Source: an uncultured archaeon
Lineage (GTDB): Archaea; Iainarchaeota; Iainarchaeia; Iainarchaeales; GCA-2688035
DNA: 64,000 bases
Direction of reading: 5' to 3'
Assembly (NCBI GenBank): GCA_964354805.1
Contig: CAYHBD010000035.1
Location: 1 to 64,000 of the forward strand
Of the stretch, positions 1 through 64,000 are shown piece by piece (the stretch's first letter is position 1; every line of letters starts with the position of its first letter). The notes under the pieces were generated by a model. It was not told where the DNA came from. It worked only from the letters and a program-made list of their open reading frames with translations, and ran no database searches. Both the position numbers and the translations under genes were made by a program.

Positions 1-413
1 AAGAAATTATTTATTTTTTGAATGAAAACCTTTCAAAAGAAGCAATGGATGCTTTGATTGCAAAGGAACCAATGCAGTTGTTTGTTGCGCCGCCGATTGT
101 GCTTGGCAATGATACAGCAGTTGCGGCAGCTGACTTCACGCCAGCGCCTGCTGTAGCAGCCGGCTTCTTTGCTTTGCCTGATTTGGGCAGCATTGGCACT
201 CTCGCTTTGATTTTAGTAATAGTGGCTGCCATTGCAATCGCATTGTTTGCTTATTACAGGGGAAGCGGCGGCAGCGGAAACTTTGGAGCAAGCGAGGGCT
301 TCCACAACTTCGGCATGCAGGAAGGCTTAGGCAAAAGGCTTGGCGGCAGATTGGCTGGATTTGGAAGAGCCAAAGAAAAAGAGCAGAGGCCGCGCTGGGA
401 ATTCAAGGGATAA
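1..413 (+). CDS. C-terminal part of a membrane-anchored surface protein (5' end outside the window)
   Basis: The frame is open from base 3 (GAA ATT ATT TAT TTT TTG...), so it extends past the left edge. It ends with an AGFF motif, a TM helix (TLALILVIVAAIAIALFAYY) and a basic Gly-rich tail. Confidence 0.7.
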   Translation, partial: EIIYFLNENLSKEAMDALIAKEPMQLFVAPPIVLGNDTAVAAADFTPAPAVAAGFFALPDLGSIGTLALILVIVAAIAIALFAYYRGSGGSGNFGASEGFHNFGMQEGLGKRLGGRLAGFGRAKEKEQRPRWEFKG

Positions 414-571
414 AAAACTGTTTTTGATTCCACTTGAGCTCTTGCAGGGCAACAACTGCCAAAATTTTTCTGTTTGGTTAATACTTGAACCTTCTTTTGT
501 AGCTTTTGTGGTCAAGCCAAAACCAGTGAGAAACCTGACATCCTCCGCACCCTGAAGGGTGCGGGTTCCCT

Positions 572-1015
572 TTAAGATGCGTAGTCTTTCAATGTTTTCT
601 GGTGAATATCTGATTGGTGTCTTACGTACCATCTTGTTTTTTCCAGGTTGATATCACCTGTTGTTCTGTAGAACTTTCCCTTGCTCCAGAGGTGTCCTTT
701 TGGATATCTTAGCCTCATGAATGGATGCAGCTTGAAGAACTCGTATGATGACCTGCCTTTCAACAGGTTTGCTGCTTTTCCGAGGCTCATGGCGGGGGGA
801 ACCTCGACAACCGTGTGGATATGATCTGGCATTACTGCTAGCTCCAACACTTTCATGCCGTACTCAACCGCGATGTGTTGCAGTATATCTCTCATGTCCT
901 GCTTGTTGGACTCTTTCCCGAACAAGTTGTATCTATACTTTGGGCACCATTCAATATGGTAAACCCATTGCCCTTTTGCATGGGCGATACTATTTAAAAC
1001 AGATTCAACTTTCAT
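572..1015 (-). CDS. tnpA: IS200/IS605 Y1 HUH transposase
   Basis: YHIEWCPKYR, HUH motif MPDHIH, LKGRSS, HLWSKGKFYRT, catalytic Tyr in WYVRHQ; 147 aa. Confidence 0.95.
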   Translation of the reverse strand: MKVESVLNSIAHAKGQWVYHIEWCPKYRYNLFGKESNKQDMRDILQHIAVEYGMKVLELAVMPDHIHTVVEVPPAMSLGKAANLLKGRSSYEFFKLHPFMRLRYPKGHLWSKGKFYRTTGDINLEKTRWYVRHQSDIHQKTLKDYAS

Positions 1016-1026
1016 AAAATGACACG

Positions 1027-1066
1027 CTCCTGTCGAGCGCTTCGTCTACGGCGCTCGACATAGGAG
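1027..1066 (-). promoter_or_regulatory. Hairpin that sequesters the tnpA ribosome-binding site
   Basis: CTCCTGTCGAGCGC-10 nt loop-GCGCTCGACA(TA)GGAG. On the minus strand the AGGAG just upstream of the tnpA ATG lies in the stem, as known for IS200 translational repression. Confidence 0.65.
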
Positions 1067-1198
1067 ATAACTCTTTCTTCACAGAAATAGATTGCGGTTC
1101 GCTTTCATCCACACGCTAAAGCGTATAGGTTTCCCGCTCACACGCTAAAAAATCAAAGAAAACGCTTAAAAAGCCCTGGCGGTTTGCACGCTTTTTTT

Positions 1199-1954
1199 TT
1201 ACTGGCATTCTGCTGGTATTGTAATGTCAAATTCCTGTGTTGGGAACGGCTCTTCTACGTCTGGTATTCTTTCCACTAATCTTAAGCCATTTAGTTCTTG
1301 TGCCGGGCAATCTGGTTTGTTTCTTTGGAAGTAGTCTCCCCCGATTGCAGTGTAGGTGAAGGTTACCTCATTTATTGGCGTGTTTGCTGGTGCATAGTAT
1401 TCGTCAAAGTCATCGCCTGTTGAGCCGGTTTGGCTGTTTTCAGCGTATAGTTTAAGGGTTTTATCTGTTGAGAATGTTAACCCGTGGAAGTCGAATGTTA
1501 TTGTTCCCTTGCACAGATAGCTCCCGTCCCAGGGCATTTCCGGGCTCCATAAGACCTCTGTTTTTATGAATGTGCAAATAATTTTTGGTTCTGAGGCAAT
1601 TGTTATGTTTGGCTCGGTTGGCGGGGTTGGCGGGGTAGTGCCATTGCCCGAGCAGCTTCCTCCAAGACAGCATTGTGCCCCTTGTTCAATGCAGAACATT
1701 CCGCAGAATACGCCCCCCTCAGGGCACTCGTAGCAGGTTCCATCGCCGCAGCCGGTTGTGGGTTGCAAGCAATAACTGTTGACTGTTCCATCATCGCAAC
1801 AGATTGCGTTTTGAGGAATGCATCCTGCTCCGCATTGCTGTAGGCTGGTTGGGCATTGGGCCGTATTTATTGTACCATCGTTATCCGGTTCAGTGCATCC
1901 GCTGAACAAAACAGCTAGAAGAATTAATCCAATCAGCAATATTTTTGTTTTCAT
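1199..1954 (-). CDS. Cys-rich secreted protein, probable lipoprotein
   Basis: Signal peptide ending in lipobox-like LFSGC; two C-x6-CG-x2-CI-x5-CC repeats; Pro/Thr linker; beta-rich C-terminal domain. Confidence 0.8.
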   Translation of the reverse strand: MKTKILLIGLILLAVLFSGCTEPDNDGTINTAQCPTSLQQCGAGCIPQNAICCDDGTVNSYCLQPTTGCGDGTCYECPEGGVFCGMFCIEQGAQCCLGGSCSGNGTTPPTPPTEPNITIASEPKIICTFIKTEVLWSPEMPWDGSYLCKGTITFDFHGLTFSTDKTLKLYAENSQTGSTGDDFDEYYAPANTPINEVTFTYTAIGGDYFQRNKPDCPAQELNGLRLVERIPDVEEPFPTQEFDITIPAECQ

Positions 1955-1959
1955 GTTTA

Positions 1960-2484
1960 TTACATTCTTTGAACTCTTTTGTGGAATTCTTCCAATGTTA
2001 TTTCCCCTTTTGCAAGTTTTCTTTGCAATACTTCCATTGGTTTTTCTTCGGGTTTTTCTTCTATAATGATTTTTTTTGCGGTAACCACTTCTTTTTCTTT
2101 TAAATTGCTTTTTTGCTCAATTATTTTTTTCATGAATGCTTCGGCTTCTTTGCTTTGAAACCTGAACGGCTGGATGTTTCCCTCTTTTTCAGTATCCACA
2201 TTCAAATGCTTGGTTATCATTCCACCAGTTGAAACATTAATTATTTCTTTCAATGGGATTGTGAATAAAGTTTTTATTTCTTTTGAAAAAACCCCAGCTT
2301 CTTTCAAGAAAATAAGTTTTTTGTCTGTTAAGACTAAAACCCCCTTGTCAGGGTATGCTGTTAAAACTTTTTGCGAACCTTGCATGACAGTTTTCCAGAA
2401 TGCTATGCAAGGCAAGTTTCCAACAATTTCTTCACCCTTATCCAAAAGCAGATTCTCCATTATTTTGTTCAAATCCATGCCCAA
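1960..2484 (-). CDS. PH-like domain protein with C-terminal SHOCT domain
   Basis: GVLVLTDKKLIF...IPLKEIINV is PH/GRAM-like; PMEVLQRKLAKGEITLEEFHKR is SHOCT-like. Confidence 0.75.
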   Translation of the reverse strand: MGMDLNKIMENLLLDKGEEIVGNLPCIAFWKTVMQGSQKVLTAYPDKGVLVLTDKKLIFLKEAGVFSKEIKTLFTIPLKEIINVSTGGMITKHLNVDTEKEGNIQPFRFQSKEAEAFMKKIIEQKSNLKEKEVVTAKKIIIEEKPEEKPMEVLQRKLAKGEITLEEFHKRVQRM

Positions 2485-2752
2485 TCACTCTTTTTTTTGA
2501 TATCCCTAATACACATTTCTAGAATAAAAAGCTATTTGTCCTGGATTGCGCCAACTTATTTGAGCCAATTGTTAAATTTTTTCTTTTCGATTTCCTTTGA
2601 AAAATCAATTAAAAACCAATTGACTTGACACTGCCTTGTCTTGCTTGTAAATCATGCTAACAAGATTATTGCCTACACTGCAAAGCAAGCGAATGCCGCC
2701 AAAAAGCGAAAAAATATTAACAGGATTGCTGCTTATTTTAGTGGGATAGGCA

Positions 2753-3889
2753 TTGAGCGTAATAAGCGTTATTGGCGCAGGGCCTGTTGGATTGCACTGT
2801 GCTGCATTGATGCGGGAAGAGGGCTTTGATGTCAGTGTTTTTGAAGAGCACGCCGTTGTTGGAAAACCGGTTCAATGCGCCGGATTGATTTCAAAAAGCG
2901 GCGCGCAATCGCTTGGATTAAAGCTCAGCGACTGCATTGTAAATGAAATCAAGGGAGCAAAAATTTTTTCCCCTGGCGCTGAATGCATTGCAGTTGAAAG
3001 GAAAGAAACAACAGCCTTGGTAATTGACAGGTTCCAGTTTGACCAATTGTTCTACAAAAAAGCAAAGCAGGCAGGCTGCGACATCCATCTGGGCAGCAAA
3101 CTGATTGATTTGCGCAGCAACAACCTTTTCCTCGAAAGCAGCGGCCACGGCGAAATGCAGAAAAGCATGATAATTGTGGGGGCAGACGGCCCAAACAGCA
3201 TTGTGAGGAACAGCGCTTTCGGGCAGGGTTTTGAAAAAAACTTTGTTCAAGGATATCAGATAAGGGCTGAAGGCAGCTTTGACAAAAATTTCGTTGAACT
3301 GCATTTCGGCGAATTTGCGCCAGGCTTTTTCGCCTGGGTGATTCCTGAATCAGGCAGCATTGCGAGAATCGGTTTGGGCGTTAGGCTGGGGGAAAACCCA
3401 AAGGAATGCTTTGCAAAATTCATCCAGCAGAAAAATTTGCAGATGAAAAAATTAAGCGAAACAGCAGGCCTGATTCCGGTAGCTCCGCCAGCAAAGCAAC
3501 TGGTTGCAGGAAATGTTTTGTTGGTTGGCGATGCTGCATTCCAAACAAAAGCCAGCACAGGCGGCGGCCTGATTTTCGGCCTGCAGGCTGCGCAAATCTG
3601 CGCTGCTACGATTGCAAACAAGCTGAAGCACCAGCAAACCTTGAAAGTGTATGAAAAAAATCTGAGCGAACTGAACAAAGAGCTAGGAATCCACTGGAAA
3701 ATATATTCGTTCATCCAATCAATGCAGCCAAAACAGATGGATGCGCTTTTCAGAAAAGCAAAAAGCGCTGGCATTGAGCGCTTCCTGGGCGATTACGGAG
3801 ACATGGACAAGCCAAGCACCTTCCTGAGAAAAATCCTGTTCAAGCCAAAAATGTGGAGCCTTCTGCCGGCTGCAATGAAAATGATTTGA
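2753..3889 (+). CDS. Geranylgeranyl reductase family FAD-dependent oxidoreductase
   Basis: VIGAGPVG Rossmann motif, PVQCAG, IDRFQFD, GADG, PGFFAWVIP, LVGDAA, TGGG; TTG start. Confidence 0.9.
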   Translation: MSVISVIGAGPVGLHCAALMREEGFDVSVFEEHAVVGKPVQCAGLISKSGAQSLGLKLSDCIVNEIKGAKIFSPGAECIAVERKETTALVIDRFQFDQLFYKKAKQAGCDIHLGSKLIDLRSNNLFLESSGHGEMQKSMIIVGADGPNSIVRNSAFGQGFEKNFVQGYQIRAEGSFDKNFVELHFGEFAPGFFAWVIPESGSIARIGLGVRLGENPKECFAKFIQQKNLQMKKLSETAGLIPVAPPAKQLVAGNVLLVGDAAFQTKASTGGGLIFGLQAAQICAATIANKLKHQQTLKVYEKNLSELNKELGIHWKIYSFIQSMQPKQMDALFRKAKSAGIERFLGDYGDMDKPSTFLRKILFKPKMWSLLPAAMKMI

Positions 3890-4008
3890 AGCGCCAGCTT
3901 TCGGCACAATTTTTTTCCATGATTTTTTTTCAATTCCCTTATTTTTGCAAAAAAAGTATTCAAAAATCCGGCATTCAAAAAAAAATCCTGAAAGAAATCA
4001 AACAAATC

Positions 4009-4101
4009 ATATCAAAGGACAAAAATAATTGTATAAAATTGTCCTTTGATATATATCAAAAGACATTCAAAAAAAATACCAGAATTAATGTCTTTTGATA
4101 T
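4009..4101. repeat. Four alternating-orientation copies of ATATCAAARGACA
   Basis: 4009-4022 and 4039-4052 form a perfect 14-bp inverted repeat; 4053-4067 and 4087-4101 form a perfect 15-bp inverted repeat; copies 2 and 3 abut as a near-palindrome. Confidence 0.9.
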
Positions 4102-4524
4102 CACCCAAAATTTTAAATTCAAAAAAAAACTAAAAAATCTGAAAAATCACCCTTTTTGCTTTCCAAACCCTTTGCCCTATGCAATTGTTTGTTTTCCAAA
4201 TCCGCTTATTTTAAATAAAAGGTAGGCGCTATTAAATGCGGGTAATTTATCACCCCCGGATTCTGTAACAAGAAGGCAAAAAGGCAAAGGAGGAAAGAAA
4301 AATAACCTAATATTTTTTCTTTCCTCTCTTATTTTTTGAAAAGCAAAAAAGCAGTTAGCAGCTTAATTTTTTCTTTCCTTTTGAAGGAAAACAAAGCAAA
4401 TTAAATTACCATTTTTTTCTTCCCACTCTTCTATTTTGAAAAAAAAGCCAGCCAAAAACAAGGTTCTTAAATCTTTTTTAAGAAATAACTTATTGCCTGT
4501 TGTGATTGGCTGGGGTGAATTTTA

Positions 4525-4698
4525 ATGGATTTGGGTATTATCAAGAAGAAAAGCAATTCAGATTTTAATCCCTATCCTGTTGAAAGGCGCTGCCTTGAAT
4601 GCGGAAAAACACTTGAAAACGAAGGAAGCCACCTTTACTACCAGCGCTTCTGCTCAGACACATGCAAGGAAAGATACATCAGCTCTGCCTATAAGTAA
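4525..4698 (+). CDS. Small zinc-finger protein (CxxC...FCSxxC), 57 aa; not in the ORF track
   Basis: Hand translation: MDLGIIKKKSNSDFNPYPVERRCLECGKTLENEGSHLYYQRFCSDTCKERYISSAYK*; GGGGTGA SD-like sequence upstream. Confidence 0.8.
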   Translation: MDLGIIKKKSNSDFNPYPVERRCLECGKTLENEGSHLYYQRFCSDTCKERYISSAYK

Positions 4699-4777
4699 AC
4701 AGTGAAAAAAAGCTTGTTCGCCATTGCAGGGCACATCCAATTGCATCCCGCACTTTGCAGGGCAATCCTTAAATTTT

Positions 4778-5128
4778 TTACCACTGCAGCACATCGCCGG
4801 CTTCAATTCCCTTGCTTTTTCCGGCTGGCAATTCAACCAAGAAGCGCGCTGGCTTTTTCGGGGTGTAGCTCGGCGTGAAAGGGAGCAGTTTTCTCGCAAT
4901 GTCAACAACTTTTTTTTGCTTGTCCAAAAAAACAGCGTCGATCGGGAAGAAAACGAACAGCATGTGGATTGTTGCAGCTGCCTTGCTTTCTCTCGGGAAA
5001 GTGAATACAAGCGCGTAATCAAAGCGCTCCGGCTTTTCAAACATCAGGCCCTTCAGGCGCTGCCAGGCCGTGCCTGCATGAACTGTTTTTTCCATTATTT
5101 TCCTTCGCTTTGTTTTGTTGAAAAGCAT
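4778..5128 (-). CDS. DUF192 family protein
   Basis: RLKGLMF, IHMLFVFFPIDAVFLD, ARFLVELPAG, GIEAGD. Confidence 0.9.
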   Translation of the reverse strand: MLFNKTKRRKIMEKTVHAGTAWQRLKGLMFEKPERFDYALVFTFPRESKAAATIHMLFVFFPIDAVFLDKQKKVVDIARKLLPFTPSYTPKKPARFLVELPAGKSKGIEAGDVLQW

Positions 5129-5212
5129 TCCTAACCAGCTCTTTTGTTGCTTTTATTTTTTTCCTTCAAACAGCGGGATTTTTTTAAAATTCTGTTTTGC
5201 CGTCTTCGCTGC

Positions 5213-5413
5213 TTATTTTGTTTCTTTTAACAAACGCAGCGATGGAACTTTTATTTCTTCAAGCAGCTGCATTGTTTCCCTGGGCGAGGGCATGTCTCCT
5301 TTTTCCCTGATCTTTTTTCCCATCTCGTCTATTTCCTGCATTTTCCGGCGCAGGTCAGAAGCCAGCGCACCCATTTTTTCTTTTTTCTCTGGGATCAATT
5401 TTTTTTCAGGCAT
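5213..5413 (-). CDS. Small charged helical hypothetical protein
   Basis: 66-aa ORF with purine-rich sequence upstream and protein-like composition; no recognisable motif. Confidence 0.5.
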   Translation of the reverse strand: MPEKKLIPEKKEKMGALASDLRRKMQEIDEMGKKIREKGDMPSPRETMQLLEEIKVPSLRLLKETK

Positions 5414-5712
5414 TCAGCAGCCCTCTTGCCCCTGCATCCACAACTATATTGCGTTTTCAGGGAGCAGTAATAATACGCTTTTGCCCTTTAAAAAATTTTT
5501 GCATGTTTGCCAAAAAAAATTTTTTTGCTTAATCCGGATTTTCCGGAAAAACCCGGGGAAATTTCTGCTTATTTCCTGCAAAAAAAGCCGATTGTTACAA
5601 TCATCGAATTGTCGGCTGAAAGGAAATTTTTTAAACAAGTAAGCAATTCAATTAATAGAAGTTTGTGGGGCAGATTGCTTATTGCTTCATTCTCCCGAAG
5701 GTGAAAAATAAA

Positions 5713-6408
5713 ATGCTCAGCTCTATTGCATTCATTCCTGATGGCAACAGGCGCTTTGCCATGCAGTCGGGAATAAATTTCCTGAAAGCGTACCAGCTTG
5801 GGACAAAAAAAGCTTGGGACGTAATGCACTGGCTTGAGGAATACCCGAAAGTGCACGATGGAACCTTTTGGATGCTTTCGCTTGAGAACATGCAGAAGAG
5901 AAAAGCGGAATTAAGCGTGCTGTTCAAAATATTCGACAGGGAGCTTGAGAAGGTGAAGAAAAGCGGTTACTTTGAGGCAAACCAGGTAAGGCTGCGCTTT
6001 TTCGGAAAGATTGAAATGCTGCCGAAGAAACTGGTTGAAAAAATAAGTGAAGCAGAGCAATTCACAGCTGACTTCAAGAAAAAAACAATCAACCTGGCGC
6101 TTGGCTACAGCGGCAGGGCTGAAATAGTTGACGCAGCAAAACGCCTTGCAGCAGACCTGAAAGAAAACAAAATCGGGCTTGAGGAAGTGAATGAAAACAG
6201 CTTCAAAAAATACTTGTATGCAGCGTTTCCTGATCCGGACTTAATAATCAGGACAAGCGGCGCAATGAGGCTAAGCGGCTTCCTGCCATACCAAAGCGCT
6301 TACAGCGAACTGTATTTCTGCAACCACTACTGGCCTGAATTCAGCCAGCAGGATTTGAGAGAGGCAATTGGCTCATTTGAGGAAAGGCAAAGGAATTTCG
6401 GGAAATAA
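5713..6408 (+). CDS. uppS: Polyprenyl (undecaprenyl-type) diphosphate synthase, cis-prenyltransferase
   Basis: IAFIPDGNRRFA, LSLEN, LALGYSGRAEI, DPDLIIRTSG, RLSGFLPYQSAYSELYF, WPEF, RNFGK; ATG at 5713 follows GGTGA. Confidence 0.95.
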   Translation: MLSSIAFIPDGNRRFAMQSGINFLKAYQLGTKKAWDVMHWLEEYPKVHDGTFWMLSLENMQKRKAELSVLFKIFDRELEKVKKSGYFEANQVRLRFFGKIEMLPKKLVEKISEAEQFTADFKKKTINLALGYSGRAEIVDAAKRLAADLKENKIGLEEVNENSFKKYLYAAFPDPDLIIRTSGAMRLSGFLPYQSAYSELYFCNHYWPEFSQQDLREAIGSFEERQRNFGK

Positions 6409-6497
6409 GCGGCTGCAAAATGCCTTTGAAAAAATTCCGTACACACCCTTTTTATATTTTCTTTCCTAAATCAATTAATATATTATATTAGCCCATT

Positions 6498-6588
6498 AGC
6501 CCCGTCGTCTAGCGGCCAAGGATGTCAGGCTCTGGCGCTTTCCAAGCGGAGGAACCTGAAGACCGGAGTTCGAATCTCTGCGGGGCTA
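6498..6588 (+). tRNA. tRNA-Gln(CTG) with an 18-nt intron at 37/38 (6536-6553)
   Basis: Acceptor stem AGCCCCG/CGGGGCT; anticodon stem TCAGG/CCTGA; anticodon CTG at 6532-6534; T-loop TTCGAAT; BHB formed by CTCT/GGAG helix with 3-nt bulges GGC and GAA; CCA not encoded. Confidence 0.95.
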
Positions 6589-6602
6589 ATTTTTTATTTT
6601 TT

Positions 6603-9287
6603 TTAATTTTCAGGCATCTTTTTTTCAATTGCCTTTGCTGCACAAAGTGCCGCAATGCCGCCAATTGCAACAAAGCCGAGCAGTGCCAGCCATTCGCTTG
6701 GACCAACAAGGAACACAAGCTCGCCTGCTGCTGAAAGCTGAACCGTGCCAAACAGCAGGCCGAGCGGGGTGTACAGAACAGCAAGCTGCATTGCAAGCGA
6801 TACAGCTATTGCTGCAACCAGCCACTTGTTTGCGAGAATGCTGGTTTTTTCCTGCTGCCTTACGACAGCTATTCTCACGAATTCAGAGAGAATTATGCCA
6901 GTGAACAGCATTGACTGCGCTACAATCAGGCTTTTGCCATAGCCCCACAAGAAAATCGCAATCAGGAACAATGTGTCAATTAAGCCAATTACTGCAATCA
7001 ATGCAACAACTTTTCTGTTGATTATCCTGCTTTTTCTCGGCTTTCTATGCATTATATCCTTTGGCTGCGGTTCAACACCCAGTGCCAGCGCCGGCATTCC
7101 GTCGGTAAGCAGATTTATCCACAGAATCTGGGGCGCGCTTAATGCAATTAAACGCATCAAAGAGGCAACGAAAACCACAAACACTTCCGCGACATTGCAC
7201 AAAAGAAGATACAAAACAAATTTCCTGATGTTTGAGAAAACCGTCCTCCCCTCAGCAACAGCCTGCGCAATTGTCTGGAAGTTGTCATCAAGCAAAATAA
7301 CATCAGATGCCTGCCTTGCAACATCCGTGCCCCTGCAACCCATTGCAACCCCGACATCTGCGGCATGCAATGCAGGCGCGTCATTTACGCCATCGCCTGT
7401 CATTGCAACAGTATGGCCATTTGCCTGCAGCGCTTTAAGTATTCTGAGCTTGTGGGCTGGGCTGACCCTGGCAAAAACATCAACCCTCTCAATCTCCTGC
7501 ATCAATTGCTGTTCGCCCATTACTTCAATGTCCTTGCCTTCCAGTGCGAGCGGGGCAAAGCCAAGCTGCTGCCCGATTGCTTTAGCTGTCAATGCATTGT
7601 CTCCTGTCAGCATTACCACCCTGATGCCAGCCTGCCTGCAGACAGCAATGCTTTCCCTGACCTCTTTTCTCGGGGGATCGATCATTGCCTGCAAGCCGAG
7701 AAAAACGAATTCATTCGCCAAATCACGTTCGCTGTATTTGAGCGGGATTTTTTTAAACGCAAAAGCAAGAACCCTCAAAGCACTTGAAGCAAAAACAGTG
7801 TTCTGCTGCTCCACCACGGCTTTGTCTTTAGGGCCCATCCTCTGCTCTTTTCCTGAAATAAAAAGTTTGCTGCAATGCTGCAATACTACCTCTGGCGCGC
7901 CCTTCACAAAAACAATCGCTTCTTTATCGCCTGCTTTGTGCACAGTGAGCATCATTTTCCTTTCGGAAGAGAATGGAACAGCATCAATCCTGGGCAATTG
8001 CCCATTCAAATTTTTTTCATGCAAGTCGGCTTTTCTTGCGCTTACAAGCAAAGCTATTTCGGTCGGGTTTCCGACAAACTGCAATTCGTTTTTCTCATTA
8101 ACCGAAATTGCCGCATCGTTGCATAAGGCGCCGCATTGCAGCAGCAGTGAAAATTCCTGTGCTACTGTTTGCTGGCTGTTTTGAAAAAAATTTCCTTCAA
8201 GTTCATAACCGCTGCCGCTTACATCAATTGCTTTTTTGCTGCAGTAAATTTTTGTGACCGTCATTTTGTTTTCGGTGATTGTCGCTGTTTTGTCAGCGCA
8301 GATTACGTCAACGCTGCCAAGGCTTTCAATGCTGCCCAACTTTCTAACCAAAGCGTGCTTTTTAGCCATCTTTCTTGTTCCAAAAGCAAGGCTCAATGTT
8401 ACAACAGCGGGCAATCCCTCCGGAATCGCTGCAACAGCCAGGCTCACTGCTGCAATGAAAATAACCAAGGGGGGAGCAGCGTGGAAAAAAAACTGGATCA
8501 ATGCTACAAAAGTAATCACAACAAGCACAAGCAAGCCGAGCCTTTTTGCAAGCGACTGCAATTCAACCTGGAAAGGGGTTGCATGCTCCTGAGCTGTTTG
8601 CAGCTTTTCCGCAATTTTTCCAACCTCTGTCTGCAAGCCTGTTTCTGTTACAACCGCTTTTCCTGTTCCGGATGCCACAACAGTGTTTTTGAAAACCATG
8701 TTTGTTCTTTCTGCCAAAGCAGTGGCATTAGGCAGAACAACCGCTTTCTTGCTTACCGGAACGCTTTCGCCTGTAAGCAGTGATTCATCCACATGCAAAT
8801 TGCTTGATTCAAAAACTCTGGCATCCGCAGCTATTTTTTCCCCTGCTGAAAGCAGGATGACGTCGCCCGGAACCAGATTAATTGCATCAACCGAGAATTT
8901 TTGCCCGTTCCTGAGCACAATTGCTTTTTCAGGGCTCATCCTCTGCAGCGCCTGCAGGCTGTGCTCGGCCTTGAATTCCTGCAGGAAACCGAACACGGAG
9001 TTTGCAAAAACAATCACCAAAATAAGCGCTGCCTCAATATAATGCGATTCCTGCCCAGGCAGCAACCCGATCGCAATTGAAACAACGGCGGCAGCAATCA
9101 AAATAATTACAAGGAAAGAGCGGAACTGCGACAAAAATATTCGCAGTGGAGAAATGCCTCTCTGCAATTTTATTTCATTCAAGCCATAATAGCCCTGCCT
9201 GACAGTCGCCTCGCTTTCACTCAAGCCATCTGGGCTTGACCTGAGCTGCGAAAAAACACCCTCAACATCCAGGCTGTGCCAGTCCAT
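6603..9287 (-). CDS. P2-type (Ca2+-ATPase-like) cation-translocating P-type ATPase
   Basis: TGES, PEGL, DKTATIT (variant of DKTGTLT), KGAPE, DPPR, TGDN, GDGVNDAPAL, WINLLTDG; likely start MDWHS at 9287. Confidence 0.93.
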   Translation of the reverse strand: MDWHSLDVEGVFSQLRSSPDGLSESEATVRQGYYGLNEIKLQRGISPLRIFLSQFRSFLVIILIAAAVVSIAIGLLPGQESHYIEAALILVIVFANSVFGFLQEFKAEHSLQALQRMSPEKAIVLRNGQKFSVDAINLVPGDVILLSAGEKIAADARVFESSNLHVDESLLTGESVPVSKKAVVLPNATALAERTNMVFKNTVVASGTGKAVVTETGLQTEVGKIAEKLQTAQEHATPFQVELQSLAKRLGLLVLVVITFVALIQFFFHAAPPLVIFIAAVSLAVAAIPEGLPAVVTLSLAFGTRKMAKKHALVRKLGSIESLGSVDVICADKTATITENKMTVTKIYCSKKAIDVSGSGYELEGNFFQNSQQTVAQEFSLLLQCGALCNDAAISVNEKNELQFVGNPTEIALLVSARKADLHEKNLNGQLPRIDAVPFSSERKMMLTVHKAGDKEAIVFVKGAPEVVLQHCSKLFISGKEQRMGPKDKAVVEQQNTVFASSALRVLAFAFKKIPLKYSERDLANEFVFLGLQAMIDPPRKEVRESIAVCRQAGIRVVMLTGDNALTAKAIGQQLGFAPLALEGKDIEVMGEQQLMQEIERVDVFARVSPAHKLRILKALQANGHTVAMTGDGVNDAPALHAADVGVAMGCRGTDVARQASDVILLDDNFQTIAQAVAEGRTVFSNIRKFVLYLLLCNVAEVFVVFVASLMRLIALSAPQILWINLLTDGMPALALGVEPQPKDIMHRKPRKSRIINRKVVALIAVIGLIDTLFLIAIFLWGYGKSLIVAQSMLFTGIILSEFVRIAVVRQQEKTSILANKWLVAAIAVSLAMQLAVLYTPLGLLFGTVQLSAAGELVFLVGPSEWLALLGFVAIGGIAALCAAKAIEKKMPEN

Positions 9288-9638
9288 CAAAAAAACCCCG
9301 CAATCTGCAAGCTGTGCCAGTCCATTTAAAACGCTCCTGTGCCAAACAATTAGTTTAATGCTATAATTAAAGTTTTTGGTTAAAGAGCCAAAAGCCATTT
9401 TTCAAAAAAATTGCACTCTGCTATCTCAATTGCTTTTAATTTTCAAAAAGAGATATGCCTAAAAAAAATTTCAAAAAACATGCCTAAAAGAAACCTTTTT
9501 AAAAAAAAAACAATATTTCAAAAATAGCAAAAAAAAGCCACGAAGAAAGGTTTTTATATTAGAATATTGTTTTAGTATAAAGATTTCCTACATAATTTTT
9601 TGGGGCATTCAAATCAACAAATTTAGGAGGTAGTTTCT

Positions 9639-12600
9639 GTGAATAGCTTACTGAAGATTATATTATTGGCAACACTGTTTTTGTATGTTGCTTCAACAGC
9701 CAGCGCTGCTGTTTTAACCGACCTGAACGCATGGGATACAAACGGCGCCAGGCACGCAAACAGGGGTGAAGACTTCAACGTAAAGATTACAAGCTCCCAA
9801 AGTTGGGCTGTAACAAACGACTACAACTATGTAGTTGCATTAAGCTACCGCGGCAGATATGTTGATCTGAATGTAAAAGTTTTAGCCGGAACAGAAGCGG
9901 CCGCAAGCTTCAACAATGGCATTGCCGGCGGAATTGACGCAAACGTCAAAAGTTTGACCTTAAACGGTCCCGGGCCGTGCAACGGAGCCGGAGACGTGAA
10001 CGTTATAATTTTACACGATGGCAGAGTTAATGATGTAAACACATTCAATGTAACTGTAACAGTTCCATCCACTGGAACAATAAACAACCTTGTGGGAAAA
10101 GAGGTTTTAGTAGAGCTTTGGGGTTTAACAAACACACCAGGGACAACAGTAGCCACCTGCATTGCAAAGGCAGCTGACGCAAACTTTATAGTAGGGCCAG
10201 CAATCATTTTAAGACCAGTTCCAGAGGAAGGGGCGCCTGGAGTTGGATCCATTGACACAAACATGACAATATTGGGATATGGTTTTTCTAGGGACACAAA
10301 TGTTTCATTCAGGTTGTCCGATACTAACAGAACATCAACAGGAGACCTGAATATCTGCGATGTTAACGAAACAAACCCTTACCACGGGTTTATCACAACT
10401 TCCCCACGCATAGCAGACAGCGTGTACAGCAACGGGGATACAGTTACCAGAACTGCAAAGGGCCCAGCGCCTTATACAGGCGGGTATGTTGTAACAGACA
10501 CAAATGGAGACTTTGATGTCAACATAATGATTCCGCCAGTGTCAAGCAATTCAATGGCAGGACCAGCCGGAGCGCCGGACAACAACATAAATGCTAGGAA
10601 TAACATTGCACTGGATGCAAACGCCTGGATTGTAATAACGCCAAGCATAACAATGGGCGCAGGAGACGAGAACGTTACTGTTGGAGTATGCACTTACAGA
10701 GGCCTAACATTGAATGATTCAGATGCCAACTGCAGCGCTGTTGGCGGAACCTTCCAAAGGGTAACAGTGGAAAAAGCAATGAGGAGCAACTGGATTCTGA
10801 ACATGGAGAGGGTTGAGGCATTCCAGGTGCAGATGTGCGACAGGCCATGCTCGACTGCTGGAGCAGCGACACTTGTCCTGATAGCATTCAACTCAGACAT
10901 GAATATGTCAAGGGGGCCGCAAAGGAACTATGGAAGAGACATGAACGCGCAGGCAGGCAGGGCAAAGATAGACACTGACCAGATGCCGGAATTCGCCATG
11001 GACGCCAACATAACAATATACAACGTAAAGGTTCCAAGCGGCGCAATGCCTGTTCTTGCAAGAAACGGCATTGTTTGCCCAACATCAATGTGCAAAAACA
11101 GGGACGGAAGCGCTCTATCGCAAACATACGTTGACAGCGTTGTTCCAGGCGTAAGAACCTGGGCATACAATCCGGATGCAGGCGACGGAAACATTGCTTT
11201 CAGAGTCAGCACATTCTCATCTTACGAAGCAGGAAACCTGAGTGTTGAAGTGCTTACGCCAAACGGCGGAGAGAAAATCAGGACGCCAAGGCATGGCATG
11301 GATGCAAACGCTTGGCAAATCCAGTTCCAATTCAAGGACAACAACACACAGGACAACAATTTGGATAAACTTTATAGAACTGACGCCAACTTTCCAATGA
11401 AGGCAATAATTTATTACTCTGATTACAATGGCTCGAAAACAGGGGTAATAATAGATGACGGAGACCTGTTTGACAATATTGGAATCAGGTGCAATGGATG
11501 GAGCACGTTCGGTTATAGGGGAAGCACTGTCAGCAATGATTTGAACCTTGCCTACGATTGGAAGACATGCGTGTTTGACTTGAACAGGAGCGACGCAAAC
11601 ATCGTGGGGGAGTTCTTGATTGATGTCAACGTAATGGACCCATGGGGCAGAGACACTGGCCTTACAAGCAGAACAGTCATAGGCCACAGCGACGCAAACG
11701 TTTTCTTCAACCCGCCGCTGATTGAAATAACCGATTTAAACCTGAACACAGGCCCCAACTTTGTAATGAACAATGGAGTTGGAGCCTGCCCAGACAGCGG
11801 CTGTTTGGCAGATGTTAACTATGACATAGATTTCAACATCTACCTGCCTGACATAAACGCTGACTTGAACTTTACTTTAGCTGACTACAATGTCCACTTC
11901 TATTTGAGCACTGTCCAGGGGGCAACTGCAGCAGGAAAAGCAAGCGACTTGAACTCAGGCGGCCTGGGAAGAATGTTCGACTTTAGCCTTGGACCAGTTG
12001 CAGGGCGCACATGGATAAGTCACAGTACTGGCGTGGACGCTAACAATTTAGGCTTGTATGTAGAATGCACTCCGCCGCCGGCAGCTTATCCATTCTGGGA
12101 CTATAATTGCATTGCAAAATACGATACAAATGGTGTAATAGAGGGAAGATTCTATCTGGTTGCAAAGATTTTCAACAACAAAACCAGGTGGAGAGTTAAC
12201 TCAGCTGGCCCGAGGTGGAGCAGCGACTATAACACAATGCACAGGATTGATGTAAACGAGTTATGGGACATAAACAGCAGCATATACCAGTTTGCTATAA
12301 ACGACAACAATGCGCCGAGAACAAGCAGCGATTCAACTACCTCAACAACAGCAAGCGAGTACAGCATGACCATAAGCTGCGATGACAATGCATCAAACAT
12401 TCAAAATTACTTCTTTGAGGAAAGCGGCGGCAGCTGGATTAACAATGGCACAACAACGACATACACTTTCTCGCTTGGCAGCGCGACATTGCCAATTACA
12501 AAGACATATTACGGAGGCTGCAAAGACTATGCCGGCAACACAAGCGACATAAATGTTACACACACTGTTACATTCCAGGCATCCAGCGGCGGAAACCCAC

Positions 12601-13478
12601 CCGCAGACGGTGGCGATGACGGGGGCGGTGGCGGAGGAGGCGGCGGTGAAGTAACGCCTGGCACTGAAACAATACTAGAGCAGACGATTTCAAACAAGCC
12701 AACTGCTGCAGAGATTACAAGCATTTTGACAGCGGCCGGCGCAAGCCAGACAGCGATTGAAAAAGCAAGCGCTGCTGTTGGCAAAACAAGCGTATCAAGA
12801 ACAATTAAAGTTGAGAAAACAACTGATGCAACAGGGGCAGTGAGCTACAAGACAACGATTAAAATCAGCGTTGAGAACCCGAACAAGAGCAAAAAGATGG
12901 TCAAGGTAAAGGTCACTGACCAGATTCCAAAATCAGTTATCAACACACTGAAGAAAGAGGACATAACAAGCAGCTACGCATTCGAGATATTGAAAGCAGA
13001 CCCAATAATCCAGTTCACAATTGATTCAATAGGACCAAACAGCAAAACACAGCTGAGCTACACCATCAACAAGCAGGTTACAAAAAGTAGTGCAAATTCT
13101 TGGACGCAGCCTATAACGGCTGACTTGCAGGAAGCTGAACTGTGCGAGGGCGTCAGCTGCCCAGACAGGGCTTGCCAGACTGGCAGATGCGATACATTAA
13201 CAGGCAGGTGCCAGTACACCAACAAGGCTGATGGCACAGTATGCGATGGAACAAAGGAATGCAAGAGCGGTTCATGTGTTGAGAAGCCGCCTGTTGGACC
13301 AGTTTGCGGAAACGGAACATGCGAAGCAGGCGAGGATTCAGCGAACTGCGCAAGTGACTGCCCGGCAGCAGCACCTGACTGGACAATGGCAATCATTGCA
13401 GTGATAGTGATAATAGTCATAGCAGGCGCAGCAATATATTATACAAAGGGAAAGAAAAAGCGCAAATTAGGAAAGTAA
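9639..13478 (+). CDS. Large C-terminally anchored surface (S-layer-like or adhesin) protein, 1279 aa
   Basis: Strong SD AGGAGGT; signal peptide (ASA-A); Asn/Asp/Thr-rich beta region; poly-Gly linker; Cys-rich modules (CGNGTCEAGEDSANCASDC); C-terminal TM helix and basic tail. Confidence 0.9.
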   Translation: MNSLLKIILLATLFLYVASTASAAVLTDLNAWDTNGARHANRGEDFNVKITSSQSWAVTNDYNYVVALSYRGRYVDLNVKVLAGTEAAASFNNGIAGGIDANVKSLTLNGPGPCNGAGDVNVIILHDGRVNDVNTFNVTVTVPSTGTINNLVGKEVLVELWGLTNTPGTTVATCIAKAADANFIVGPAIILRPVPEEGAPGVGSIDTNMTILGYGFSRDTNVSFRLSDTNRTSTGDLNICDVNETNPYHGFITTSPRIADSVYSNGDTVTRTAKGPAPYTGGYVVTDTNGDFDVNIMIPPVSSNSMAGPAGAPDNNINARNNIALDANAWIVITPSITMGAGDENVTVGVCTYRGLTLNDSDANCSAVGGTFQRVTVEKAMRSNWILNMERVEAFQVQMCDRPCSTAGAATLVLIAFNSDMNMSRGPQRNYGRDMNAQAGRAKIDTDQMPEFAMDANITIYNVKVPSGAMPVLARNGIVCPTSMCKNRDGSALSQTYVDSVVPGVRTWAYNPDAGDGNIAFRVSTFSSYEAGNLSVEVLTPNGGEKIRTPRHGMDANAWQIQFQFKDNNTQDNNLDKLYRTDANFPMKAIIYYSDYNGSKTGVIIDDGDLFDNIGIRCNGWSTFGYRGSTVSNDLNLAYDWKTCVFDLNRSDANIVGEFLIDVNVMDPWGRDTGLTSRTVIGHSDANVFFNPPLIEITDLNLNTGPNFVMNNGVGACPDSGCLADVNYDIDFNIYLPDINADLNFTLADYNVHFYLSTVQGATAAGKASDLNSGGLGRMFDFSLGPVAGRTWISHSTGVDANNLGLYVECTPPPAAYPFWDYNCIAKYDTNGVIEGRFYLVAKIFNNKTRWRVNSAGPRWSSDYNTMHRIDVNELWDINSSIYQFAINDNNAPRTSSDSTTSTTASEYSMTISCDDNASNIQNYFFEESGGSWINNGTTTTYTFSLGSATLPITKTYYGGCKDYAGNTSDINVTHTVTFQASSGGNPPADGGDDGGGGGGGGGEVTPGTETILEQTISNKPTAAEITSILTAAGASQTAIEKASAAVGKTSVSRTIKVEKTTDATGAVSYKTTIKISVENPNKSKKMVKVKVTDQIPKSVINTLKKEDITSSYAFEILKADPIIQFTIDSIGPNSKTQLSYTINKQVTKSSANSWTQPITADLQEAELCEGVSCPDRACQTGRCDTLTGRCQYTNKADGTVCDGTKECKSGSCVEKPPVGPVCGNGTCEAGEDSANCASDCPAAAPDWTMAIIAVIVIIVIAGAAIYYTKGKKKRKLGK

Positions 13479-13611
13479 TGAAAAAATTTGCGAGGCTTTT
13501 TTCCCATTCTTTTTCTTCTTTTTTTAATCTCTTATATATCGGAAAGCGGGCACTTAGCCAATCGACGAATTTTATTGTGTATTTAAAATAGTTGCCTGGC
13601 AGCGCTTTTTT

Positions 13612-15066
13612 ATGGCAGGGGCAGGCAATGGCGTTGAGCAGGCGGCAGGGCTGCTTGGGTGGAATTTAATTAAGGGAAATGGCGGCAGAATCATTGAAAG
13701 CAACGGGAATTTTTTTATTGGACAGGCAGAAAACGGCGAAAGAAAATATTGCATTAATGCCTTCCCAACCATTTCAATTGAAGAAGCGCGATTTCTGCAC
13801 GATGCACTGGGCGAATTGCAGGAAAGCAGCAAAAAGCTTGGCACCTGCGGCATTAAAAAATTTCTGCGCTACTTCTGCATCAGGAATTTAATTGAACTGG
13901 ACAAAGAACAGGTGCAATACTGCACTTTGCTGCTGCAGAAAATGGTTTTTGGCTTTGGCCCTCTTGACTTTGTCCTAGCAGATGATGAAATTGAAGAAAT
14001 CGCCATAATCGGCACTGGAATGGAAAAGCCTGTACAGGTTTTCCACTGCAGGCATGGCTGGCTGCCTACAAACATCTTCTTCGCTGACAGCAATTCGGTC
14101 AGGGACACGGTGAACAAAATGGCTGCATGCATTGGAAGAAGGCTGACCTTAAACAGCCCAGTACTGAATGCAACTCTTCCGGATGGAAGCAGGCTGAATG
14201 CAGCAATAAACCCAGTTTCATTCACCGGACCAAGCGTTACAATAAGGAAATTCAAGAAAAATCCATTCACCCCGCTGCAGCTGATTGAGAATAAAACATT
14301 CAGCCCAGAGGCAATGGCTTTTCTTTGGGTTGCAATGCAGTGCGATTGCGCTGTCCTGATTGCCGGAAACACCGGAAGCGGGAAAACAAGCAGCCTGAAT
14401 GCACTGTTCAGCTTCGTTCCTGCAAACGAAAGGATTGTGGTTGTTGAAGAAACGCCTGAAATAAGGCTGCCTCACCAGCATTTGGTAAAACTTAATGTTG
14501 TGAAAGAGCAGAACATTGCAATGCAAAACCTGATTGTCGACACTCTGAGAATGCGGCCTGACAGGATTGTTGTAGGCGAAGTGAGAAGCAGCGAGGAAAC
14601 AAAGGCATTCATTGATACATTGCTTGCAGGGCAGGGAAAGGGCAGCTATGCAACCTTCCACAGCCAGAGCGCAAAAGAGGCTGCAAACAGGATGAAGGCG
14701 CTTGGCATTGATGAAACAGACATTGGAGCCCTTGATTTAATTATTGTGCAGAGGCGCTGGAGCAGGGTTGATCCCTCCACCGGAAAAACAGCTGAAATGC
14801 GGAGGATAATGGAAATAACGGAACTGCAGGAAGAAAATGGCGCTGCTTCGTTCAATCCGCTTTTCCAATACGATTTTAGCCAGGACAAGCTGCTGCCTGT
14901 TGGCGAAAGCAAGCGGGTTGCATTGAAGGCAATGAACTGCTTTGCATTGAACAGGAAACAGCTGGATGCAGAGATCGGGCGAAGGGCTGGGCTGCTGCGC
15001 AAAAGTATTGGCAGGCAAATCGGAATTGAAGAATTCTTCCGGCTGGTGAACAGCAAATGGAACTGA
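13612..15066 (+). CDS. VirB11/TadA/CpaF-family secretion or pilus ATPase (module 1)
   Basis: LPDGSRLNA, TIRKF, Walker A GNTGSGKT, VEETPE, LRMRPDRIVVGEVR, ATFH. Confidence 0.93.
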   Translation: MAGAGNGVEQAAGLLGWNLIKGNGGRIIESNGNFFIGQAENGERKYCINAFPTISIEEARFLHDALGELQESSKKLGTCGIKKFLRYFCIRNLIELDKEQVQYCTLLLQKMVFGFGPLDFVLADDEIEEIAIIGTGMEKPVQVFHCRHGWLPTNIFFADSNSVRDTVNKMAACIGRRLTLNSPVLNATLPDGSRLNAAINPVSFTGPSVTIRKFKKNPFTPLQLIENKTFSPEAMAFLWVAMQCDCAVLIAGNTGSGKTSSLNALFSFVPANERIVVVEETPEIRLPHQHLVKLNVVKEQNIAMQNLIVDTLRMRPDRIVVGEVRSSEETKAFIDTLLAGQGKGSYATFHSQSAKEAANRMKALGIDETDIGALDLIIVQRRWSRVDPSTGKTAEMRRIMEITELQEENGAASFNPLFQYDFSQDKLLPVGESKRVALKAMNCFALNRKQLDAEIGRRAGLLRKSIGRQIGIEEFFRLVNSKWN

Positions 15067-16268
15067 AAAGCAAAAAAAGCCGCGAAAATAAAAAAATTTT
15101 CGCAATCGGCCAATGGCAGATTGAATTAAAGAGAAAAAAAGCAGGCAAAAAGGGAAATTTCCCTGCAATTGACGAATTGGCTGCAGACGCAAAAAAAAGA
15201 ATCAATAGATTGAATGAGCAGATAACCGCTCTGAAAAAAAAGGCAGCCCTGCTTTTGGCGGAAAAGGCAGCGGCATTTGAAAAACAAAAGAGCGAATTGA
15301 GAAAAAGAATGAAGGAAATAAATTCATCAAATTTCTTTTCAGCCAATGAAAAAGCGGCATCTCTGAGAAAAAGAATGAAGGAAATAAATTACGCGAAATT
15401 TTTTGCCAAAGCAAACCTGAAAAAAAACGGGTTAAAAAAGGCGAAACTTTTCGCAAAGCCGAATTTTAAGACACTGAGATTGGGCGCACCAAAATTTTCC
15501 GCGTTTGAAAAGAGTAAAATAGGGGGAATTCTTTCAAGCGAAGGTAGCAAAAAAAGCGCACCCGAAGCCGCGCTTACAGCAATCTTTGCGTGGTTTGTTG
15601 CAGCTCTGCTGCTGGGCAATATCCTGCTTGGTGCGCTTTATGCGCTTGCTGCTTTTTGCGCAGCATTCGGCCTGCTGCTCTACTATCCTGCAATTAAAAA
15701 GAAAAATTACGCAAAAAGAGTTGAAGCCCAGCTGCCTTTCGTTCTGCTGAACATCGCGATTGAACTGAATCTGGGCATTGATTTTCTGCGCTGCCTGCAG
15801 CACGCGGCAAAACAAAGGGGCGAAGCAGCAAACGAATTCAGAAAGGCGGTAATTGCAATTGAAAGGCAGGGGGCAACAGTGCAGGATGCAATGCTGCAGA
15901 TGGCTGCAAGAGTAAACAGCAGGATGCTGAACAGGAGCATTGTTCAGCTTGTTGCCGCATTCGAGCAGGGGGCAAAGCAGGCAGCAGGCGAGCCCATAAA
16001 AAAAATCGCTGCAGAGATATTGTCAAGGCAGAAAATTGAAAGCAAATTGTTCGCAGGAAAACTGGTTGTTCTCTCGCTGCTGTTCATTGCAGTCTCGGCA
16101 ATTGTCCCTGCATTATTCCAAAGCTTCACAATTGTCGGAAGCATGGTACTGAAAACGCAGTTCACTGCAATGCAGGTCTTCCTGATAATTGTTTTGCTTT
16201 TCCCGCTGCTTGATTTGCTTGTTTTGTTTTATATAAAGAGCAAAACACCGATTTTCCTAAGAGGCTGA
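15057..16268 (+). CDS. TadB/TadC-like (T2SS F family) membrane platform protein
   Basis: Overlaps the ATPase stop codon; TM pair, then VEAQLPFVLLNIA...EF...G..V.DAM, then two C-terminal TM helices. The Lys-rich N-terminal extension makes the start uncertain. Confidence 0.8.
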   Translation: MELKSKKSRENKKIFAIGQWQIELKRKKAGKKGNFPAIDELAADAKKRINRLNEQITALKKKAALLLAEKAAAFEKQKSELRKRMKEINSSNFFSANEKAASLRKRMKEINYAKFFAKANLKKNGLKKAKLFAKPNFKTLRLGAPKFSAFEKSKIGGILSSEGSKKSAPEAALTAIFAWFVAALLLGNILLGALYALAAFCAAFGLLLYYPAIKKKNYAKRVEAQLPFVLLNIAIELNLGIDFLRCLQHAAKQRGEAANEFRKAVIAIERQGATVQDAMLQMAARVNSRMLNRSIVQLVAAFEQGAKQAAGEPIKKIAAEILSRQKIESKLFAGKLVVLSLLFIAVSAIVPALFQSFTIVGSMVLKTQFTAMQVFLIIVLLFPLLDLLVLFYIKSKTPIFLRG

Positions 16269-16367
16269 AAAAATTGTTGAAAAAGTAGCAAAAAAAATGA
16301 ATTCAAAAAAAAAAGCTGGAAAAAAAACTGAAAAATTAATTCAAAAAAATTAAAGAGCTGAGCTTGA

Positions 16368-17345
16368 ATGAACGGCATGCAAAAAAACATTTTTAGTGAA
16401 TTGAATTGGCAAATATTGAGGAACTATATTGAAAAAGCAGCCTGGCAGTTCTTCCCAAAGCGCGCTTTTTGCGATTTTGAAGAAAAGCTGCAGATGAACA
16501 ACAGCAGCATGCAGAGCTTCCTTTCGCAATCCATCCTGCTCGGCTTTGCAGCAAGCATTGCATCAATTGCGCTGCTGTTCAACCTCAACCAGCAATTTGT
16601 CTACATAACACTTTTTTCTGTTGCGGCATTCTGCGCTCCGCTTTTGTTGAATTTTTTCCTGCAGGAATACATTTTTGAGAGAAACAAAAGGAAAAAAGAG
16701 GAAGCTGTTCCGGATTTGCTGCTGCACGCAAGCGTTTTCCCGCAAGGAACAGGCTTTGCTGCAATTCTTGACCAAATTGCAAAAGCCGATTTTGGCTTGC
16801 TCAGCCTGGAATTCAGGAAAGCAAGGCAGGAAATTGCTTTGGGTGCAAGCGTTCAAAAGGCATTGCGCAATTTGAGCAGGAGGAACAAAAGCGCTGTAAT
16901 CGACAGGGCAGCGAACCTGCTGCTGCAGGGCTATGAGAGCGGCGCTGACATGCACAGCATTTTCCATGAAACAGCTGCTGATTTGCTTGAAACAAACGCA
17001 ATACTGCAGGAGAGCAACGCTGCGCTGGTTGTTGAAAAATACACCCTGATGCTCGGAGGCGGCCTGATTGTTCCCATTGTCCTTGGATTGATTGCCTCAC
17101 TGATTGCAGGCTTTGATTTCAGCGGAAGCGAGCTGGTTGATTTGGGAATGGCTGCAGCTGAAAGGAGGACTATCCTTGCAGCAACGCTTCTTGCAAACAA
17201 GATTTACATTGCAGAATACGCCCTGATTGCATCATTTTTCATTGCATCGCAGGAAAACAATCCAAAAAAAGTGATATTGTACGCCAGCCTGCTGCTGCCA
17301 CTGAGCTTGTTCGCGTATTTTGCCGCAAACGCGTTCTCGTTTTGA
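16368..17345 (+). CDS. TadC-like (T2SS F family) membrane platform protein
   Basis: EEAVPDLL, FGLLSLEF, LGASVQKAL, GYESGAD; multiple TM helices. Confidence 0.88.
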   Translation: MNGMQKNIFSELNWQILRNYIEKAAWQFFPKRAFCDFEEKLQMNNSSMQSFLSQSILLGFAASIASIALLFNLNQQFVYITLFSVAAFCAPLLLNFFLQEYIFERNKRKKEEAVPDLLLHASVFPQGTGFAAILDQIAKADFGLLSLEFRKARQEIALGASVQKALRNLSRRNKSAVIDRAANLLLQGYESGADMHSIFHETAADLLETNAILQESNAALVVEKYTLMLGGGLIVPIVLGLIASLIAGFDFSGSELVDLGMAAAERRTILAATLLANKIYIAEYALIASFFIASQENNPKKVILYASLLLPLSLFAYFAANAFSF

Positions 17346-17412
17346 AAAAAAAAATCATTTTTTCTTTTTCTTTCCCTTTACTTTCACTTCGCTGCTGACA
17401 GCCCAGTCGCCG

Positions 17413-18012
17413 TCACGCCCGGCGGGTGCGAGTCCGATTGCTGCGCAATCGAACATGCTCGGCTTCGCCTCGCACCGCCCAGTAGAACCATGCAATGTAC
17501 AAAACGGCTATTGTGAAGAAGAGGAATACCCTGAACAGGATGTTGTGGGTGAATTCAATCAAGCCAATGTCGCTGCTGCCCAAAATCAAAATTGCTGCAA
17601 CAAAAATTCTTGCGAAATTGAATGCAATTGCCGCAACAGCTGCAATTGCAGCGCCAAGCAAGCGCTTTCTCCAGTCAATTCCGAGAGATGCAATTATTGC
17701 GCTCACTATTATCAGCAGCTCCATTCTGCCTGTGCAAAGCTCGCTTATCTCAATGCTTTTCCCGTTCTGCAATTCAATCAAAACAGTTTCATTCAAGGCA
17801 ACCGTTCCGCTGCTGCCTGTTGCCTGCAGTGCAGCCAGGACATTGTTCGCAATGAATGCCTCGTGCGCCATGATTGGAAAAAAGGAATCAAACAGCAGGG
17901 ACGCAGCCAAGTAAACCAATACAAAGAATAACAGGAACCTGCCTGTCTTTGACGCATCCGATTTTTCGAAGCGGAAATTCAAGGGCTTTAGAAGATTGCC
18001 AAGCGTGCTCAT
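17413..18012 (-). CDS. Archaeosortase/exosortase family protein
   Basis: Multi-TM protein with ISELCTG (catalytic Cys), FNFARI (Arg) and FTHNILFR (His/Arg). Confidence 0.85.
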   Translation of the reverse strand: MSTLGNLLKPLNFRFEKSDASKTGRFLLFFVLVYLAASLLFDSFFPIMAHEAFIANNVLAALQATGSSGTVALNETVLIELQNGKSIEISELCTGRMELLIIVSAIIASLGIDWRKRLLGAAIAAVAAIAFNFARIFVAAILILGSSDIGLIEFTHNILFRVFLFFTIAVLYIAWFYWAVRGEAEHVRLRSNRTRTRRA

Positions 18013-18069
18013 GTGGAACTAATAATGAAGAGAAAAAATTAAATACTGCTAACCCCCTTATTTTCTGTT

Positions 18070-18444
18070 ATGGCAATATCTCGTGGAAGGGGCCGAAGGC
18101 CATCGTCAATAGTGGTAAAGAAACAAACAGGCAAAGGATACTCTGCTGGCAGGCTAAAGGCGTTCAGGGGAAAATATGCTGCACGGACGGCTGCAAGGGT
18201 ACAGACAGCAATGCGAGAAATTCTTGCTGTTTATCAGCCAGACTGGCCTTTTGTCCCAGTAGATCCGAGAACAAAAAGAAGAACCAGAAGCGGAATCGCA
18301 TTATGGCTGCTCAGGTCTGGGCTTGTAACTGCCTTCGCACACGAAGGAGATATTCTAAAGGTCTTGGAAAAGCTTGTCAGGCAGAGAAAAATCAAGCTGC
18401 CGCAAAAAACCACAAGCGGCGGCGCTCACAAAAAGAAAAAATAG
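18070..18444 (+). CDS. Small very basic protein, paralog A
   Basis: Shares a ~78-aa C-terminal domain with the next ORF (AMREI.AVY.P.WPFVP.DP...IALWLLRSG...LEKLVRQRKIKLPQKTTSGG). Confidence 0.8.
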   Translation: MAISRGRGRRPSSIVVKKQTGKGYSAGRLKAFRGKYAARTAARVQTAMREILAVYQPDWPFVPVDPRTKRRTRSGIALWLLRSGLVTAFAHEGDILKVLEKLVRQRKIKLPQKTTSGGAHKKKK

Positions 18445-18465
18445 TTTTTTCACCAAGGTAATGTT

Positions 18466-18882
18466 ATGGTAAAGCCACTAAGTCACTCATTGACAATGGG
18501 GGCAAAACATGCTGTAAGGCCATCTGTAGAAGGGGTTACAGGCAGAAAACCCAGACAGCTTTCCGAGGCACGGATAAAGCGAATGCGTGAAACATTGGCC
18601 AAAGGCTTGGCAACTAGCAACAAAAAAGCCGCTGAAAGGCAGCAGCAGGCAATGAAAGAAATCATGGCAGCTTATAAGCCAGGCTGGCCATTTGTTCCAA
18701 TAGACCCAAATATAGGGACACAGACAAGGCACAGCATTGCACTATGGCTGCTCAGGTCAGGCACTGTAACTGTCTTTAGGAATGAAACAGGCATTTTGAA
18801 TGCCTTGGAAAAGCTTGTCAGGCAGAGAAAAATCAAGCTGCCGCAAAAAACCACAAGCGGCGGCGCAAGGAAAAAGAAATAA
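18466..18882 (+). CDS. Small very basic protein, paralog B
   Basis: Tandem paralog of 18070-18444; 63 nt identical between 18363-18425 and 18804-18866. Confidence 0.8.
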   Translation: MVKPLSHSLTMGAKHAVRPSVEGVTGRKPRQLSEARIKRMRETLAKGLATSNKKAAERQQQAMKEIMAAYKPGWPFVPIDPNIGTQTRHSIALWLLRSGTVTVFRNETGILNALEKLVRQRKIKLPQKTTSGGARKKK

Positions 18883-18976
18883 CCCCTGTTTTCTTCACTT
18901 TTTCTTTTCCCTCAATCAATAAATATAAGTTAATTCTTTTATAAATAGAGAAAAATTATTTTTAGGGTAGTCCTGT

Positions 18977-21259
18977 ATGGAGATTGGCGGATTGAAGGTC
19001 GGAGACTTTGTAGTTAAGGAAGAGGGCGGCAAGCGGCATTTGATTTTCAAGTGCAGCCAGTGCCCTTACAGCGCGAACATTGCTGATGACGTGCACTGCA
19101 GGTTCCACGTAATAACTGTTTTAAGCGAAGTGGAAGCGCAGCTGATTGTTTTAAGCGAAGTGTATGAAAGGGTTCATGCTGAAGAGCAGACTGCAATGCT
19201 TGCAGGGATTGGCGGCTTGATGCAGCGCTTCAATGTTGAAAGCGTCTGGAGCTACAAGCATTTGGGCAAGCCTGAGAAGGAATGCGAGCAATACTTCAGC
19301 GAAAGGCATGACACAATTGTAAAAATCGCCCATGACCTTATTGCATTCGATCCCATTCTTGCTTATTTAACTTTGCTTGGGGAAGCGAAGAAAGAGGCAT
19401 CAAAAAGCGAAAGCGAGGGAAAAGGCTATGCAGCCTGCGCTGAACCATACCTTGAAACACTTTTATACATGCGGCAGCTGTTTGAAGAAACAGCTTTAAT
19501 CAAAAAAACAAAGGACTTTCTGGCAAAGCTGAGGGAAATCCCTGAAACAGCCCAATTGTATCACACGATCCTCGAGGCAGAGGTAAAGCCTGCTTTCATT
19601 GGAAGCAGGCTGATGTTTGAGGAAATGGAATCGCTTGAATTGCTTGATGAATACACCGTAAAAAAAGCAACAGTGCAGATATTCAGCCACCCGAACAAAA
19701 CAGAGAATTTGTATTTCATCAACCCGCCTGAGTACACTCTTGGCCCTGACAGATATTTTGTAATGAGCAAAACCAAGGAAATAGTTGCGGGCTACCAGCC
19801 TGGAAAAACCAGCCTGAGCACTGTTGCAAAAAGCAGGCCATATTTCGAAAGGGTTTATGAGGCAACGATAAAGGATGTTGCAAGGGAAAACAATGTAAAA
19901 TTAGAACCAGAGGAAATAACTGACCTGGCCTCAATTGTTGCAAGATACACTGTTGGCTATGGGATTCTGGAAATTTTGCTAAGCGACAGAAATCTCACGG
20001 ATGTTTATTTGGACAGCCCAATTGGACAGAAGCCATTGTATGTAGTGCATAGTGATTACGGGCAATGCCAGACAAATGTTTTGTACACGCAGGGAGAAGC
20101 AAATGCATTGGTAAGCAAAATGAGGGCAATGTCAGGCAGGCCTTTTGATGAAGCGCACCCAGTGCTTGACCTGAATTTGGCTGATTTGGACACAAGGGCA
20201 GCAGTAATCGGGCCTCCGCTTGCGCCTGACGGAACGGCTTTCGCTTTCAGGCTGCACAAAATAACCCCTTGGACATTGCCTTTGTTCATTGACAACAATT
20301 TCATGGACCCTCTTGCAGCAGGAATGATTGATTTTTTCATTGATGCCCAGGCAACAATGATGATAACAGGAAGCAGGGGCAGCGGAAAAACAAGCCTGTT
20401 GGGAGCGTGCATTCTGGAGATAGCGCAAAACATCAGGATAATTGTGCAGGAGGACACATTGGAGATTCCTGTTCCATACATGAAAAACATCGGTTACAAT
20501 GTCCAGAGGCTGAAGACCCGTTCGCCAATTACCGTGAGCAAAACAGAGACAGAAGTGGCTCCAGAGGAAAGCCTGAGGACAGCGCTGCGCTTGGGCGACA
20601 GCGCTTTGATAATTGGAGAGATTCGTTCAAGAGAAGCCAAGGTTTTGTATGAGGCAATGAGGATCGGCGCAGCAGGAAACATTGTAATGGGAACAGTGCA
20701 CGGTGAAAGCACTTACAGCGTTTGGGACAGGGTTGTGAATGATTTGGGCGTGCCGAACACCAGCTTTAAGGCAACGGATATTGTTGTTGTTGCAAGGCCG
20801 ATCAGGTTTGCCGGCTCGCTTAAGAGAAACAGGAGGCTTGTGCAGATAACCGAAGTGAAAAAGCACTGGACCGAGGACCCTGAAAGGGAAGGCGGCTTCC
20901 TTGATTTGATGCTTTACGATGCAAAAAAGGATTCGCTTTTGTTAATGGAAGACAACTTGAAGGACAGCGAGCTGTTTGAAAAAATCAGCAGGACAAGCGG
21001 GCTTTCAATGAAAGAAATGTGGAAGGACATTGCAATGCGGGCTGACAGCAAGAGTTTTTTGGTTGAATTGAAAAGAAAGCACAATGCGCCAATGCTGCTT
21101 GAAGCGGAGAACTGTGCTGTGGCAAAGAGCAAGCTGCTGCTGCTGAAAGAGCAGCAGATCAGGGAGCAGGGGAAAGTCGACTATGATGCTGTTCTCGGCA
21201 AGTGGAAGTTCTGGGTGAAAAACAGCCTTCTGCCGAGGATAATCGGCGAAACGAAATAG
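18977..21259 (+). CDS. Large VirB11/TadA-family ATPase with N-terminal extension (module 2), 760 aa
   Basis: N-terminal CSQC...CRFH; YTVGYGILEILL; RPFDEAHPVLD; Walker A GSRGSGKT; QEDTLE; LRLGDSALIIGEIRS; MGTVHG. Confidence 0.93.
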   Translation: MEIGGLKVGDFVVKEEGGKRHLIFKCSQCPYSANIADDVHCRFHVITVLSEVEAQLIVLSEVYERVHAEEQTAMLAGIGGLMQRFNVESVWSYKHLGKPEKECEQYFSERHDTIVKIAHDLIAFDPILAYLTLLGEAKKEASKSESEGKGYAACAEPYLETLLYMRQLFEETALIKKTKDFLAKLREIPETAQLYHTILEAEVKPAFIGSRLMFEEMESLELLDEYTVKKATVQIFSHPNKTENLYFINPPEYTLGPDRYFVMSKTKEIVAGYQPGKTSLSTVAKSRPYFERVYEATIKDVARENNVKLEPEEITDLASIVARYTVGYGILEILLSDRNLTDVYLDSPIGQKPLYVVHSDYGQCQTNVLYTQGEANALVSKMRAMSGRPFDEAHPVLDLNLADLDTRAAVIGPPLAPDGTAFAFRLHKITPWTLPLFIDNNFMDPLAAGMIDFFIDAQATMMITGSRGSGKTSLLGACILEIAQNIRIIVQEDTLEIPVPYMKNIGYNVQRLKTRSPITVSKTETEVAPEESLRTALRLGDSALIIGEIRSREAKVLYEAMRIGAAGNIVMGTVHGESTYSVWDRVVNDLGVPNTSFKATDIVVVARPIRFAGSLKRNRRLVQITEVKKHWTEDPEREGGFLDLMLYDAKKDSLLLMEDNLKDSELFEKISRTSGLSMKEMWKDIAMRADSKSFLVELKRKHNAPMLLEAENCAVAKSKLLLLKEQQIREQGKVDYDAVLGKWKFWVKNSLLPRIIGETK

Positions 21260-21398
21260 CTGAGGCGCTGCGTTGAAAAGAGGGAACAAATGAGGCTGAA
21301 AACAATTAAATTTTTGCCATGCCGCTGAAAAATAATTAAAAAGCCTTTTTTCCTCACGGAAAAAAGCATTGGGAAAAATAATTAAACTGGGTTTTTGT

Positions 21399-23690
21399 AT
21401 GCCGATTAAAGAACGAAACATCGGGGCTGCATCCTCTGAGCCAGGCGCTTTGTACAAGGGCATTAAATTAAGCGCTATGGAGATAACAGGGGAAAGCGCT
21501 TTGGTTAAAAAAAAAGTCCCAAGATTTGTTTCATTCTGCAGGGGAATGTACAAGCGCTTTCCTTCCCTTGGAAAGGGAGCAAAGTTCAGCAAGGAAAACA
21601 AGCAGGCTGTTGATTTTCTTGCATGGGACCTTTTGCCAGAAGAGCTGGCTGCAGGAAGCAAGTTTGTCCTTTTTTTTACAATCATTGCAGGCATTGCGCT
21701 AACCTTGCTTGTTTTGTTCACGCCATTAAAAACCATTGTCGGGGGCGCGGTCGGCCCTGCAATGGCACCGCTTTTCGCAATGCTGCCTTTCATAATAATT
21801 GCCCTTGCCGCAACGAATTATGTCCAGCACTATCCGATGAGTGCAGCCAATGTTGAAAAGACAAGGGCACTGACCTATGTGCCTGAAATAGTCGGCTACA
21901 TGATTATGTCAATGAAGCTTGTGCCGAACCTGGAGAAAGCAATTGAGTTCTCGGCAGAGCATGGCAGGGGAAAGATTGCTGAGGATTTCAAAAGGCTGCT
22001 CTGGGATGTGCAGCTTGGCGTATTCAATACAGTAAGCGAGGCATTGGATGACCTGGCTTACAGGTGGGGAAAATTCAGTGATGAATTCAAGCATGCCTTG
22101 ATGAAAGTCAGGGCAAGCGTTCTGGAAACAACGGAATCAAAAAGATACCAGCTACTTGACAGCACAATGGTAACAATCCTGGAATCAATTAAAAACAAAA
22201 TGGAGCAATACGCTCGAGACCTTTCGCAGCCAAGCGTTCTGCTGTTCTATATGGGGGTGCTGCTGCCCCTGCTTCTGATAATTATTCTGCCTGTCGGCAG
22301 CGCTTTCAGCGGCCAGCCGCTTGCAACCCCGCTTGTTTTAATAATCATTTACAACATCGCCATCCCTGCAGTAACCTTTGTTTTCGCAAGGGATGTGATA
22401 AGCAGGAGGCCTCCAACGCAGGATGTGCCGATCATACCCGATAATTTCCCGGGTCTGCCCAAAAAGAACAGCATGAGGATTGGGAAAACCAGCCTTGATT
22501 TAAGGGCATTAATAGCGCTTGTTCTTATAGCTGGAATTGCGTCCAGCTATTTTATTTCAACGCAGGGCATTCCGCCTGTTTCGCTTGTTGGCGAGGAAGG
22601 CATTCAATTGCTGCCAAGAGATAAATCAGTTGCAGAGGTGCTGAAAAACGCTGGCAAGCCATCAGCAGACTGGTATGATGACGACGGGCCTCATGCCAGG
22701 GAATTGATTTCAATGCACGGCGAAAAAGATGGCAGGGCCATGTTCGAGGCAGAGAGGATAGCATTCTTTATTCCGGCTGAAAACGATGTTACACCTTATA
22801 CCCTTATTTTCGGCGTGATGCTGACCTGCAGCTGTTGCATAGCTTTGTTCATTTACTACAGAAACATCTACAAGAGGAAAATGCAGCTGAATGTGATGCA
22901 AATGGAGTCGGAATTCAAGGACAGCCTGTACATTCTTGCCTCAAGAATGGGCGAAAACAGGCCTGTTGAGGAAGCGTTAAAGCATACAAGTAGGTTCCTG
23001 CCTGATTTCAAGATAAGCAAAAGGGTTTTCGGCAGAACAATTGAAAACATTGAATTGCTTGGCATGCCTTTGGAGGCAGCGATTTTTGACCCGAACTACG
23101 GCAGCTTAAAGAATCTGCCGAGCAAAACAATCCAGACAGGCATGCGGATAATGGTTGATTCAGTCGGCCTGGGCGTCAATGTTGCGGCAAGAACCCTGAT
23201 CTCCCTTTCGCTGCAATTGACGAACAACGAAAAAGTAAACCAGACACTGAAAACACTGATAAGCGACACCACAAGCATGATGCGGACAATGGCAGTATTC
23301 ATTGTCCCTGTTGTTTTGGGCGTTACAACAGCTTTGCAGAAAATCGTGATGCTGACACTTGCAACAATCCAAAGCAGCAGCATGAAACAGACACTGGACG
23401 CGCTTAAAAACAGCGACCTGCCAGGGGGCTTAAGCGGCATGACAACAGGCTTTTCCATGGACGCAACGCAATTCGGTTCAATAGTCAAGCCATGGCAGTT
23501 TCTGTTGATTGTTGCCATGTACGTAATTGAATTGGTTATAATAATGGTTTTCTTTACAACAAAAATCGAAGAGGACAACAAGCTTTTGTTCAGCATAAAC
23601 CTGGCAAAAGCCCTGCCTATTGCAGTAGCGATTTTCCTCATAAGCGTACTGGCCTCAGGAACCATTGCAGGCGGCTTCTTCGGGGGATGA
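21399..23690 (+). CDS. Large TadC-like membrane platform protein with duplicated T2SS F domains, ~763 aa
   Basis: Follows the ATPase; ~9 TM segments; two soluble platform domains (PNLEKAIEF...; EFKDSLYILASRMGENRPVEEAL). Confidence 0.85.
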   Translation: MPIKERNIGAASSEPGALYKGIKLSAMEITGESALVKKKVPRFVSFCRGMYKRFPSLGKGAKFSKENKQAVDFLAWDLLPEELAAGSKFVLFFTIIAGIALTLLVLFTPLKTIVGGAVGPAMAPLFAMLPFIIIALAATNYVQHYPMSAANVEKTRALTYVPEIVGYMIMSMKLVPNLEKAIEFSAEHGRGKIAEDFKRLLWDVQLGVFNTVSEALDDLAYRWGKFSDEFKHALMKVRASVLETTESKRYQLLDSTMVTILESIKNKMEQYARDLSQPSVLLFYMGVLLPLLLIIILPVGSAFSGQPLATPLVLIIIYNIAIPAVTFVFARDVISRRPPTQDVPIIPDNFPGLPKKNSMRIGKTSLDLRALIALVLIAGIASSYFISTQGIPPVSLVGEEGIQLLPRDKSVAEVLKNAGKPSADWYDDDGPHARELISMHGEKDGRAMFEAERIAFFIPAENDVTPYTLIFGVMLTCSCCIALFIYYRNIYKRKMQLNVMQMESEFKDSLYILASRMGENRPVEEALKHTSRFLPDFKISKRVFGRTIENIELLGMPLEAAIFDPNYGSLKNLPSKTIQTGMRIMVDSVGLGVNVAARTLISLSLQLTNNEKVNQTLKTLISDTTSMMRTMAVFIVPVVLGVTTALQKIVMLTLATIQSSSMKQTLDALKNSDLPGGLSGMTTGFSMDATQFGSIVKPWQFLLIVAMYVIELVIIMVFFTTKIEEDNKLLFSINLAKALPIAVAIFLISVLASGTIAGGFFGG

Positions 23691-23733
23691 ATTGAATTGC
23701 GATTCAAGCAGGCTTTTTCAGAGGCGATTTGAT

Positions 23734-24192
23734 TTGAACGAGCAAGGTCAGGAGAGCAGCGGTTTTCGCCTGCTGGTGGAAGCAGTGATGGTTGTCTTTA
23801 TTCTGGTGATAATCTTTGCTGTCATAAGCAAGCTGGACGAAGTAACGCAGCAGGCAAGCGAGAAAAGGCTGTTTGAAGGATTCAGCAAAGCAGTTGACAG
23901 CCCAGATGGCTCTGTAATATTCGAAAAAGACCTTGTTTTAAGGGAGGGCAGTGTTTACAGCAGAACAGCTTTTGCCGAGTCTGCAACCAACATTGAGCCA
24001 GACAGCATTTTAATTCAGGCAAGCAACAACAGCGCCTTTTTGCTGCTCAACAACGGTTCAGCCGTTGAAATCAGGTCACTTGTTTCAACAGATGTATACT
24101 ACCAATGCAAAACAGAGTATGAGGACGGCGAACGCAAGATTAGCTGCACTATCAGCTTTGGACAGGAATTGAAAGAGGGCGAACCAGAATAA
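23734..24192 (+). CDS. Pilin-like protein with class III signal-peptide-like N-terminus
   Basis: TTG start after GAGGCG; MNEQG|QESSGFRLLVEAVMVVFILVIIF; C-terminal Cys pair; directly after the platform gene. Confidence 0.65.
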   Translation: MNEQGQESSGFRLLVEAVMVVFILVIIFAVISKLDEVTQQASEKRLFEGFSKAVDSPDGSVIFEKDLVLREGSVYSRTAFAESATNIEPDSILIQASNNSAFLLLNNGSAVEIRSLVSTDVYYQCKTEYEDGERKISCTISFGQELKEGEPE

Positions 24193-24260
24193 CAAAAAAC
24201 AGCTCATCAGCTTTGGGCAGGAATTGAAAGAGCAGAAAACAGAATAACAAAAAAAACAGC
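24151..24260 (+). repeat. Imperfect ~55-bp tandem duplication of the pilin-like gene 3' end
   Basis: ATCAGCTTTGG(A/G)CAGGAATTGAAAGAG...CAGAATAACAAAAAA..CAGC at 24151-24203 and 24206-24260. Confidence 0.85.
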
Positions 24261-24343
24261 CTGTTTTTAAACAAGAACAAATTTCTGCGCAGGCTTTCTT
24301 TTCCAAACGTTTTTATACCAGTTTTGCTTTCTATATTCCATAT

Positions 24344-24892
24344 ATGGTTCTGGAATTAATCGGCGAAACAGCCTTTGCCCTGATTGACCTGCTCAGAATG
24401 GCGCTGATAGCGGCAATTCCGGCATTTGTTCTAACACTCTTGGGGCAAGCGCTGTTCAAAAAAATCAGGGGAAAAAAGAAGAAAACCAGTTGGATTGTTG
24501 CAGCATTTGCAGCAAGCTATAGTGTAATGCTGATTGTTGTTTTCTTCCTCTACCTTTTCCCGTTATATCTGGGTTTCGTTGAAAGCGATTTGGCAAAGCA
24601 AACCCCACTTCCAGAAATGCAGCTGACAGTGGTTGACTATGGCGTTGCATTCTTTGCAACAATTGTAAAGAATTTGATAAGCGCGGTAGTGCTAACAATC
24701 CTATTGCTGCCATTGCTTTTCTTTGCCTCTTTTGTAAGCGAAAAAATAGAGGAAAGGAAAAAGCTGCCTGCACTGGCAAACACCTTTATTGCGGTTTACT
24801 GCACAGCATTGCTTGCCTGGGTGATTATTTTGTTTGTTTTCCCCTGGGTGCTTAGCGGAATACTTTATTTGCTTTTCTGGAGCCAAATATAA
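24344..24892 (+). CDS. Integral membrane protein (~4 TM), hypothetical
   Basis: 182 aa; four hydrophobic stretches separated by basic or acidic loops. Confidence 0.8.
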   Translation: MVLELIGETAFALIDLLRMALIAAIPAFVLTLLGQALFKKIRGKKKKTSWIVAAFAASYSVMLIVVFFLYLFPLYLGFVESDLAKQTPLPEMQLTVVDYGVAFFATIVKNLISAVVLTILLLPLLFFASFVSEKIEERKKLPALANTFIAVYCTALLAWVIILFVFPWVLSGILYLLFWSQI

Positions 24893-24908
24893 AAGGAGAA
24901 AAACGAAA

Positions 24909-27900
24909 ATGATTGCAAAAGCTTTTTTTGCAGAGCAAAAAAACCTCATTGCAAAACCCAAGTTTTGCAATGCCTCGCAAAGTAGTGCTTTGCAAGGTGG
25001 AAAAAACAGCCTTCGGCAAAGATTTTTTTGCATTACACTGATTGCGCTGATGCTGAACCTGAGCTTCTACCCTGCTTTTGCCCAAACAGATTTGCCGAAG
25101 GGAGATGCTGAAAACGAATTACAAAACAGCGCCCTGCTGGCAGACAATAGCGGTGAAAATGCAGTGGAAATGAATCCTCTGCCAAGTTGGAACATTGATG
25201 AACAAACACTGCAAAACAGCGCGCTGCTTGCAGACAATGCTGATGAAGAAACATTAACTGGGACAGAGCCGCAGACAGAGTCAAGCACAAAAAGAATTGA
25301 ATTTACCTGCAACACGCCGGAAAGCAACCCGGATGAAAAGGTTCTTTCCCCGCAGGAAGTGGCTGAACTGAAAAGGAAAACACAGTTGGATGCAAACGGC
25401 TTCGGCATTGACCAGATTGACAGCGGCAAAGGCAGCAATCCAAAAAGAGAGGAAAGCGTGAACAACCTTGTTGTGCAGAAAACAGACAACAACGCCGCAA
25501 TCCTGAACCAGATTCCGGACAAAAAAATGGACATTGGGGAATTGGCGCCATGGCTGAACAGGTTTTCCTCAGGGCCTTTCGCTTTCGGAGTTTCGCTGGA
25601 TGATACCCTGAGAATTGGGCAGTGCAGGAACCTGCCGAAATTGGAGGCAGAGAAAATAGGCTGCCCTGTCCTGGACAAGCAGTTGTCTTACAGAAACAGC
25701 GGGGCAGGCATTACAAGCGATTTCAAAAACGTTTACAATGATGTAAAGGATTTCATAAGCGAGGATTTGCTTGGAAAGGAAAAAGGCGCTGGGCAATACA
25801 CTGCAGAGGAACTGGCGCAGCTGCAGGCAAACCTCGCAAGCGAAGACGACCTGAATGGCTTGCAGGCAAAGCAGGTGAAAAGGGAAGTTAATCCAATTGA
25901 AAACAGCATCAAAACAGATAATTTCACAGCAGAGATGGCGACAAACTGCAACCAAAACAGCTGCCTGGTGAGCAGCTACAGCTTTTTTGACAAATACTTC
26001 AACAGCTGGTTTTCAGCTGAAATGGTTGTAACCAGCTTTGGCCCAACCTTGTTCGGGCAGGCAAAAAGATACCTTGGCTGGATGAGGAGAAGGGGCTGGC
26101 CTTGGAGTATGTCAGACAATCAATTGCTGAACAAGTTCAGGAGACAATTCATGAACCCTGACAGCCTCATAGGCAAAGCCAGAACACAGAGAATGATTAC
26201 AAGGGTTGACAAGTATGGCTTTGGCGAAGTCTGGACTCCGATGGTTGAATGCACTGACTGGGATTCGGGGTATAAATGGATTAAAGGCGGCAGCATGAGA
26301 AAAATGATTAACGAAATGAGTGCACCAGGCGGCTTTTTGGACAAATTGGATGACCCTGTGAGGAAAGGCGAGTTCTTTAAATTAGTAAGGGAAATGAACG
26401 GCTATGCTAAAACAAACAAAGCAATGATTGGCTATGCCGATGAAGCGTATATGGGTGCTTTAAAGAAATTCGGCCCTGGCAGCCCTGAGGCAAGAAGTGC
26501 ATTAATTGAATACGCCAGAACAAACGGAAAAGTTCTTGGGTGGATGGATGATGCCTTCAGCTTGGATGCACCAGAATGGTTTGCCAGAGACGACTATGCA
26601 GGATTGTATGATGTTGGAGTGAAGCATTTGCAGAGCGGAACAGTGCATCCTTTGAGCGGGGACAGCCACCATATCAGAGCAACAATAGACAAATTCGTAC
26701 AGGACGGCGACTGGAGCAATTTTGACACATGGGGAAATAAGGCATACGAAGCAACAGAAGATGGCTTGCTGCAATTGTACAAAATTGACCCGGCAGGGGA
26801 ATTCATCAGCGAAGTGGCAGTTGAAGACCTGCAGAAGAATTTCTCGCACTTTGTTGACAAGGCAGCGTTAACTGAAAAAGGAGACTTGATTAGAATTGAC
26901 GGGACAAGCATTGACTACATTGTAAAGGAAGCCCCGGGCACAGGAAAGGTAAAGGTATTCAAGGCAAGCTGGAAGCCGATTGAAGCTGAAACACCAGAAA
27001 GGTTTGCAGGAAGGCTGACCCACAGCAGGGTAAAAGGCAGGCTTACAGGCAACTTCCCCTCCAACACGCAAAGATTATACGATGCATTGGTTGAAAAGAA
27101 TTTTGCAGGAAAAAGCAGGCACTACTACAGCCTGCTTGACAAGGCTTTTGCCCAAGAAGATGAGATTTTAAAGAGCTATTTCAGTGTCAAAGGCGGCTTG
27201 AAATGGACAGCTCTTCCATTGGCTTACTGGGGCGGAAAGCAGGGCCTTGGCTTTGAGGGAATTAGCGCCTACCAGCTGCCTGACACATGGTATAACGTCG
27301 AAATGCACACAGGCGATGCCTCGCTGTTTGATGATGCATTCATTGACTTTTTTGCAAACGAAGGCAGCGATGAAGGCGACATATTTATCCAGGTGCTGAA
27401 CAAGCTGCCCTGGAAAATGGTGTACAATTACATTTGGGAGAATTATTTGCCTGCAAAGGACACTTACGAAAAACTGACAAATCCAAGCAGCGGCTGGAGA
27501 AGGGAGGTTGAAAACGTTGCATTAATCAGCTCAAGCGCTGAAGAATGCGCCAATTGCAGCATTGGCTTGTTTGTAAACACGCCGACAGAACAGTCAGTAT
27601 CTGAACTAATGACAACAGGAAAAGGCGAGGCAAGGATTGAATTCAGCTCAAACCAGAAAATGCAATCATACCTGCTTGAGGATGTTTTGTCAGACAAAGC
27701 AAAAGAAGAGGGCACAACCCTGATTGCTTATGGGCACCATACGGATTTAAGCGGCAAGAGCCCTGCCGGAGAAAAGGGAATTGAGAACGGAAAAATTGAT
27801 TTGGTTGAAGCGCGGAACAACAAGGAAACATGCGCTGACAAGGTTAAAAAATTGGGTTTGGGCTTTTTGGGAGATGATCCGCAGAGGGCAGCTGCAGTGC

Positions 27901-29786
27901 TTGCATTCGGCGAAACAGCGCTTTATGCTGTCTTCTTCTGGAGCGGAATAATCGGCAGCGTGGTGCAGCAGACATTGCTTGTGCCTGAATTGCAGGACTG
28001 CGTTGATGACAAGGAGGGCTACTATCTGCACATGTTTGCCCCTGCATCAAAAGCCGCAAAGAGCGAGCCGCCAAACCAGAAGGCAAGCGAGAAAGCAGGC
28101 GACATAATAAAGAATGTGACGGACTTTGTTACAGGCAGCAAGGGAGATGCTGCAACTACCACTGAGAAAGCGCAGAGCAAGAGCGCCTGGCAGCAGGTAT
28201 TGGATAAGGTTGCCCTGACTGCAAAGGAATTGAGCGATAAAGCGCAGGCTTCAACTATTTTGCAGGCAAGCGTTGAAACATCCGGCAAGACTTATGGGAT
28301 AGTTTCCTTCAAGCAGCTGTTCTTCTACTGGTTCAAGGGAACGGCACAGCCTGCGGTGTATGACAATAAAACAAAAAGCTATTACAGGGATTTGGACAAC
28401 AACATTGATGTGTTGATTGACAATGAAAAAGGCATTCTTGCCGTGAGCAAGGATGCTCAGCCGTTTGAAACAGTCATCGAGGGCAAAGACCATACAAGGC
28501 TTGCCACTCCAAGCAGTGAAAATACTTCTTTGGAGATTCCGCAGAGGATTGGCCAGATTGGTTTGCCGACTGAAGGCGCTGCGTTAAATGAAATGCTGTT
28601 TGAAATGGACTGGCAGGGCAGCCTTGCTGTTCATCCAGAGGTATTGGATTGCATTAGGGAAAACGTTGAACAGCAGACAGGCGTGCCTCTTTCAACAGAT
28701 AAAATAACCGATGCTTTCGGCGCAGTGGAAGCAATTGTTACAACCTCGCATCCGAGAATTTCAGCGGATAAGGTAGAGAAGGCAATAATTGCAAATGGTT
28801 CCCCAAGAGAAATCGTTTACGGCGATAACGCAAAGGCAACTGTTTTTGTGAACAGAAAAACTGTTTTGACCAACAGCACTGATGTTAACGTTGGATTGTT
28901 CCAGTCAATCCAGTTCAAGAACGGGGTGATATTGTACAAGCCTGAAACGAATGAATTAATTATTTGGCTGAGGCATAACGAGCAGAGCATTTTAAGGCAG
29001 GGCGATGTCACTGGATTGAAAGCAACCCCCTCAAAAGTCATTAACGCTGAAACAGGATGCCCAGAGCCTGCAATCGATTTGGAAGCGCTGCCGAATTTGG
29101 AGGCGGGAGACCAAAGCGCAATAACAAAGAGGGTTGAAAACTTCAATGATTCTATTGAGAAAATGGGGCCATTCCAGACTTTTGACACTGAAAAGCACAG
29201 GTTCATTTTTTACAGCGTGAAAACAAGCCCAAGCTGCGACCCGAATACTGAGGGGTGCTGCCAGAGCAGAGTTAGAATAATCGACAAGGAAACAGGCGAG
29301 GTTATTGACGAGCCACTGGTTGGCGACATTGAGAAAACCCCTACCGGAATAAAATTCACCACGCTTGGCCCAGATGGAAAGCAGACAGAGCATACTCTTG
29401 ACTTCAGCGCAGAGAACGGCATTCCGAAAATCAGCTATGACGGAATGCCGCCTGAAACACTTTTAAGCGCCACAGGCCCAAACGGCAGCTTCTGGTATGA
29501 CACTGAGAATGGGCAATGGTATCCGGAGAACGCGCAGCTGCTGCCATTGGATGATACATTCAAGCAGGGCTTTGACACAAGGCACAGGGAGGACTGCAGC
29601 GCCAGCACTCAAGGGGGAGGCAACACAATGAATGTCCAGCTCGGCACAGGAGACACAGGCATGCCCTTCAATCTGCCCTCGCTGCCGGAACAGCCGCTTG
29701 CATTGCTGTTGTTTATTGTTTCATTGCTTGCAGTAATAGGGGTTGCAAGAATCGAGATTGAAAGAAAATTTAAATCGCTGCAGTGA
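24909..29786 (+). CDS. Large secreted, C-terminally anchored protein, ~1625 aa
   Basis: AGGAG upstream of ATG 24909; signal peptide ending PAFA-Q; scattered Cys pairs; internal hydrophobic helices; C-terminal FNLPSLPEQP, TM helix and basic tail. Confidence 0.88.
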   Translation: MIAKAFFAEQKNLIAKPKFCNASQSSALQGGKNSLRQRFFCITLIALMLNLSFYPAFAQTDLPKGDAENELQNSALLADNSGENAVEMNPLPSWNIDEQTLQNSALLADNADEETLTGTEPQTESSTKRIEFTCNTPESNPDEKVLSPQEVAELKRKTQLDANGFGIDQIDSGKGSNPKREESVNNLVVQKTDNNAAILNQIPDKKMDIGELAPWLNRFSSGPFAFGVSLDDTLRIGQCRNLPKLEAEKIGCPVLDKQLSYRNSGAGITSDFKNVYNDVKDFISEDLLGKEKGAGQYTAEELAQLQANLASEDDLNGLQAKQVKREVNPIENSIKTDNFTAEMATNCNQNSCLVSSYSFFDKYFNSWFSAEMVVTSFGPTLFGQAKRYLGWMRRRGWPWSMSDNQLLNKFRRQFMNPDSLIGKARTQRMITRVDKYGFGEVWTPMVECTDWDSGYKWIKGGSMRKMINEMSAPGGFLDKLDDPVRKGEFFKLVREMNGYAKTNKAMIGYADEAYMGALKKFGPGSPEARSALIEYARTNGKVLGWMDDAFSLDAPEWFARDDYAGLYDVGVKHLQSGTVHPLSGDSHHIRATIDKFVQDGDWSNFDTWGNKAYEATEDGLLQLYKIDPAGEFISEVAVEDLQKNFSHFVDKAALTEKGDLIRIDGTSIDYIVKEAPGTGKVKVFKASWKPIEAETPERFAGRLTHSRVKGRLTGNFPSNTQRLYDALVEKNFAGKSRHYYSLLDKAFAQEDEILKSYFSVKGGLKWTALPLAYWGGKQGLGFEGISAYQLPDTWYNVEMHTGDASLFDDAFIDFFANEGSDEGDIFIQVLNKLPWKMVYNYIWENYLPAKDTYEKLTNPSSGWRREVENVALISSSAEECANCSIGLFVNTPTEQSVSELMTTGKGEARIEFSSNQKMQSYLLEDVLSDKAKEEGTTLIAYGHHTDLSGKSPAGEKGIENGKIDLVEARNNKETCADKVKKLGLGFLGDDPQRAAAVLAFGETALYAVFFWSGIIGSVVQQTLLVPELQDCVDDKEGYYLHMFAPASKAAKSEPPNQKASEKAGDIIKNVTDFVTGSKGDAATTTEKAQSKSAWQQVLDKVALTAKELSDKAQASTILQASVETSGKTYGIVSFKQLFFYWFKGTAQPAVYDNKTKSYYRDLDNNIDVLIDNEKGILAVSKDAQPFETVIEGKDHTRLATPSSENTSLEIPQRIGQIGLPTEGAALNEMLFEMDWQGSLAVHPEVLDCIRENVEQQTGVPLSTDKITDAFGAVEAIVTTSHPRISADKVEKAIIANGSPREIVYGDNAKATVFVNRKTVLTNSTDVNVGLFQSIQFKNGVILYKPETNELIIWLRHNEQSILRQGDVTGLKATPSKVINAETGCPEPAIDLEALPNLEAGDQSAITKRVENFNDSIEKMGPFQTFDTEKHRFIFYSVKTSPSCDPNTEGCCQSRVRIIDKETGEVIDEPLVGDIEKTPTGIKFTTLGPDGKQTEHTLDFSAENGIPKISYDGMPPETLLSATGPNGSFWYDTENGQWYPENAQLLPLDDTFKQGFDTRHREDCSASTQGGGNTMNVQLGTGDTGMPFNLPSLPEQPLALLLFIVSLLAVIGVARIEIERKFKSLQ

Positions 29787-29887
29787 AATTTGTTACTATA
29801 ATCGCGATTGCAAAAATTTTTGTTGGGAGAAAATTCGATTGGCAAATAAATTTTGTTTTATTTATTTCTTCTTAGGGGGGCTACTCA

Positions 29888-30538
29888 TTGCAGGAAGAGA
29901 ATTTCCAAATACTCCTGTTTCTAGCTGAGAAGGGAGGGCTGCATTCCGCCATCAGAATCAGCACAGCCAAAATTGCCCAGCATTTCGGCATTTCGCAGCA
30001 GAGCGCCAGCAGAAAGCTGCGCTTGCTTGCAGCAGACAATTTGATTTCGCTGAGCGCAACTCCTGCAGGCAGCAGGGTGCAGCTGACAGAGCAGGGCATT
30101 GCCTTATTGAAAAATCGCTTTGTTGAATTGCAGCAGTTGTTTGAAAAAAAGAAGGCAAGCGCTTTGGCTGGAACAGTTAAAATCGGCTTGGGCGAGGGAA
30201 AGTATTATGTTTCGAAAAAGCCTTATTTGGCACAGTTCAAGAAATTGCTTGGCTTTGTCCCCTTCTTTGGAACGCTGAATCTGATTGTTGGCAGGGAAGA
30301 ACTAAATTCTTTCCTCGCTGGCATGCAGCCGATTTTAATAGAGGGTTTTGAAACAAGGGAAAGAAGCTTTGGCCCAATCAAGGCATTCAAGGCAATGGTT
30401 GAAGGCAAGCAGCAGGCTGCAATAATTTTCCCTGAGAGAAGCACGCACCCTGAAAACGAGATTGAAGTGATTGCGCCAATAAATCTGCGGAAAAAATTCG
30501 GATTAAGGGAAGGCAGCAAGGTGACAATTTTGCAATAG
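29888..30538 (+). CDS. ribK: CTP-dependent riboflavin kinase with N-terminal winged HTH (RbkR-like)
   Basis: HTH STAKIAQHFGISQQSASRKL; kinase motifs GLGEGKYYV, PFFGTLNL, PERSTH, IEVIAP.NLR. Confidence 0.93.
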   Translation: MQEENFQILLFLAEKGGLHSAIRISTAKIAQHFGISQQSASRKLRLLAADNLISLSATPAGSRVQLTEQGIALLKNRFVELQQLFEKKKASALAGTVKIGLGEGKYYVSKKPYLAQFKKLLGFVPFFGTLNLIVGREELNSFLAGMQPILIEGFETRERSFGPIKAFKAMVEGKQQAAIIFPERSTHPENEIEVIAPINLRKKFGLREGSKVTILQ

Positions 30539-30676
30539 CCTGAGCCTAAAAAAAATCAAAACTAAAAGAAACAAGCAATCACAAATTAGCCAAAGCTGAG
30601 AAGAATATTCAAATTAAAGGAAGGCGGCAAGTTACAATTACACAATAAAGTGTTTCCCAAAGAAAGCCGGCAATAA

Positions 30677-31531
30677 CTACGGCGCCTCTACTTTTGCCCA
30701 TTTAGGTCTTCTTTTGATTATGCCCCTGTCAATAGCCCCTTTCACAACCTGGTCATCTTCCTTGTATCCTTCCCTGAACTGCTTCAGAATGCCTGTGATT
30801 TCGCCTTGGAACCGCAGCCATGCCTTGCTAACTGCATCATTGTAGATTGCAATATGCTCGCCCCTGTTATCCGGCCTTACAGCGCCTGTTTCAACCTTTT
30901 GCCTTAATTCGCCTGCAGCAGCCCGCATGCTGTTTTCAAGGCGTTGGTGAGCTTCCTGCATTCGCCTTTCAACACCGCTTTCATTGCGCCAAGCAGCTGC
31001 CGCTGCCATTCTTCTTCCCTCTTTTCTGGAAGCAAAAATTCCAGGCTGCTTTAAAACCCTTTCACCTTGCCCAGTTGGTACTTCCCCTTTTTGCTTTCTA
31101 AAAATTTTGCCCAATAATTTTAAAGGATGCAGAATAAGCCAGCCTTCATAGCCCCCGAAAACCAATTTTGATTTATTTGGGTGCCTAACCAAAGGCCACA
31201 GCTTTGAAGTTCTTTCCACCTTGGGAAGCTGAGGAAACCCACCCATGAATTTCCGGGCTTCCAGCAGCTTTGCATCAATTTCTCTGCCCAAAAGATTGAA
31301 ATCAATCAATGGACCTGTTGGGCCAGGCGCTGGCGGTGGCACGGCAGGAACATGAATGTGGTGCTCGCTGCCCTCAACCGTTACGTGCTCTGCTCCACCA
31401 CCTTCGTGGATTGTGAACCTGTCAGGCTCCCTGAAAATACCATATCTGCTGCCCTGTACGCCAATCCTGCCTCTTTGCCCTGGCACTGTTGCAATTAAGG
31501 GCATTCTATTGCGCCTTTGTGCTCTAGCCAT
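30677..31531 (-). CDS. Hypothetical basic protein with N-terminal VPGQRG...FTI domain, Pro-rich linker and helical C-terminus
   Basis: 284 aa; GAGGTG SD-like sequence upstream; N-terminal motif shared with the next small ORF. Confidence 0.75.
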   Translation of the reverse strand: MARAQRRNRMPLIATVPGQRGRIGVQGSRYGIFREPDRFTIHEGGGAEHVTVEGSEHHIHVPAVPPPAPGPTGPLIDFNLLGREIDAKLLEARKFMGGFPQLPKVERTSKLWPLVRHPNKSKLVFGGYEGWLILHPLKLLGKIFRKQKGEVPTGQGERVLKQPGIFASRKEGRRMAAAAAWRNESGVERRMQEAHQRLENSMRAAAGELRQKVETGAVRPDNRGEHIAIYNDAVSKAWLRFQGEITGILKQFREGYKEDDQVVKGAIDRGIIKRRPKWAKVEAP

Positions 31532-31567
31532 TTTTCGAACACCTCAAAAAAAATCAATGAAAAAAAT

Positions 31568-31747
31568 TCATCTATAGATTACTTTTGGTTTTTTGGGCGG
31601 CCTTTTTATTGTGAATGTATCGGCTTCTCTTGTAATTCCCCATTTGCTTCCCTTAACATGACCCCAGCCTCTTTGGCCTGGCACGCTAAAAGCTGGCACT
31701 GGCTTTTTTTTCTTTGCCAATCTTCCTATTGGTCTTCTTCCTGGCAT
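31568..31747 (-). CDS. 59-aa basic protein, a stand-alone copy of the VPGQRG...FTI domain
   Basis: GGAGGTG SD before MPGRRPIGRL; VPGQRGWGHVKGSKWGITREADTFTI aligns with VPGQRGRIGVQGSRYGIFREPDRFTI. Confidence 0.75.
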   Translation of the reverse strand: MPGRRPIGRLAKKKKPVPAFSVPGQRGWGHVKGSKWGITREADTFTIKRPPKKPKVIYR

Positions 31748-31900
31748 TCCTTTTACACCTCCGGATTGTTGCACTAATTGCTTATTGAATAATTGTATTT
31801 TCCGTTGTTTTTAATCCTTTCGAATTAAAAGAATCAGTGAAAAAATAGTGTTCACATCTACATCGACGGGTCTGGGGGTGCTGTTTTCAATAGAATTTAT

Positions 31901-32716
31901 TCAAGTGTACATCGGCGCTTCGGGCTGTGTTTCCAGGGGATGCGGTTCGCTGCTGACTTCCTTCAGCTTCTGCAAATGCTCAACCAGCGCTTTTTCCGTT
32001 TCCTTTGCTTCCTGCTGCAGTGGCTTTACGTCAATGCTCAAGCCAAGCATTTCATTCAGTTTCTCTATAACAGCGGCAGCTGCCTGGTAGTCTGCGGCAA
32101 TGTGCACGTTTCCAAGCAGGCTGAATGCCTCGATTGCCCTGTCCTTGAATTCAAGCATCATCAAAGCAGTTACCCCGCTGGTAATGCCCTCCTTAATTAT
32201 TTCAATGTTATAATCTTTCAGAATCTTTTTGCTGTCGTTGTCAGAGGCAATCCCGTAAATTTTTTCAGTTCCATCCTTTTCAGGCATTGCCCTTATGCCG
32301 CTCAGGCTAATAACACGCTTTATTTTCTTTCTCTGAATCCAGTCAGCAATTGCCTTGCCAAGCCTGTCGGTAAATACCTGGGGAACAATCTGCTCTGAAA
32401 CAAGCAAAACCAACTTGTTCTTTTTGTCAATATAGATTCTCGTTGGATGCACAGGCAAGCCCTCGTGCACTCTCACGATTGGAACAAAAATGCTTGAATC
32501 AATAAAGCCGACCTCCTGCAGCTGCAGCTTTTCGCTCAAAAACTTTGTCGCAATGGTTCCAACCAGGCCCATTCCCGGAAACCCTTCCACAAGAGTAAAG
32601 CCATTCAAATCAACTGGCCTCTTCTCAACAAAATCTATTTCAACATCGCTGGCAAAAGGCCTTGCATTCCTTTGGGCAACCGTCGCATTCTTTGCATTTT
32701 TAGGCATATCAACCAT
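31901..32716 (-). CDS. PAC2-family proteasome assembly chaperone (PbaA/PbaB-like)
   Basis: LVEGFPGMGLVGTIA, HPTRIY, GITSGVTALMM, DYQAAA; C-terminal HbYX motif M-Y-T. Confidence 0.9.
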   Translation of the reverse strand: MVDMPKNAKNATVAQRNARPFASDVEIDFVEKRPVDLNGFTLVEGFPGMGLVGTIATKFLSEKLQLQEVGFIDSSIFVPIVRVHEGLPVHPTRIYIDKKNKLVLLVSEQIVPQVFTDRLGKAIADWIQRKKIKRVISLSGIRAMPEKDGTEKIYGIASDNDSKKILKDYNIEIIKEGITSGVTALMMLEFKDRAIEAFSLLGNVHIAADYQAAAAVIEKLNEMLGLSIDVKPLQQEAKETEKALVEHLQKLKEVSSEPHPLETQPEAPMYT

Positions 32717-32996
32717 TCACTGCTAAATTAAAAGACTAAAGTGGTTTAAAATGGTTTCTATTCGGGCAACAGCAGGTTGGGTAATGTTTAAATAGCACTT
32801 TACCCTTTGTTTAAACTGAAGCCCTCTTTCCATTCGCAAGGGCTTTAAATTTTCATTTATATAAACATTAATATATTAGTTGAAACAGAAATATTAATTA
32901 GGCATAGTAATAAAGTTAATGGAAAATTTGGCTGCAAAAATTTAAAGAAAATTAATTGGAACCAAAAAAAAGAATATTGGAAAAAGTGAACAGAGC

Positions 32997-35900
32997 ATGT
33001 TTTCTGAAAAGCTGAGCAGGATTTACACTGGCTTGGAAGAGCGCTATTACGCTTTGCTGGATTTTTTGGACGCAAGGGGAGTGCCTGTTTACAAATACAA
33101 CGATTTTTTGGAATCAAAGGGAATGCCTGCTTTCCCGATAACTATTGCCCTGATTGTTTTAATCATTGCCGCGATTTACGGGATTTTTTTCATCGGGAAC
33201 ATGATAAACCCGAGCGTTACCATCAGCTTCCAAGACCAGTTCAACGAGACGGTTGCAGGAGTGCAGGTAAGCGTTAAGGATGCAGCCGGAAAAGCTGTTG
33301 CATCAACGAAAACAATTGCCTCTGGTGAAAGCATTCAATTGCAGGGCATTGCAATAGGCTCAAAGCTTGTGGTGAGCGCAAGCAAAGAGGGCTATGATAC
33401 AGCCGAAGAGGAAGTAACGGTTGTCAAGGAAAAAATACCTTTGTCAATGCAGTTGACGAAACAAATCAAGGAAATTGCCGTTGATTTGCAGGCTGTTGAC
33501 GAGGAAACAGGAGATGCAGTAAAGGGCGCAGCTATTCAGCTTGAATGGCAGGGCGTTACAAGAACAGGCACAACTGATGCCGCAGGAAAAGCGCATTTCA
33601 CCGGCATTCCGGAAGATATGCCTGTGACAGTAAAGGTCCAGGCAGACGGCTATGAACAGGTGAATACAACAAAAAGCTTTGTGGAGAATGAGCTTGCAAC
33701 AATTGAATTGAGCGCTGACAGCGCTGCACTTGCAGGAATAACAAAATTGATTGTTTCAGTTGAAGATGAGCAAGGCACGCCGATTGAGGGAGCGAAAATA
33801 ACGATAATGGATAAAAGCAATGACACGGTGATTGCGGAAAGAACTATTGCCGAAAGCGAAACCCTGTTTGATGTAACAAATGGAACGAGCGTCAGGCTCA
33901 TTGTCCAGAAAGACGGCTTTCTGCGCTATGACAGCCTGCAGAGCGGCGAGAGCAGGACACTGCGGTTGCTGGAAGAGGAGTGGCCTGTTATTCTGCTTAA
34001 AGGCGGCAATAAATTAAGCGTAATTGTGGTTGCAGGGCAATTCCCTTTAAGCGATGCAACAGTCCAGCTTTTTGATTTGAACAGCAACCTTATTGAAAGC
34101 GCAATAACTGATTTTGCTGCTGAAGCCGAATTCACAAATTTGCAGCCTGAACAATATTTTGTAACAGCTTACAAGATCGGATTTTTGCCGGCAAGGGACC
34201 AGGTGAATATTGCTGAAACAGAAACAGCAACAATCAGCTTGCGAACAGCTGATTTGAACAACAGCGCTTACCTCGGCATCTCGGTTTTTGATTCATACAG
34301 CGCTGCCGCAAACAACGCTGACTTGTTCTTTTTTGAAAAAGTTGCAGGCAATGAACTGCCTTTGGGCATACCGCCAATGAAAACAGACATTACAGGCTAT
34401 GCCGCAATAAAGCCTGCAATCAGCTCAACTGTTGTAGTGCACGCTAAAAAGGATTTGCAGGAAGGCAGCGGGGAAAAATTAATTGAAGCAAACAAGGAAA
34501 ACCAGATGGTTATTGAATTGAGCAAGCCTTTGACTGTTGTTGAACTGCAGATTGTTGACAAGGACGGCCTGCCTGTCAGCGGAACTGCCTTGATTGAAAC
34601 AGTCAGCGGAGAACTGCTGTTTGACGGGAACATAACTGATGGAAGGGTTTACTTTGATGCAATGGGAAACAAGGAAATAAATCTTACAGTTACAACAGAT
34701 GATGGCCAGACATTCAGCCAGCAGGTCGACATTGAGGGAAAGGAAACAGTGAAGGTAACTCTTGGAGAGCAGAACGATGAGCTTGCGCCTACAGTGAATT
34801 TTTTGGGAATATTCAATGAGAATGATGAGCTTGTTGAAGGCATTACGCCAGCAAATTTTTATTGGGCGAAATTTGAAATCAATTGGCCAAGCGGCTTGTC
34901 AAAAGGCGGCTTTCACGCAAGGATTGGCAGCGATGACAGCGCTTTTGTTGATTCGCAGCCTGTTGGCATTGTTGGGTTTGATGCAACAACAGGCAGCTAT
35001 TTCTTCGGGAAAAGCTTCCAGCCATTGCCTTTGCCTGGAAACGAGGCAGCTGACAAGCAGAACACTGGCTCGGCAGGGCAATTCAATAAATTTGTTGAAC
35101 TGTATTTCACCCAGCCACAGAATACGACTGTTGTAAGGGTGAAAATAAAGGCAAGGGAATCAATTACAGCAGACAGCGTTGAATTGCATTTCAGGGCATG
35201 GAGCGAAGCAGGCGAAAAATTCTACAGGCAGCCTGCTGATGCTGAATTGGGCAATGAGCTGTTCTCATCCAACAAAACAGCTTTGTATGCTGAAACAACG
35301 GATGAAACAATAAATGTTTTCAGCAGCGATGCCGTCTGCGAGAAAGAATTGTGCGCTTCCTACTTCTTTGTCCTGCCAAACGGATTGTTTGTTGAAAGGC
35401 AGCAATTCACGCCTATGACGGAAGAATTGTATGCCCTGGAGATTGACCTGAAAGCAAGCAAGGCATTGGATGCAACAATAAAACTGGACACTGACAAGGC
35501 AAATCCATTGCTTTACTTCACTGGATATGAGGTTGACAACTTTTTGGACCAGCCTACAACAGTGGAAGCGCTTTCATCGCAGACTGATTTGAGCGGGCAG
35601 GGCTATATTGATTGGGCTGCGGGAGATGCCACAGCGCAAACAAGCAGCAATCCTCTCGGCTTTAAAGCAGGAGAGGGCAGCACTGAAACAAGCATTACGT
35701 TCACTGTCAGCATTGCAGAAGGCCAGGGCAGAAAAATAAGGGTTTACTTCAGGCCGTTTGCAGCAGGCAAGGCAAGCATCAAAAGCCAGGCTGTTGCAGA
35801 GGCTGTTGTCCTGAACGAGGAATTCAATTTCAACATTGAGCAGCAAAAATTCCTGCTGCTAAGCGTTTCACCTGAAGAGGTAAGCGTTGGCCAGGATTTC

Positions 35901-38900
35901 ACTATAACAGCAATAGACAAAGATAATGGAGAGGACGTGCAGAATGCGGTAATTCGCCTGCAGGACAGCAAGGGAAAGGACGCTGCTGTAATTGTTGGCA
36001 GCGGTGCAACGAGAAAAGGATTGCAGGGAGAGTACTTTTTCAAAAACAGCTTTAATCCGGGAATATATAAAGCAGTTGCAAGCGCAGCAGGATATGCAAC
36101 AGCTGAACTGGAAATTGTGATTGCAAGGGACGGCCTGCTTTCAATCAAAAGCCCGATCACGATTAATATTGCAAAGGGGGAAAGCAGCAAAAGCGTTACA
36201 GCTGCATTGAGGAACACAGCGAAAGAGGAAATTAACGCAATCTCTTACGAACTGGAAAAAGAATCTGATTTCCCGGAGGAATTCGCTGTTTCAGCTCAAA
36301 TTCCACCAACAATCAGCGCAGGCAAGGACGATGTTGCAAGCATCAGCGTGAATCTTGAATTGGGCGAAGAAAGCAGTGAAAGCCTTTACGGAGAGGCTGA
36401 TTTGATTATAAAAGGAATGGCGGCAGGCAACTATCCAACCAAAACAAAAGCAAAGCTGATAATTAACTACAACAAGCAGCTTGATGCAGACTGCCTGAAA
36501 TTCAATACACAGGAGGTTTTAATCAGATTAATCGGAACAGCAGGCAGCAGCGCTTCCGAGGAAGTGGAAATAGAAAACACCTGTGAAACAGGGCTTTCAT
36601 TTAGCGTGAAAGTAAAGGAACAGGAAGCTGACCCGAACTTAAGCGTGACAGTGCAGAACCTGCAGATTGAAAAAGACGCAACAGAAAAAATGCTAATAAC
36701 AGCAAGCAACAGGATTGACAGGCTGTATTCAATGCAGGAAAGAAGGCACTTCACTATTGCACTTGAATCGCCGCAGCTTGCAAAAAGCATCCAGCTTACT
36801 GTTGAACTGTGGAACCCGAGCTTCAATTTAAGCTATCCGCCAACGCTTGCACTATGGCTTGCGAGGCAGGCTGCAGAAGAAAGCTCTTATTCGCAGATGC
36901 CATTGCAGCCGGCAGGTGGAATGGCTTACGCCCAAGCTCCATTGCAGATAATGAACAATGGCTTTGCGCCAATAACAGCTTTCAGGGCGGCTGTTGAGGA
37001 TACATCATACAGGCGCTTTGGCATAACAGCAGACATAAGGCCATATGCAATTCAAGGCATTAATCTGCAGGCAAACCAGGCACTCTCGCCAATGCGCTAT
37101 GTTTACGCCGAAACAAGCAAAGCAGAAGCATTGAAAGAGCCTGCGCAGGGATACATTTACTTCACCGGAGTTGTAATGGGGCACCAATACCCTGACTTGG
37201 GCAGAACAATGGTTTCAGTAAATTACACAGGCACGCAGTGCCTGAAAGCAACAGCCGGGCAAAGCCTGCTTTTCTCCAGCAAAAAAGCTGAAACAATTCT
37301 GGAAAAAGAAATAAAGCTGAAAAATGAATGCGGCGAACAAATCAGGATTATTGGAACAGTAAAGCCAGGCAAAATCGGCGGCAATGCATTCATGCTTTTC
37401 CCAGCGAATGTAACGCTTGCGCCAGGGCAGGAAAGCAATTTTGCCTTGCGCTTGATAGGCAGCCAGGAAATGGACAGGGCAGTCAAGCTCAGGGCAATTG
37501 GACTGCTTGTAGCGCAAGGCAAGACAATTGAATCAAACGACCTGGATGCAACACTGAAATTAGGCGAACTGATTGCAACAACAGAGGGCAAGGCAACGCA
37601 GAAAATAAGCATTAAAGCATGTGAAACAGATACAACAAAACAGCTGAGCTTCCCTGTGCTGAGCAGCGATTGCGCGCAGGGATACTGCGATGCAAAGCAG
37701 CTGGCAGCTTACATTATTAATAAAGCTGATGATTTGGTCAAGGTTGCAAAAGACAAAATAGCCAGGGCAAAGAGCCAGACAGCAGGCAGCAGCTGCGCTG
37801 CGCCTGAAAGAACACACTGCACTTTTGACGAAATCGGCGTATCAGAAGAAATGTTCCCTGTTTTCGTGCAATTGGATTTGCTGGATTATGGAACTCTGCT
37901 GCAGCAATTGCGTGAAAAAAGCAAAACAGAATTGAAAGGATATGATGTAATGCAGCAGGCACTGAACCTGGAAGACATTGGCAATGTCGGCTTCAGGTTT
38001 GGAAACATTTACCTTGCAAAAGAATTCAGGGGATGCGGGAAATACTATGTTGAAATAAAAGGCGCCGTGCCTGCATCGCAGGGCGAAATAATTACGGACG
38101 AAAGCGGAAGAAACTTTGCCATAGCAATAAACATGAAACAAGACAGGGCTGACACAGACCAGTGCCTGCACAGGGTTGAGAATGTTGCAAACTTTTTGCC
38201 ACTGGACGAAGGATACACTCTCACAACAGACACAACAGCCTGGCCAGGCTTTGTCCAAGGGAGCAGCGAACAATTTGGAGAATTGCCGAAAATGTTTGCA
38301 ACCCAATTGTTCAAAAGCCCGGAAGGAAGATATGCTGCAAGCATAACAAAAAGCAACAGATTGGTTTTAGTAAAAGGGAACACAGGCCAGGGGCTGCTGA
38401 AGATAAGGATTGAAAAGTCAGGCAGCGCTGATGCGCCAAAAACAGTTTATGCGCACGTGCCTGACAACTTCAATGCAGCGGACAAAGAAATGGCAACCAG
38501 CATTGCAAACGCTTTGGGCACATTCAAGGCATATGCTTTCAGCGAAAGCGACTGCTGGGGCGAGGATGAAACAGGGCAGTACATTGTAATGAAAAGCAGC
38601 AAGGACATGGAAAAGCTGTACGGCAAGCTTGCATTGGACGGGGAAAAGGCAATCAAAATAAATTCGCAGGAGCAGTGCATTGACTTTAATGTGACAACAG
38701 GCGCAAGGGAAGACATCCAATTCGAAACAGACTTTGGCGAAAAAACAAAAGCAGGGATTGAGTATGTTGCAATTTATTTAAAGGGAAAAAGTGAAAAGGA
38801 AAAGAGCGCCGTTTTGCTGAAAGAGTCAGCCAACGGGAAAACCGAGAAAAGCATTTTGAAAAAAGACCAATTGAAAGAAACAACAGCGGAAAAAGAAGGC

Positions 38901-41624
38901 AAAAAAGAAACAAAATTCAAAGCAGAAGCGCAATTCTGCGTAAAAGGCGACAACACCTTCAGCCTGGCTGTTGAAAACATCAAAGAAATCAAAATAACAG
39001 CCAGCGGAAATGCAACCCCAGGCAGAAAAAGCGAGCAATTTGCAGTAAGCATTGAGGCATGCGGAATTCACCCATACGACCTGGTAAAGGAAATGGGAAA
39101 GGTTACCATGGAAGAGATTGAGAAAGCACCTGACAAAAAAATTGTTGCATTCGCAACAGTCGGATGGAAAGGAGCGCCATCAGAAATAGACATAATTGCA
39201 GTGCAGAGGGCAATCTCTGCAGAGGCGGCAAGAGTGGAAGCTGAAAAAAGATACGGCACAGGAGCAGGCACTCCAACAGCACAACAGCCTGCTTACATGG
39301 AAGAGATTGCATGGAGAAAGCTTGGGGCAACATGGCTTGGATACTTTGTGCCATGCTCAGCAATGGCTTTGCTTTTGAACTGGTGGACCTTTGAAGTGAA
39401 AGGAGGCTGGGACATTGCATTAACATGCGCTGCCCCGGCTGCCTGGAGCACAAAAGACATCATCAAGGACATGGGCAGCGGGGCAAAAGCAGCAATGGAA
39501 TTTGTTGAAGGCGTTGTAAAAGCAGTGCTGGAGTATATCCCACTGGTTGGAAAACCGTTTGGCAACTGGCTTTTCCCCGAAGGCGAAAAAATCGCAAGCG
39601 TTCCAACAGAGCAGCAGGCAATGGAACAGGCACAGGACTTCCAGGAAAACATGCTTTACCCAGGGCTTACCGGAGCCTCATTCAGGGACATCACAAGGTC
39701 AGTGAGCAATTCATTTGACCTGATAACTGAAAGCAGCGCGCAAACCGCAGCAACACAAGCAGCCGACGCAATTCTCAAGGATGTGAAGAAAACAGGCTTT
39801 TTGAAGGGAATGGCAGACAACCAATTGGACCTTGTTTTGGGAGGGCATTACGATTCAGGAGGCAAATTTGTTGCATCCATCACGCCACGCACTTATGCCA
39901 CAACTTTAATGCCAGTGCCAGGCTCAGGGAAGCCTTTGCCTGCTTTGAGGGAAAAATTGGCCCAAAAAATTAAGTCCAACCTGCTTGTTGACAAGGGCAA
40001 GGCAAAGATTGCCAATAAAATTGCCGAAGCTTCCCAAAAAGGCTTTGGGGAGGCAGGCCAAGACATGGTTGAAACCTTTGCAAGGGCCGGGATTGAACCA
40101 GCAGCTAATGGAGGCTTAACCGGAAACCTGAAAAACCAGTGGCTTGCAAAACAGAGCCAGTACGTGGATAACCTTGTTGGCGGGCAATCGGTTAGCGGGT
40201 TTAATCCGGCGGCACCATCCACTACATCCACAGTTAAAAACCAAGTCAATACATTTACTAAAAATATAAAGGACTCTTGGAAAGCACAGATTGAAGACCA
40301 TATTAAAAACAATCTCGGAAAAACAGCGGAGGGCCAAGCTCTTCTGGCTGACCCCCAATTTATGGCGGATATGAGTACAAAGATCAATAACAGGGCTAAA
40401 TTAATAAAATTTGCACCAAGCGCAGAACTTATAAAAGGCGAAAAAATATATGACCGCGCCGGACGGCTCATAAGAGAAACTCCTGATAGTTTTAAGTACA
40501 CTGCCACGCTTACGGACAATCTTGACGACATCGCCAGAAGGACTATTGTTGATGTGCAGGGCGACATGAGAAAAGCAATGGTAAAAGGCGCAATCGGCAC
40601 ACAGGCTGCTGATGCTTTCGCAACAGAAATGTTTAAGGGAGCAGATGCATTGGTTGACCCAACCAAAATAAAGAGCCTGCAGACAAGGTCAGGGAAGTTG
40701 AAGGCTGCTGTTAAGGATTTCTTCAGCAAAAAGTTCTTGAATTTGAAGAATTTGAAAGCCCTCAGCTGGAATCTTATTAAGGGGGCTGGAGTTGGAATTG
40801 CCGAGGTTTGGGCAGGAAGCGTTGGCTTTGACCAGTACTGGGAGAAATTCGGCACACCGCCGGTGCCTGGAGCTGAAACAATTTCCGGCGATGCTCCAAA
40901 AATTGACAGGGACGGCGATGGCAGATTTAATGAAGACCCGATTGACGGCAAAGACAATGACGGCGATGGATTGATTGATGAGGATTATCCTTTGTTTGCT
41001 TCGCAGAAATTGCGAAACGGCGGCACGTACATGATTGTTGTTTCAAAGGACAGCTATGGCGGAAAGCGATTCAACTTTGTTGAATTGCAGTCAGACCAGC
41101 AGTTTGAGGATATGAGAAAGCAATTGCAGGAAAAGAATGCAGTGCTGTGGGAGGAAGCAGATTGCAAGAACTTTAGGGAGAAGGGAGTTGAAAAGTATTT
41201 GGGAAACCTTGCGCCTGTTCCAACAAAGCAGGCAGCAGCAGAGCACGTTATTGCATATTATGACTATAATCCTTTGATTGCCAGCGCTGCATTGGGAGAG
41301 GTAAGCGAAGACCCAAGAAGCCTGGGCGATGACCTGCCAGAGGAAGACCTGATGGCAATTTTGATAATCCAGCCGGAGAAAATCACTGGCTGCAATATAG
41401 CAAAGCAGTGGTATCTGCCATTGCAGAACGAGCAGAAAGAGGCAACAAAGGAAAGGGTAAGGGGCGTTGTTGAATGCGCTGCAAAAGTATTGCGCAGCGC
41501 AACAGCCGGCGGCGCCGGTTTCAATGAAGCGGTTAAAAAATTCAGCGCTGAAACAAAGTATGTTGGATTGGCTGTTCAAACAAGGGACATTTGGGCGAGG
41601 TTCAAAATAGTGCAGCCTAAATGA
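32997..41624 (+). CDS. Giant N-terminally anchored surface protein, paralog 1 (2875 aa)
   Basis: Y..LEERYY..LD...PAF motif and TM helix; carboxypeptidase-regulatory/Ig-like repeats (G.P..GA.I, T...G.A.F, K.GY); core GFHARIG/FRAW/R.PAD.ELG/ALYA; YCDAKQ. Confidence 0.92.
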   Translation: MFSEKLSRIYTGLEERYYALLDFLDARGVPVYKYNDFLESKGMPAFPITIALIVLIIAAIYGIFFIGNMINPSVTISFQDQFNETVAGVQVSVKDAAGKAVASTKTIASGESIQLQGIAIGSKLVVSASKEGYDTAEEEVTVVKEKIPLSMQLTKQIKEIAVDLQAVDEETGDAVKGAAIQLEWQGVTRTGTTDAAGKAHFTGIPEDMPVTVKVQADGYEQVNTTKSFVENELATIELSADSAALAGITKLIVSVEDEQGTPIEGAKITIMDKSNDTVIAERTIAESETLFDVTNGTSVRLIVQKDGFLRYDSLQSGESRTLRLLEEEWPVILLKGGNKLSVIVVAGQFPLSDATVQLFDLNSNLIESAITDFAAEAEFTNLQPEQYFVTAYKIGFLPARDQVNIAETETATISLRTADLNNSAYLGISVFDSYSAAANNADLFFFEKVAGNELPLGIPPMKTDITGYAAIKPAISSTVVVHAKKDLQEGSGEKLIEANKENQMVIELSKPLTVVELQIVDKDGLPVSGTALIETVSGELLFDGNITDGRVYFDAMGNKEINLTVTTDDGQTFSQQVDIEGKETVKVTLGEQNDELAPTVNFLGIFNENDELVEGITPANFYWAKFEINWPSGLSKGGFHARIGSDDSAFVDSQPVGIVGFDATTGSYFFGKSFQPLPLPGNEAADKQNTGSAGQFNKFVELYFTQPQNTTVVRVKIKARESITADSVELHFRAWSEAGEKFYRQPADAELGNELFSSNKTALYAETTDETINVFSSDAVCEKELCASYFFVLPNGLFVERQQFTPMTEELYALEIDLKASKALDATIKLDTDKANPLLYFTGYEVDNFLDQPTTVEALSSQTDLSGQGYIDWAAGDATAQTSSNPLGFKAGEGSTETSITFTVSIAEGQGRKIRVYFRPFAAGKASIKSQAVAEAVVLNEEFNFNIEQQKFLLLSVSPEEVSVGQDFTITAIDKDNGEDVQNAVIRLQDSKGKDAAVIVGSGATRKGLQGEYFFKNSFNPGIYKAVASAAGYATAELEIVIARDGLLSIKSPITINIAKGESSKSVTAALRNTAKEEINAISYELEKESDFPEEFAVSAQIPPTISAGKDDVASISVNLELGEESSESLYGEADLIIKGMAAGNYPTKTKAKLIINYNKQLDADCLKFNTQEVLIRLIGTAGSSASEEVEIENTCETGLSFSVKVKEQEADPNLSVTVQNLQIEKDATEKMLITASNRIDRLYSMQERRHFTIALESPQLAKSIQLTVELWNPSFNLSYPPTLALWLARQAAEESSYSQMPLQPAGGMAYAQAPLQIMNNGFAPITAFRAAVEDTSYRRFGITADIRPYAIQGINLQANQALSPMRYVYAETSKAEALKEPAQGYIYFTGVVMGHQYPDLGRTMVSVNYTGTQCLKATAGQSLLFSSKKAETILEKEIKLKNECGEQIRIIGTVKPGKIGGNAFMLFPANVTLAPGQESNFALRLIGSQEMDRAVKLRAIGLLVAQGKTIESNDLDATLKLGELIATTEGKATQKISIKACETDTTKQLSFPVLSSDCAQGYCDAKQLAAYIINKADDLVKVAKDKIARAKSQTAGSSCAAPERTHCTFDEIGVSEEMFPVFVQLDLLDYGTLLQQLREKSKTELKGYDVMQQALNLEDIGNVGFRFGNIYLAKEFRGCGKYYVEIKGAVPASQGEIITDESGRNFAIAINMKQDRADTDQCLHRVENVANFLPLDEGYTLTTDTTAWPGFVQGSSEQFGELPKMFATQLFKSPEGRYAASITKSNRLVLVKGNTGQGLLKIRIEKSGSADAPKTVYAHVPDNFNAADKEMATSIANALGTFKAYAFSESDCWGEDETGQYIVMKSSKDMEKLYGKLALDGEKAIKINSQEQCIDFNVTTGAREDIQFETDFGEKTKAGIEYVAIYLKGKSEKEKSAVLLKESANGKTEKSILKKDQLKETTAEKEGKKETKFKAEAQFCVKGDNTFSLAVENIKEIKITASGNATPGRKSEQFAVSIEACGIHPYDLVKEMGKVTMEEIEKAPDKKIVAFATVGWKGAPSEIDIIAVQRAISAEAARVEAEKRYGTGAGTPTAQQPAYMEEIAWRKLGATWLGYFVPCSAMALLLNWWTFEVKGGWDIALTCAAPAAWSTKDIIKDMGSGAKAAMEFVEGVVKAVLEYIPLVGKPFGNWLFPEGEKIASVPTEQQAMEQAQDFQENMLYPGLTGASFRDITRSVSNSFDLITESSAQTAATQAADAILKDVKKTGFLKGMADNQLDLVLGGHYDSGGKFVASITPRTYATTLMPVPGSGKPLPALREKLAQKIKSNLLVDKGKAKIANKIAEASQKGFGEAGQDMVETFARAGIEPAANGGLTGNLKNQWLAKQSQYVDNLVGGQSVSGFNPAAPSTTSTVKNQVNTFTKNIKDSWKAQIEDHIKNNLGKTAEGQALLADPQFMADMSTKINNRAKLIKFAPSAELIKGEKIYDRAGRLIRETPDSFKYTATLTDNLDDIARRTIVDVQGDMRKAMVKGAIGTQAADAFATEMFKGADALVDPTKIKSLQTRSGKLKAAVKDFFSKKFLNLKNLKALSWNLIKGAGVGIAEVWAGSVGFDQYWEKFGTPPVPGAETISGDAPKIDRDGDGRFNEDPIDGKDNDGDGLIDEDYPLFASQKLRNGGTYMIVVSKDSYGGKRFNFVELQSDQQFEDMRKQLQEKNAVLWEEADCKNFREKGVEKYLGNLAPVPTKQAAAEHVIAYYDYNPLIASAALGEVSEDPRSLGDDLPEEDLMAILIIQPEKITGCNIAKQWYLPLQNEQKEATKERVRGVVECAAKVLRSATAGGAGFNEAVKKFSAETKYVGLAVQTRDIWARFKIVQPK

Positions 41625-41825
41625 AATTTCCCTTTTAACCTCTTTTTCAGCGGCAACAGCCTTTTCAAAAATGGGTTTAATTTAATGCCCCAGGGGCAAA
41701 AGGCAATTTTAACTTTGGGAAAATAAGTTAAATTCAAAAGAAAAAAAAATCAAAAAAACCCGAATAAGCTGCCAGCACTCCAGCAAAGGAAATTATTTAA
41801 ATAAGGTAAAACCTATTCTGTTCCT

Positions 41826-43502
41826 ATGAATGAACGGGCATTCAATTTGTTTACTGCCCTTGTGGCAGCCCTGTTGCTGATGCTGACTGTTTTGCTGGTT
41901 AATTCAATGACCCAGTCAGAGAGAAAAACAGCTGACACTATTGCAGGAATTCAGTCAAGAAGCGATCTGGAGGCAGTGGCAGAGATGGCAAGGACTGATG
42001 CAATGCAGTTATTTAATTTTGGCTTGAGGGAAAAGATTGAAGACTGGCTAACTAGGGAGGATTTTGGCGGCGTAACCCTGAACTTGCAAGATAAGAGCTG
42101 GGAGGATATACAGCGTGACTTTGCTGAAAGCAAGTTTGGAGGCACAAACAGCGAAGCGCTTGCAGAGTTTATAAAAAACCATTTAATTTTATTATTCCAC
42201 GGCAACGTATATTTTGAAAACTATGTAATTTCTTTGGAGAGCACTGACAGATTGAAGGCGGGATTGGATGCAGCCATTAAAAAAAGCGTTGAAACCGGCG
42301 ACTTTTTTACCGTAATCGATTGCCCGAACGGCGACCCAAAAACATGCGAAAAGGGAACTTTTTATGTTAACCTGCATTTGGAAAAATTAACCCAAGAGGA
42401 ATACGAAAGCCTGCCGAAACTGCATGTTTTTGACAAGATAAGCGGAAAGGACCTACAGGTAATTATTCTGCCAAGAACAACCTTCAGGATCTATGTGCCG
42501 CTGCGCTTTTTCAAGGCAATTGCCGAAACACGGGGATTAATGCACTATCCGCTTGTTGACCAAACAGACACTGCCGATGACCAGGGCCTGTTCTCGCCAA
42601 GGGTGCATAACCTGATTGAAGGAATTGCACTTGGAATGTGCGATTACGGCTACTGCGCACCGAGAAGCAACCCCTTTACCCCGCCGGAAAATACTGCAAT
42701 GTTAAGCGGATTCTGCCCAGGAGACAACATGGCAGAAAATTACACAAAGGGTGTAACTATTGAGATTGAGTGCCCACCAAATACAGGAGACTGGTGCCAT
42801 TCTGGCGAGAAATACAATGCAAATGACTACCAAGGCTCAACAGATATGAAAAAGGCTGTACAGAAAATCGCGAAAGAAAAGGCATGCGATGTGATTAAAA
42901 AAGCAGAAGAGGCCGGGTACTTGGATTTCAATAAAGAAGACAAATTCAGCATGGTTGGCAGCGAATGCGGCAATGCCAAAGCCGTTGAAATAAATGTTGA
43001 AGCCCTTAAATCAAAAAAAATTTTAAACGAGGATACAGTGGATAAGGCAAGCGGCAGCAGCGGCTACACAGGGGTTTTTGATGCAAGCAATTGCCCTTAT
43101 GACAGCGGCTCAAGCACTGGCAGGACAGGCCTGTACAAAACCGGCGGGAATGTTTCAAGCCCGAACATCAGTTTTACTGACCTCGGCTGCAGCGGGGATT
43201 TCGGCGACACCAGCGCAACATGCGCGCAGGTGTCAAGCATAAAAGTAACCCTTGCATTTAAGGAGGAAGACCCTGTTTACATGGTAAACAAGCAAGGTGA
43301 AAAAATTTACAGAATCACTGTTTACGACAACACTTTTGTGCCGTTCACTGCAGCATGGGACAGCGGCGAGATGGGCAGCGACTGCCTTTACAGCAGAGTG
43401 CCGCAGAAAAGCAGCTGCTCTGTTGAACGGGGAAAAGGCTGGTATTGCCTTTCCTTCATTGACAGGAGCAAAAATGAAGAAAACGGCTGCATGCCTGCCT
43501 AA
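41826..43502 (+). CDS. Cys-rich pilin-like or minor-pilin adhesin with class III-like N-terminus (558 aa)
   Basis: MNERA|FNLFTALVAALLLMLTVLLV followed by an amphipathic helix; many Cys in the C-terminal half. Confidence 0.75.
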   Translation: MNERAFNLFTALVAALLLMLTVLLVNSMTQSERKTADTIAGIQSRSDLEAVAEMARTDAMQLFNFGLREKIEDWLTREDFGGVTLNLQDKSWEDIQRDFAESKFGGTNSEALAEFIKNHLILLFHGNVYFENYVISLESTDRLKAGLDAAIKKSVETGDFFTVIDCPNGDPKTCEKGTFYVNLHLEKLTQEEYESLPKLHVFDKISGKDLQVIILPRTTFRIYVPLRFFKAIAETRGLMHYPLVDQTDTADDQGLFSPRVHNLIEGIALGMCDYGYCAPRSNPFTPPENTAMLSGFCPGDNMAENYTKGVTIEIECPPNTGDWCHSGEKYNANDYQGSTDMKKAVQKIAKEKACDVIKKAEEAGYLDFNKEDKFSMVGSECGNAKAVEINVEALKSKKILNEDTVDKASGSSGYTGVFDASNCPYDSGSSTGRTGLYKTGGNVSSPNISFTDLGCSGDFGDTSATCAQVSSIKVTLAFKEEDPVYMVNKQGEKIYRITVYDNTFVPFTAAWDSGEMGSDCLYSRVPQKSSCSVERGKGWYCLSFIDRSKNEENGCMPA

Positions 43503-43891
43503 AAACCTGCTGCAAGAAACTTTTGGAAAATCGATTCATCAACAAGCCTTTTTTCTTAAGGAAAAAAGCCTCCTTGCAAAACCAAAGGTTTTGCGAGGTC
43601 CCGCAAAAGCGAAGCTTTTGCAGGATGGGAAAAAATGCTTCGCAAAAGTGGCAATACATAAACTTTATATGCCACAAAAAAGCCGAATAAAAAAGGGCGA
43701 ACGAAACCGCCAAAAACTGCTACAAAAGCTATTTAAATGGGAAAAGAGTAATGGATACTGGATTCATTTATTCGGAAACCGGAAGGCGTTTAAGTTAAAT
43801 TAATAAATAAGAGGCAATAATAATATTATATAGTTAAGAAGTGAATAAGCCTTTCTTTAAAAAAAGAAAGCCTTGGGAAAAAGTGGATAGC

Positions 43892-46800
43892 ATGGGCGCG
43901 ATGGATGGATTGCGGAATGCTTACTTTGCGTTGGAAGACAAATACTATGGCTTAATTGACTGGCTTGGCAGCAAAGGAATCCCGTTGAACAGGGTTGTTG
44001 ACGCAATTGAAAAGCACAACATCCCATCCTTCCCGATAATGCTTATTTTGCTGATTCTGATCATTGCAGGCCTGTTCTTCCTGCTAAGCGGCGCAATTGC
44101 GCCCCAGGCAACTTTCTCCATTATTGTAAAAGAGGCTGACACAGGGCTTGGTGTTGAAAGCGCTGACATAACGCTAATCGATGCAGCAGGCGCAAAGCAC
44201 AATAAGGCAACAGGGGCAGACGGAAAGGCAACAATAAGCGCTGCTGCCGGTGAAGCAAGCGTTTCTGTTGAAAAAACAGGCTTCACAAAATTTGACGGAA
44301 AAATAACAGTGGCGGAGGCAAAAGAAGAAACAGTCGAACTGGAAAAAGAAACAACAACATTGACAAAAACAATCCAGCTGATGAAAGCAGGCACAAACGA
44401 GCTGATTGACAAAACTGTATCGATAAGGTTCAGCTGCAGCAGCCCGGCAGCAAGCGATTTCAGTGCAACAGAAGAGAGCGTTAACGGGGAAATTGAATTG
44501 CAGATTCCAAGCAACTGCGGAAATCTTTTGGCAACACCTGTAGCAGGCTATACAGCAGTGAACGGCACAATTGATGCAAGCGCCACCGCACCGCAGCTTT
44601 TTTTGCAGGCAATTGCGTTAAACAGCGGCACAATAAGGGTTAATGTAAAGGATGCAAGCAATGCAGCCCTGAGCGGGCTTACTGTAATGGCTTACACAGA
44701 GGATGCAGTGCTTTCAGGCACAACATACAGCAGCGCAGCCGGAACGGCATTGTTTGAAAACATTGAAACAGGCACTTATTACATTCTGGTGCACGACAGC
44801 CAGGGCAGGTACGCTGACTTTGACAGCAGCCAGCTTGGCACAGCAGGATTGAAGGAATTGCAGAAAGATGGAACAATAACATTTGATGCGGTGCTGCAGC
44901 TGGCAAGCGTTGGGAAAATAAAGATGGTTGTAAAGGATGCAGGCAGCAAAGAGGGGGTTGAAAATGCGGCAATTTATTTGAAGAAAAACAATGCAACAAT
45001 TGACACTGTTTACACTGATGCAGGCGGTGCAGCTGAATTCAATGTAACGGAAAACGTTGCTTATTCGCTGGAAGTGGATGCAGCAGGCTATTTGATTGCA
45101 ACAGTAAGCAATGTAACATCAGCCGCAACAGCGAAAGAGATTTTCCTGCAGGCAGCGACAGCTGACAACACGCAGACACTTATTGTGGAAGTGGTTGATT
45201 CAAGGCAAAAGCCGATTGACAATGTAAGGCTGTTGCTGAAAAAGCCGGATGGGACAATTTATGCAAACGACAAGGTAACAGGAGCAGACGGAAAAGCAGA
45301 ATTCACCAATCTGCCGCTCGGCACTTATTATATTTATGCAGCAAAAAAGGGCTTTGAGGGAAAAACAAGCGACCCATTCACAATAAAGGCAAGGCAGGAA
45401 AACAAGCTGACGGTGGAATTGCCAATAGGCTGGGGCAGCGTGGAAATAAGCGTTTTAAGCGATGAAGCAACAGCAGTCCAGGGGGCAATAGTTGAAGCAA
45501 TTAATGCGGTAACAGGCGAAAAAGAGGGCGAGGGAATAACAGGCCTGGATGGAAAATACACATTCAGTTTAAGGGCGGACAAAAAAGTTTACTTTAAAAT
45601 TGACGCAGCGGACTTTTTGCCTTATTACAGCATTGCCGTAATGTCTGATCCCAACAGCACTTTGGCGGTTGATGTTGCTTTGGCAAAAGACCCTGGGCAG
45701 CTGCAGGTGAAAGTAATCGGATTTTTTAAGGACGGCGAAAAGGCGCCGGAAAACCTTGAGCTTGGCCCAGGGCAGAAATACACAGCAAAGCTTCTCCTGC
45801 TGGTTGCAAAAAAAGAAAAATTTGATGAGGCAGGAATCCATTTCAGGACAGGCGAAGCGCTTGAGGAAAAAACAAACATAATGGAAGAGGACGCGGTTTT
45901 CATAAAAGAAGTGAGTGCATCAACGGCAAATGTTTTAAGGGGAACAAGCTTTACACCGCCAACAGGCTATGCGATTGATGCAGGATATTTGACAACAGGC
46001 GACAGCAAATGGCTGAACATTGTCTGGAAAAACGCCGGGCCGGGAGCATATGCAGCAGAAGTTGAGGTGCAGGTAAAGGAAAGTGCCGCACTCGGCCAAA
46101 TGCTGCCAATGTGGTACAGGGCATGGGGAAAAGCGGCAACATTCTCGCGCTTTCCGGCTGACAGCGCTTTAGCAGGCAGCGAAAGCACTGCAGAAAAGCA
46201 GGCATTGTATGCAAAAGCGAACAGCATTAAAGCATCTGTAGGACCGACCAATTTGTGCAATGACGCTTTCTGCAAGACATTCAGCATTGAGGATATGGCA
46301 AAAAACATCAGATTGAGCGTAGTGCAGCAGTACAATGCAACAATCGGCGGCGGCTATAAATTATTCTATACAATCAGCAGCATAAGCGAGCAGGCTTTCA
46401 CTAATTGCACAATAGAATTCGGCAGCCAGGCAGATGGCGTGCGCTTCGGCAACTACAGCATAACTGATGCTGCAGGAGTGAAAAGCAGCGGCAATGCAAA
46501 CGGATATGGCATTTCAAACCCGATCGGAAACATGCAGAAGGACAGCGTAATTTTCGGCTCTGTTGAATTCAAGGCTGAAAAGGAAGGCAGCAATATTCTG
46601 ACAATTGTAATCAAATCAAACAACCAGCCTGTTTTAAGCGAAAGCATTGATGTAAAAGTTGCGGCGGCAGCCGAACTGCAGCTTGACCTGATTCCAAAAG
46701 AAATAATTCCTTTGATCGACAACCAGCTGCTTGTGAAAGCAAGCGACAGCAACGGGCAGGGCGTAAGCAACGCGATTGTAAGCATTTATCTGAATGACAC

Positions 46801-49800
46801 ATTGCTCACAGCAACGGAAAGCAATGGCCAGGGCATTGTGGAATACAAATTGGAAGCGCCTGCAACAGGCAGTACATTGTTGATAAAGGCGGAGAAAACA
46901 GGCTACAGGAAAGCACTACTTTCTACAACAATAGATTCAAGCATTTTAATTGTCACACCGCCAAGCATAAGCGAAAAACTTGATGCATTGCTGAACAGCG
47001 TTGAAAAAGAATTATTGTTAAGCAACCAGACTATTGCAGAACTGACAATAACAAAACTAAAATTCAATTTCGGTGAACAGCAACTGGTTAAATTCACTTG
47101 GGACGACGAGTATATTGGCCAAAAAATAAAATCAAACAATGATTTGAACGCATACCTTTCAATTGCATTAACAGAAAAAGGAATGGCTGTGGAAAAGCCG
47201 GTGAAGCTTGAGGGCAGCCTTGCAATCCACCTGAAAAGCGGTTCAACTGCAGCCAGCTTTGTGCAAAACTTGCCAATAACAATAAGAATAGGCTTAGGCG
47301 GCGAAGTGGACGACTTGAAATGCCTGCAGATTGATCCAGTCAAATGGGAAATAATTGCCGATTCTGAAACAAAGCAAAGCATGGAATTCACTTTAACAAA
47401 CAAATGCGTGGTGCAGGGAGAAGCAATTGCACTGCACGCACTGCAGGCAAAAATCACGGAAACAAAAGAATCAGGGCTTGGAACTTTCACCATAAGCAGC
47501 GAAGCACTGCCTGATGCAAAAACACCCACGCTGGGCAGCAGCGGCTTCAGCGACTTTGCAGACATACTTCCAAAAGAATTCGAGGGAACAATAAAAATAG
47601 AATTTTCCCCAAACAGGTCGGTTGACTCAGGCACGGCAAAGCTCAGCATTGAATTCAAGGCAATTAACTCAGCGGAAAAAGGCGAGGAGGCAATCCAGTT
47701 AAAGCTTCCGACAGAAGTCCATGTAAGCAGCTTAAGCAAATGCGTTGTTGTTGAAGCAGAAACACCAATCCTGGTTGAAACAGTCCCATTCAACCAAGGC
47801 TACGGCTTGTACAGCGGAGGCACATCAGGCTACAATCCGCTGATGAACCAAGGCATGGGCGGATACTTGGGAAGCAGCTACGGCGGAATGGGCGGATATG
47901 GTGGCACTGGATACGGCGGCGTGGGCGGATACGGAAGCACAGGATATGGAAGCACTGGCTACGGCAGCTACGGAACAAGTGCAGGCTATGGTGCAGGCGG
48001 CTACTTGGGAGGCAGCACTTTCCCAAATGCAGGGTTTGATACATCATACTACAGCAGATACTATGACCAGGCGCAGGACAACAGCTGGCGCTATGGCCTT
48101 GGAGAAAGCAGCTTCCTGGTGAAAAACACCTGCAGCAATGCGGTTGAAATTGACCTGGATGTTCCGGCAATGCTGAGGGCTGACAAAGACGCATTCAGCC
48201 TTGAGCCCAACACTGACAAGACAGTGAAATTGGAGGCAGGCTACAGGATGGGAAAATACACTATTGATGTGTCGGCAAAACTGCAGGGCAGCGAGGACAA
48301 GGCGCAGAAAATTGACTCTGTTGATGTTCTTGTAAGAAGGTCAGGCGAAATAGACGATGAATGCATACAATTAAGCACTGACCAAATTAGCTTAAGCAGC
48401 TTCATTGCAAAGCCAATTCCTGCAAAAATATTCAATTATTGTTATGACGTGGGCATAAGATTGCCAAAAGCAGGCAAAGTAATTGACTTTACCTGCCAGG
48501 TTCCGGGCCAGCCGGTAAACGTATTCAATTTCGCGCCAGCAAGTGAAGAGCAAGGCAAAGTGATTCAGCTACAGCAATTCCCTGACATAATGACACAGCC
48601 ATCAGGCTTCATCAACCAGGCGCCGATTGGAACAGCAATCAGCCCAACAACAGGCCAGCCTTATTCGCCGAACGAGCAAATGCTTCCAAACGGAACATAC
48701 GGGACATCTTATTACCAGCAAGGCTTGGCAGGCCAAGGCTACTCCTATCCATACAGCCAATACCCTTACGGCAGCAGCGGATGGGCTTATCCACAAACAT
48801 ACGGTTATGGCGGAAGCTGTCCATTGATCCAAGATGTTTACTTTGTCAGCGAGCACACATCTGCTTTGGATGAGGAAACAGGCAGGACATTGCAGACAGT
48901 TGAATTTGAAGTAAGCCCAAACATTGAATACAGGAAACAGATATGCCAGTATGCTGCACAAATGCCGTTTGAAACAAGTTATGGCTTGAGGGCAACAGCA
49001 AGCAGTGCTTATAACAGGGCAAATGTAAGGGCATCTGCCTCTGTCCACTACTACAATCAATTCGGAGGCTCTGACATAAAATACTTCAGGGTTGTCCTGA
49101 ATGACCAGTGGGGCTATGGCGAAACAATTGATGAATGCCTGAGGCAGGCTGGAAAGGTTGGGATTCCAGGAGAATTGCTTGCAAAATGCAAGGAGAGGGG
49201 CAGTGCCACTTTGAAAGACCCGAAAGACTGCGTTAATTCAAGCGCACTTGATTTGGTTTCCTATTTCAGCGGCAATAACGGCTTTGTTGAACAAAGCCTA
49301 TTCGGCGGAGGCAGTGTTGCTCAATTCACTCCGTCAAGAGACGTGCTTGTCATTCCGCCATGCGGAGGCCAGGACAGCGTTGAAATCGTTAATGCTTCTT
49401 ACACTGATCCCAAAAGCAATGTTACCCTTTACTTCAAGGCAATTCCCAATGATTGCCCGCCTGGAACGCCATTGGAGAAAAGCAATTGGAGCATTGCAGT
49501 AACAATTGACAAAACCAACATGTACAATGTGCAGTGCGCAAAGATTGACACAGCGATTAGGGTAAACCTGAAGAGGCCAACGCAGTGGGCAAAGCCGGTA
49601 GAGGTAATGCTGCCGGTAAAAGCTATGGTGCTGCACCCAGGAGAGAAAGCAAGTGAAGTCAATCTAGCAACCTGCACTACTGCAGTGCCTGTTGTAACGC
49701 CAACAGTTATAACAGCATGCACAGGAGGCAGCGAAACAGGCAGCGGTGTATTCACAAAATACGGCTTTGACAGGCTGCTGTTCAACTGGGGCTGGAGCGG

Positions 49801-51982
49801 CATTGAGAAACAGCAATGTGATGAAAAAGACAAAGGCGGAAAAGACACCTTCTGCGATGCTGTCCAGTTTAGCATTGAGCTGAACAGGAAGGCAATTGAC
49901 ATTAAAGACTTTTTTGCTAACAGAGTTAAATTTGAGACAGCAAACAAAGAGAACATTAAAGCTGCCTTGTGCGAGGAAGGCGCTGCTGACAGCTGTTTGG
50001 ATATGTACAGAAACTCAAAGGAATTGTTCAGGTGGGTGAAGAAGCAGGTTGTGGTAAAAGACAATGTTGACGCGCAAGCCCAAAATTGGGTGAACGAAGA
50101 TGCTTCCATTGCAAACGTGTTCTTTTTGAAGGCAGACAATGAAATTTTGGAAAGCGAAAACAAAGAAAGCATTAAAGCAAAACTTAGCGGAGTTAAACCC
50201 TCAACAGATGCTGGCGTTACGACCGATAATATGGCTATAATTGTGGAGAAAACAAACGATGCCCTTAATTCAATTACTGATGAAATTGACCAAAGAAGAA
50301 TAGTTGCGCTTATTAAAAAGGAGTTCGCTGAAAAGCCGGAATACGCCGGAAATATTGAAATGATGAAAATAGAAAAACCAACGCAAGCAACCGGCGCGCT
50401 GTTTAACAAGTATGTTATGACATTTAGGGAGTACAAGGTATTGCACCAGAAGCTGTGGGATGCCCTCAGAGGCGAAAGCCCTACTGATCATTGCTATAAA
50501 GATGAAGCGAAAACACAAGTGATTGCAAAAGGCGACGAACAAGGCAGGAAAGAGGCAAAAATTTGCGTAATCGGAACAAGAGATGTAAACCTCAATTTCG
50601 TAAAAGATTTGGTTAGTGGAATTGATAAGTTTGTTGTAGGTACGATTCACTTAGCAGACGAAAAAAAGAAAGACAGCGTTGACTTCGTGATTAAAAACGC
50701 AGCGGACATCGCTGGTTTGCAGTGGCCAACAGGTTACAGCAGCTTCGCTGATTTCTACAACAAGGCAATCAGCTTCAAATCATTCCTGATAAAGGACGGC
50801 TACAGCCCGGATTTGCGCTCAGACTTTGTGCAATACTATAAGGACACGCTAAAGGTTGATGAAGCAGGGCGCTTCCTTGACCACACGGCTTTCGGCAATG
50901 AAACACAGTGGGCATTCGGCAAAAGCAGCAAACAAGAGTCATCTTACCTCCTGCCGGAAGCAGGCCTGTACAATGTTTTAATAAATTACGTTTTCGCTGA
51001 AAATACGGAAACGCCTTGGAATATTGCGCTTGATTTGAACAAGAGTCTGAAGCAACTGGATGAATTGTCAAAAGACCCAAACAAGACTGCCCTTGCCAGC
51101 AATTTCTTCTTTGAGATGCCGTTTGACGGGGAAGTCGGCAGCGCTGGCACTGATAACACAAGAACAGGCTATGGAATCGCCTTTTCAAACAGCCCGGACC
51201 AGGCACAGATGTATTTGACTTTCAATTCAGAGCAGGATAAAATGAATTTGTTCAACAGCAAAGGCGGCATTTTGCCACTTACAGTTGATTTCGGCAACAC
51301 GCTTGACAAAACAAATACTGGTCTGATTTTGCAGGCAAACAGCAAGGCATTCAATTACAATCCATCTGCTGCAACCCCAATAGAGATTGGGTTAAGCCCG
51401 AGAACAGGAACAGGCATTGAAGGAATGCTGTATAAAATAGTGGAAGACGGCACAGAATTGGGCACCCCTGCTTCAGTGTTTTCATTCAGGGCACAGGGCT
51501 TGAATGACTTCGCTGACAACCAGCCTTATCCGCTTGCAACAGCAAGAAACCTGTGCTATGAAATTGACAGGGCAGACATGCAGGGATTCCAGCAGCAAAT
51601 TGCAAACAAAACAACCTTCAAGGGAATTGCATTTGTTCCGTTCGGAAAAGAGTATGTAATGCGCTTCTATTGCAGCCAGGGAGCAGCGACTGTAAAGTCG
51701 GAAAACAATGATGGAGAAACAATAATTGTTGACGCAGGGTTCAGGAATGGACAGCTGGCTGTCACGCTAAACAGACCAAGTGCAACAAATACAAATAAAG
51801 TAACTTTGCCAAGCTTCCTTGACGAAATCAATAAAAGCAATGTGTGCGTTAAAACAACCGACGCAGGCATTGAACTGCGCTGGAACAATGACAAAATGCT
51901 TGGGGCAGCGCAAACTGCGGCAGCACCAACACCGCCAGCTGGTACACCACCAGGCGGGTCGCCAAGCGGGGCAAGAAGGTAA
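43892..51982 (+). CDS. Giant N-terminally anchored surface protein, paralog 2 (~2700 aa)
   Basis: YFALEDKYY...PSF and TM helix; Ig-like repeats; GIHFRTG/YRAW/RFPADSAL/ALYA; IGLGGEVDD; FCDAVQFSI; PFDG...GYGI; Gly/Tyr-rich inserts. Start probably ATG 43892. Confidence 0.92.
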   Translation: MGAMDGLRNAYFALEDKYYGLIDWLGSKGIPLNRVVDAIEKHNIPSFPIMLILLILIIAGLFFLLSGAIAPQATFSIIVKEADTGLGVESADITLIDAAGAKHNKATGADGKATISAAAGEASVSVEKTGFTKFDGKITVAEAKEETVELEKETTTLTKTIQLMKAGTNELIDKTVSIRFSCSSPAASDFSATEESVNGEIELQIPSNCGNLLATPVAGYTAVNGTIDASATAPQLFLQAIALNSGTIRVNVKDASNAALSGLTVMAYTEDAVLSGTTYSSAAGTALFENIETGTYYILVHDSQGRYADFDSSQLGTAGLKELQKDGTITFDAVLQLASVGKIKMVVKDAGSKEGVENAAIYLKKNNATIDTVYTDAGGAAEFNVTENVAYSLEVDAAGYLIATVSNVTSAATAKEIFLQAATADNTQTLIVEVVDSRQKPIDNVRLLLKKPDGTIYANDKVTGADGKAEFTNLPLGTYYIYAAKKGFEGKTSDPFTIKARQENKLTVELPIGWGSVEISVLSDEATAVQGAIVEAINAVTGEKEGEGITGLDGKYTFSLRADKKVYFKIDAADFLPYYSIAVMSDPNSTLAVDVALAKDPGQLQVKVIGFFKDGEKAPENLELGPGQKYTAKLLLLVAKKEKFDEAGIHFRTGEALEEKTNIMEEDAVFIKEVSASTANVLRGTSFTPPTGYAIDAGYLTTGDSKWLNIVWKNAGPGAYAAEVEVQVKESAALGQMLPMWYRAWGKAATFSRFPADSALAGSESTAEKQALYAKANSIKASVGPTNLCNDAFCKTFSIEDMAKNIRLSVVQQYNATIGGGYKLFYTISSISEQAFTNCTIEFGSQADGVRFGNYSITDAAGVKSSGNANGYGISNPIGNMQKDSVIFGSVEFKAEKEGSNILTIVIKSNNQPVLSESIDVKVAAAAELQLDLIPKEIIPLIDNQLLVKASDSNGQGVSNAIVSIYLNDTLLTATESNGQGIVEYKLEAPATGSTLLIKAEKTGYRKALLSTTIDSSILIVTPPSISEKLDALLNSVEKELLLSNQTIAELTITKLKFNFGEQQLVKFTWDDEYIGQKIKSNNDLNAYLSIALTEKGMAVEKPVKLEGSLAIHLKSGSTAASFVQNLPITIRIGLGGEVDDLKCLQIDPVKWEIIADSETKQSMEFTLTNKCVVQGEAIALHALQAKITETKESGLGTFTISSEALPDAKTPTLGSSGFSDFADILPKEFEGTIKIEFSPNRSVDSGTAKLSIEFKAINSAEKGEEAIQLKLPTEVHVSSLSKCVVVEAETPILVETVPFNQGYGLYSGGTSGYNPLMNQGMGGYLGSSYGGMGGYGGTGYGGVGGYGSTGYGSTGYGSYGTSAGYGAGGYLGGSTFPNAGFDTSYYSRYYDQAQDNSWRYGLGESSFLVKNTCSNAVEIDLDVPAMLRADKDAFSLEPNTDKTVKLEAGYRMGKYTIDVSAKLQGSEDKAQKIDSVDVLVRRSGEIDDECIQLSTDQISLSSFIAKPIPAKIFNYCYDVGIRLPKAGKVIDFTCQVPGQPVNVFNFAPASEEQGKVIQLQQFPDIMTQPSGFINQAPIGTAISPTTGQPYSPNEQMLPNGTYGTSYYQQGLAGQGYSYPYSQYPYGSSGWAYPQTYGYGGSCPLIQDVYFVSEHTSALDEETGRTLQTVEFEVSPNIEYRKQICQYAAQMPFETSYGLRATASSAYNRANVRASASVHYYNQFGGSDIKYFRVVLNDQWGYGETIDECLRQAGKVGIPGELLAKCKERGSATLKDPKDCVNSSALDLVSYFSGNNGFVEQSLFGGGSVAQFTPSRDVLVIPPCGGQDSVEIVNASYTDPKSNVTLYFKAIPNDCPPGTPLEKSNWSIAVTIDKTNMYNVQCAKIDTAIRVNLKRPTQWAKPVEVMLPVKAMVLHPGEKASEVNLATCTTAVPVVTPTVITACTGGSETGSGVFTKYGFDRLLFNWGWSGIEKQQCDEKDKGGKDTFCDAVQFSIELNRKAIDIKDFFANRVKFETANKENIKAALCEEGAADSCLDMYRNSKELFRWVKKQVVVKDNVDAQAQNWVNEDASIANVFFLKADNEILESENKESIKAKLSGVKPSTDAGVTTDNMAIIVEKTNDALNSITDEIDQRRIVALIKKEFAEKPEYAGNIEMMKIEKPTQATGALFNKYVMTFREYKVLHQKLWDALRGESPTDHCYKDEAKTQVIAKGDEQGRKEAKICVIGTRDVNLNFVKDLVSGIDKFVVGTIHLADEKKKDSVDFVIKNAADIAGLQWPTGYSSFADFYNKAISFKSFLIKDGYSPDLRSDFVQYYKDTLKVDEAGRFLDHTAFGNETQWAFGKSSKQESSYLLPEAGLYNVLINYVFAENTETPWNIALDLNKSLKQLDELSKDPNKTALASNFFFEMPFDGEVGSAGTDNTRTGYGIAFSNSPDQAQMYLTFNSEQDKMNLFNSKGGILPLTVDFGNTLDKTNTGLILQANSKAFNYNPSAATPIEIGLSPRTGTGIEGMLYKIVEDGTELGTPASVFSFRAQGLNDFADNQPYPLATARNLCYEIDRADMQGFQQQIANKTTFKGIAFVPFGKEYVMRFYCSQGAATVKSENNDGETIIVDAGFRNGQLAVTLNRPSATNTNKVTLPSFLDEINKSNVCVKTTDAGIELRWNNDKMLGAAQTAAAPTPPAGTPPGGSPSGARR

Positions 51983-52306
51983 TCGACTTTTTTATTCCAT
52001 AATTTTTTGTTTTTCCATTAATTCTAATTTTTTCAGGCTTATTGCAAAGCCTTTTGCACTACGGTGCAAAAGCCTTGGGAAAAGAGTTTTGCTCCGCAAA
52101 ACAAAGCCTTTTTTGCTGTTACAAAGCCTTTTTGCCCAGCAAAAAGGCTGGGGAAAAGCATTAATATAGCAATAAATATTATTAATAGCAAAAAATGCTG
52201 CTTTGCATAATTTATGCCTGGAACAGCATAATTTAATAACACCGAAAAATATAATTAATTAATGAGACATAATTAATACGGCAAATTACTGGAAAAGGGA
52301 ATCGCT

Positions 52307-55300
52307 ATGGCGCTGGAAGGATTGAAAAACGCTTATTTCAAGGCAGAAGACAAATGGTATGCTGCAACTGAAAGAATAGGCTTAAGCGGCCTTGTTGACA
52401 GGATTGACAAGGTGGTGCCCAGCTTTGCCCTGTTTTTGTTTATTGTTGTTGTGCTGTTGATTGCCGGATTTTTCATGCTGCCTGGCATTATGCCAAGCGG
52501 CGCTGTTTTTTCATTCAAGGCTATTGACGAGGATGGTGCTGCAATAAGCAATGTCACAGTCACTGTTTTAGCTGCTGACGGAACGCAGCTTGCAAGCGAA
52601 AAAACAGGCCCCAGCGGTGAAACAAAGCAGATAACGCTGCCAATTGGAAAAGAGATTGAAATAAAAGCAGAGAAAGAAGGATGGCAGCAATTCAAAAAAA
52701 CCATCACTGTAAGCACGTCAATGCTGCCATACGAAATTACGCTGGCATCAGCCGAAGAGGTAACATACACTATTTCCTTAAAAGACAGCCTGGGCCAGCC
52801 GGTAAGAGAGGCTGTTACATTAACATTCCAATGCAGGAACAGCGCAATACAGCCCTGGAGCGAAACAGTGTCAAGCGGCAGCACAACAGTGACAGAGCCA
52901 GCAAACTGCAATGGTCTGGTTGCAAGCGTTACAAGCAGCAACTTTCAGCCTGTTGAATCAGTGAGCATAACACAGCAAAACCAGAGCATTTTCCTGCTGG
53001 CTATAACAGGGGACAAGGCAACAATAAATGTTGAACTGCTTTTCAACGGCCAGATGGTAAGCGAGGCTGTAAGTGTTCATTTGTTTAAAGACAATGGGAC
53101 AGATGCAGGCATTGGTCCTGTTGAAACAGCAGTTAGCGAAAACGGCAGGGCCGTGTTTTTGGCTGATGCTGGAAAATACTTTGTCAAAAGCAGCAGCTAT
53201 GGCAGCTTTGCCGCAACAAAATCGCAGGCTTTTACAATTGCAGCTGGAGGGCAGCAGACAGTGCAATTGCCATTGCAAAAAAACATTGTTGGCACAATCA
53301 GGCTGAGCATAATTGATGAAAAAACAGGCAAAGCTGTTGGCGATGCAACGGTCTTCCTCAGGCTTGGCAGCGAGGAAATTGACTCAAAGGAAACAAGCCT
53401 GGACAACAATGCATTGGTCGAGTTTCCGGTTACGCAAGACACAACTTATACGGCTGTAGTTGACCACGGCAAATACTGCCTTAAAGTTTTGAATGATGTG
53501 AAAATTGAAGGAATCACAAGGCAGGTGAAATTGAAGCCGTTTACAGCAGAATGCGGCGGCACCTTAAAGGTAAAGGTCCTTGACCAGGATGGAAGGCTTG
53601 TCAAGGGGGCAACAGTTGGATTGTATACAGAAGAGGGCTTCAGCGCTGGTTTTACAACAAAAACAACTGATTTGAACGGAATTGCCTCTTTTGAAAGAGT
53701 GCCAAGCGGAACTTATAAGGCGTTTGCATTCAAGGGAACAGTTGGCAACTGGAGCGAGCCTGCCAATTTCGTCCAAAGAACAGCCGAGAAAACAATCCTT
53801 ACAGTTGTTTTAAACGTTGCAAACGGAACACTTAGCGTAAAGGTTGTTGACGATGAGGGAACGCCGCTGCAATTCGCGCATGTTACTTTTGTTGACGCAA
53901 TAACAAACGAGCCGACCTGTGATAAATTAAAAGAGCCGACCTGCACAGGGACAATGATTGTTGAAGACATAAACGGCATAGTTGAACTGGCTACAAGGGC
54001 TGACAAAAAAGTTTACATTGTTGCAACCAAAGACGGCTATGCAAACTTTACCTCAATCGCGAAACCGGTGCTGCCTGAAGGAACGCAGCAATTTACAGCC
54101 ATTCTGCCCAAAAAAATAATCCAGGGAGAAGTGCAGATAGAGTTGAAGGGAATTTTTAAGAACGGCAAGAGCATAAGCGTGCTTGCCCCAGGCGAAAAAT
54201 ACGATGCCCTGTTCAATGTAAGGATTCCGGCAAACAAAGGATATGACAGAATTGGAATGCATGTAAGGACAGGCACCCACAATGCAATGGAACTGGACAA
54301 AATCGTTTTAAAAGAAATAAATGTGGGCGGCAAAACCGCAATTATTATGGCAACAACATACAGCCAAACAGAAGGCTATGCCATTGACAGCCAGCATTTG
54401 AGCACGGACGAAGGAAAATGGGCAAACATTGAATGGCTTGAAAACACCACCGGTATAATTGAGGTTGCCGCAACAGTAAGGGTGAAGGAAACAGCAACAA
54501 GCGAAGACGAATTGCTGCTTTTTTACAGAACATGGGGCATTGCCAACAGCGCATACAAAAGAGACCCGCTTGACAATGATTTGGGCGAAGCCGAAAGCAT
54601 TGCAGGAAAAGACGCTTTGTATGCAAACGCAAAGCAAAACACTTTCCAGGTCGGGGCGGAAAGCCAGTGCGATGAATTGTTCTGCTTCAGCGCAAACATC
54701 CTAGATGTTGCGGAAAACTTGACAACAAGCGCAACAGATTCATTCAATGCAAAGGCATTCAAGGCATACAAGCTTGGCTTTACTGTTTTAAACAACAGCA
54801 AGCACGAAACAGACACATACATTGATGCTGAGTTAAAGATAGCAAACGAGGATGAAATGCTGCTCATGCAGGACTACAAAATTTACGGCGCCCAAAGCCA
54901 GATGGTTGAAGGCATGACAGAAGGCGCTTCCACTGAATGGGTTGAGGTCGGAAATATTCAGCTTAACAACACGGTTAACGGAACCTTGAACTTCACGCCG
55001 CAAAAATCAGGCAGCGCGCTGCTGTCAGTCCAGATAAGAAGCGGAAACATGATTAGGTTTGACAAAAAAATTGCAATAAACATTGCGGCGGAAAAAGAAA
55101 TGAACGTTGTCATTGCGCCTGAAACCCTGCCGAGCGGAATGGAAACAGACTTGACAGTTACGGCAAAAGACAAGAAAACAGGCGCTGAAATAAATGAAGC
55201 CCTGGTAAAAGTCAAGGACAGGTTTGGCACAGTTGTTGTGCATAAATTTACGAACAGGATGGGCATTGCAGTGCTGCGGTTGCCCCAGCTGCAGCCTGGT

Positions 55301-58300
55301 GAAATAGTGCAGCTGATTGTTGGAAAGCCGAACTATGTTACGTTTGAAAAGGCACTGCAGGTTGACAGCAAGGTCATTGCAGTAAAGCCTGCAACAATCG
55401 GTGTTGCCCTGAACCCAAAAACAAAGGTTGAAGCAGATTCAGCTTTCGACATTGAAAACAAAACAGCGTTTGATTTGCAGATAAAGGGCATTAGATTAAG
55501 CGGAAAAACATTAGGCCTGATTGACGTTGAAAAAGTGAACAACTGGCTGTTTGGGTATGTTAATGAAACAATCAAATCAGATGAAATCAAGGACCTGCAC
55601 TTGAAAACAATGCTAAGCGAAAAAGGAAAGAAAACAAGCCAGAGCCAGCAGATTGAAGCAACGCTTGACATAACTGTTGCAGCAGGCGGCAGCGAATGGG
55701 AGCAGCAGGTGCCGGTGAAAATAAGCATTGGCTTGGGCGGAGAAACAGACGACCCAGGCTGCTTCACTGTTACAAGAAAAGAATGGAAAGGCAGCACTGA
55801 AGGAAACCCGATTGAAATAGAATTCGAACTGCAGAACAACTGCAGCATTGAGGGCGCTCCTGTTGCATTGAAAAACATTTCCGGAAGAATTGAATGGCAC
55901 TCAAACCAAGCAGGAACATTCAGCGTTAGAACTGAAAACAGCGCAATGGAGATAAGAAGCGGCTACAACAAGCAGTTCCTTGCAACAATTGAAAAAGAGC
56001 AGAGCATCAGCGTTGTGCTGCAATTCACTCCGGATGCAGGCGTGAACGGAAAAGGTATTGCGGACATTGTTTTCCAGGCGGAAAACCCTACTGACACAAC
56101 AACACAGGAACTTACGGACAAAATTGCCGCTGAAATCACAGTAGTGAACCTTGTTGACTGCATTGCATTCAGCAAAGACGTAATTGTGATAAAGCCGGAG
56201 AAAACAGATTCATTTGACATTGAGACAATAAACTGCGGCCCTGTGAACGAAATAAGGCTTGAATCAGACCTTACAGTAAGCACCTCAAACTTTAAGCTTG
56301 GCAGCAAGGAAAGCAAAAAAATTGAAGTGCTGGCAGAAAAAAACATTCCCGGCCAATACCCAATAAAAGTGTTTGCCAAAGGAACAGACCAGGTGCAGTT
56401 CAAATTAATCAAAACAATCAGGGCAAGAATCCTGAGCGATAAATGCTTTGAGCTTTCACGCTATGAATTCGATGTATTCGACAACCCTGACAACCCATAC
56501 GACGGCTATGACACAGCAGAATTAATCAACAACTGCTACGACAAGCAACTGCAAATAACAGTGAAATACGATGAAAAGGACTTAATGGAAGCAGCCAAAA
56601 CAGGTGCTCTTGTCGGCTTGGGAATGGGACTGCTCGGCGGGCTTTTAGGCGGCCAGACAGATGCAGCAACCGCCCAAACAGCAGCGACAGGGGCAGCAAC
56701 AGCTGCTGCGCCAGTTAGCCCTAGCACTGGAGGTGCAGCAACAGGGGGAACAAGGGTAATAGGCAGCGGAGGAACAACAGCAATGCCAGCGGGGGCACCA
56801 GCAACAGGAGCAACAGGCGGAGCAGCGGTGGCAGGAACAACAGCCGCTAGCGGAACTAGGGTAATATCACCTAGTCAGGTAACATATGATCTAAGCGGTG
56901 GCGGAACGGCAACAGGAACATATATTACTGTCAATGGGCAATCCCAGTTAATTGATGGATATGGAAATAAAGTTGCAGTTTACACAGAACAGCCAAAAGG
57001 CGTCCTCGATTACCTACAGGTCTGGAACTGGGGCCAGCCAAAAATGGGCTGGGAAGCTGTGCCAAGTTATAGTGTAAACAATTCTACAACAGGCATAGAT
57101 AGAGCAAACCCGGCACCCAGCGCTGCAATCACATCTTCGCCAACTGGCTTTGCTTCAATGTTTGGAGGAGATAGCGGCGGCTTAGGCGGCGGTCTGTTAG
57201 GCAATCTTGTTATGGGGGCAGGCTCGGCAATTCTTGGAAAGCCCTCTTTTGCCGGCTGGGGAATTCAGGGATTCATGATTGGAACTTTGATGGCTTACAA
57301 CAACCAGGAAAGCGGCACTTTCACTTTCCCAACAATCCAAAAGGATGTTATCTTTAAGGGCATTCAGCTGCTGATGCCAGGTGCAACATTGGAAGAGAAC
57401 AAACTGGTTGAAACGCCTTCAACCGATATTATTGCAAGGGATTTGGAAGAAACAAGCACTGAGCCAAAGCCTGAAGACAAGCGCTTGAGCACTGAGATCA
57501 GGAAAATCGGTTTCCTGAATACTACCGGTGTGGTGCAGCCTGATCCAGCAACGCCCTTGTTCAGGGTTCTCAAGGTTGATGCAGAGAGAGTGGAGTACCA
57601 AACAGAATATGATACAAAAGAAAACAAGACCCCAAAAATCAAAGTGAAGGAAAGGAAAGAGAACAAGGAAAGATTCAGGCTGCAGTTCAATTCTTTCAAT
57701 CCATTGCTTGTTGAGCCTGAAATGAGGCCGATTCCGAACTGCAAGCTTGGCACTGTTGTTGGAGTAACTGGACCGAGCGCTGTTCCAAAGGTTTCATTCA
57801 ACTGGGACTGGGGCAGCATTGCAGAAGATGCATGCGTTGAGGGAAATCCGAATTACGTTTACTGCGATGCAACGCAGTTCAGCATTGTTGTTTTGAAGAA
57901 GCTGCAGCGCCTGCAGCAGTTCATCGAAGAGCAAAAGCCCTTTGACTGCCCCACAGCCGCGACGGCAGGCGCGGTTAAAGAGCAGCCCTTGCTTGGAACG
58001 GCATACGATGTTGCAATAACAAAAGTGCAGGCAAACAAAGCCGGCACAGAAGATGCTAACATTGTTGTTTCAATTGAAAGCAATAACGGCGTAAGGATGG
58101 ATGCCGAATTGAGGATTGATTTGAGCAATGCAGCAACAGGCGAGCTGGCGAAAAGCTGCACCAGGGTTTTGAGTGTTTTGAGCAAAACAATTGAAAACTG
58201 CGAATTCAAGAACCTGGGCGAAGGGCAGTATAAAGTGAGGGCAAGCGTTAGCGCAACATTATGCCCGACATGCGAAAACAGCAGCCCGGAAAACGATTCA

Positions 58301-59716
58301 ATTGAAGCAGTGCTTGCAATAGGCTCTGCAGGCGTTGCCGAATGCGATCCTTTCAACACCAAAAGGCTGCCGTTGTTCATTGAGGCAACAGAGGCAGCCG
58401 GAAACTCGGGCTGGAATGCCCAGCAGAGGGAGCAAATCCTTAAAACAATCAAATTCAATGCTTTCCTGATGCAGGATGCTTTCACTGACGATTTCAGGAA
58501 AGACTTTGACATGTTCTGCAAGCAGCAGAGCTTTTTTGACTGCCCAGAATACTATCTGGAAGAGACAGGCCTGCATAAGTTCTTTGCAGACCAAGACAGG
58601 TTCAAGTTCGATTACAGCATGGCTCCGCATGCGCCGGCTGACGCAGGAAAGTACACTGTCACAATAAACATTGAATTCGACAACAAAAACTGGGATTTGT
58701 TTTCAGCCAATGAGCCGAGCGCAAAGATTTCAATTGAAATGGTCAAGCTGTCAACGCCCGAACCTGACAGCCCGTTTTATTACATACCATTTGACGGATT
58801 GATTGGAATTGACAGCATGGACGGCAGGCAGGGCTATGGCATAAACTTCAGGCAGACAAGCGAGGAAACAATCAAGATAAATAACAGCAGGGAACAGCCC
58901 ATTGTAAGCAGCACTATTGCAAACAGCACTCCAGTGCTGGACGGATGGATTGAAGCAGGCAGGAACGACAGTTTCAGGAGGCTGAACCTGGATTCAAGAG
59001 GCATACTGCTTGATGTGAGTGCAGCAGCCGATTCAACAAAGGTTACGCTTAGCCCGAGCTATGCAACGCCTGTTATAATGCAGGTTGACTATGAAAAAGG
59101 AGAGCACGCTTACGGCTTTTACTCAATTGAGGTGGATACAGCCGAACAAATAATTGGAGAGGAAACAATTGGCGGCAGCCCGCAGGCTGCTTTCAGCAAA
59201 ATGATTGCATGGAGCGGAATCGGACCTGTATGCAGGGACTTCGGTGACAGGCCTGTTATGGAGGCATGGCAGGATACATGGGATGAGCATGGAGGCATAA
59301 CAGGCAACCAGCAGTGCGCTATTGGAACAGACATAACCGATTACGGCATTGAATGGTGCAATCCAATCAGGAAGGGCAGCGTTTTCCTGGAAGGAGTGAT
59401 ATTCACTCCGCAGAACAGCACAAGCCTGATGAAAAGGGCAACCTACAGCGATAATATGACTTTGATTTCAGCCGGCAACAAGGGCAGCCAGATTGCATTG
59501 AACGGCGTGCCAGGGATGGCGTTCAACAGCTTTGGCGCAAACGGCATTGATTCTCTGGAGGATGTGCTTGAATTGGTCAAAGACAACAAGGTTTGCCTTA
59601 TAGGGCAGGGAAACAGGATCAGCGCAAAGTTCTTCTGGAATCCAAAAGCAGTTTTGGAAGTGCTGGCTGCGGAAAGAGACAAGGCAGCAGAGAAATGCAT
59701 CAAGATAAAACAGTAA
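52307..59716 (+). CDS. Giant N-terminally anchored surface protein, paralog 3 (2469 aa)
   Basis: YFKAEDKWY...PSF and TM helix; Ig-like repeats; GMHVRTG/YRTW/RDPLD..LG/ALYA; IGLGGETDD; YCDATQFSI; PFDG...GYGI; glycine-zipper insert. Confidence 0.92.
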   Translation: MALEGLKNAYFKAEDKWYAATERIGLSGLVDRIDKVVPSFALFLFIVVVLLIAGFFMLPGIMPSGAVFSFKAIDEDGAAISNVTVTVLAADGTQLASEKTGPSGETKQITLPIGKEIEIKAEKEGWQQFKKTITVSTSMLPYEITLASAEEVTYTISLKDSLGQPVREAVTLTFQCRNSAIQPWSETVSSGSTTVTEPANCNGLVASVTSSNFQPVESVSITQQNQSIFLLAITGDKATINVELLFNGQMVSEAVSVHLFKDNGTDAGIGPVETAVSENGRAVFLADAGKYFVKSSSYGSFAATKSQAFTIAAGGQQTVQLPLQKNIVGTIRLSIIDEKTGKAVGDATVFLRLGSEEIDSKETSLDNNALVEFPVTQDTTYTAVVDHGKYCLKVLNDVKIEGITRQVKLKPFTAECGGTLKVKVLDQDGRLVKGATVGLYTEEGFSAGFTTKTTDLNGIASFERVPSGTYKAFAFKGTVGNWSEPANFVQRTAEKTILTVVLNVANGTLSVKVVDDEGTPLQFAHVTFVDAITNEPTCDKLKEPTCTGTMIVEDINGIVELATRADKKVYIVATKDGYANFTSIAKPVLPEGTQQFTAILPKKIIQGEVQIELKGIFKNGKSISVLAPGEKYDALFNVRIPANKGYDRIGMHVRTGTHNAMELDKIVLKEINVGGKTAIIMATTYSQTEGYAIDSQHLSTDEGKWANIEWLENTTGIIEVAATVRVKETATSEDELLLFYRTWGIANSAYKRDPLDNDLGEAESIAGKDALYANAKQNTFQVGAESQCDELFCFSANILDVAENLTTSATDSFNAKAFKAYKLGFTVLNNSKHETDTYIDAELKIANEDEMLLMQDYKIYGAQSQMVEGMTEGASTEWVEVGNIQLNNTVNGTLNFTPQKSGSALLSVQIRSGNMIRFDKKIAINIAAEKEMNVVIAPETLPSGMETDLTVTAKDKKTGAEINEALVKVKDRFGTVVVHKFTNRMGIAVLRLPQLQPGEIVQLIVGKPNYVTFEKALQVDSKVIAVKPATIGVALNPKTKVEADSAFDIENKTAFDLQIKGIRLSGKTLGLIDVEKVNNWLFGYVNETIKSDEIKDLHLKTMLSEKGKKTSQSQQIEATLDITVAAGGSEWEQQVPVKISIGLGGETDDPGCFTVTRKEWKGSTEGNPIEIEFELQNNCSIEGAPVALKNISGRIEWHSNQAGTFSVRTENSAMEIRSGYNKQFLATIEKEQSISVVLQFTPDAGVNGKGIADIVFQAENPTDTTTQELTDKIAAEITVVNLVDCIAFSKDVIVIKPEKTDSFDIETINCGPVNEIRLESDLTVSTSNFKLGSKESKKIEVLAEKNIPGQYPIKVFAKGTDQVQFKLIKTIRARILSDKCFELSRYEFDVFDNPDNPYDGYDTAELINNCYDKQLQITVKYDEKDLMEAAKTGALVGLGMGLLGGLLGGQTDAATAQTAATGAATAAAPVSPSTGGAATGGTRVIGSGGTTAMPAGAPATGATGGAAVAGTTAASGTRVISPSQVTYDLSGGGTATGTYITVNGQSQLIDGYGNKVAVYTEQPKGVLDYLQVWNWGQPKMGWEAVPSYSVNNSTTGIDRANPAPSAAITSSPTGFASMFGGDSGGLGGGLLGNLVMGAGSAILGKPSFAGWGIQGFMIGTLMAYNNQESGTFTFPTIQKDVIFKGIQLLMPGATLEENKLVETPSTDIIARDLEETSTEPKPEDKRLSTEIRKIGFLNTTGVVQPDPATPLFRVLKVDAERVEYQTEYDTKENKTPKIKVKERKENKERFRLQFNSFNPLLVEPEMRPIPNCKLGTVVGVTGPSAVPKVSFNWDWGSIAEDACVEGNPNYVYCDATQFSIVVLKKLQRLQQFIEEQKPFDCPTAATAGAVKEQPLLGTAYDVAITKVQANKAGTEDANIVVSIESNNGVRMDAELRIDLSNAATGELAKSCTRVLSVLSKTIENCEFKNLGEGQYKVRASVSATLCPTCENSSPENDSIEAVLAIGSAGVAECDPFNTKRLPLFIEATEAAGNSGWNAQQREQILKTIKFNAFLMQDAFTDDFRKDFDMFCKQQSFFDCPEYYLEETGLHKFFADQDRFKFDYSMAPHAPADAGKYTVTINIEFDNKNWDLFSANEPSAKISIEMVKLSTPEPDSPFYYIPFDGLIGIDSMDGRQGYGINFRQTSEETIKINNSREQPIVSSTIANSTPVLDGWIEAGRNDSFRRLNLDSRGILLDVSAAADSTKVTLSPSYATPVIMQVDYEKGEHAYGFYSIEVDTAEQIIGEETIGGSPQAAFSKMIAWSGIGPVCRDFGDRPVMEAWQDTWDEHGGITGNQQCAIGTDITDYGIEWCNPIRKGSVFLEGVIFTPQNSTSLMKRATYSDNMTLISAGNKGSQIALNGVPGMAFNSFGANGIDSLEDVLELVKDNKVCLIGQGNRISAKFFWNPKAVLEVLAAERDKAAEKCIKIKQ

Positions 59717-59884
59717 AAAGGAAGAATTAAAATAAAGAATGTTAATTTGAAAAAAAATTAATCAATTAATATTTTTGGTAGCAATAAAAAAATTTCAAGC
59801 AATGTATTCCCAAAAATTTAAATAAAATTATTGGCAATCAAATAAAAAAAATAATTAATCAATCAATTCGGTTGGTTGAGCAAA

Positions 59885-62800
59885 ATGGGTCTGCACGATT
59901 TGTACACTGCCATGGAAGACAAATGGTATGGCGTATTAGACAAAATCGACAACCATCTGCCAATCTACAAAATAATTGACCCAATTGACAAGGCAGTGCC
60001 TTCTTTTGTTTTGTTCATTGCCGTAATTGCAATTATCGCTGCTTTTCTTATTCTGCCAATGCTGGCGCCTGTTGCAACACAGGTCAGAGTAACAGTGCTT
60101 GTTGCTAACGACGAAGACAATCCCCTGGAAGGGGTAACAGTTGATTACACAATCGAGGGAACAATTAACAGCGCTAAAACAAACGCTGAAGGAAAAGCCC
60201 AGTTCAATGCGCCATTTGAATCAAGCGTTGGCATAAGCATTCCTGACACAACAATAAAAGGCGTTGAATACGCTGGCGCAACAATGGAAATCACATTGGG
60301 AAAAGAATCAACAGAAAGCAAAAAAATAACCTTGACAAAAAAAGCAGCGGCAATTGAAAGAACAATTATTTTCCAAAACAGCGCTGGCGAAAGAATAACA
60401 GGCGAAACAATAAGAATAAGGCTGAGTTGCCAGAACCCTGTAGCAAAGCTGCTGAAAACCGATGCAATTGATGAGGACAAGGATGGTGAAATAAAAGTAA
60501 CAGAGCCGGCTGACTGCAGGCTGCTGCAGGCAACAATAATTGCGCCGGCCAAATTCAAGCAGAAAAGCTACAACATTTCAAACAGCACCCAAACACTGCA
60601 GCTGGAAGAACTGGACATTGCAAAGGGCGCTGTAAGGGTGAAAATAAAAGACGAAAGCGGCAATCTGCTGACTGAAACAAATTTTTCAGTGAGGCTGCTT
60701 GAAACAGACGGCAGCCTGGTGAATGAAAAATACAGCAGGAACTACGGCGAGGCTTTTTTCACGGAGGTAAAAATTGGCACGTACAATGCAAGCGTTTCTG
60801 ACGATGCAGGCGATTATGCCCTGGCAACAGCCGAAGGAATTGAGGTAAAAGTGAATGAAACAACCCAGGCCGATGTAAGAGTGAGCAAAACCATCAAGGC
60901 AAAAATAACAGTCCAGGTGATTGACAAGGCAAGCAAGAAAGCGATTGCAAATGCAACAGTGAAACTGCTGAACGCTGATGACAGGGTATTGGATGAGAAA
61001 AGCACTGGCAGCGAAGCAAAAAGCATTGTATTCTCGCTGAGTGATACACTAACTTATACCCTGCAGGCATCGCACGCTGATTATTTGTATGAAGAAGTAA
61101 AAGTGGAAAAGGCAGCAGCAGACACTGCCATAACAATTGAACTGGAAAAGCTGACAGCCCTGAACAGCGGCAGGGTTGAAGTAAAAGTTGTTGATGAAGA
61201 AAACAAGCCAGTCCACAAAGCAAAGGTAAAGCTGCGCTTCCTTGAAAGCGGAATGCTTGTTCCAATAGAGCCTGTTTTTACCGACACAAACGGCATAGCG
61301 CAGTTTAAGGGAGTGAAAGCAGGCAGCTATTACGCTTATGCGGAAAAATTCCCTGCATCGGGCGACAACAAGACAGAGGGAAAGGAAATTGACATTAGGG
61401 AAACAACGCGCTTCAAGATTGAGATGTTTATCGGAAAAACAATGGTTACGGTAAAAGCGGTTGATGAGGACAGCAAGCAGGTGCCTGAAGCAGAAGCTGA
61501 ATTCTTTGCGGAAAGCGGCGAAAGCCTTGGAAAAATCGCTTTGACTGACGGAACAGGGAAATTCGAATTGAAAGCCGACAAAAGGGTTTTTGTTATTGTA
61601 AGCCATTCTGATTATATGCCAGTCCAGACAATGCCCCAGCAGTTATTCCCATCGCAAAAAATCGAGTTCGTTGCAAAAATGGAGCCACGCCTTGTTTTAG
61701 GCGACCCGAAAGTGCAGTTTGAAGGGGTCTTTGATTCAGCAGGAAAACAGGTGCAGATGCTAAAAGCAGGAAACAAATACATAGTGAAATTCAAGCTAAG
61801 CATTCCATCCAGCGGAAATTTTAGGCAGGCAGGCTTACATTTCAGGGTTGGCGACGAGCAGTTCTCAGCAAACGACCCGCTTGTAATAAATGACATTATC
61901 GCCGGCGGAATTGACGCGCCATTACGTGGCACCAGCTTCACTCCACCGGCAGGATATGCTGATGATGAGCAGAATTTAACAGAGGGAGATGCAAAATGGG
62001 CAAACATTTTCTGGAATGGGCTGCAGCCGATGAATTACTATTTCGGATTTGAGATAAGGGTGAAAAGCCAGGTAATGCCATACACAAAGCTGTCAATGCA
62101 TTACAGGGCATGGGCAATTGACGAATCAGGAGATTACATCAGGGCGCCAGCAGATTCAGCCCTTGGCTCAGCCGAATCAACGGCAGAAAAGCAGGCATTG
62201 TACGCGGAAAAATATACTGTGCAATTTTTGGAGGGTTCGCCGGCCAAATGCGAGGAAGACTTCTGCTATAGCGGTGAAAGCATTCTGGATGAGGACAAAG
62301 GGCTGTTTGTAATTGAACCATACCAGCTGAATGCAGGCGCTCCGCACAAGCTGACATTTGATATTATAAACAACAGCGAAAGGCAATACAGCAGCGCCAA
62401 ATTATACATAACCACTGTTGGCCTGACAATCGACAGCTACAAAATAAAGAACGCTGATGCCAGGGAAATAAGCGCTGCACTACTTGCCACCAAAAAAATC
62501 GAGGAAATTGACCTGGGTGAATTCACCAAAGGAAAGAGCATTAACAGCATTGTCCATTTCAACGCCTCTGCAATCGGAAATGCCTCAATTGAAATAAAAA
62601 TAATTGCAGATGCAAGAACTGTTTTCCTGCGCACAATTACGGCAGCAGTTGAAAGCGAAAAACAGATGCACATTTCAATTGACCCTGCTTTAATAGCAGC
62701 GTATATACCAAACAGGGTGCAAATAAGCGCAAGCGAAGATATTGGCGGGCAGACATTCGGCGTTGACAACGCGCTTGTAAGGCTGACAATAACCCATCCA

Positions 62801-64000
62801 AACAAGGTAACGCAGTTCTTTAAAAACAACACAAACGGACTTGGCAAAGCAGCATTTGATTTGCCTGCACTGCAGCCCAGCACAAAAATCGTCATTGAGG
62901 TGGAAAAGCCTGGCTATTATGCAGCTCCGCTTGAGCTGTTTGTTGACAGCAACATACTGCGCTTTGACCCAAATGAAATACGCTCGCAGCTTGACACAAG
63001 AGGCATGAAAGAGCAGACATTTGCTGTTGCCGTCCAGAACATGACAGGCATGGATGTTGAAATAAAAAACATTGCATTAAGCGGGCAGTTCAAGGGCCTG
63101 CTTGACCAGGCAACAATGCTGAATTTCACAAAACAATACATCGGCACAAAAATCAAGGCAGGGACCAGCATTACAAGGGAAATGTTCAAAACAAAGCTGA
63201 GTGAAAATGCAAAACAGCTGCTGTTGAGGAATGAAAAACTTAACGGGCAATTTATCATAACAGCAACAAACAATGAAAGAACAATCACATGGGACATGAT
63301 TGTGCCATTGCAGGCTGCCATTTCAATAGGAGAACTGCCAGACAATGCACCCTGCATTGTTGTATCAAAACAGGAATGGGACAGTTCAACCGTTGAAAAC
63401 ATTGCAACAATAGAGTTTGAAGTGCAGAACAGCTGCATGTCAGGCAGCAACTTTGTTGAGCTGGACAACCTGCAGGCAAAAATGGAATGGCAGGGAGATG
63501 CAATAGGAACAGTTGAACTCACAATAATTGAAGCAGAAACAGGCGCAAGCAACAGCGCTGTTTTACGCCCGGAAATTTGGACACAGTTGTTCAAAACAAT
63601 AAGGCCTGATTCAACCTATTACGCAATGCTGAGCTTTACCCCAAAGCAGGGGCATATTGGAGAAACAGCGAAATTCACTGTTTTGATTGACGGCCAGATT
63701 GCAACAGGCGCAGGCTTGACCTTTGTGGGAGCAAAGCCAGAGGCAATTAATTCAACAATCAAGGTAATCAACCTGCAGCAATGCATCAAATACCAGGACG
63801 CGGAAAACATTGTGAAAATGGCCGGAGGGCAGAATGACACAAAGTTCACAGTTGACACAAGCGATTGCGGCAATATTGCTGTATCAATCGAGTTATGCAG
63901 GCAGAACCCGAACTGCGCCGGCGGGGCAGAGGGCGGAATTATGGTAACACCGCTTTCCTTTACATTAACCAAGGACAATCCTTCAAAAGAAATAAGCGTT
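59885..64000 (+). CDS. Giant N-terminally anchored surface protein, paralog 4 (partial, >1372 aa; not in the ORF track)
   Basis: Hand translation: MGLHDLYTAMEDKWYGVLDKIDNHLPIYKIIDPIDKAVPSFVLFIAVIAIIAAFLIL...; later AGLHFRVG, RGTSFTPPAGY, HYRAW, RAPADSALGSAESTAEKQALYA; frame still open at base 64000. Confidence 0.9.
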   Translation, partial: MGLHDLYTAMEDKWYGVLDKIDNHLPIYKIIDPIDKAVPSFVLFIAVIAIIAAFLILPMLAPVATQVRVTVLVANDEDNPLEGVTVDYTIEGTINSAKTNAEGKAQFNAPFESSVGISIPDTTIKGVEYAGATMEITLGKESTESKKITLTKKAAAIERTIIFQNSAGERITGETIRIRLSCQNPVAKLLKTDAIDEDKDGEIKVTEPADCRLLQATIIAPAKFKQKSYNISNSTQTLQLEELDIAKGAVRVKIKDESGNLLTETNFSVRLLETDGSLVNEKYSRNYGEAFFTEVKIGTYNASVSDDAGDYALATAEGIEVKVNETTQADVRVSKTIKAKITVQVIDKASKKAIANATVKLLNADDRVLDEKSTGSEAKSIVFSLSDTLTYTLQASHADYLYEEVKVEKAAADTAITIELEKLTALNSGRVEVKVVDEENKPVHKAKVKLRFLESGMLVPIEPVFTDTNGIAQFKGVKAGSYYAYAEKFPASGDNKTEGKEIDIRETTRFKIEMFIGKTMVTVKAVDEDSKQVPEAEAEFFAESGESLGKIALTDGTGKFELKADKRVFVIVSHSDYMPVQTMPQQLFPSQKIEFVAKMEPRLVLGDPKVQFEGVFDSAGKQVQMLKAGNKYIVKFKLSIPSSGNFRQAGLHFRVGDEQFSANDPLVINDIIAGGIDAPLRGTSFTPPAGYADDEQNLTEGDAKWANIFWNGLQPMNYYFGFEIRVKSQVMPYTKLSMHYRAWAIDESGDYIRAPADSALGSAESTAEKQALYAEKYTVQFLEGSPAKCEEDFCYSGESILDEDKGLFVIEPYQLNAGAPHKLTFDIINNSERQYSSAKLYITTVGLTIDSYKIKNADAREISAALLATKKIEEIDLGEFTKGKSINSIVHFNASAIGNASIEIKIIADARTVFLRTITAAVESEKQMHISIDPALIAAYIPNRVQISASEDIGGQTFGVDNALVRLTITHPNKVTQFFKNNTNGLGKAAFDLPALQPSTKIVIEVEKPGYYAAPLELFVDSNILRFDPNEIRSQLDTRGMKEQTFAVAVQNMTGMDVEIKNIALSGQFKGLLDQATMLNFTKQYIGTKIKAGTSITREMFKTKLSENAKQLLLRNEKLNGQFIITATNNERTITWDMIVPLQAAISIGELPDNAPCIVVSKQEWDSSTVENIATIEFEVQNSCMSGSNFVELDNLQAKMEWQGDAIGTVELTIIEAETGASNSAVLRPEIWTQLFKTIRPDSTYYAMLSFTPKQGHIGETAKFTVLIDGQIATGAGLTFVGAKPEAINSTIKVINLQQCIKYQDAENIVKMAGGQNDTKFTVDTSDCGNIAVSIELCRQNPNCAGGAEGGIMVTPLSFTLTKDNPSKEISV

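Follow-up and report, generated by a model that had tools for sequence, protein, structure and literature searches.

The genome of an uncultured archaeon of the Iainarchaeota (Diapherotrites) devotes about 3% of its length to four or five giant surface proteins, and the same holds for nearly all sampled relatives in the phylum. The stretch of 64,000 nucleotides analysed here (the window) forms the central part of an island of cell-surface genes that is conserved throughout this phylum. The island is a phylum-wide surface-organelle island, a variant of the type IV filament (T4F) locus with accessory adhesins, and its combination of giants with a pilus motor locus points to an undescribed attachment organelle. 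The initial annotation of this DNA had listed two secretion ATPases, three platform genes, pilin-like genes, an archaeosortase, a 1.6-kaa anchored protein and four giants; each was recovered in or close to the place first assigned to it, present and intact (Table 1).

Table 1. Features of the island in the window, with the fifth giant encoded elsewhere (arrow, processing junction)
Feature	Position	Strand	Length	Basis and remarks
ATPase1, FlaI/TadA-type secretion ATPase	13612..15066	+	484 aa	PF00437, E 2.6e-39
Split TadC/FlaJ platform pair	15057..17345 (15057-16268, 16368-17345)	+	403 aa + 325 aa	PF00482
artX, small archaeosortase/exosortase-family protein	17413..18012	-	199 aa	TIGR04178, 31.6 bits (cut-off 23)
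Tandem small basic paralogues	18070..18882	+	124 aa + 138 aa	Upstream of ATPase2; pI ~11.7; mutual phmmer E ~3e-34
ATPase2, secretion ATPase	18977..21259	+	760 aa	PF00437, E 8e-17, aa 403-609; Walker A GSRGSGKT at aa 465
Platform 2, TadC-like, nine-TM	21369..23690	+	773 aa	PF00482, E 2.4e-4; nine hydrophobic segments
pil1 (p175), small class III pilin	23734..24192	+		N-terminus MNEQGQ↓ESSGFRLLVEAV...; probable start TTG 23734
p182, four-TM membrane protein	24344..24892	+		TM prediction
p1650, secreted protein	24990..29786 (ORF 24834-29786; probable start 24990)	+	~1,600 aa	Signal peptide; C-terminal LPSLPEQP, TM and basic tail
Housekeeping insert: ribK (+), unknown basic 284-aa protein (-), PAC2 (-)	29888..32716			PF01982, PF09754
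ribK	29888-30538	+		PF01982
PAC2	31901-32716	-		PF09754
Giant A (gA)	32997..41624	+	2875 aa	N-motif and TM, then Ig-like/CarboxypepD_reg repeats
p558, predicted modular type IV pilin inside the giant array	41826..43502	+		Prepilin signal; AF2 model
Giant B (gB)	43892..51982 (ORF 43841-51982)	+	~2696 aa from conserved Met (ORF 2713 aa)
Giant C (gC)	52307..59716	+	2469 aa	Two Gly-zipper helices
Giant D (gD)	59885 (ORF 59876) to past the window, ending at contig base 67402	+	about 2505-2508 aa
Giant E, fifth giant	contig C9, 160523-167218

Filament modules and archaeosortase

Module 1 is predicted from its platform layout to be a 'system 1' T4F machine. A two-gene platform is the hallmark of this archaeal (Epd-like) system (PMC13705601), and two platform genes directly follow ATPase1; the assignment is made on this layout and not on Epd-specific pilins. 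Only the platform gene at 16368-17345 lies above the Pfam cut-off for T2SSF (PF00482), while those at 15057-16268 and 21369-23690 are sub-threshold, multi-TM proteins with conserved orthologues across genomes. ATPase1 and its two platforms are orthologous as a trio in six relatives, sister orders included. The best NCBIfam match of ATPase1 was FlaI, at 232.9 bits; with ATPase2 at 135.8 bits, both enzymes stayed under the 550-bit cut-off of the FlaI equivalog (NF058587) and were not assigned to the archaellum, nor did either reach the 1000 bits set for the bindosome ATPase BasE (NF053672; ATPase1 138.9 bits, ATPase2 71 bits).

Module 2 appears from its gene content to be a lineage-specific T4F machine, comprising ATPase2, the 773-aa platform and ancestrally six small class III pilins. 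ATPase2 has its Walker A, Asp box and His box all present, and carries at its N-terminus a lineage-specific domain of about 300 aa. Its nearest solved structures are Archaeoglobus fulgidus GspE2 (2OAP), CpaF and FlaI, none of which covers aa 1-298, and the N-domain was found solely in Diapherotrites-type records, save one labelled Micrarchaeota. Orthologues of the platform (31-56% identity) always stand directly after ATPase2, with the exception of family f3. The first pilin, p175, with the N-terminus MNEQGQ↓ESSGFRLLVEAVMVVFIL, is orthologous to the first pilin of the operons of two relatives. The six operon pilins of relatives have KGQ or RGQ signals, where p175 has QGQ↓. Of the ancestral set, pil1 is the only one still in the window operon; pil2-6 of the source genome have moved to contig C30 (18.8-23.4 kb), a displacement that we count against the interpretation of the island preferred below. 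Further members of the module are a Zn-ribbon membrane protein, the four-TM protein p182, which is conserved in the ATPase2 operon with orthologues in two relatives, and the S-layer-like p1650. The tandem basic paralogues matched no family and possibly have a regulatory role.

The T4F core as defined in PMC13705601 is represented in full, with a VirB11/FlaI/TadA-type ATPase, an adjacent polytopic TadC/FlaJ platform, class III subunits and an A24 (class III signal) peptidase. Three PF01478 matches above cut-off were found in the genome (two on contig C16, one on C9) and none in the window. We considered a divergent A24 peptidase beside giant E on C9 as a dedicated giant-processing enzyme and rejected it: its weak orthologues in two relatives lie near a different ATPase, far from the giants.

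The archaeosortase artX, the only one of the genome and single-copy in relatives, lies between ATPase2 and gA in most of these; it reached none of the named subtypes (XrtH, 40 bits against 86). The minus-strand ORF at 30677-31531 has no TM segment and is not the sortase. The last gene of the ATPase2 operon phylum-wide encodes p1650, which is likely an S-layer-like archaeosortase substrate, its signal peptide and C-terminal tripartite signal being kept in the three orthologues compared; an ESM Atlas search with it gave no usable match. A small 'PxPEL' family on contigs C9 and C47 also has a C-terminal motif, TM and basic tail, and the most likely substrates of artX are p1650 and a small number of further C-terminally anchored 'P-x-P-E' proteins. 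Since the giants have neither a C-terminal TM nor a C-terminal sorting signal, we rejected artX as a giant-specific enzyme.

The giant proteins and the pilin p558

The giants are true paralogues (22-28% mutual identity) and real genes, with homologues in 93 of the 101 genomes of the order when queried by ectodomain. Each consists of a cytoplasmic N-terminal module, one hydrophobic helix and then about 2,400 residues of Ig-like beta-sandwich outside the cell; they are acidic and sequon-rich, as archaeal surface glycoproteins are. The earlier judgement that they are not ordinary pilins is supported. They are ancient, non-redundant orthogroups: gA, gB and gC/gD are older than the radiation of the order (100% SH-aLRT for gA), and the array order gA-p558-gB-gC-gD is fixed and operon-like. 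Giant C is about 40% conserved over its full length, with even purifying selection throughout. Its Gly-zipper helices (aa 1429-1448 and 1625-1644) stand on either side of a hypervariable loop, and many of the homologues scanned likewise have paired GxxxG-rich hydrophobic helices, one near aa 1425 and the other around aa 1570-1700. An AF2 model of gC aa 1270-2469 (pLDDT 74) consists mainly of beta-sandwich domains with the loop disordered; a Foldseek search with it returned only generic Ig-like, CARDB or MSP domains, and no enzyme, toxin or lectin stood out. Sequence searches of solved structures with gA and gC gave no match.

Common to the giants is an N-module of about 65 aa, in which conserved cytoplasmic helices (some 40-55 aa) end in an invariant P-(S/A)-F, just on the cytoplasmic side of the hydrophobic helix. 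The module appears to be previously unnamed and without a Pfam family, the giants' N-termini having matched Pfam at E <= 10 with noise only. A search of 1.84 billion proteins with its profile gave 1,024 matching cluster representatives; among the 150 matches listed, the motif lies within the first ~110 residues in all but one, and the proteins are 2.2-3.2 kaa long or else shorter (probably truncated gene calls). In the source genome, it occurs in the five giants only. Conserved N-terminal extensions before the hydrophobic core of very large exported proteins are also known from ESPR (autotransporters/TpsA), YSIRK and KxYKxGKxW; the archaeal module differs in being longer, in ending with P-(S/A)-F and in having no Pfam match. 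By leader and junction, the giants did not qualify as class III signal-peptide substrates: the leader of 35-55 aa is much longer than known class III signals, position -2 of the junction, D-K-x-(V/I)-P-(S/A)-F, is occupied by Pro instead of Lys or Arg, and K-G occurs in the gA group alone, three residues upstream of the junction. The helix that follows spans about 22-25 aa and ends with Pro/Gly.

Both p175 and p558 bear the pilin features first ascribed to pilin-like genes of this region. Modelling and signal together identify p558 as a probable modular type IV pilin: the N-termini of its orthologues read (K/R)(G/A)↓F(T/N)LFTAL, a canonical prepilin signal kept in all seven examined, and the AF2 model (pLDDT 87.6) has an N-terminal helix of 74 residues (3-76) followed by an alpha/beta domain. 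Foldseek returned nothing at E <= 0.001; a wider structure search gave weak matches (Z up to 4.7) enriched in pilins and pseudopilins, GspI/EpsI, PilX, PilV and PilE among them. In all genomes examined, f3 included, the gene separates gA from gB, and it remains in the array even where the array has left ATPase2.

Conservation of the island

The ancestral layout, as reconstructed from gene order, had the ATPase2 operon transcribed divergently from the archaeosortase and giant array, and the window is one inversion away from it. Six relatives have the ATPase2 operon opposite artX-gA-p558-gB-gC-gD, and a protein with the N-motif lies 0.5-2.7 kb from ATPase2, again divergent, in G007 and in three genomes of sister orders. 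An ectodomain query detected no giants in those orders; the N-motif profile did, at one or two copies only. The interruption of the region by ribK and PAC2, noted from the outset, was confirmed, and PAC2 occupies the same island position in all relatives examined.

The two genomic checks proposed for a link between giants and ATPase2 gave mixed results. In about 36 genomes, sister orders included, a single contig carries ATPase2 and a giant no more than 37 kb apart. However, the housekeeping genes at the flanks show the same degree of synteny, and linkage by itself is therefore little proof: in a control, four of the five genomes tested, as well as G000 and G101, have polB at about 5-13 kb from the array's far end, and uppS, GGR and PAC2 are conserved in place as well, among them the flanks in G101. 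After this control, we rejected conserved synteny as proof of function. In family f3 (two genomes), moreover, ATPase2, artX and the array lie 370-440 kb apart, one of the two, G002, having ATPase2 without its neighbouring platform and pilins; in G102 the parts are likewise unlinked. Co-occurrence was borne out numerically, with the N-motif in 148 and ATPase2 in 139 of the 151 sampled genomes of the phylum (each in 55 of 55 of high quality), and ATPase2 in 97 of the 101 genomes of the order, mostly in single copy at 55-84% identity. It is uninformative because both are core genes of the phylum, and we dropped it as evidence.

What the giants may assemble into

As the best explanation, we propose that the island encodes a giant fibre or adhesion organelle assembled via p558 and a T4F machine; that the filament machine assembles the giants is a plausible idea, to which we give somewhat less than even odds. 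The giants would join into a single hetero-oligomeric structure, a surface fibre or adhesion organelle, which p558 would couple to a T4F machine; the adjacent, divergently transcribed ATPase2 machine is the most probable candidate. The N-module would serve as the handle by which the giants are recognised or extracted, and one of the three A24 peptidases may cut it at (S/A)↓F. The hetero-oligomeric structure suggested in the initial annotation fits here, since the giants are ancient, non-redundant and fixed in order; the accompanying idea of assembly by the ATPase2 machine remains a plausible suggestion, and p558 could use another machine because the genome has six T2SSE ATPases. In a bolder form of the proposal, which we consider doubtful, the N-module would be a new, extended class III/T4F-targeting signal. 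With its help, the lineage-specific machine and p558 would draw proteins of several thousand residues out of the membrane and attach them to a filament, in a T4F-dependent system for displaying or secreting giants that would serve the whole phylum as its attachment organelle.

Two known arrangements could serve as models. In the PilY1 tip complex of type IVa pili and the GspK-I-J pseudopilus tip, bacterial minor pilins present a tip component, and a large adhesin is co-encoded with its presenting minor pilin; p558 resembles GspK in being the largest pilin and in having no Glu at +5. PilY1, however, has an ordinary signal peptide and about 1 kaa, whereas here five giants each have a TM helix, with no outer membrane or secretin. 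The Sulfolobus bindosome (BasEF/BasABC), which displays class III-signal binding proteins, relies on a T4F ATPase together with a platform and small proteins resembling pilins to present non-pilin cargo bearing an N-terminal hydrophobic segment; the leaders on its cargo of ~50-70 kDa are short and of the canonical [KR]G↓ kind, unlike those of the giants, whose processing is putative. T4F machines 'functionalised' by class III-signal cargo have a precedent (PMC13705601).

A real, if lesser, possibility is that the giants are free-standing fibrils or adhesins, exported by Sec and anchored N-terminally as type II signal-anchor proteins. On this view, inherited synteny or common regulation of surface genes would account for the adjacent filament genes, p558 would be an incidental pilin and the N-module a cytoplasmic oligomerisation or tethering domain. 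The equal synteny of the housekeeping flanks and the retention of both gene sets in f3 and G102, though unlinked, would be expected under this explanation, as would a leader that breaks class III rules and a hydrophobic helix of TM length; the hhalign alignment that sets the giants' S-F-a-L-f in register with G-F-N-L-F of p558, a point for the explanation we prefer, has a probability of 2%, which is not significant. It fits poorly with the invariable position of p558 within the array, with which it moves, with a P-(S/A)-F fixed exactly at the cytoplasmic edge of the helix, and with a divergent ATPase2 adjacency that persists in sister orders despite total divergence of the ectodomains.

That the giants and p1650 are instead the main envelope scaffold, an S-layer or sheath substitute covering the whole cell rather than a localised organelle, seems improbable to us. 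Their universality in the phylum, the even selection along their length and their glycoprotein-like composition would suit a scaffold, and p1650 with the archaeosortase resembles an S-layer/ArtA pairing, but five different 2.5-kaa subunits of some 20 tandem Ig-like domains each are fibre-like rather than lattice formers, no S-layer-specific fold match stood out in the structure search and sister orders have just one or two copies. Most improbable is a contact-dependent pore or fusion device in which the Gly-zipper helices and variable loop of gC/gD insert into a host membrane: the paired helices do recur and border a hypervariable, disordered loop, but they could just as well serve as zippers for oligomerisation or as additional TM passes through the membrane of the cell itself, no likeness to a pore-former or fusogen stood out (one Foldseek row to EFF-1, TM ~0.1, was noise), and host dependence is not established for a phylum in which Ca. 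Iainarchaeum may live independently (PMC6349945). The premise of the initial annotation that DPANN archaea depend on host contact is weakened here for the same reason, and its suggestion of penetration has the two helices as its sole basis.

Compared with published loci, the fibre or adhesion organelle that we favour would extend a known plan. Large adhesins and C-terminally anchored S-layer-like proteins are known from archaeal type IV pilus loci (Makarova, Koonin & Albers 2016, PMC4858521), and the island shares with such loci (PMC4858521, PMC13705601) the VirB11/FlaI-type ATPase, the TadC platform, several class III pilins, the large C-terminally anchored S-layer-like protein and the large putative adhesins. 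It differs in having four or five paralogous 'adhesins' of ~2.5 kaa with an N-module of their own and an ATPase with a lineage-specific N-domain of ~300 aa. A further likeness, by analogy only, is to Giant1-5 of Apilactobacillus kunkeei (PMC12863079), described as five consecutive genes for extracellular proteins of 3-8 kaa, to which an organism living in close association with others gives several percent of its ~1.5-Mb genome; these are bacterial and unrelated in sequence, and the abstract of that study mentions no pilus link.

For the Iainarchaeota, which are uncultured, the analysis provides a phylum-wide parts list: the five orthogroups of giants, the modular pilin p558, ATPase2 as the signature enzyme, and artX together with its likely substrate. 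It also provides a 65-residue tag by which giants can be identified in any metagenome. The relatives of the source genome carry a fully ordered T4F locus, which qualifies the recent statement that DPANN rarely have such loci (PMC13705601). If the N-module does prove to be a filament-machine signal, the size of T4F cargo would be extended by an order of magnitude.

Organization of the island

ORF calling together with Pfam and NCBIfam scans identified the elements of the window, which covers bases 1-64000 of the 86.8-kb contig C35 of a 1.38-Mb genome in 49 contigs (G000), and bore out the entire element list of the initial annotation: ATPases, platforms, pilins, an opposite-strand archaeosortase, an anchored protein, and at least four giant paralogues. 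Four of these giants (gA–gD) form one array, the last running past the window end, and contig C9 carries the fifth, gE; all are 22–28% identical. A minus-strand ORF at 30677-31531 was ruled out as a sortase, having no transmembrane (TM) segment.

Features of the window and related loci (window coordinates unless a contig is named; G000 unless another genome is named)
Feature	Coordinates	Strand	Remarks
IS200/IS605-family transposase	572-1015	minus	NF033573, 108 bits; close to contig start
Acidic surface protein, 1,279 aa	9639-13478		23 N-x-S/T sequons, signal peptide, C-terminal TM anchor; immediately upstream of ATPase1; no homologue in relatives' islands examined
ATPase1	13612-15066		two split TadC/FlaJ platform genes directly after
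artX, exosortase/archaeosortase-family protein, 199 aa	17413-18012	minus	TIGR04178 above cut-off
Two small basic tandem paralogues	18070-18444, 18466-18882		pI ~11.7; directly upstream of ATPase2; common C-terminal 'LEKLVRQRKIKLPQKTTSGGA' tail; matches no family; may be a DNA-binding regulator
ATPase2, 760 aa	18977-21259
platform2, 773 aa			nine TM; after ATPase2
p175 (pil1), small class III pilin	probable start TTG 23734
Four-TM protein			beside p175
p1650, ~1,600-aa secreted protein			C-terminal 'LPSLPEQP' + TM + basic tail
ribK, unknown basic protein, PAC2			between p1650 and giants
gA, gB, gC, gD			p558 (558 aa) between gA and gB; gD 3' end at contig base 67402
pil2-pil6 and Zn-ribbon membrane-protein gene	C30 18804-23435		relocated, among housekeeping genes
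Paralogous ATPase2-like (583 aa, 44% identity) + platform2-like module	C30 74671-82336		then about six small pilin-like genes
Divergent A24 prepilin peptidase, 361 aa	C9 159437-160519 (with gE, 159437-167218)	same as gE	PF01478, 32 bits; 4 nt downstream of gE
Small secreted family	C9 171202-180769, C47 32044-33519		tail 'P(V/T)PEL(N/S/D)E(L/F)LLPL...' + TM + basic; PEP/PEF-CTERM-like signal
Giant ORFs, 3,474 and 3,377 aa	C42 13497-23918, C8 51023-61153		no N-motif; no BLAST similarity to giants
Additional ATPase1-type module	C8 25.7-29.4 kb
Split ATPase2 orthologue of G030	C1 439030-441278		split at about aa 240-250 (in-frame TAA or frame change); genome complete

In relatives, the island begins with ATPase1-plat1a-plat1b, pointing towards PAC2, and continues with two divergently transcribed units. 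One reads ATPase2, platform2, six small class III pilins with KGQ/RGQ junctions, one or more Zn-ribbon proteins, a 4-TM protein and p1650, and runs back towards PAC2; the other reads artX, gA, p558, gB, gC, gD. This layout is seen in full in three genomes (G001, G015, G016) and in parts, inside the fetched stretches, in three more (G030, G050, G055). The order gA-p558-gB-gC-gD is identical in G001, G016 and G002, and also in G030, G050 and G055 as far as those stretches reach. Compared with the three full islands, the window carries one inversion of segment 17413-32716 (artX to PAC2), which puts ATPase2 and the giants on one strand in G000 and explains the interruption by ribK and PAC2 remarked on in the initial annotation. 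Of the six operon pilins, pil1 alone is left in the window. Matches to the ATPase2-like paralogue (41–44% identity) occur in about 10 of the 101 genomes of the order.

The synteny of ATPase and giants, which the initial annotation had proposed as a check, extends to sister orders. ATPase2 and a giant lie within 37 kb on one contig in about 36 genomes, two sister-order genomes (G101, G146) keep the whole island, and in these as well as in G007 and the sister-order genome G103 an N-motif protein lies 0.5–2.7 kb from ATPase2 in divergent orientation. However, housekeeping flanks are equally syntenic: polB, used as a control, was found ~5–13 kb beyond the array's distal end in four of the five genomes checked, and it occupies a similar position in G000 and G101, while the positions of PAC2, uppS and geranylgeranyl reductase are also conserved across orders, so that conserved synteny alone is insufficient as proof of function. 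Moreover, the parts are scattered in family f3, where G002 has ATPase2 alone at 709 kb, artX at 73 kb beside a gene that flanks the array elsewhere, and an intact array including p558 at 233–276 kb, with G034 similar; in genome G102 the island has no giants, which are found on other contigs. The linkage is therefore an ancestral state that is mostly retained and dispensable.

The giant proteins and their N-terminal module

The giants share an N-terminal module of ~65 residues that opens with a strongly conserved stretch, its consensus roughly M..L..YF.LEDKYY.L.DKID..IP.YK..D.IDK.VPSFALFL, in which Y10, E14, Y18, P38 and F40 are invariant. This stretch leads immediately into the hydrophobic helix of the module, ~22–25 residues long and terminating in Pro/Gly. 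The module matched no Pfam family, even at E ≤ 10, and we found no description of it or of the Iainarchaeota giants in the literature. Against 1.84 billion representative proteins, its profile retrieved 1,024 clusters (598 at E ≤ 1e-10). Among the 150 matches listed, all but one fell within the first ~110 residues, and the proteins were either 2.2–3.2 kaa or shorter, the latter probably truncated gene calls. In G000 the profile finds the five giants only, and by this search the module is absent from the further large ORFs of C42 and C8.

The giants are acidic (pI ~4.9; 15–27 N-glycosylation sequons apiece), and C-terminal to the helix they contain CarboxypepD_reg, Big_1, SpaA and MG-like Ig-fold domains. 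Across 20 genomes, gC orthologues show ~40% identity to gC over the whole 2,469 residues except at aa ~1450–1620, a hypervariable, indel-rich stretch flanked by two GxxxG-rich hydrophobic helices; similar segments occur at similar positions in many homologues scanned. An AlphaFold2 model of gC 1270–2469 (mean pLDDT 74) is made up almost wholly of beta-sandwich domains; the variable loop, lying between the two helices, is disordered. In Foldseek this model matched nothing beyond generic Ig-like, CARDB or MSP domains, and a sequence search of gA and gC against solved structures gave no match. For 29 giants, a quick maximum-likelihood tree built on the first 1,000 residues, with long branches flagged by the tool, resolved clades for gA (100% SH-aLRT), gB (92%) and gC, the last with gD/gE alongside. 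Each of these clades spans several families of the order and excludes the giants of sister orders.

Queried with the gC ectodomain, the order shows the family in 93 of its 101 genomes (45/45 high-quality), usually as 4–6 tandem copies, and ATPase2 is present in 97 of 101 (55–84% identity; single copy in most). With the ectodomain query no giants are found in sister orders, where the N-motif profile picks up one or two large proteins in each genome. In the phylum-wide sample, ATPase2 occurs in 139 and the N-motif in 148 of 151 genomes (each 55/55 high-quality). A search with the first 300 residues of ATPase2 retrieved 329 proteins; their names are of Diapherotrites type or unspecific, except one labelled Micrarchaeota. 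The N-motif tag and ATPase2 are thus signature core genes of the phylum, and the suggested phyletic co-occurrence check, although it found both near-universal, is for that reason uninformative on dependence.

Some ATPase2 orthologues, about a dozen at least (G042, G087, G026, G100, G065, G008, G053, G036, G096, G035, G092, G032 and others), reach ~1,270–1,300 aa through an inserted intein that carries a LAGLIDADG homing endonuclease (PF14528 + PF14890). It sits at query aa ~489–495, within the conserved Asp-box motif QEDTLE; the open frame of G065 is still longer (1,835 aa). For the split orthologue of G030, possible causes are pseudogenization, a sequencing error or recoding.

The pilin p558 and the archaeosortase

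Orthologues of p558 in six other genomes start (K/R)(G/A)↓F(T/N)LFTAL(V/L)..., and (K/R)(G/A)↓F is a textbook prepilin junction. The AlphaFold2 model (38-sequence alignment; pLDDT 87.6, pTM 0.81) has a 74-residue N-terminal helix; an alpha/beta head and one more module come after it. Foldseek gave no significant match for it. An all-against-representatives structural search gave weak matches (Z 3.4–4.7, a range that the tool itself flags as poor evidence), with type IV pilins or pseudopilins making up 10 of the best 43 (Thermus competence pilin, GspI/EpsI, PilA4/5, PilX, PilV, PilE, FimA), all aligned to model residues ~37–222. Given the junction, the predicted long helix and this enrichment, we class p558 as a modular type IV pilin.

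The single-copy artX was ruled out as a giant-specific factor, since TM prediction finds no C-terminal TM segment in the giants. C-termini of LPSLPE (p1650 and orthologues) or P-x-P-E-L (four proteins on C9 and C47), each followed by a TM segment and basic residues, mark these proteins as its probable substrates, and on these motifs artX is best read as a general enzyme for p1650 and PxPEL-type proteins.

Possible coupling to a type IV filament machine

On one published account, class III-signal cargo "functionalises" type IV filament (T4F) machines, whose subsystems are tracked by variable ATPase N-domains and whose ordered loci are rare in DPANN (PMC13705601). We tentatively favor, at somewhat less than even probability, a fibre of giants coupled to such a machine, which would be tip-complex or bindosome-like. 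Three observations argue for a filament connection: p558 sits inside the array and moves together with it; P-(S/A)-F is invariant in the giants at the prepilin-peptidase cutting spot, followed by F-a-L-F, comparable to F-(T/N)-L-F of p558, a register that is also the best profile-profile alignment of the two, at 2% probability only; and the divergent ATPase2-giant pairing persists where ectodomains have diverged past recognition. Against it, the giant leader is 35–55 residues long with Pro rather than Lys/Arg at −2, the helix is of TM length, G000 encodes six T2SSE ATPases along with three A24 peptidases, two of them on C16 at 6073-6891 and ~79.6 kb and one on C9, and the peptidase adjacent to gE does not hold that place in relatives (neither G015 nor G016 has this adjacency). 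The giants may instead be independent anchored fibrils, a possible though less probable reading. The N-terminus could be an uncleaved anchor, be cleaved past the helix by signal peptidase I, for which small residues often, if inconsistently, follow the Pro/Gly turn, or undergo class III cleavage. The Giant1-5 array of Apilactobacillus kunkeei offers a bacterial analogy (PMC12863079). An envelope scaffold is unlikely, and a membrane-penetrating device more unlikely still.

The original proposal of an attachment or penetration structure assembled by ATPase2 is thus supported in part: a filament connection gains from the pilin in the array and the ancestral ATPase2 pairing, but the linkage is non-specific and dispensable; the host-contact dependence ascribed to DPANN is not established for Iainarchaeota (PMC6349945). 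Accessory adhesins and S-layer-like proteins have already been reported from archaeal type IV pilus loci, and p1650, a large C-terminally anchored S-layer-like protein in such a locus, follows that known pattern (PMC4858521). The island is a variant of these known T4F loci with accessory adhesins, and what is new here is the N-terminal domain of the giants, which is searchable by sequence profile.
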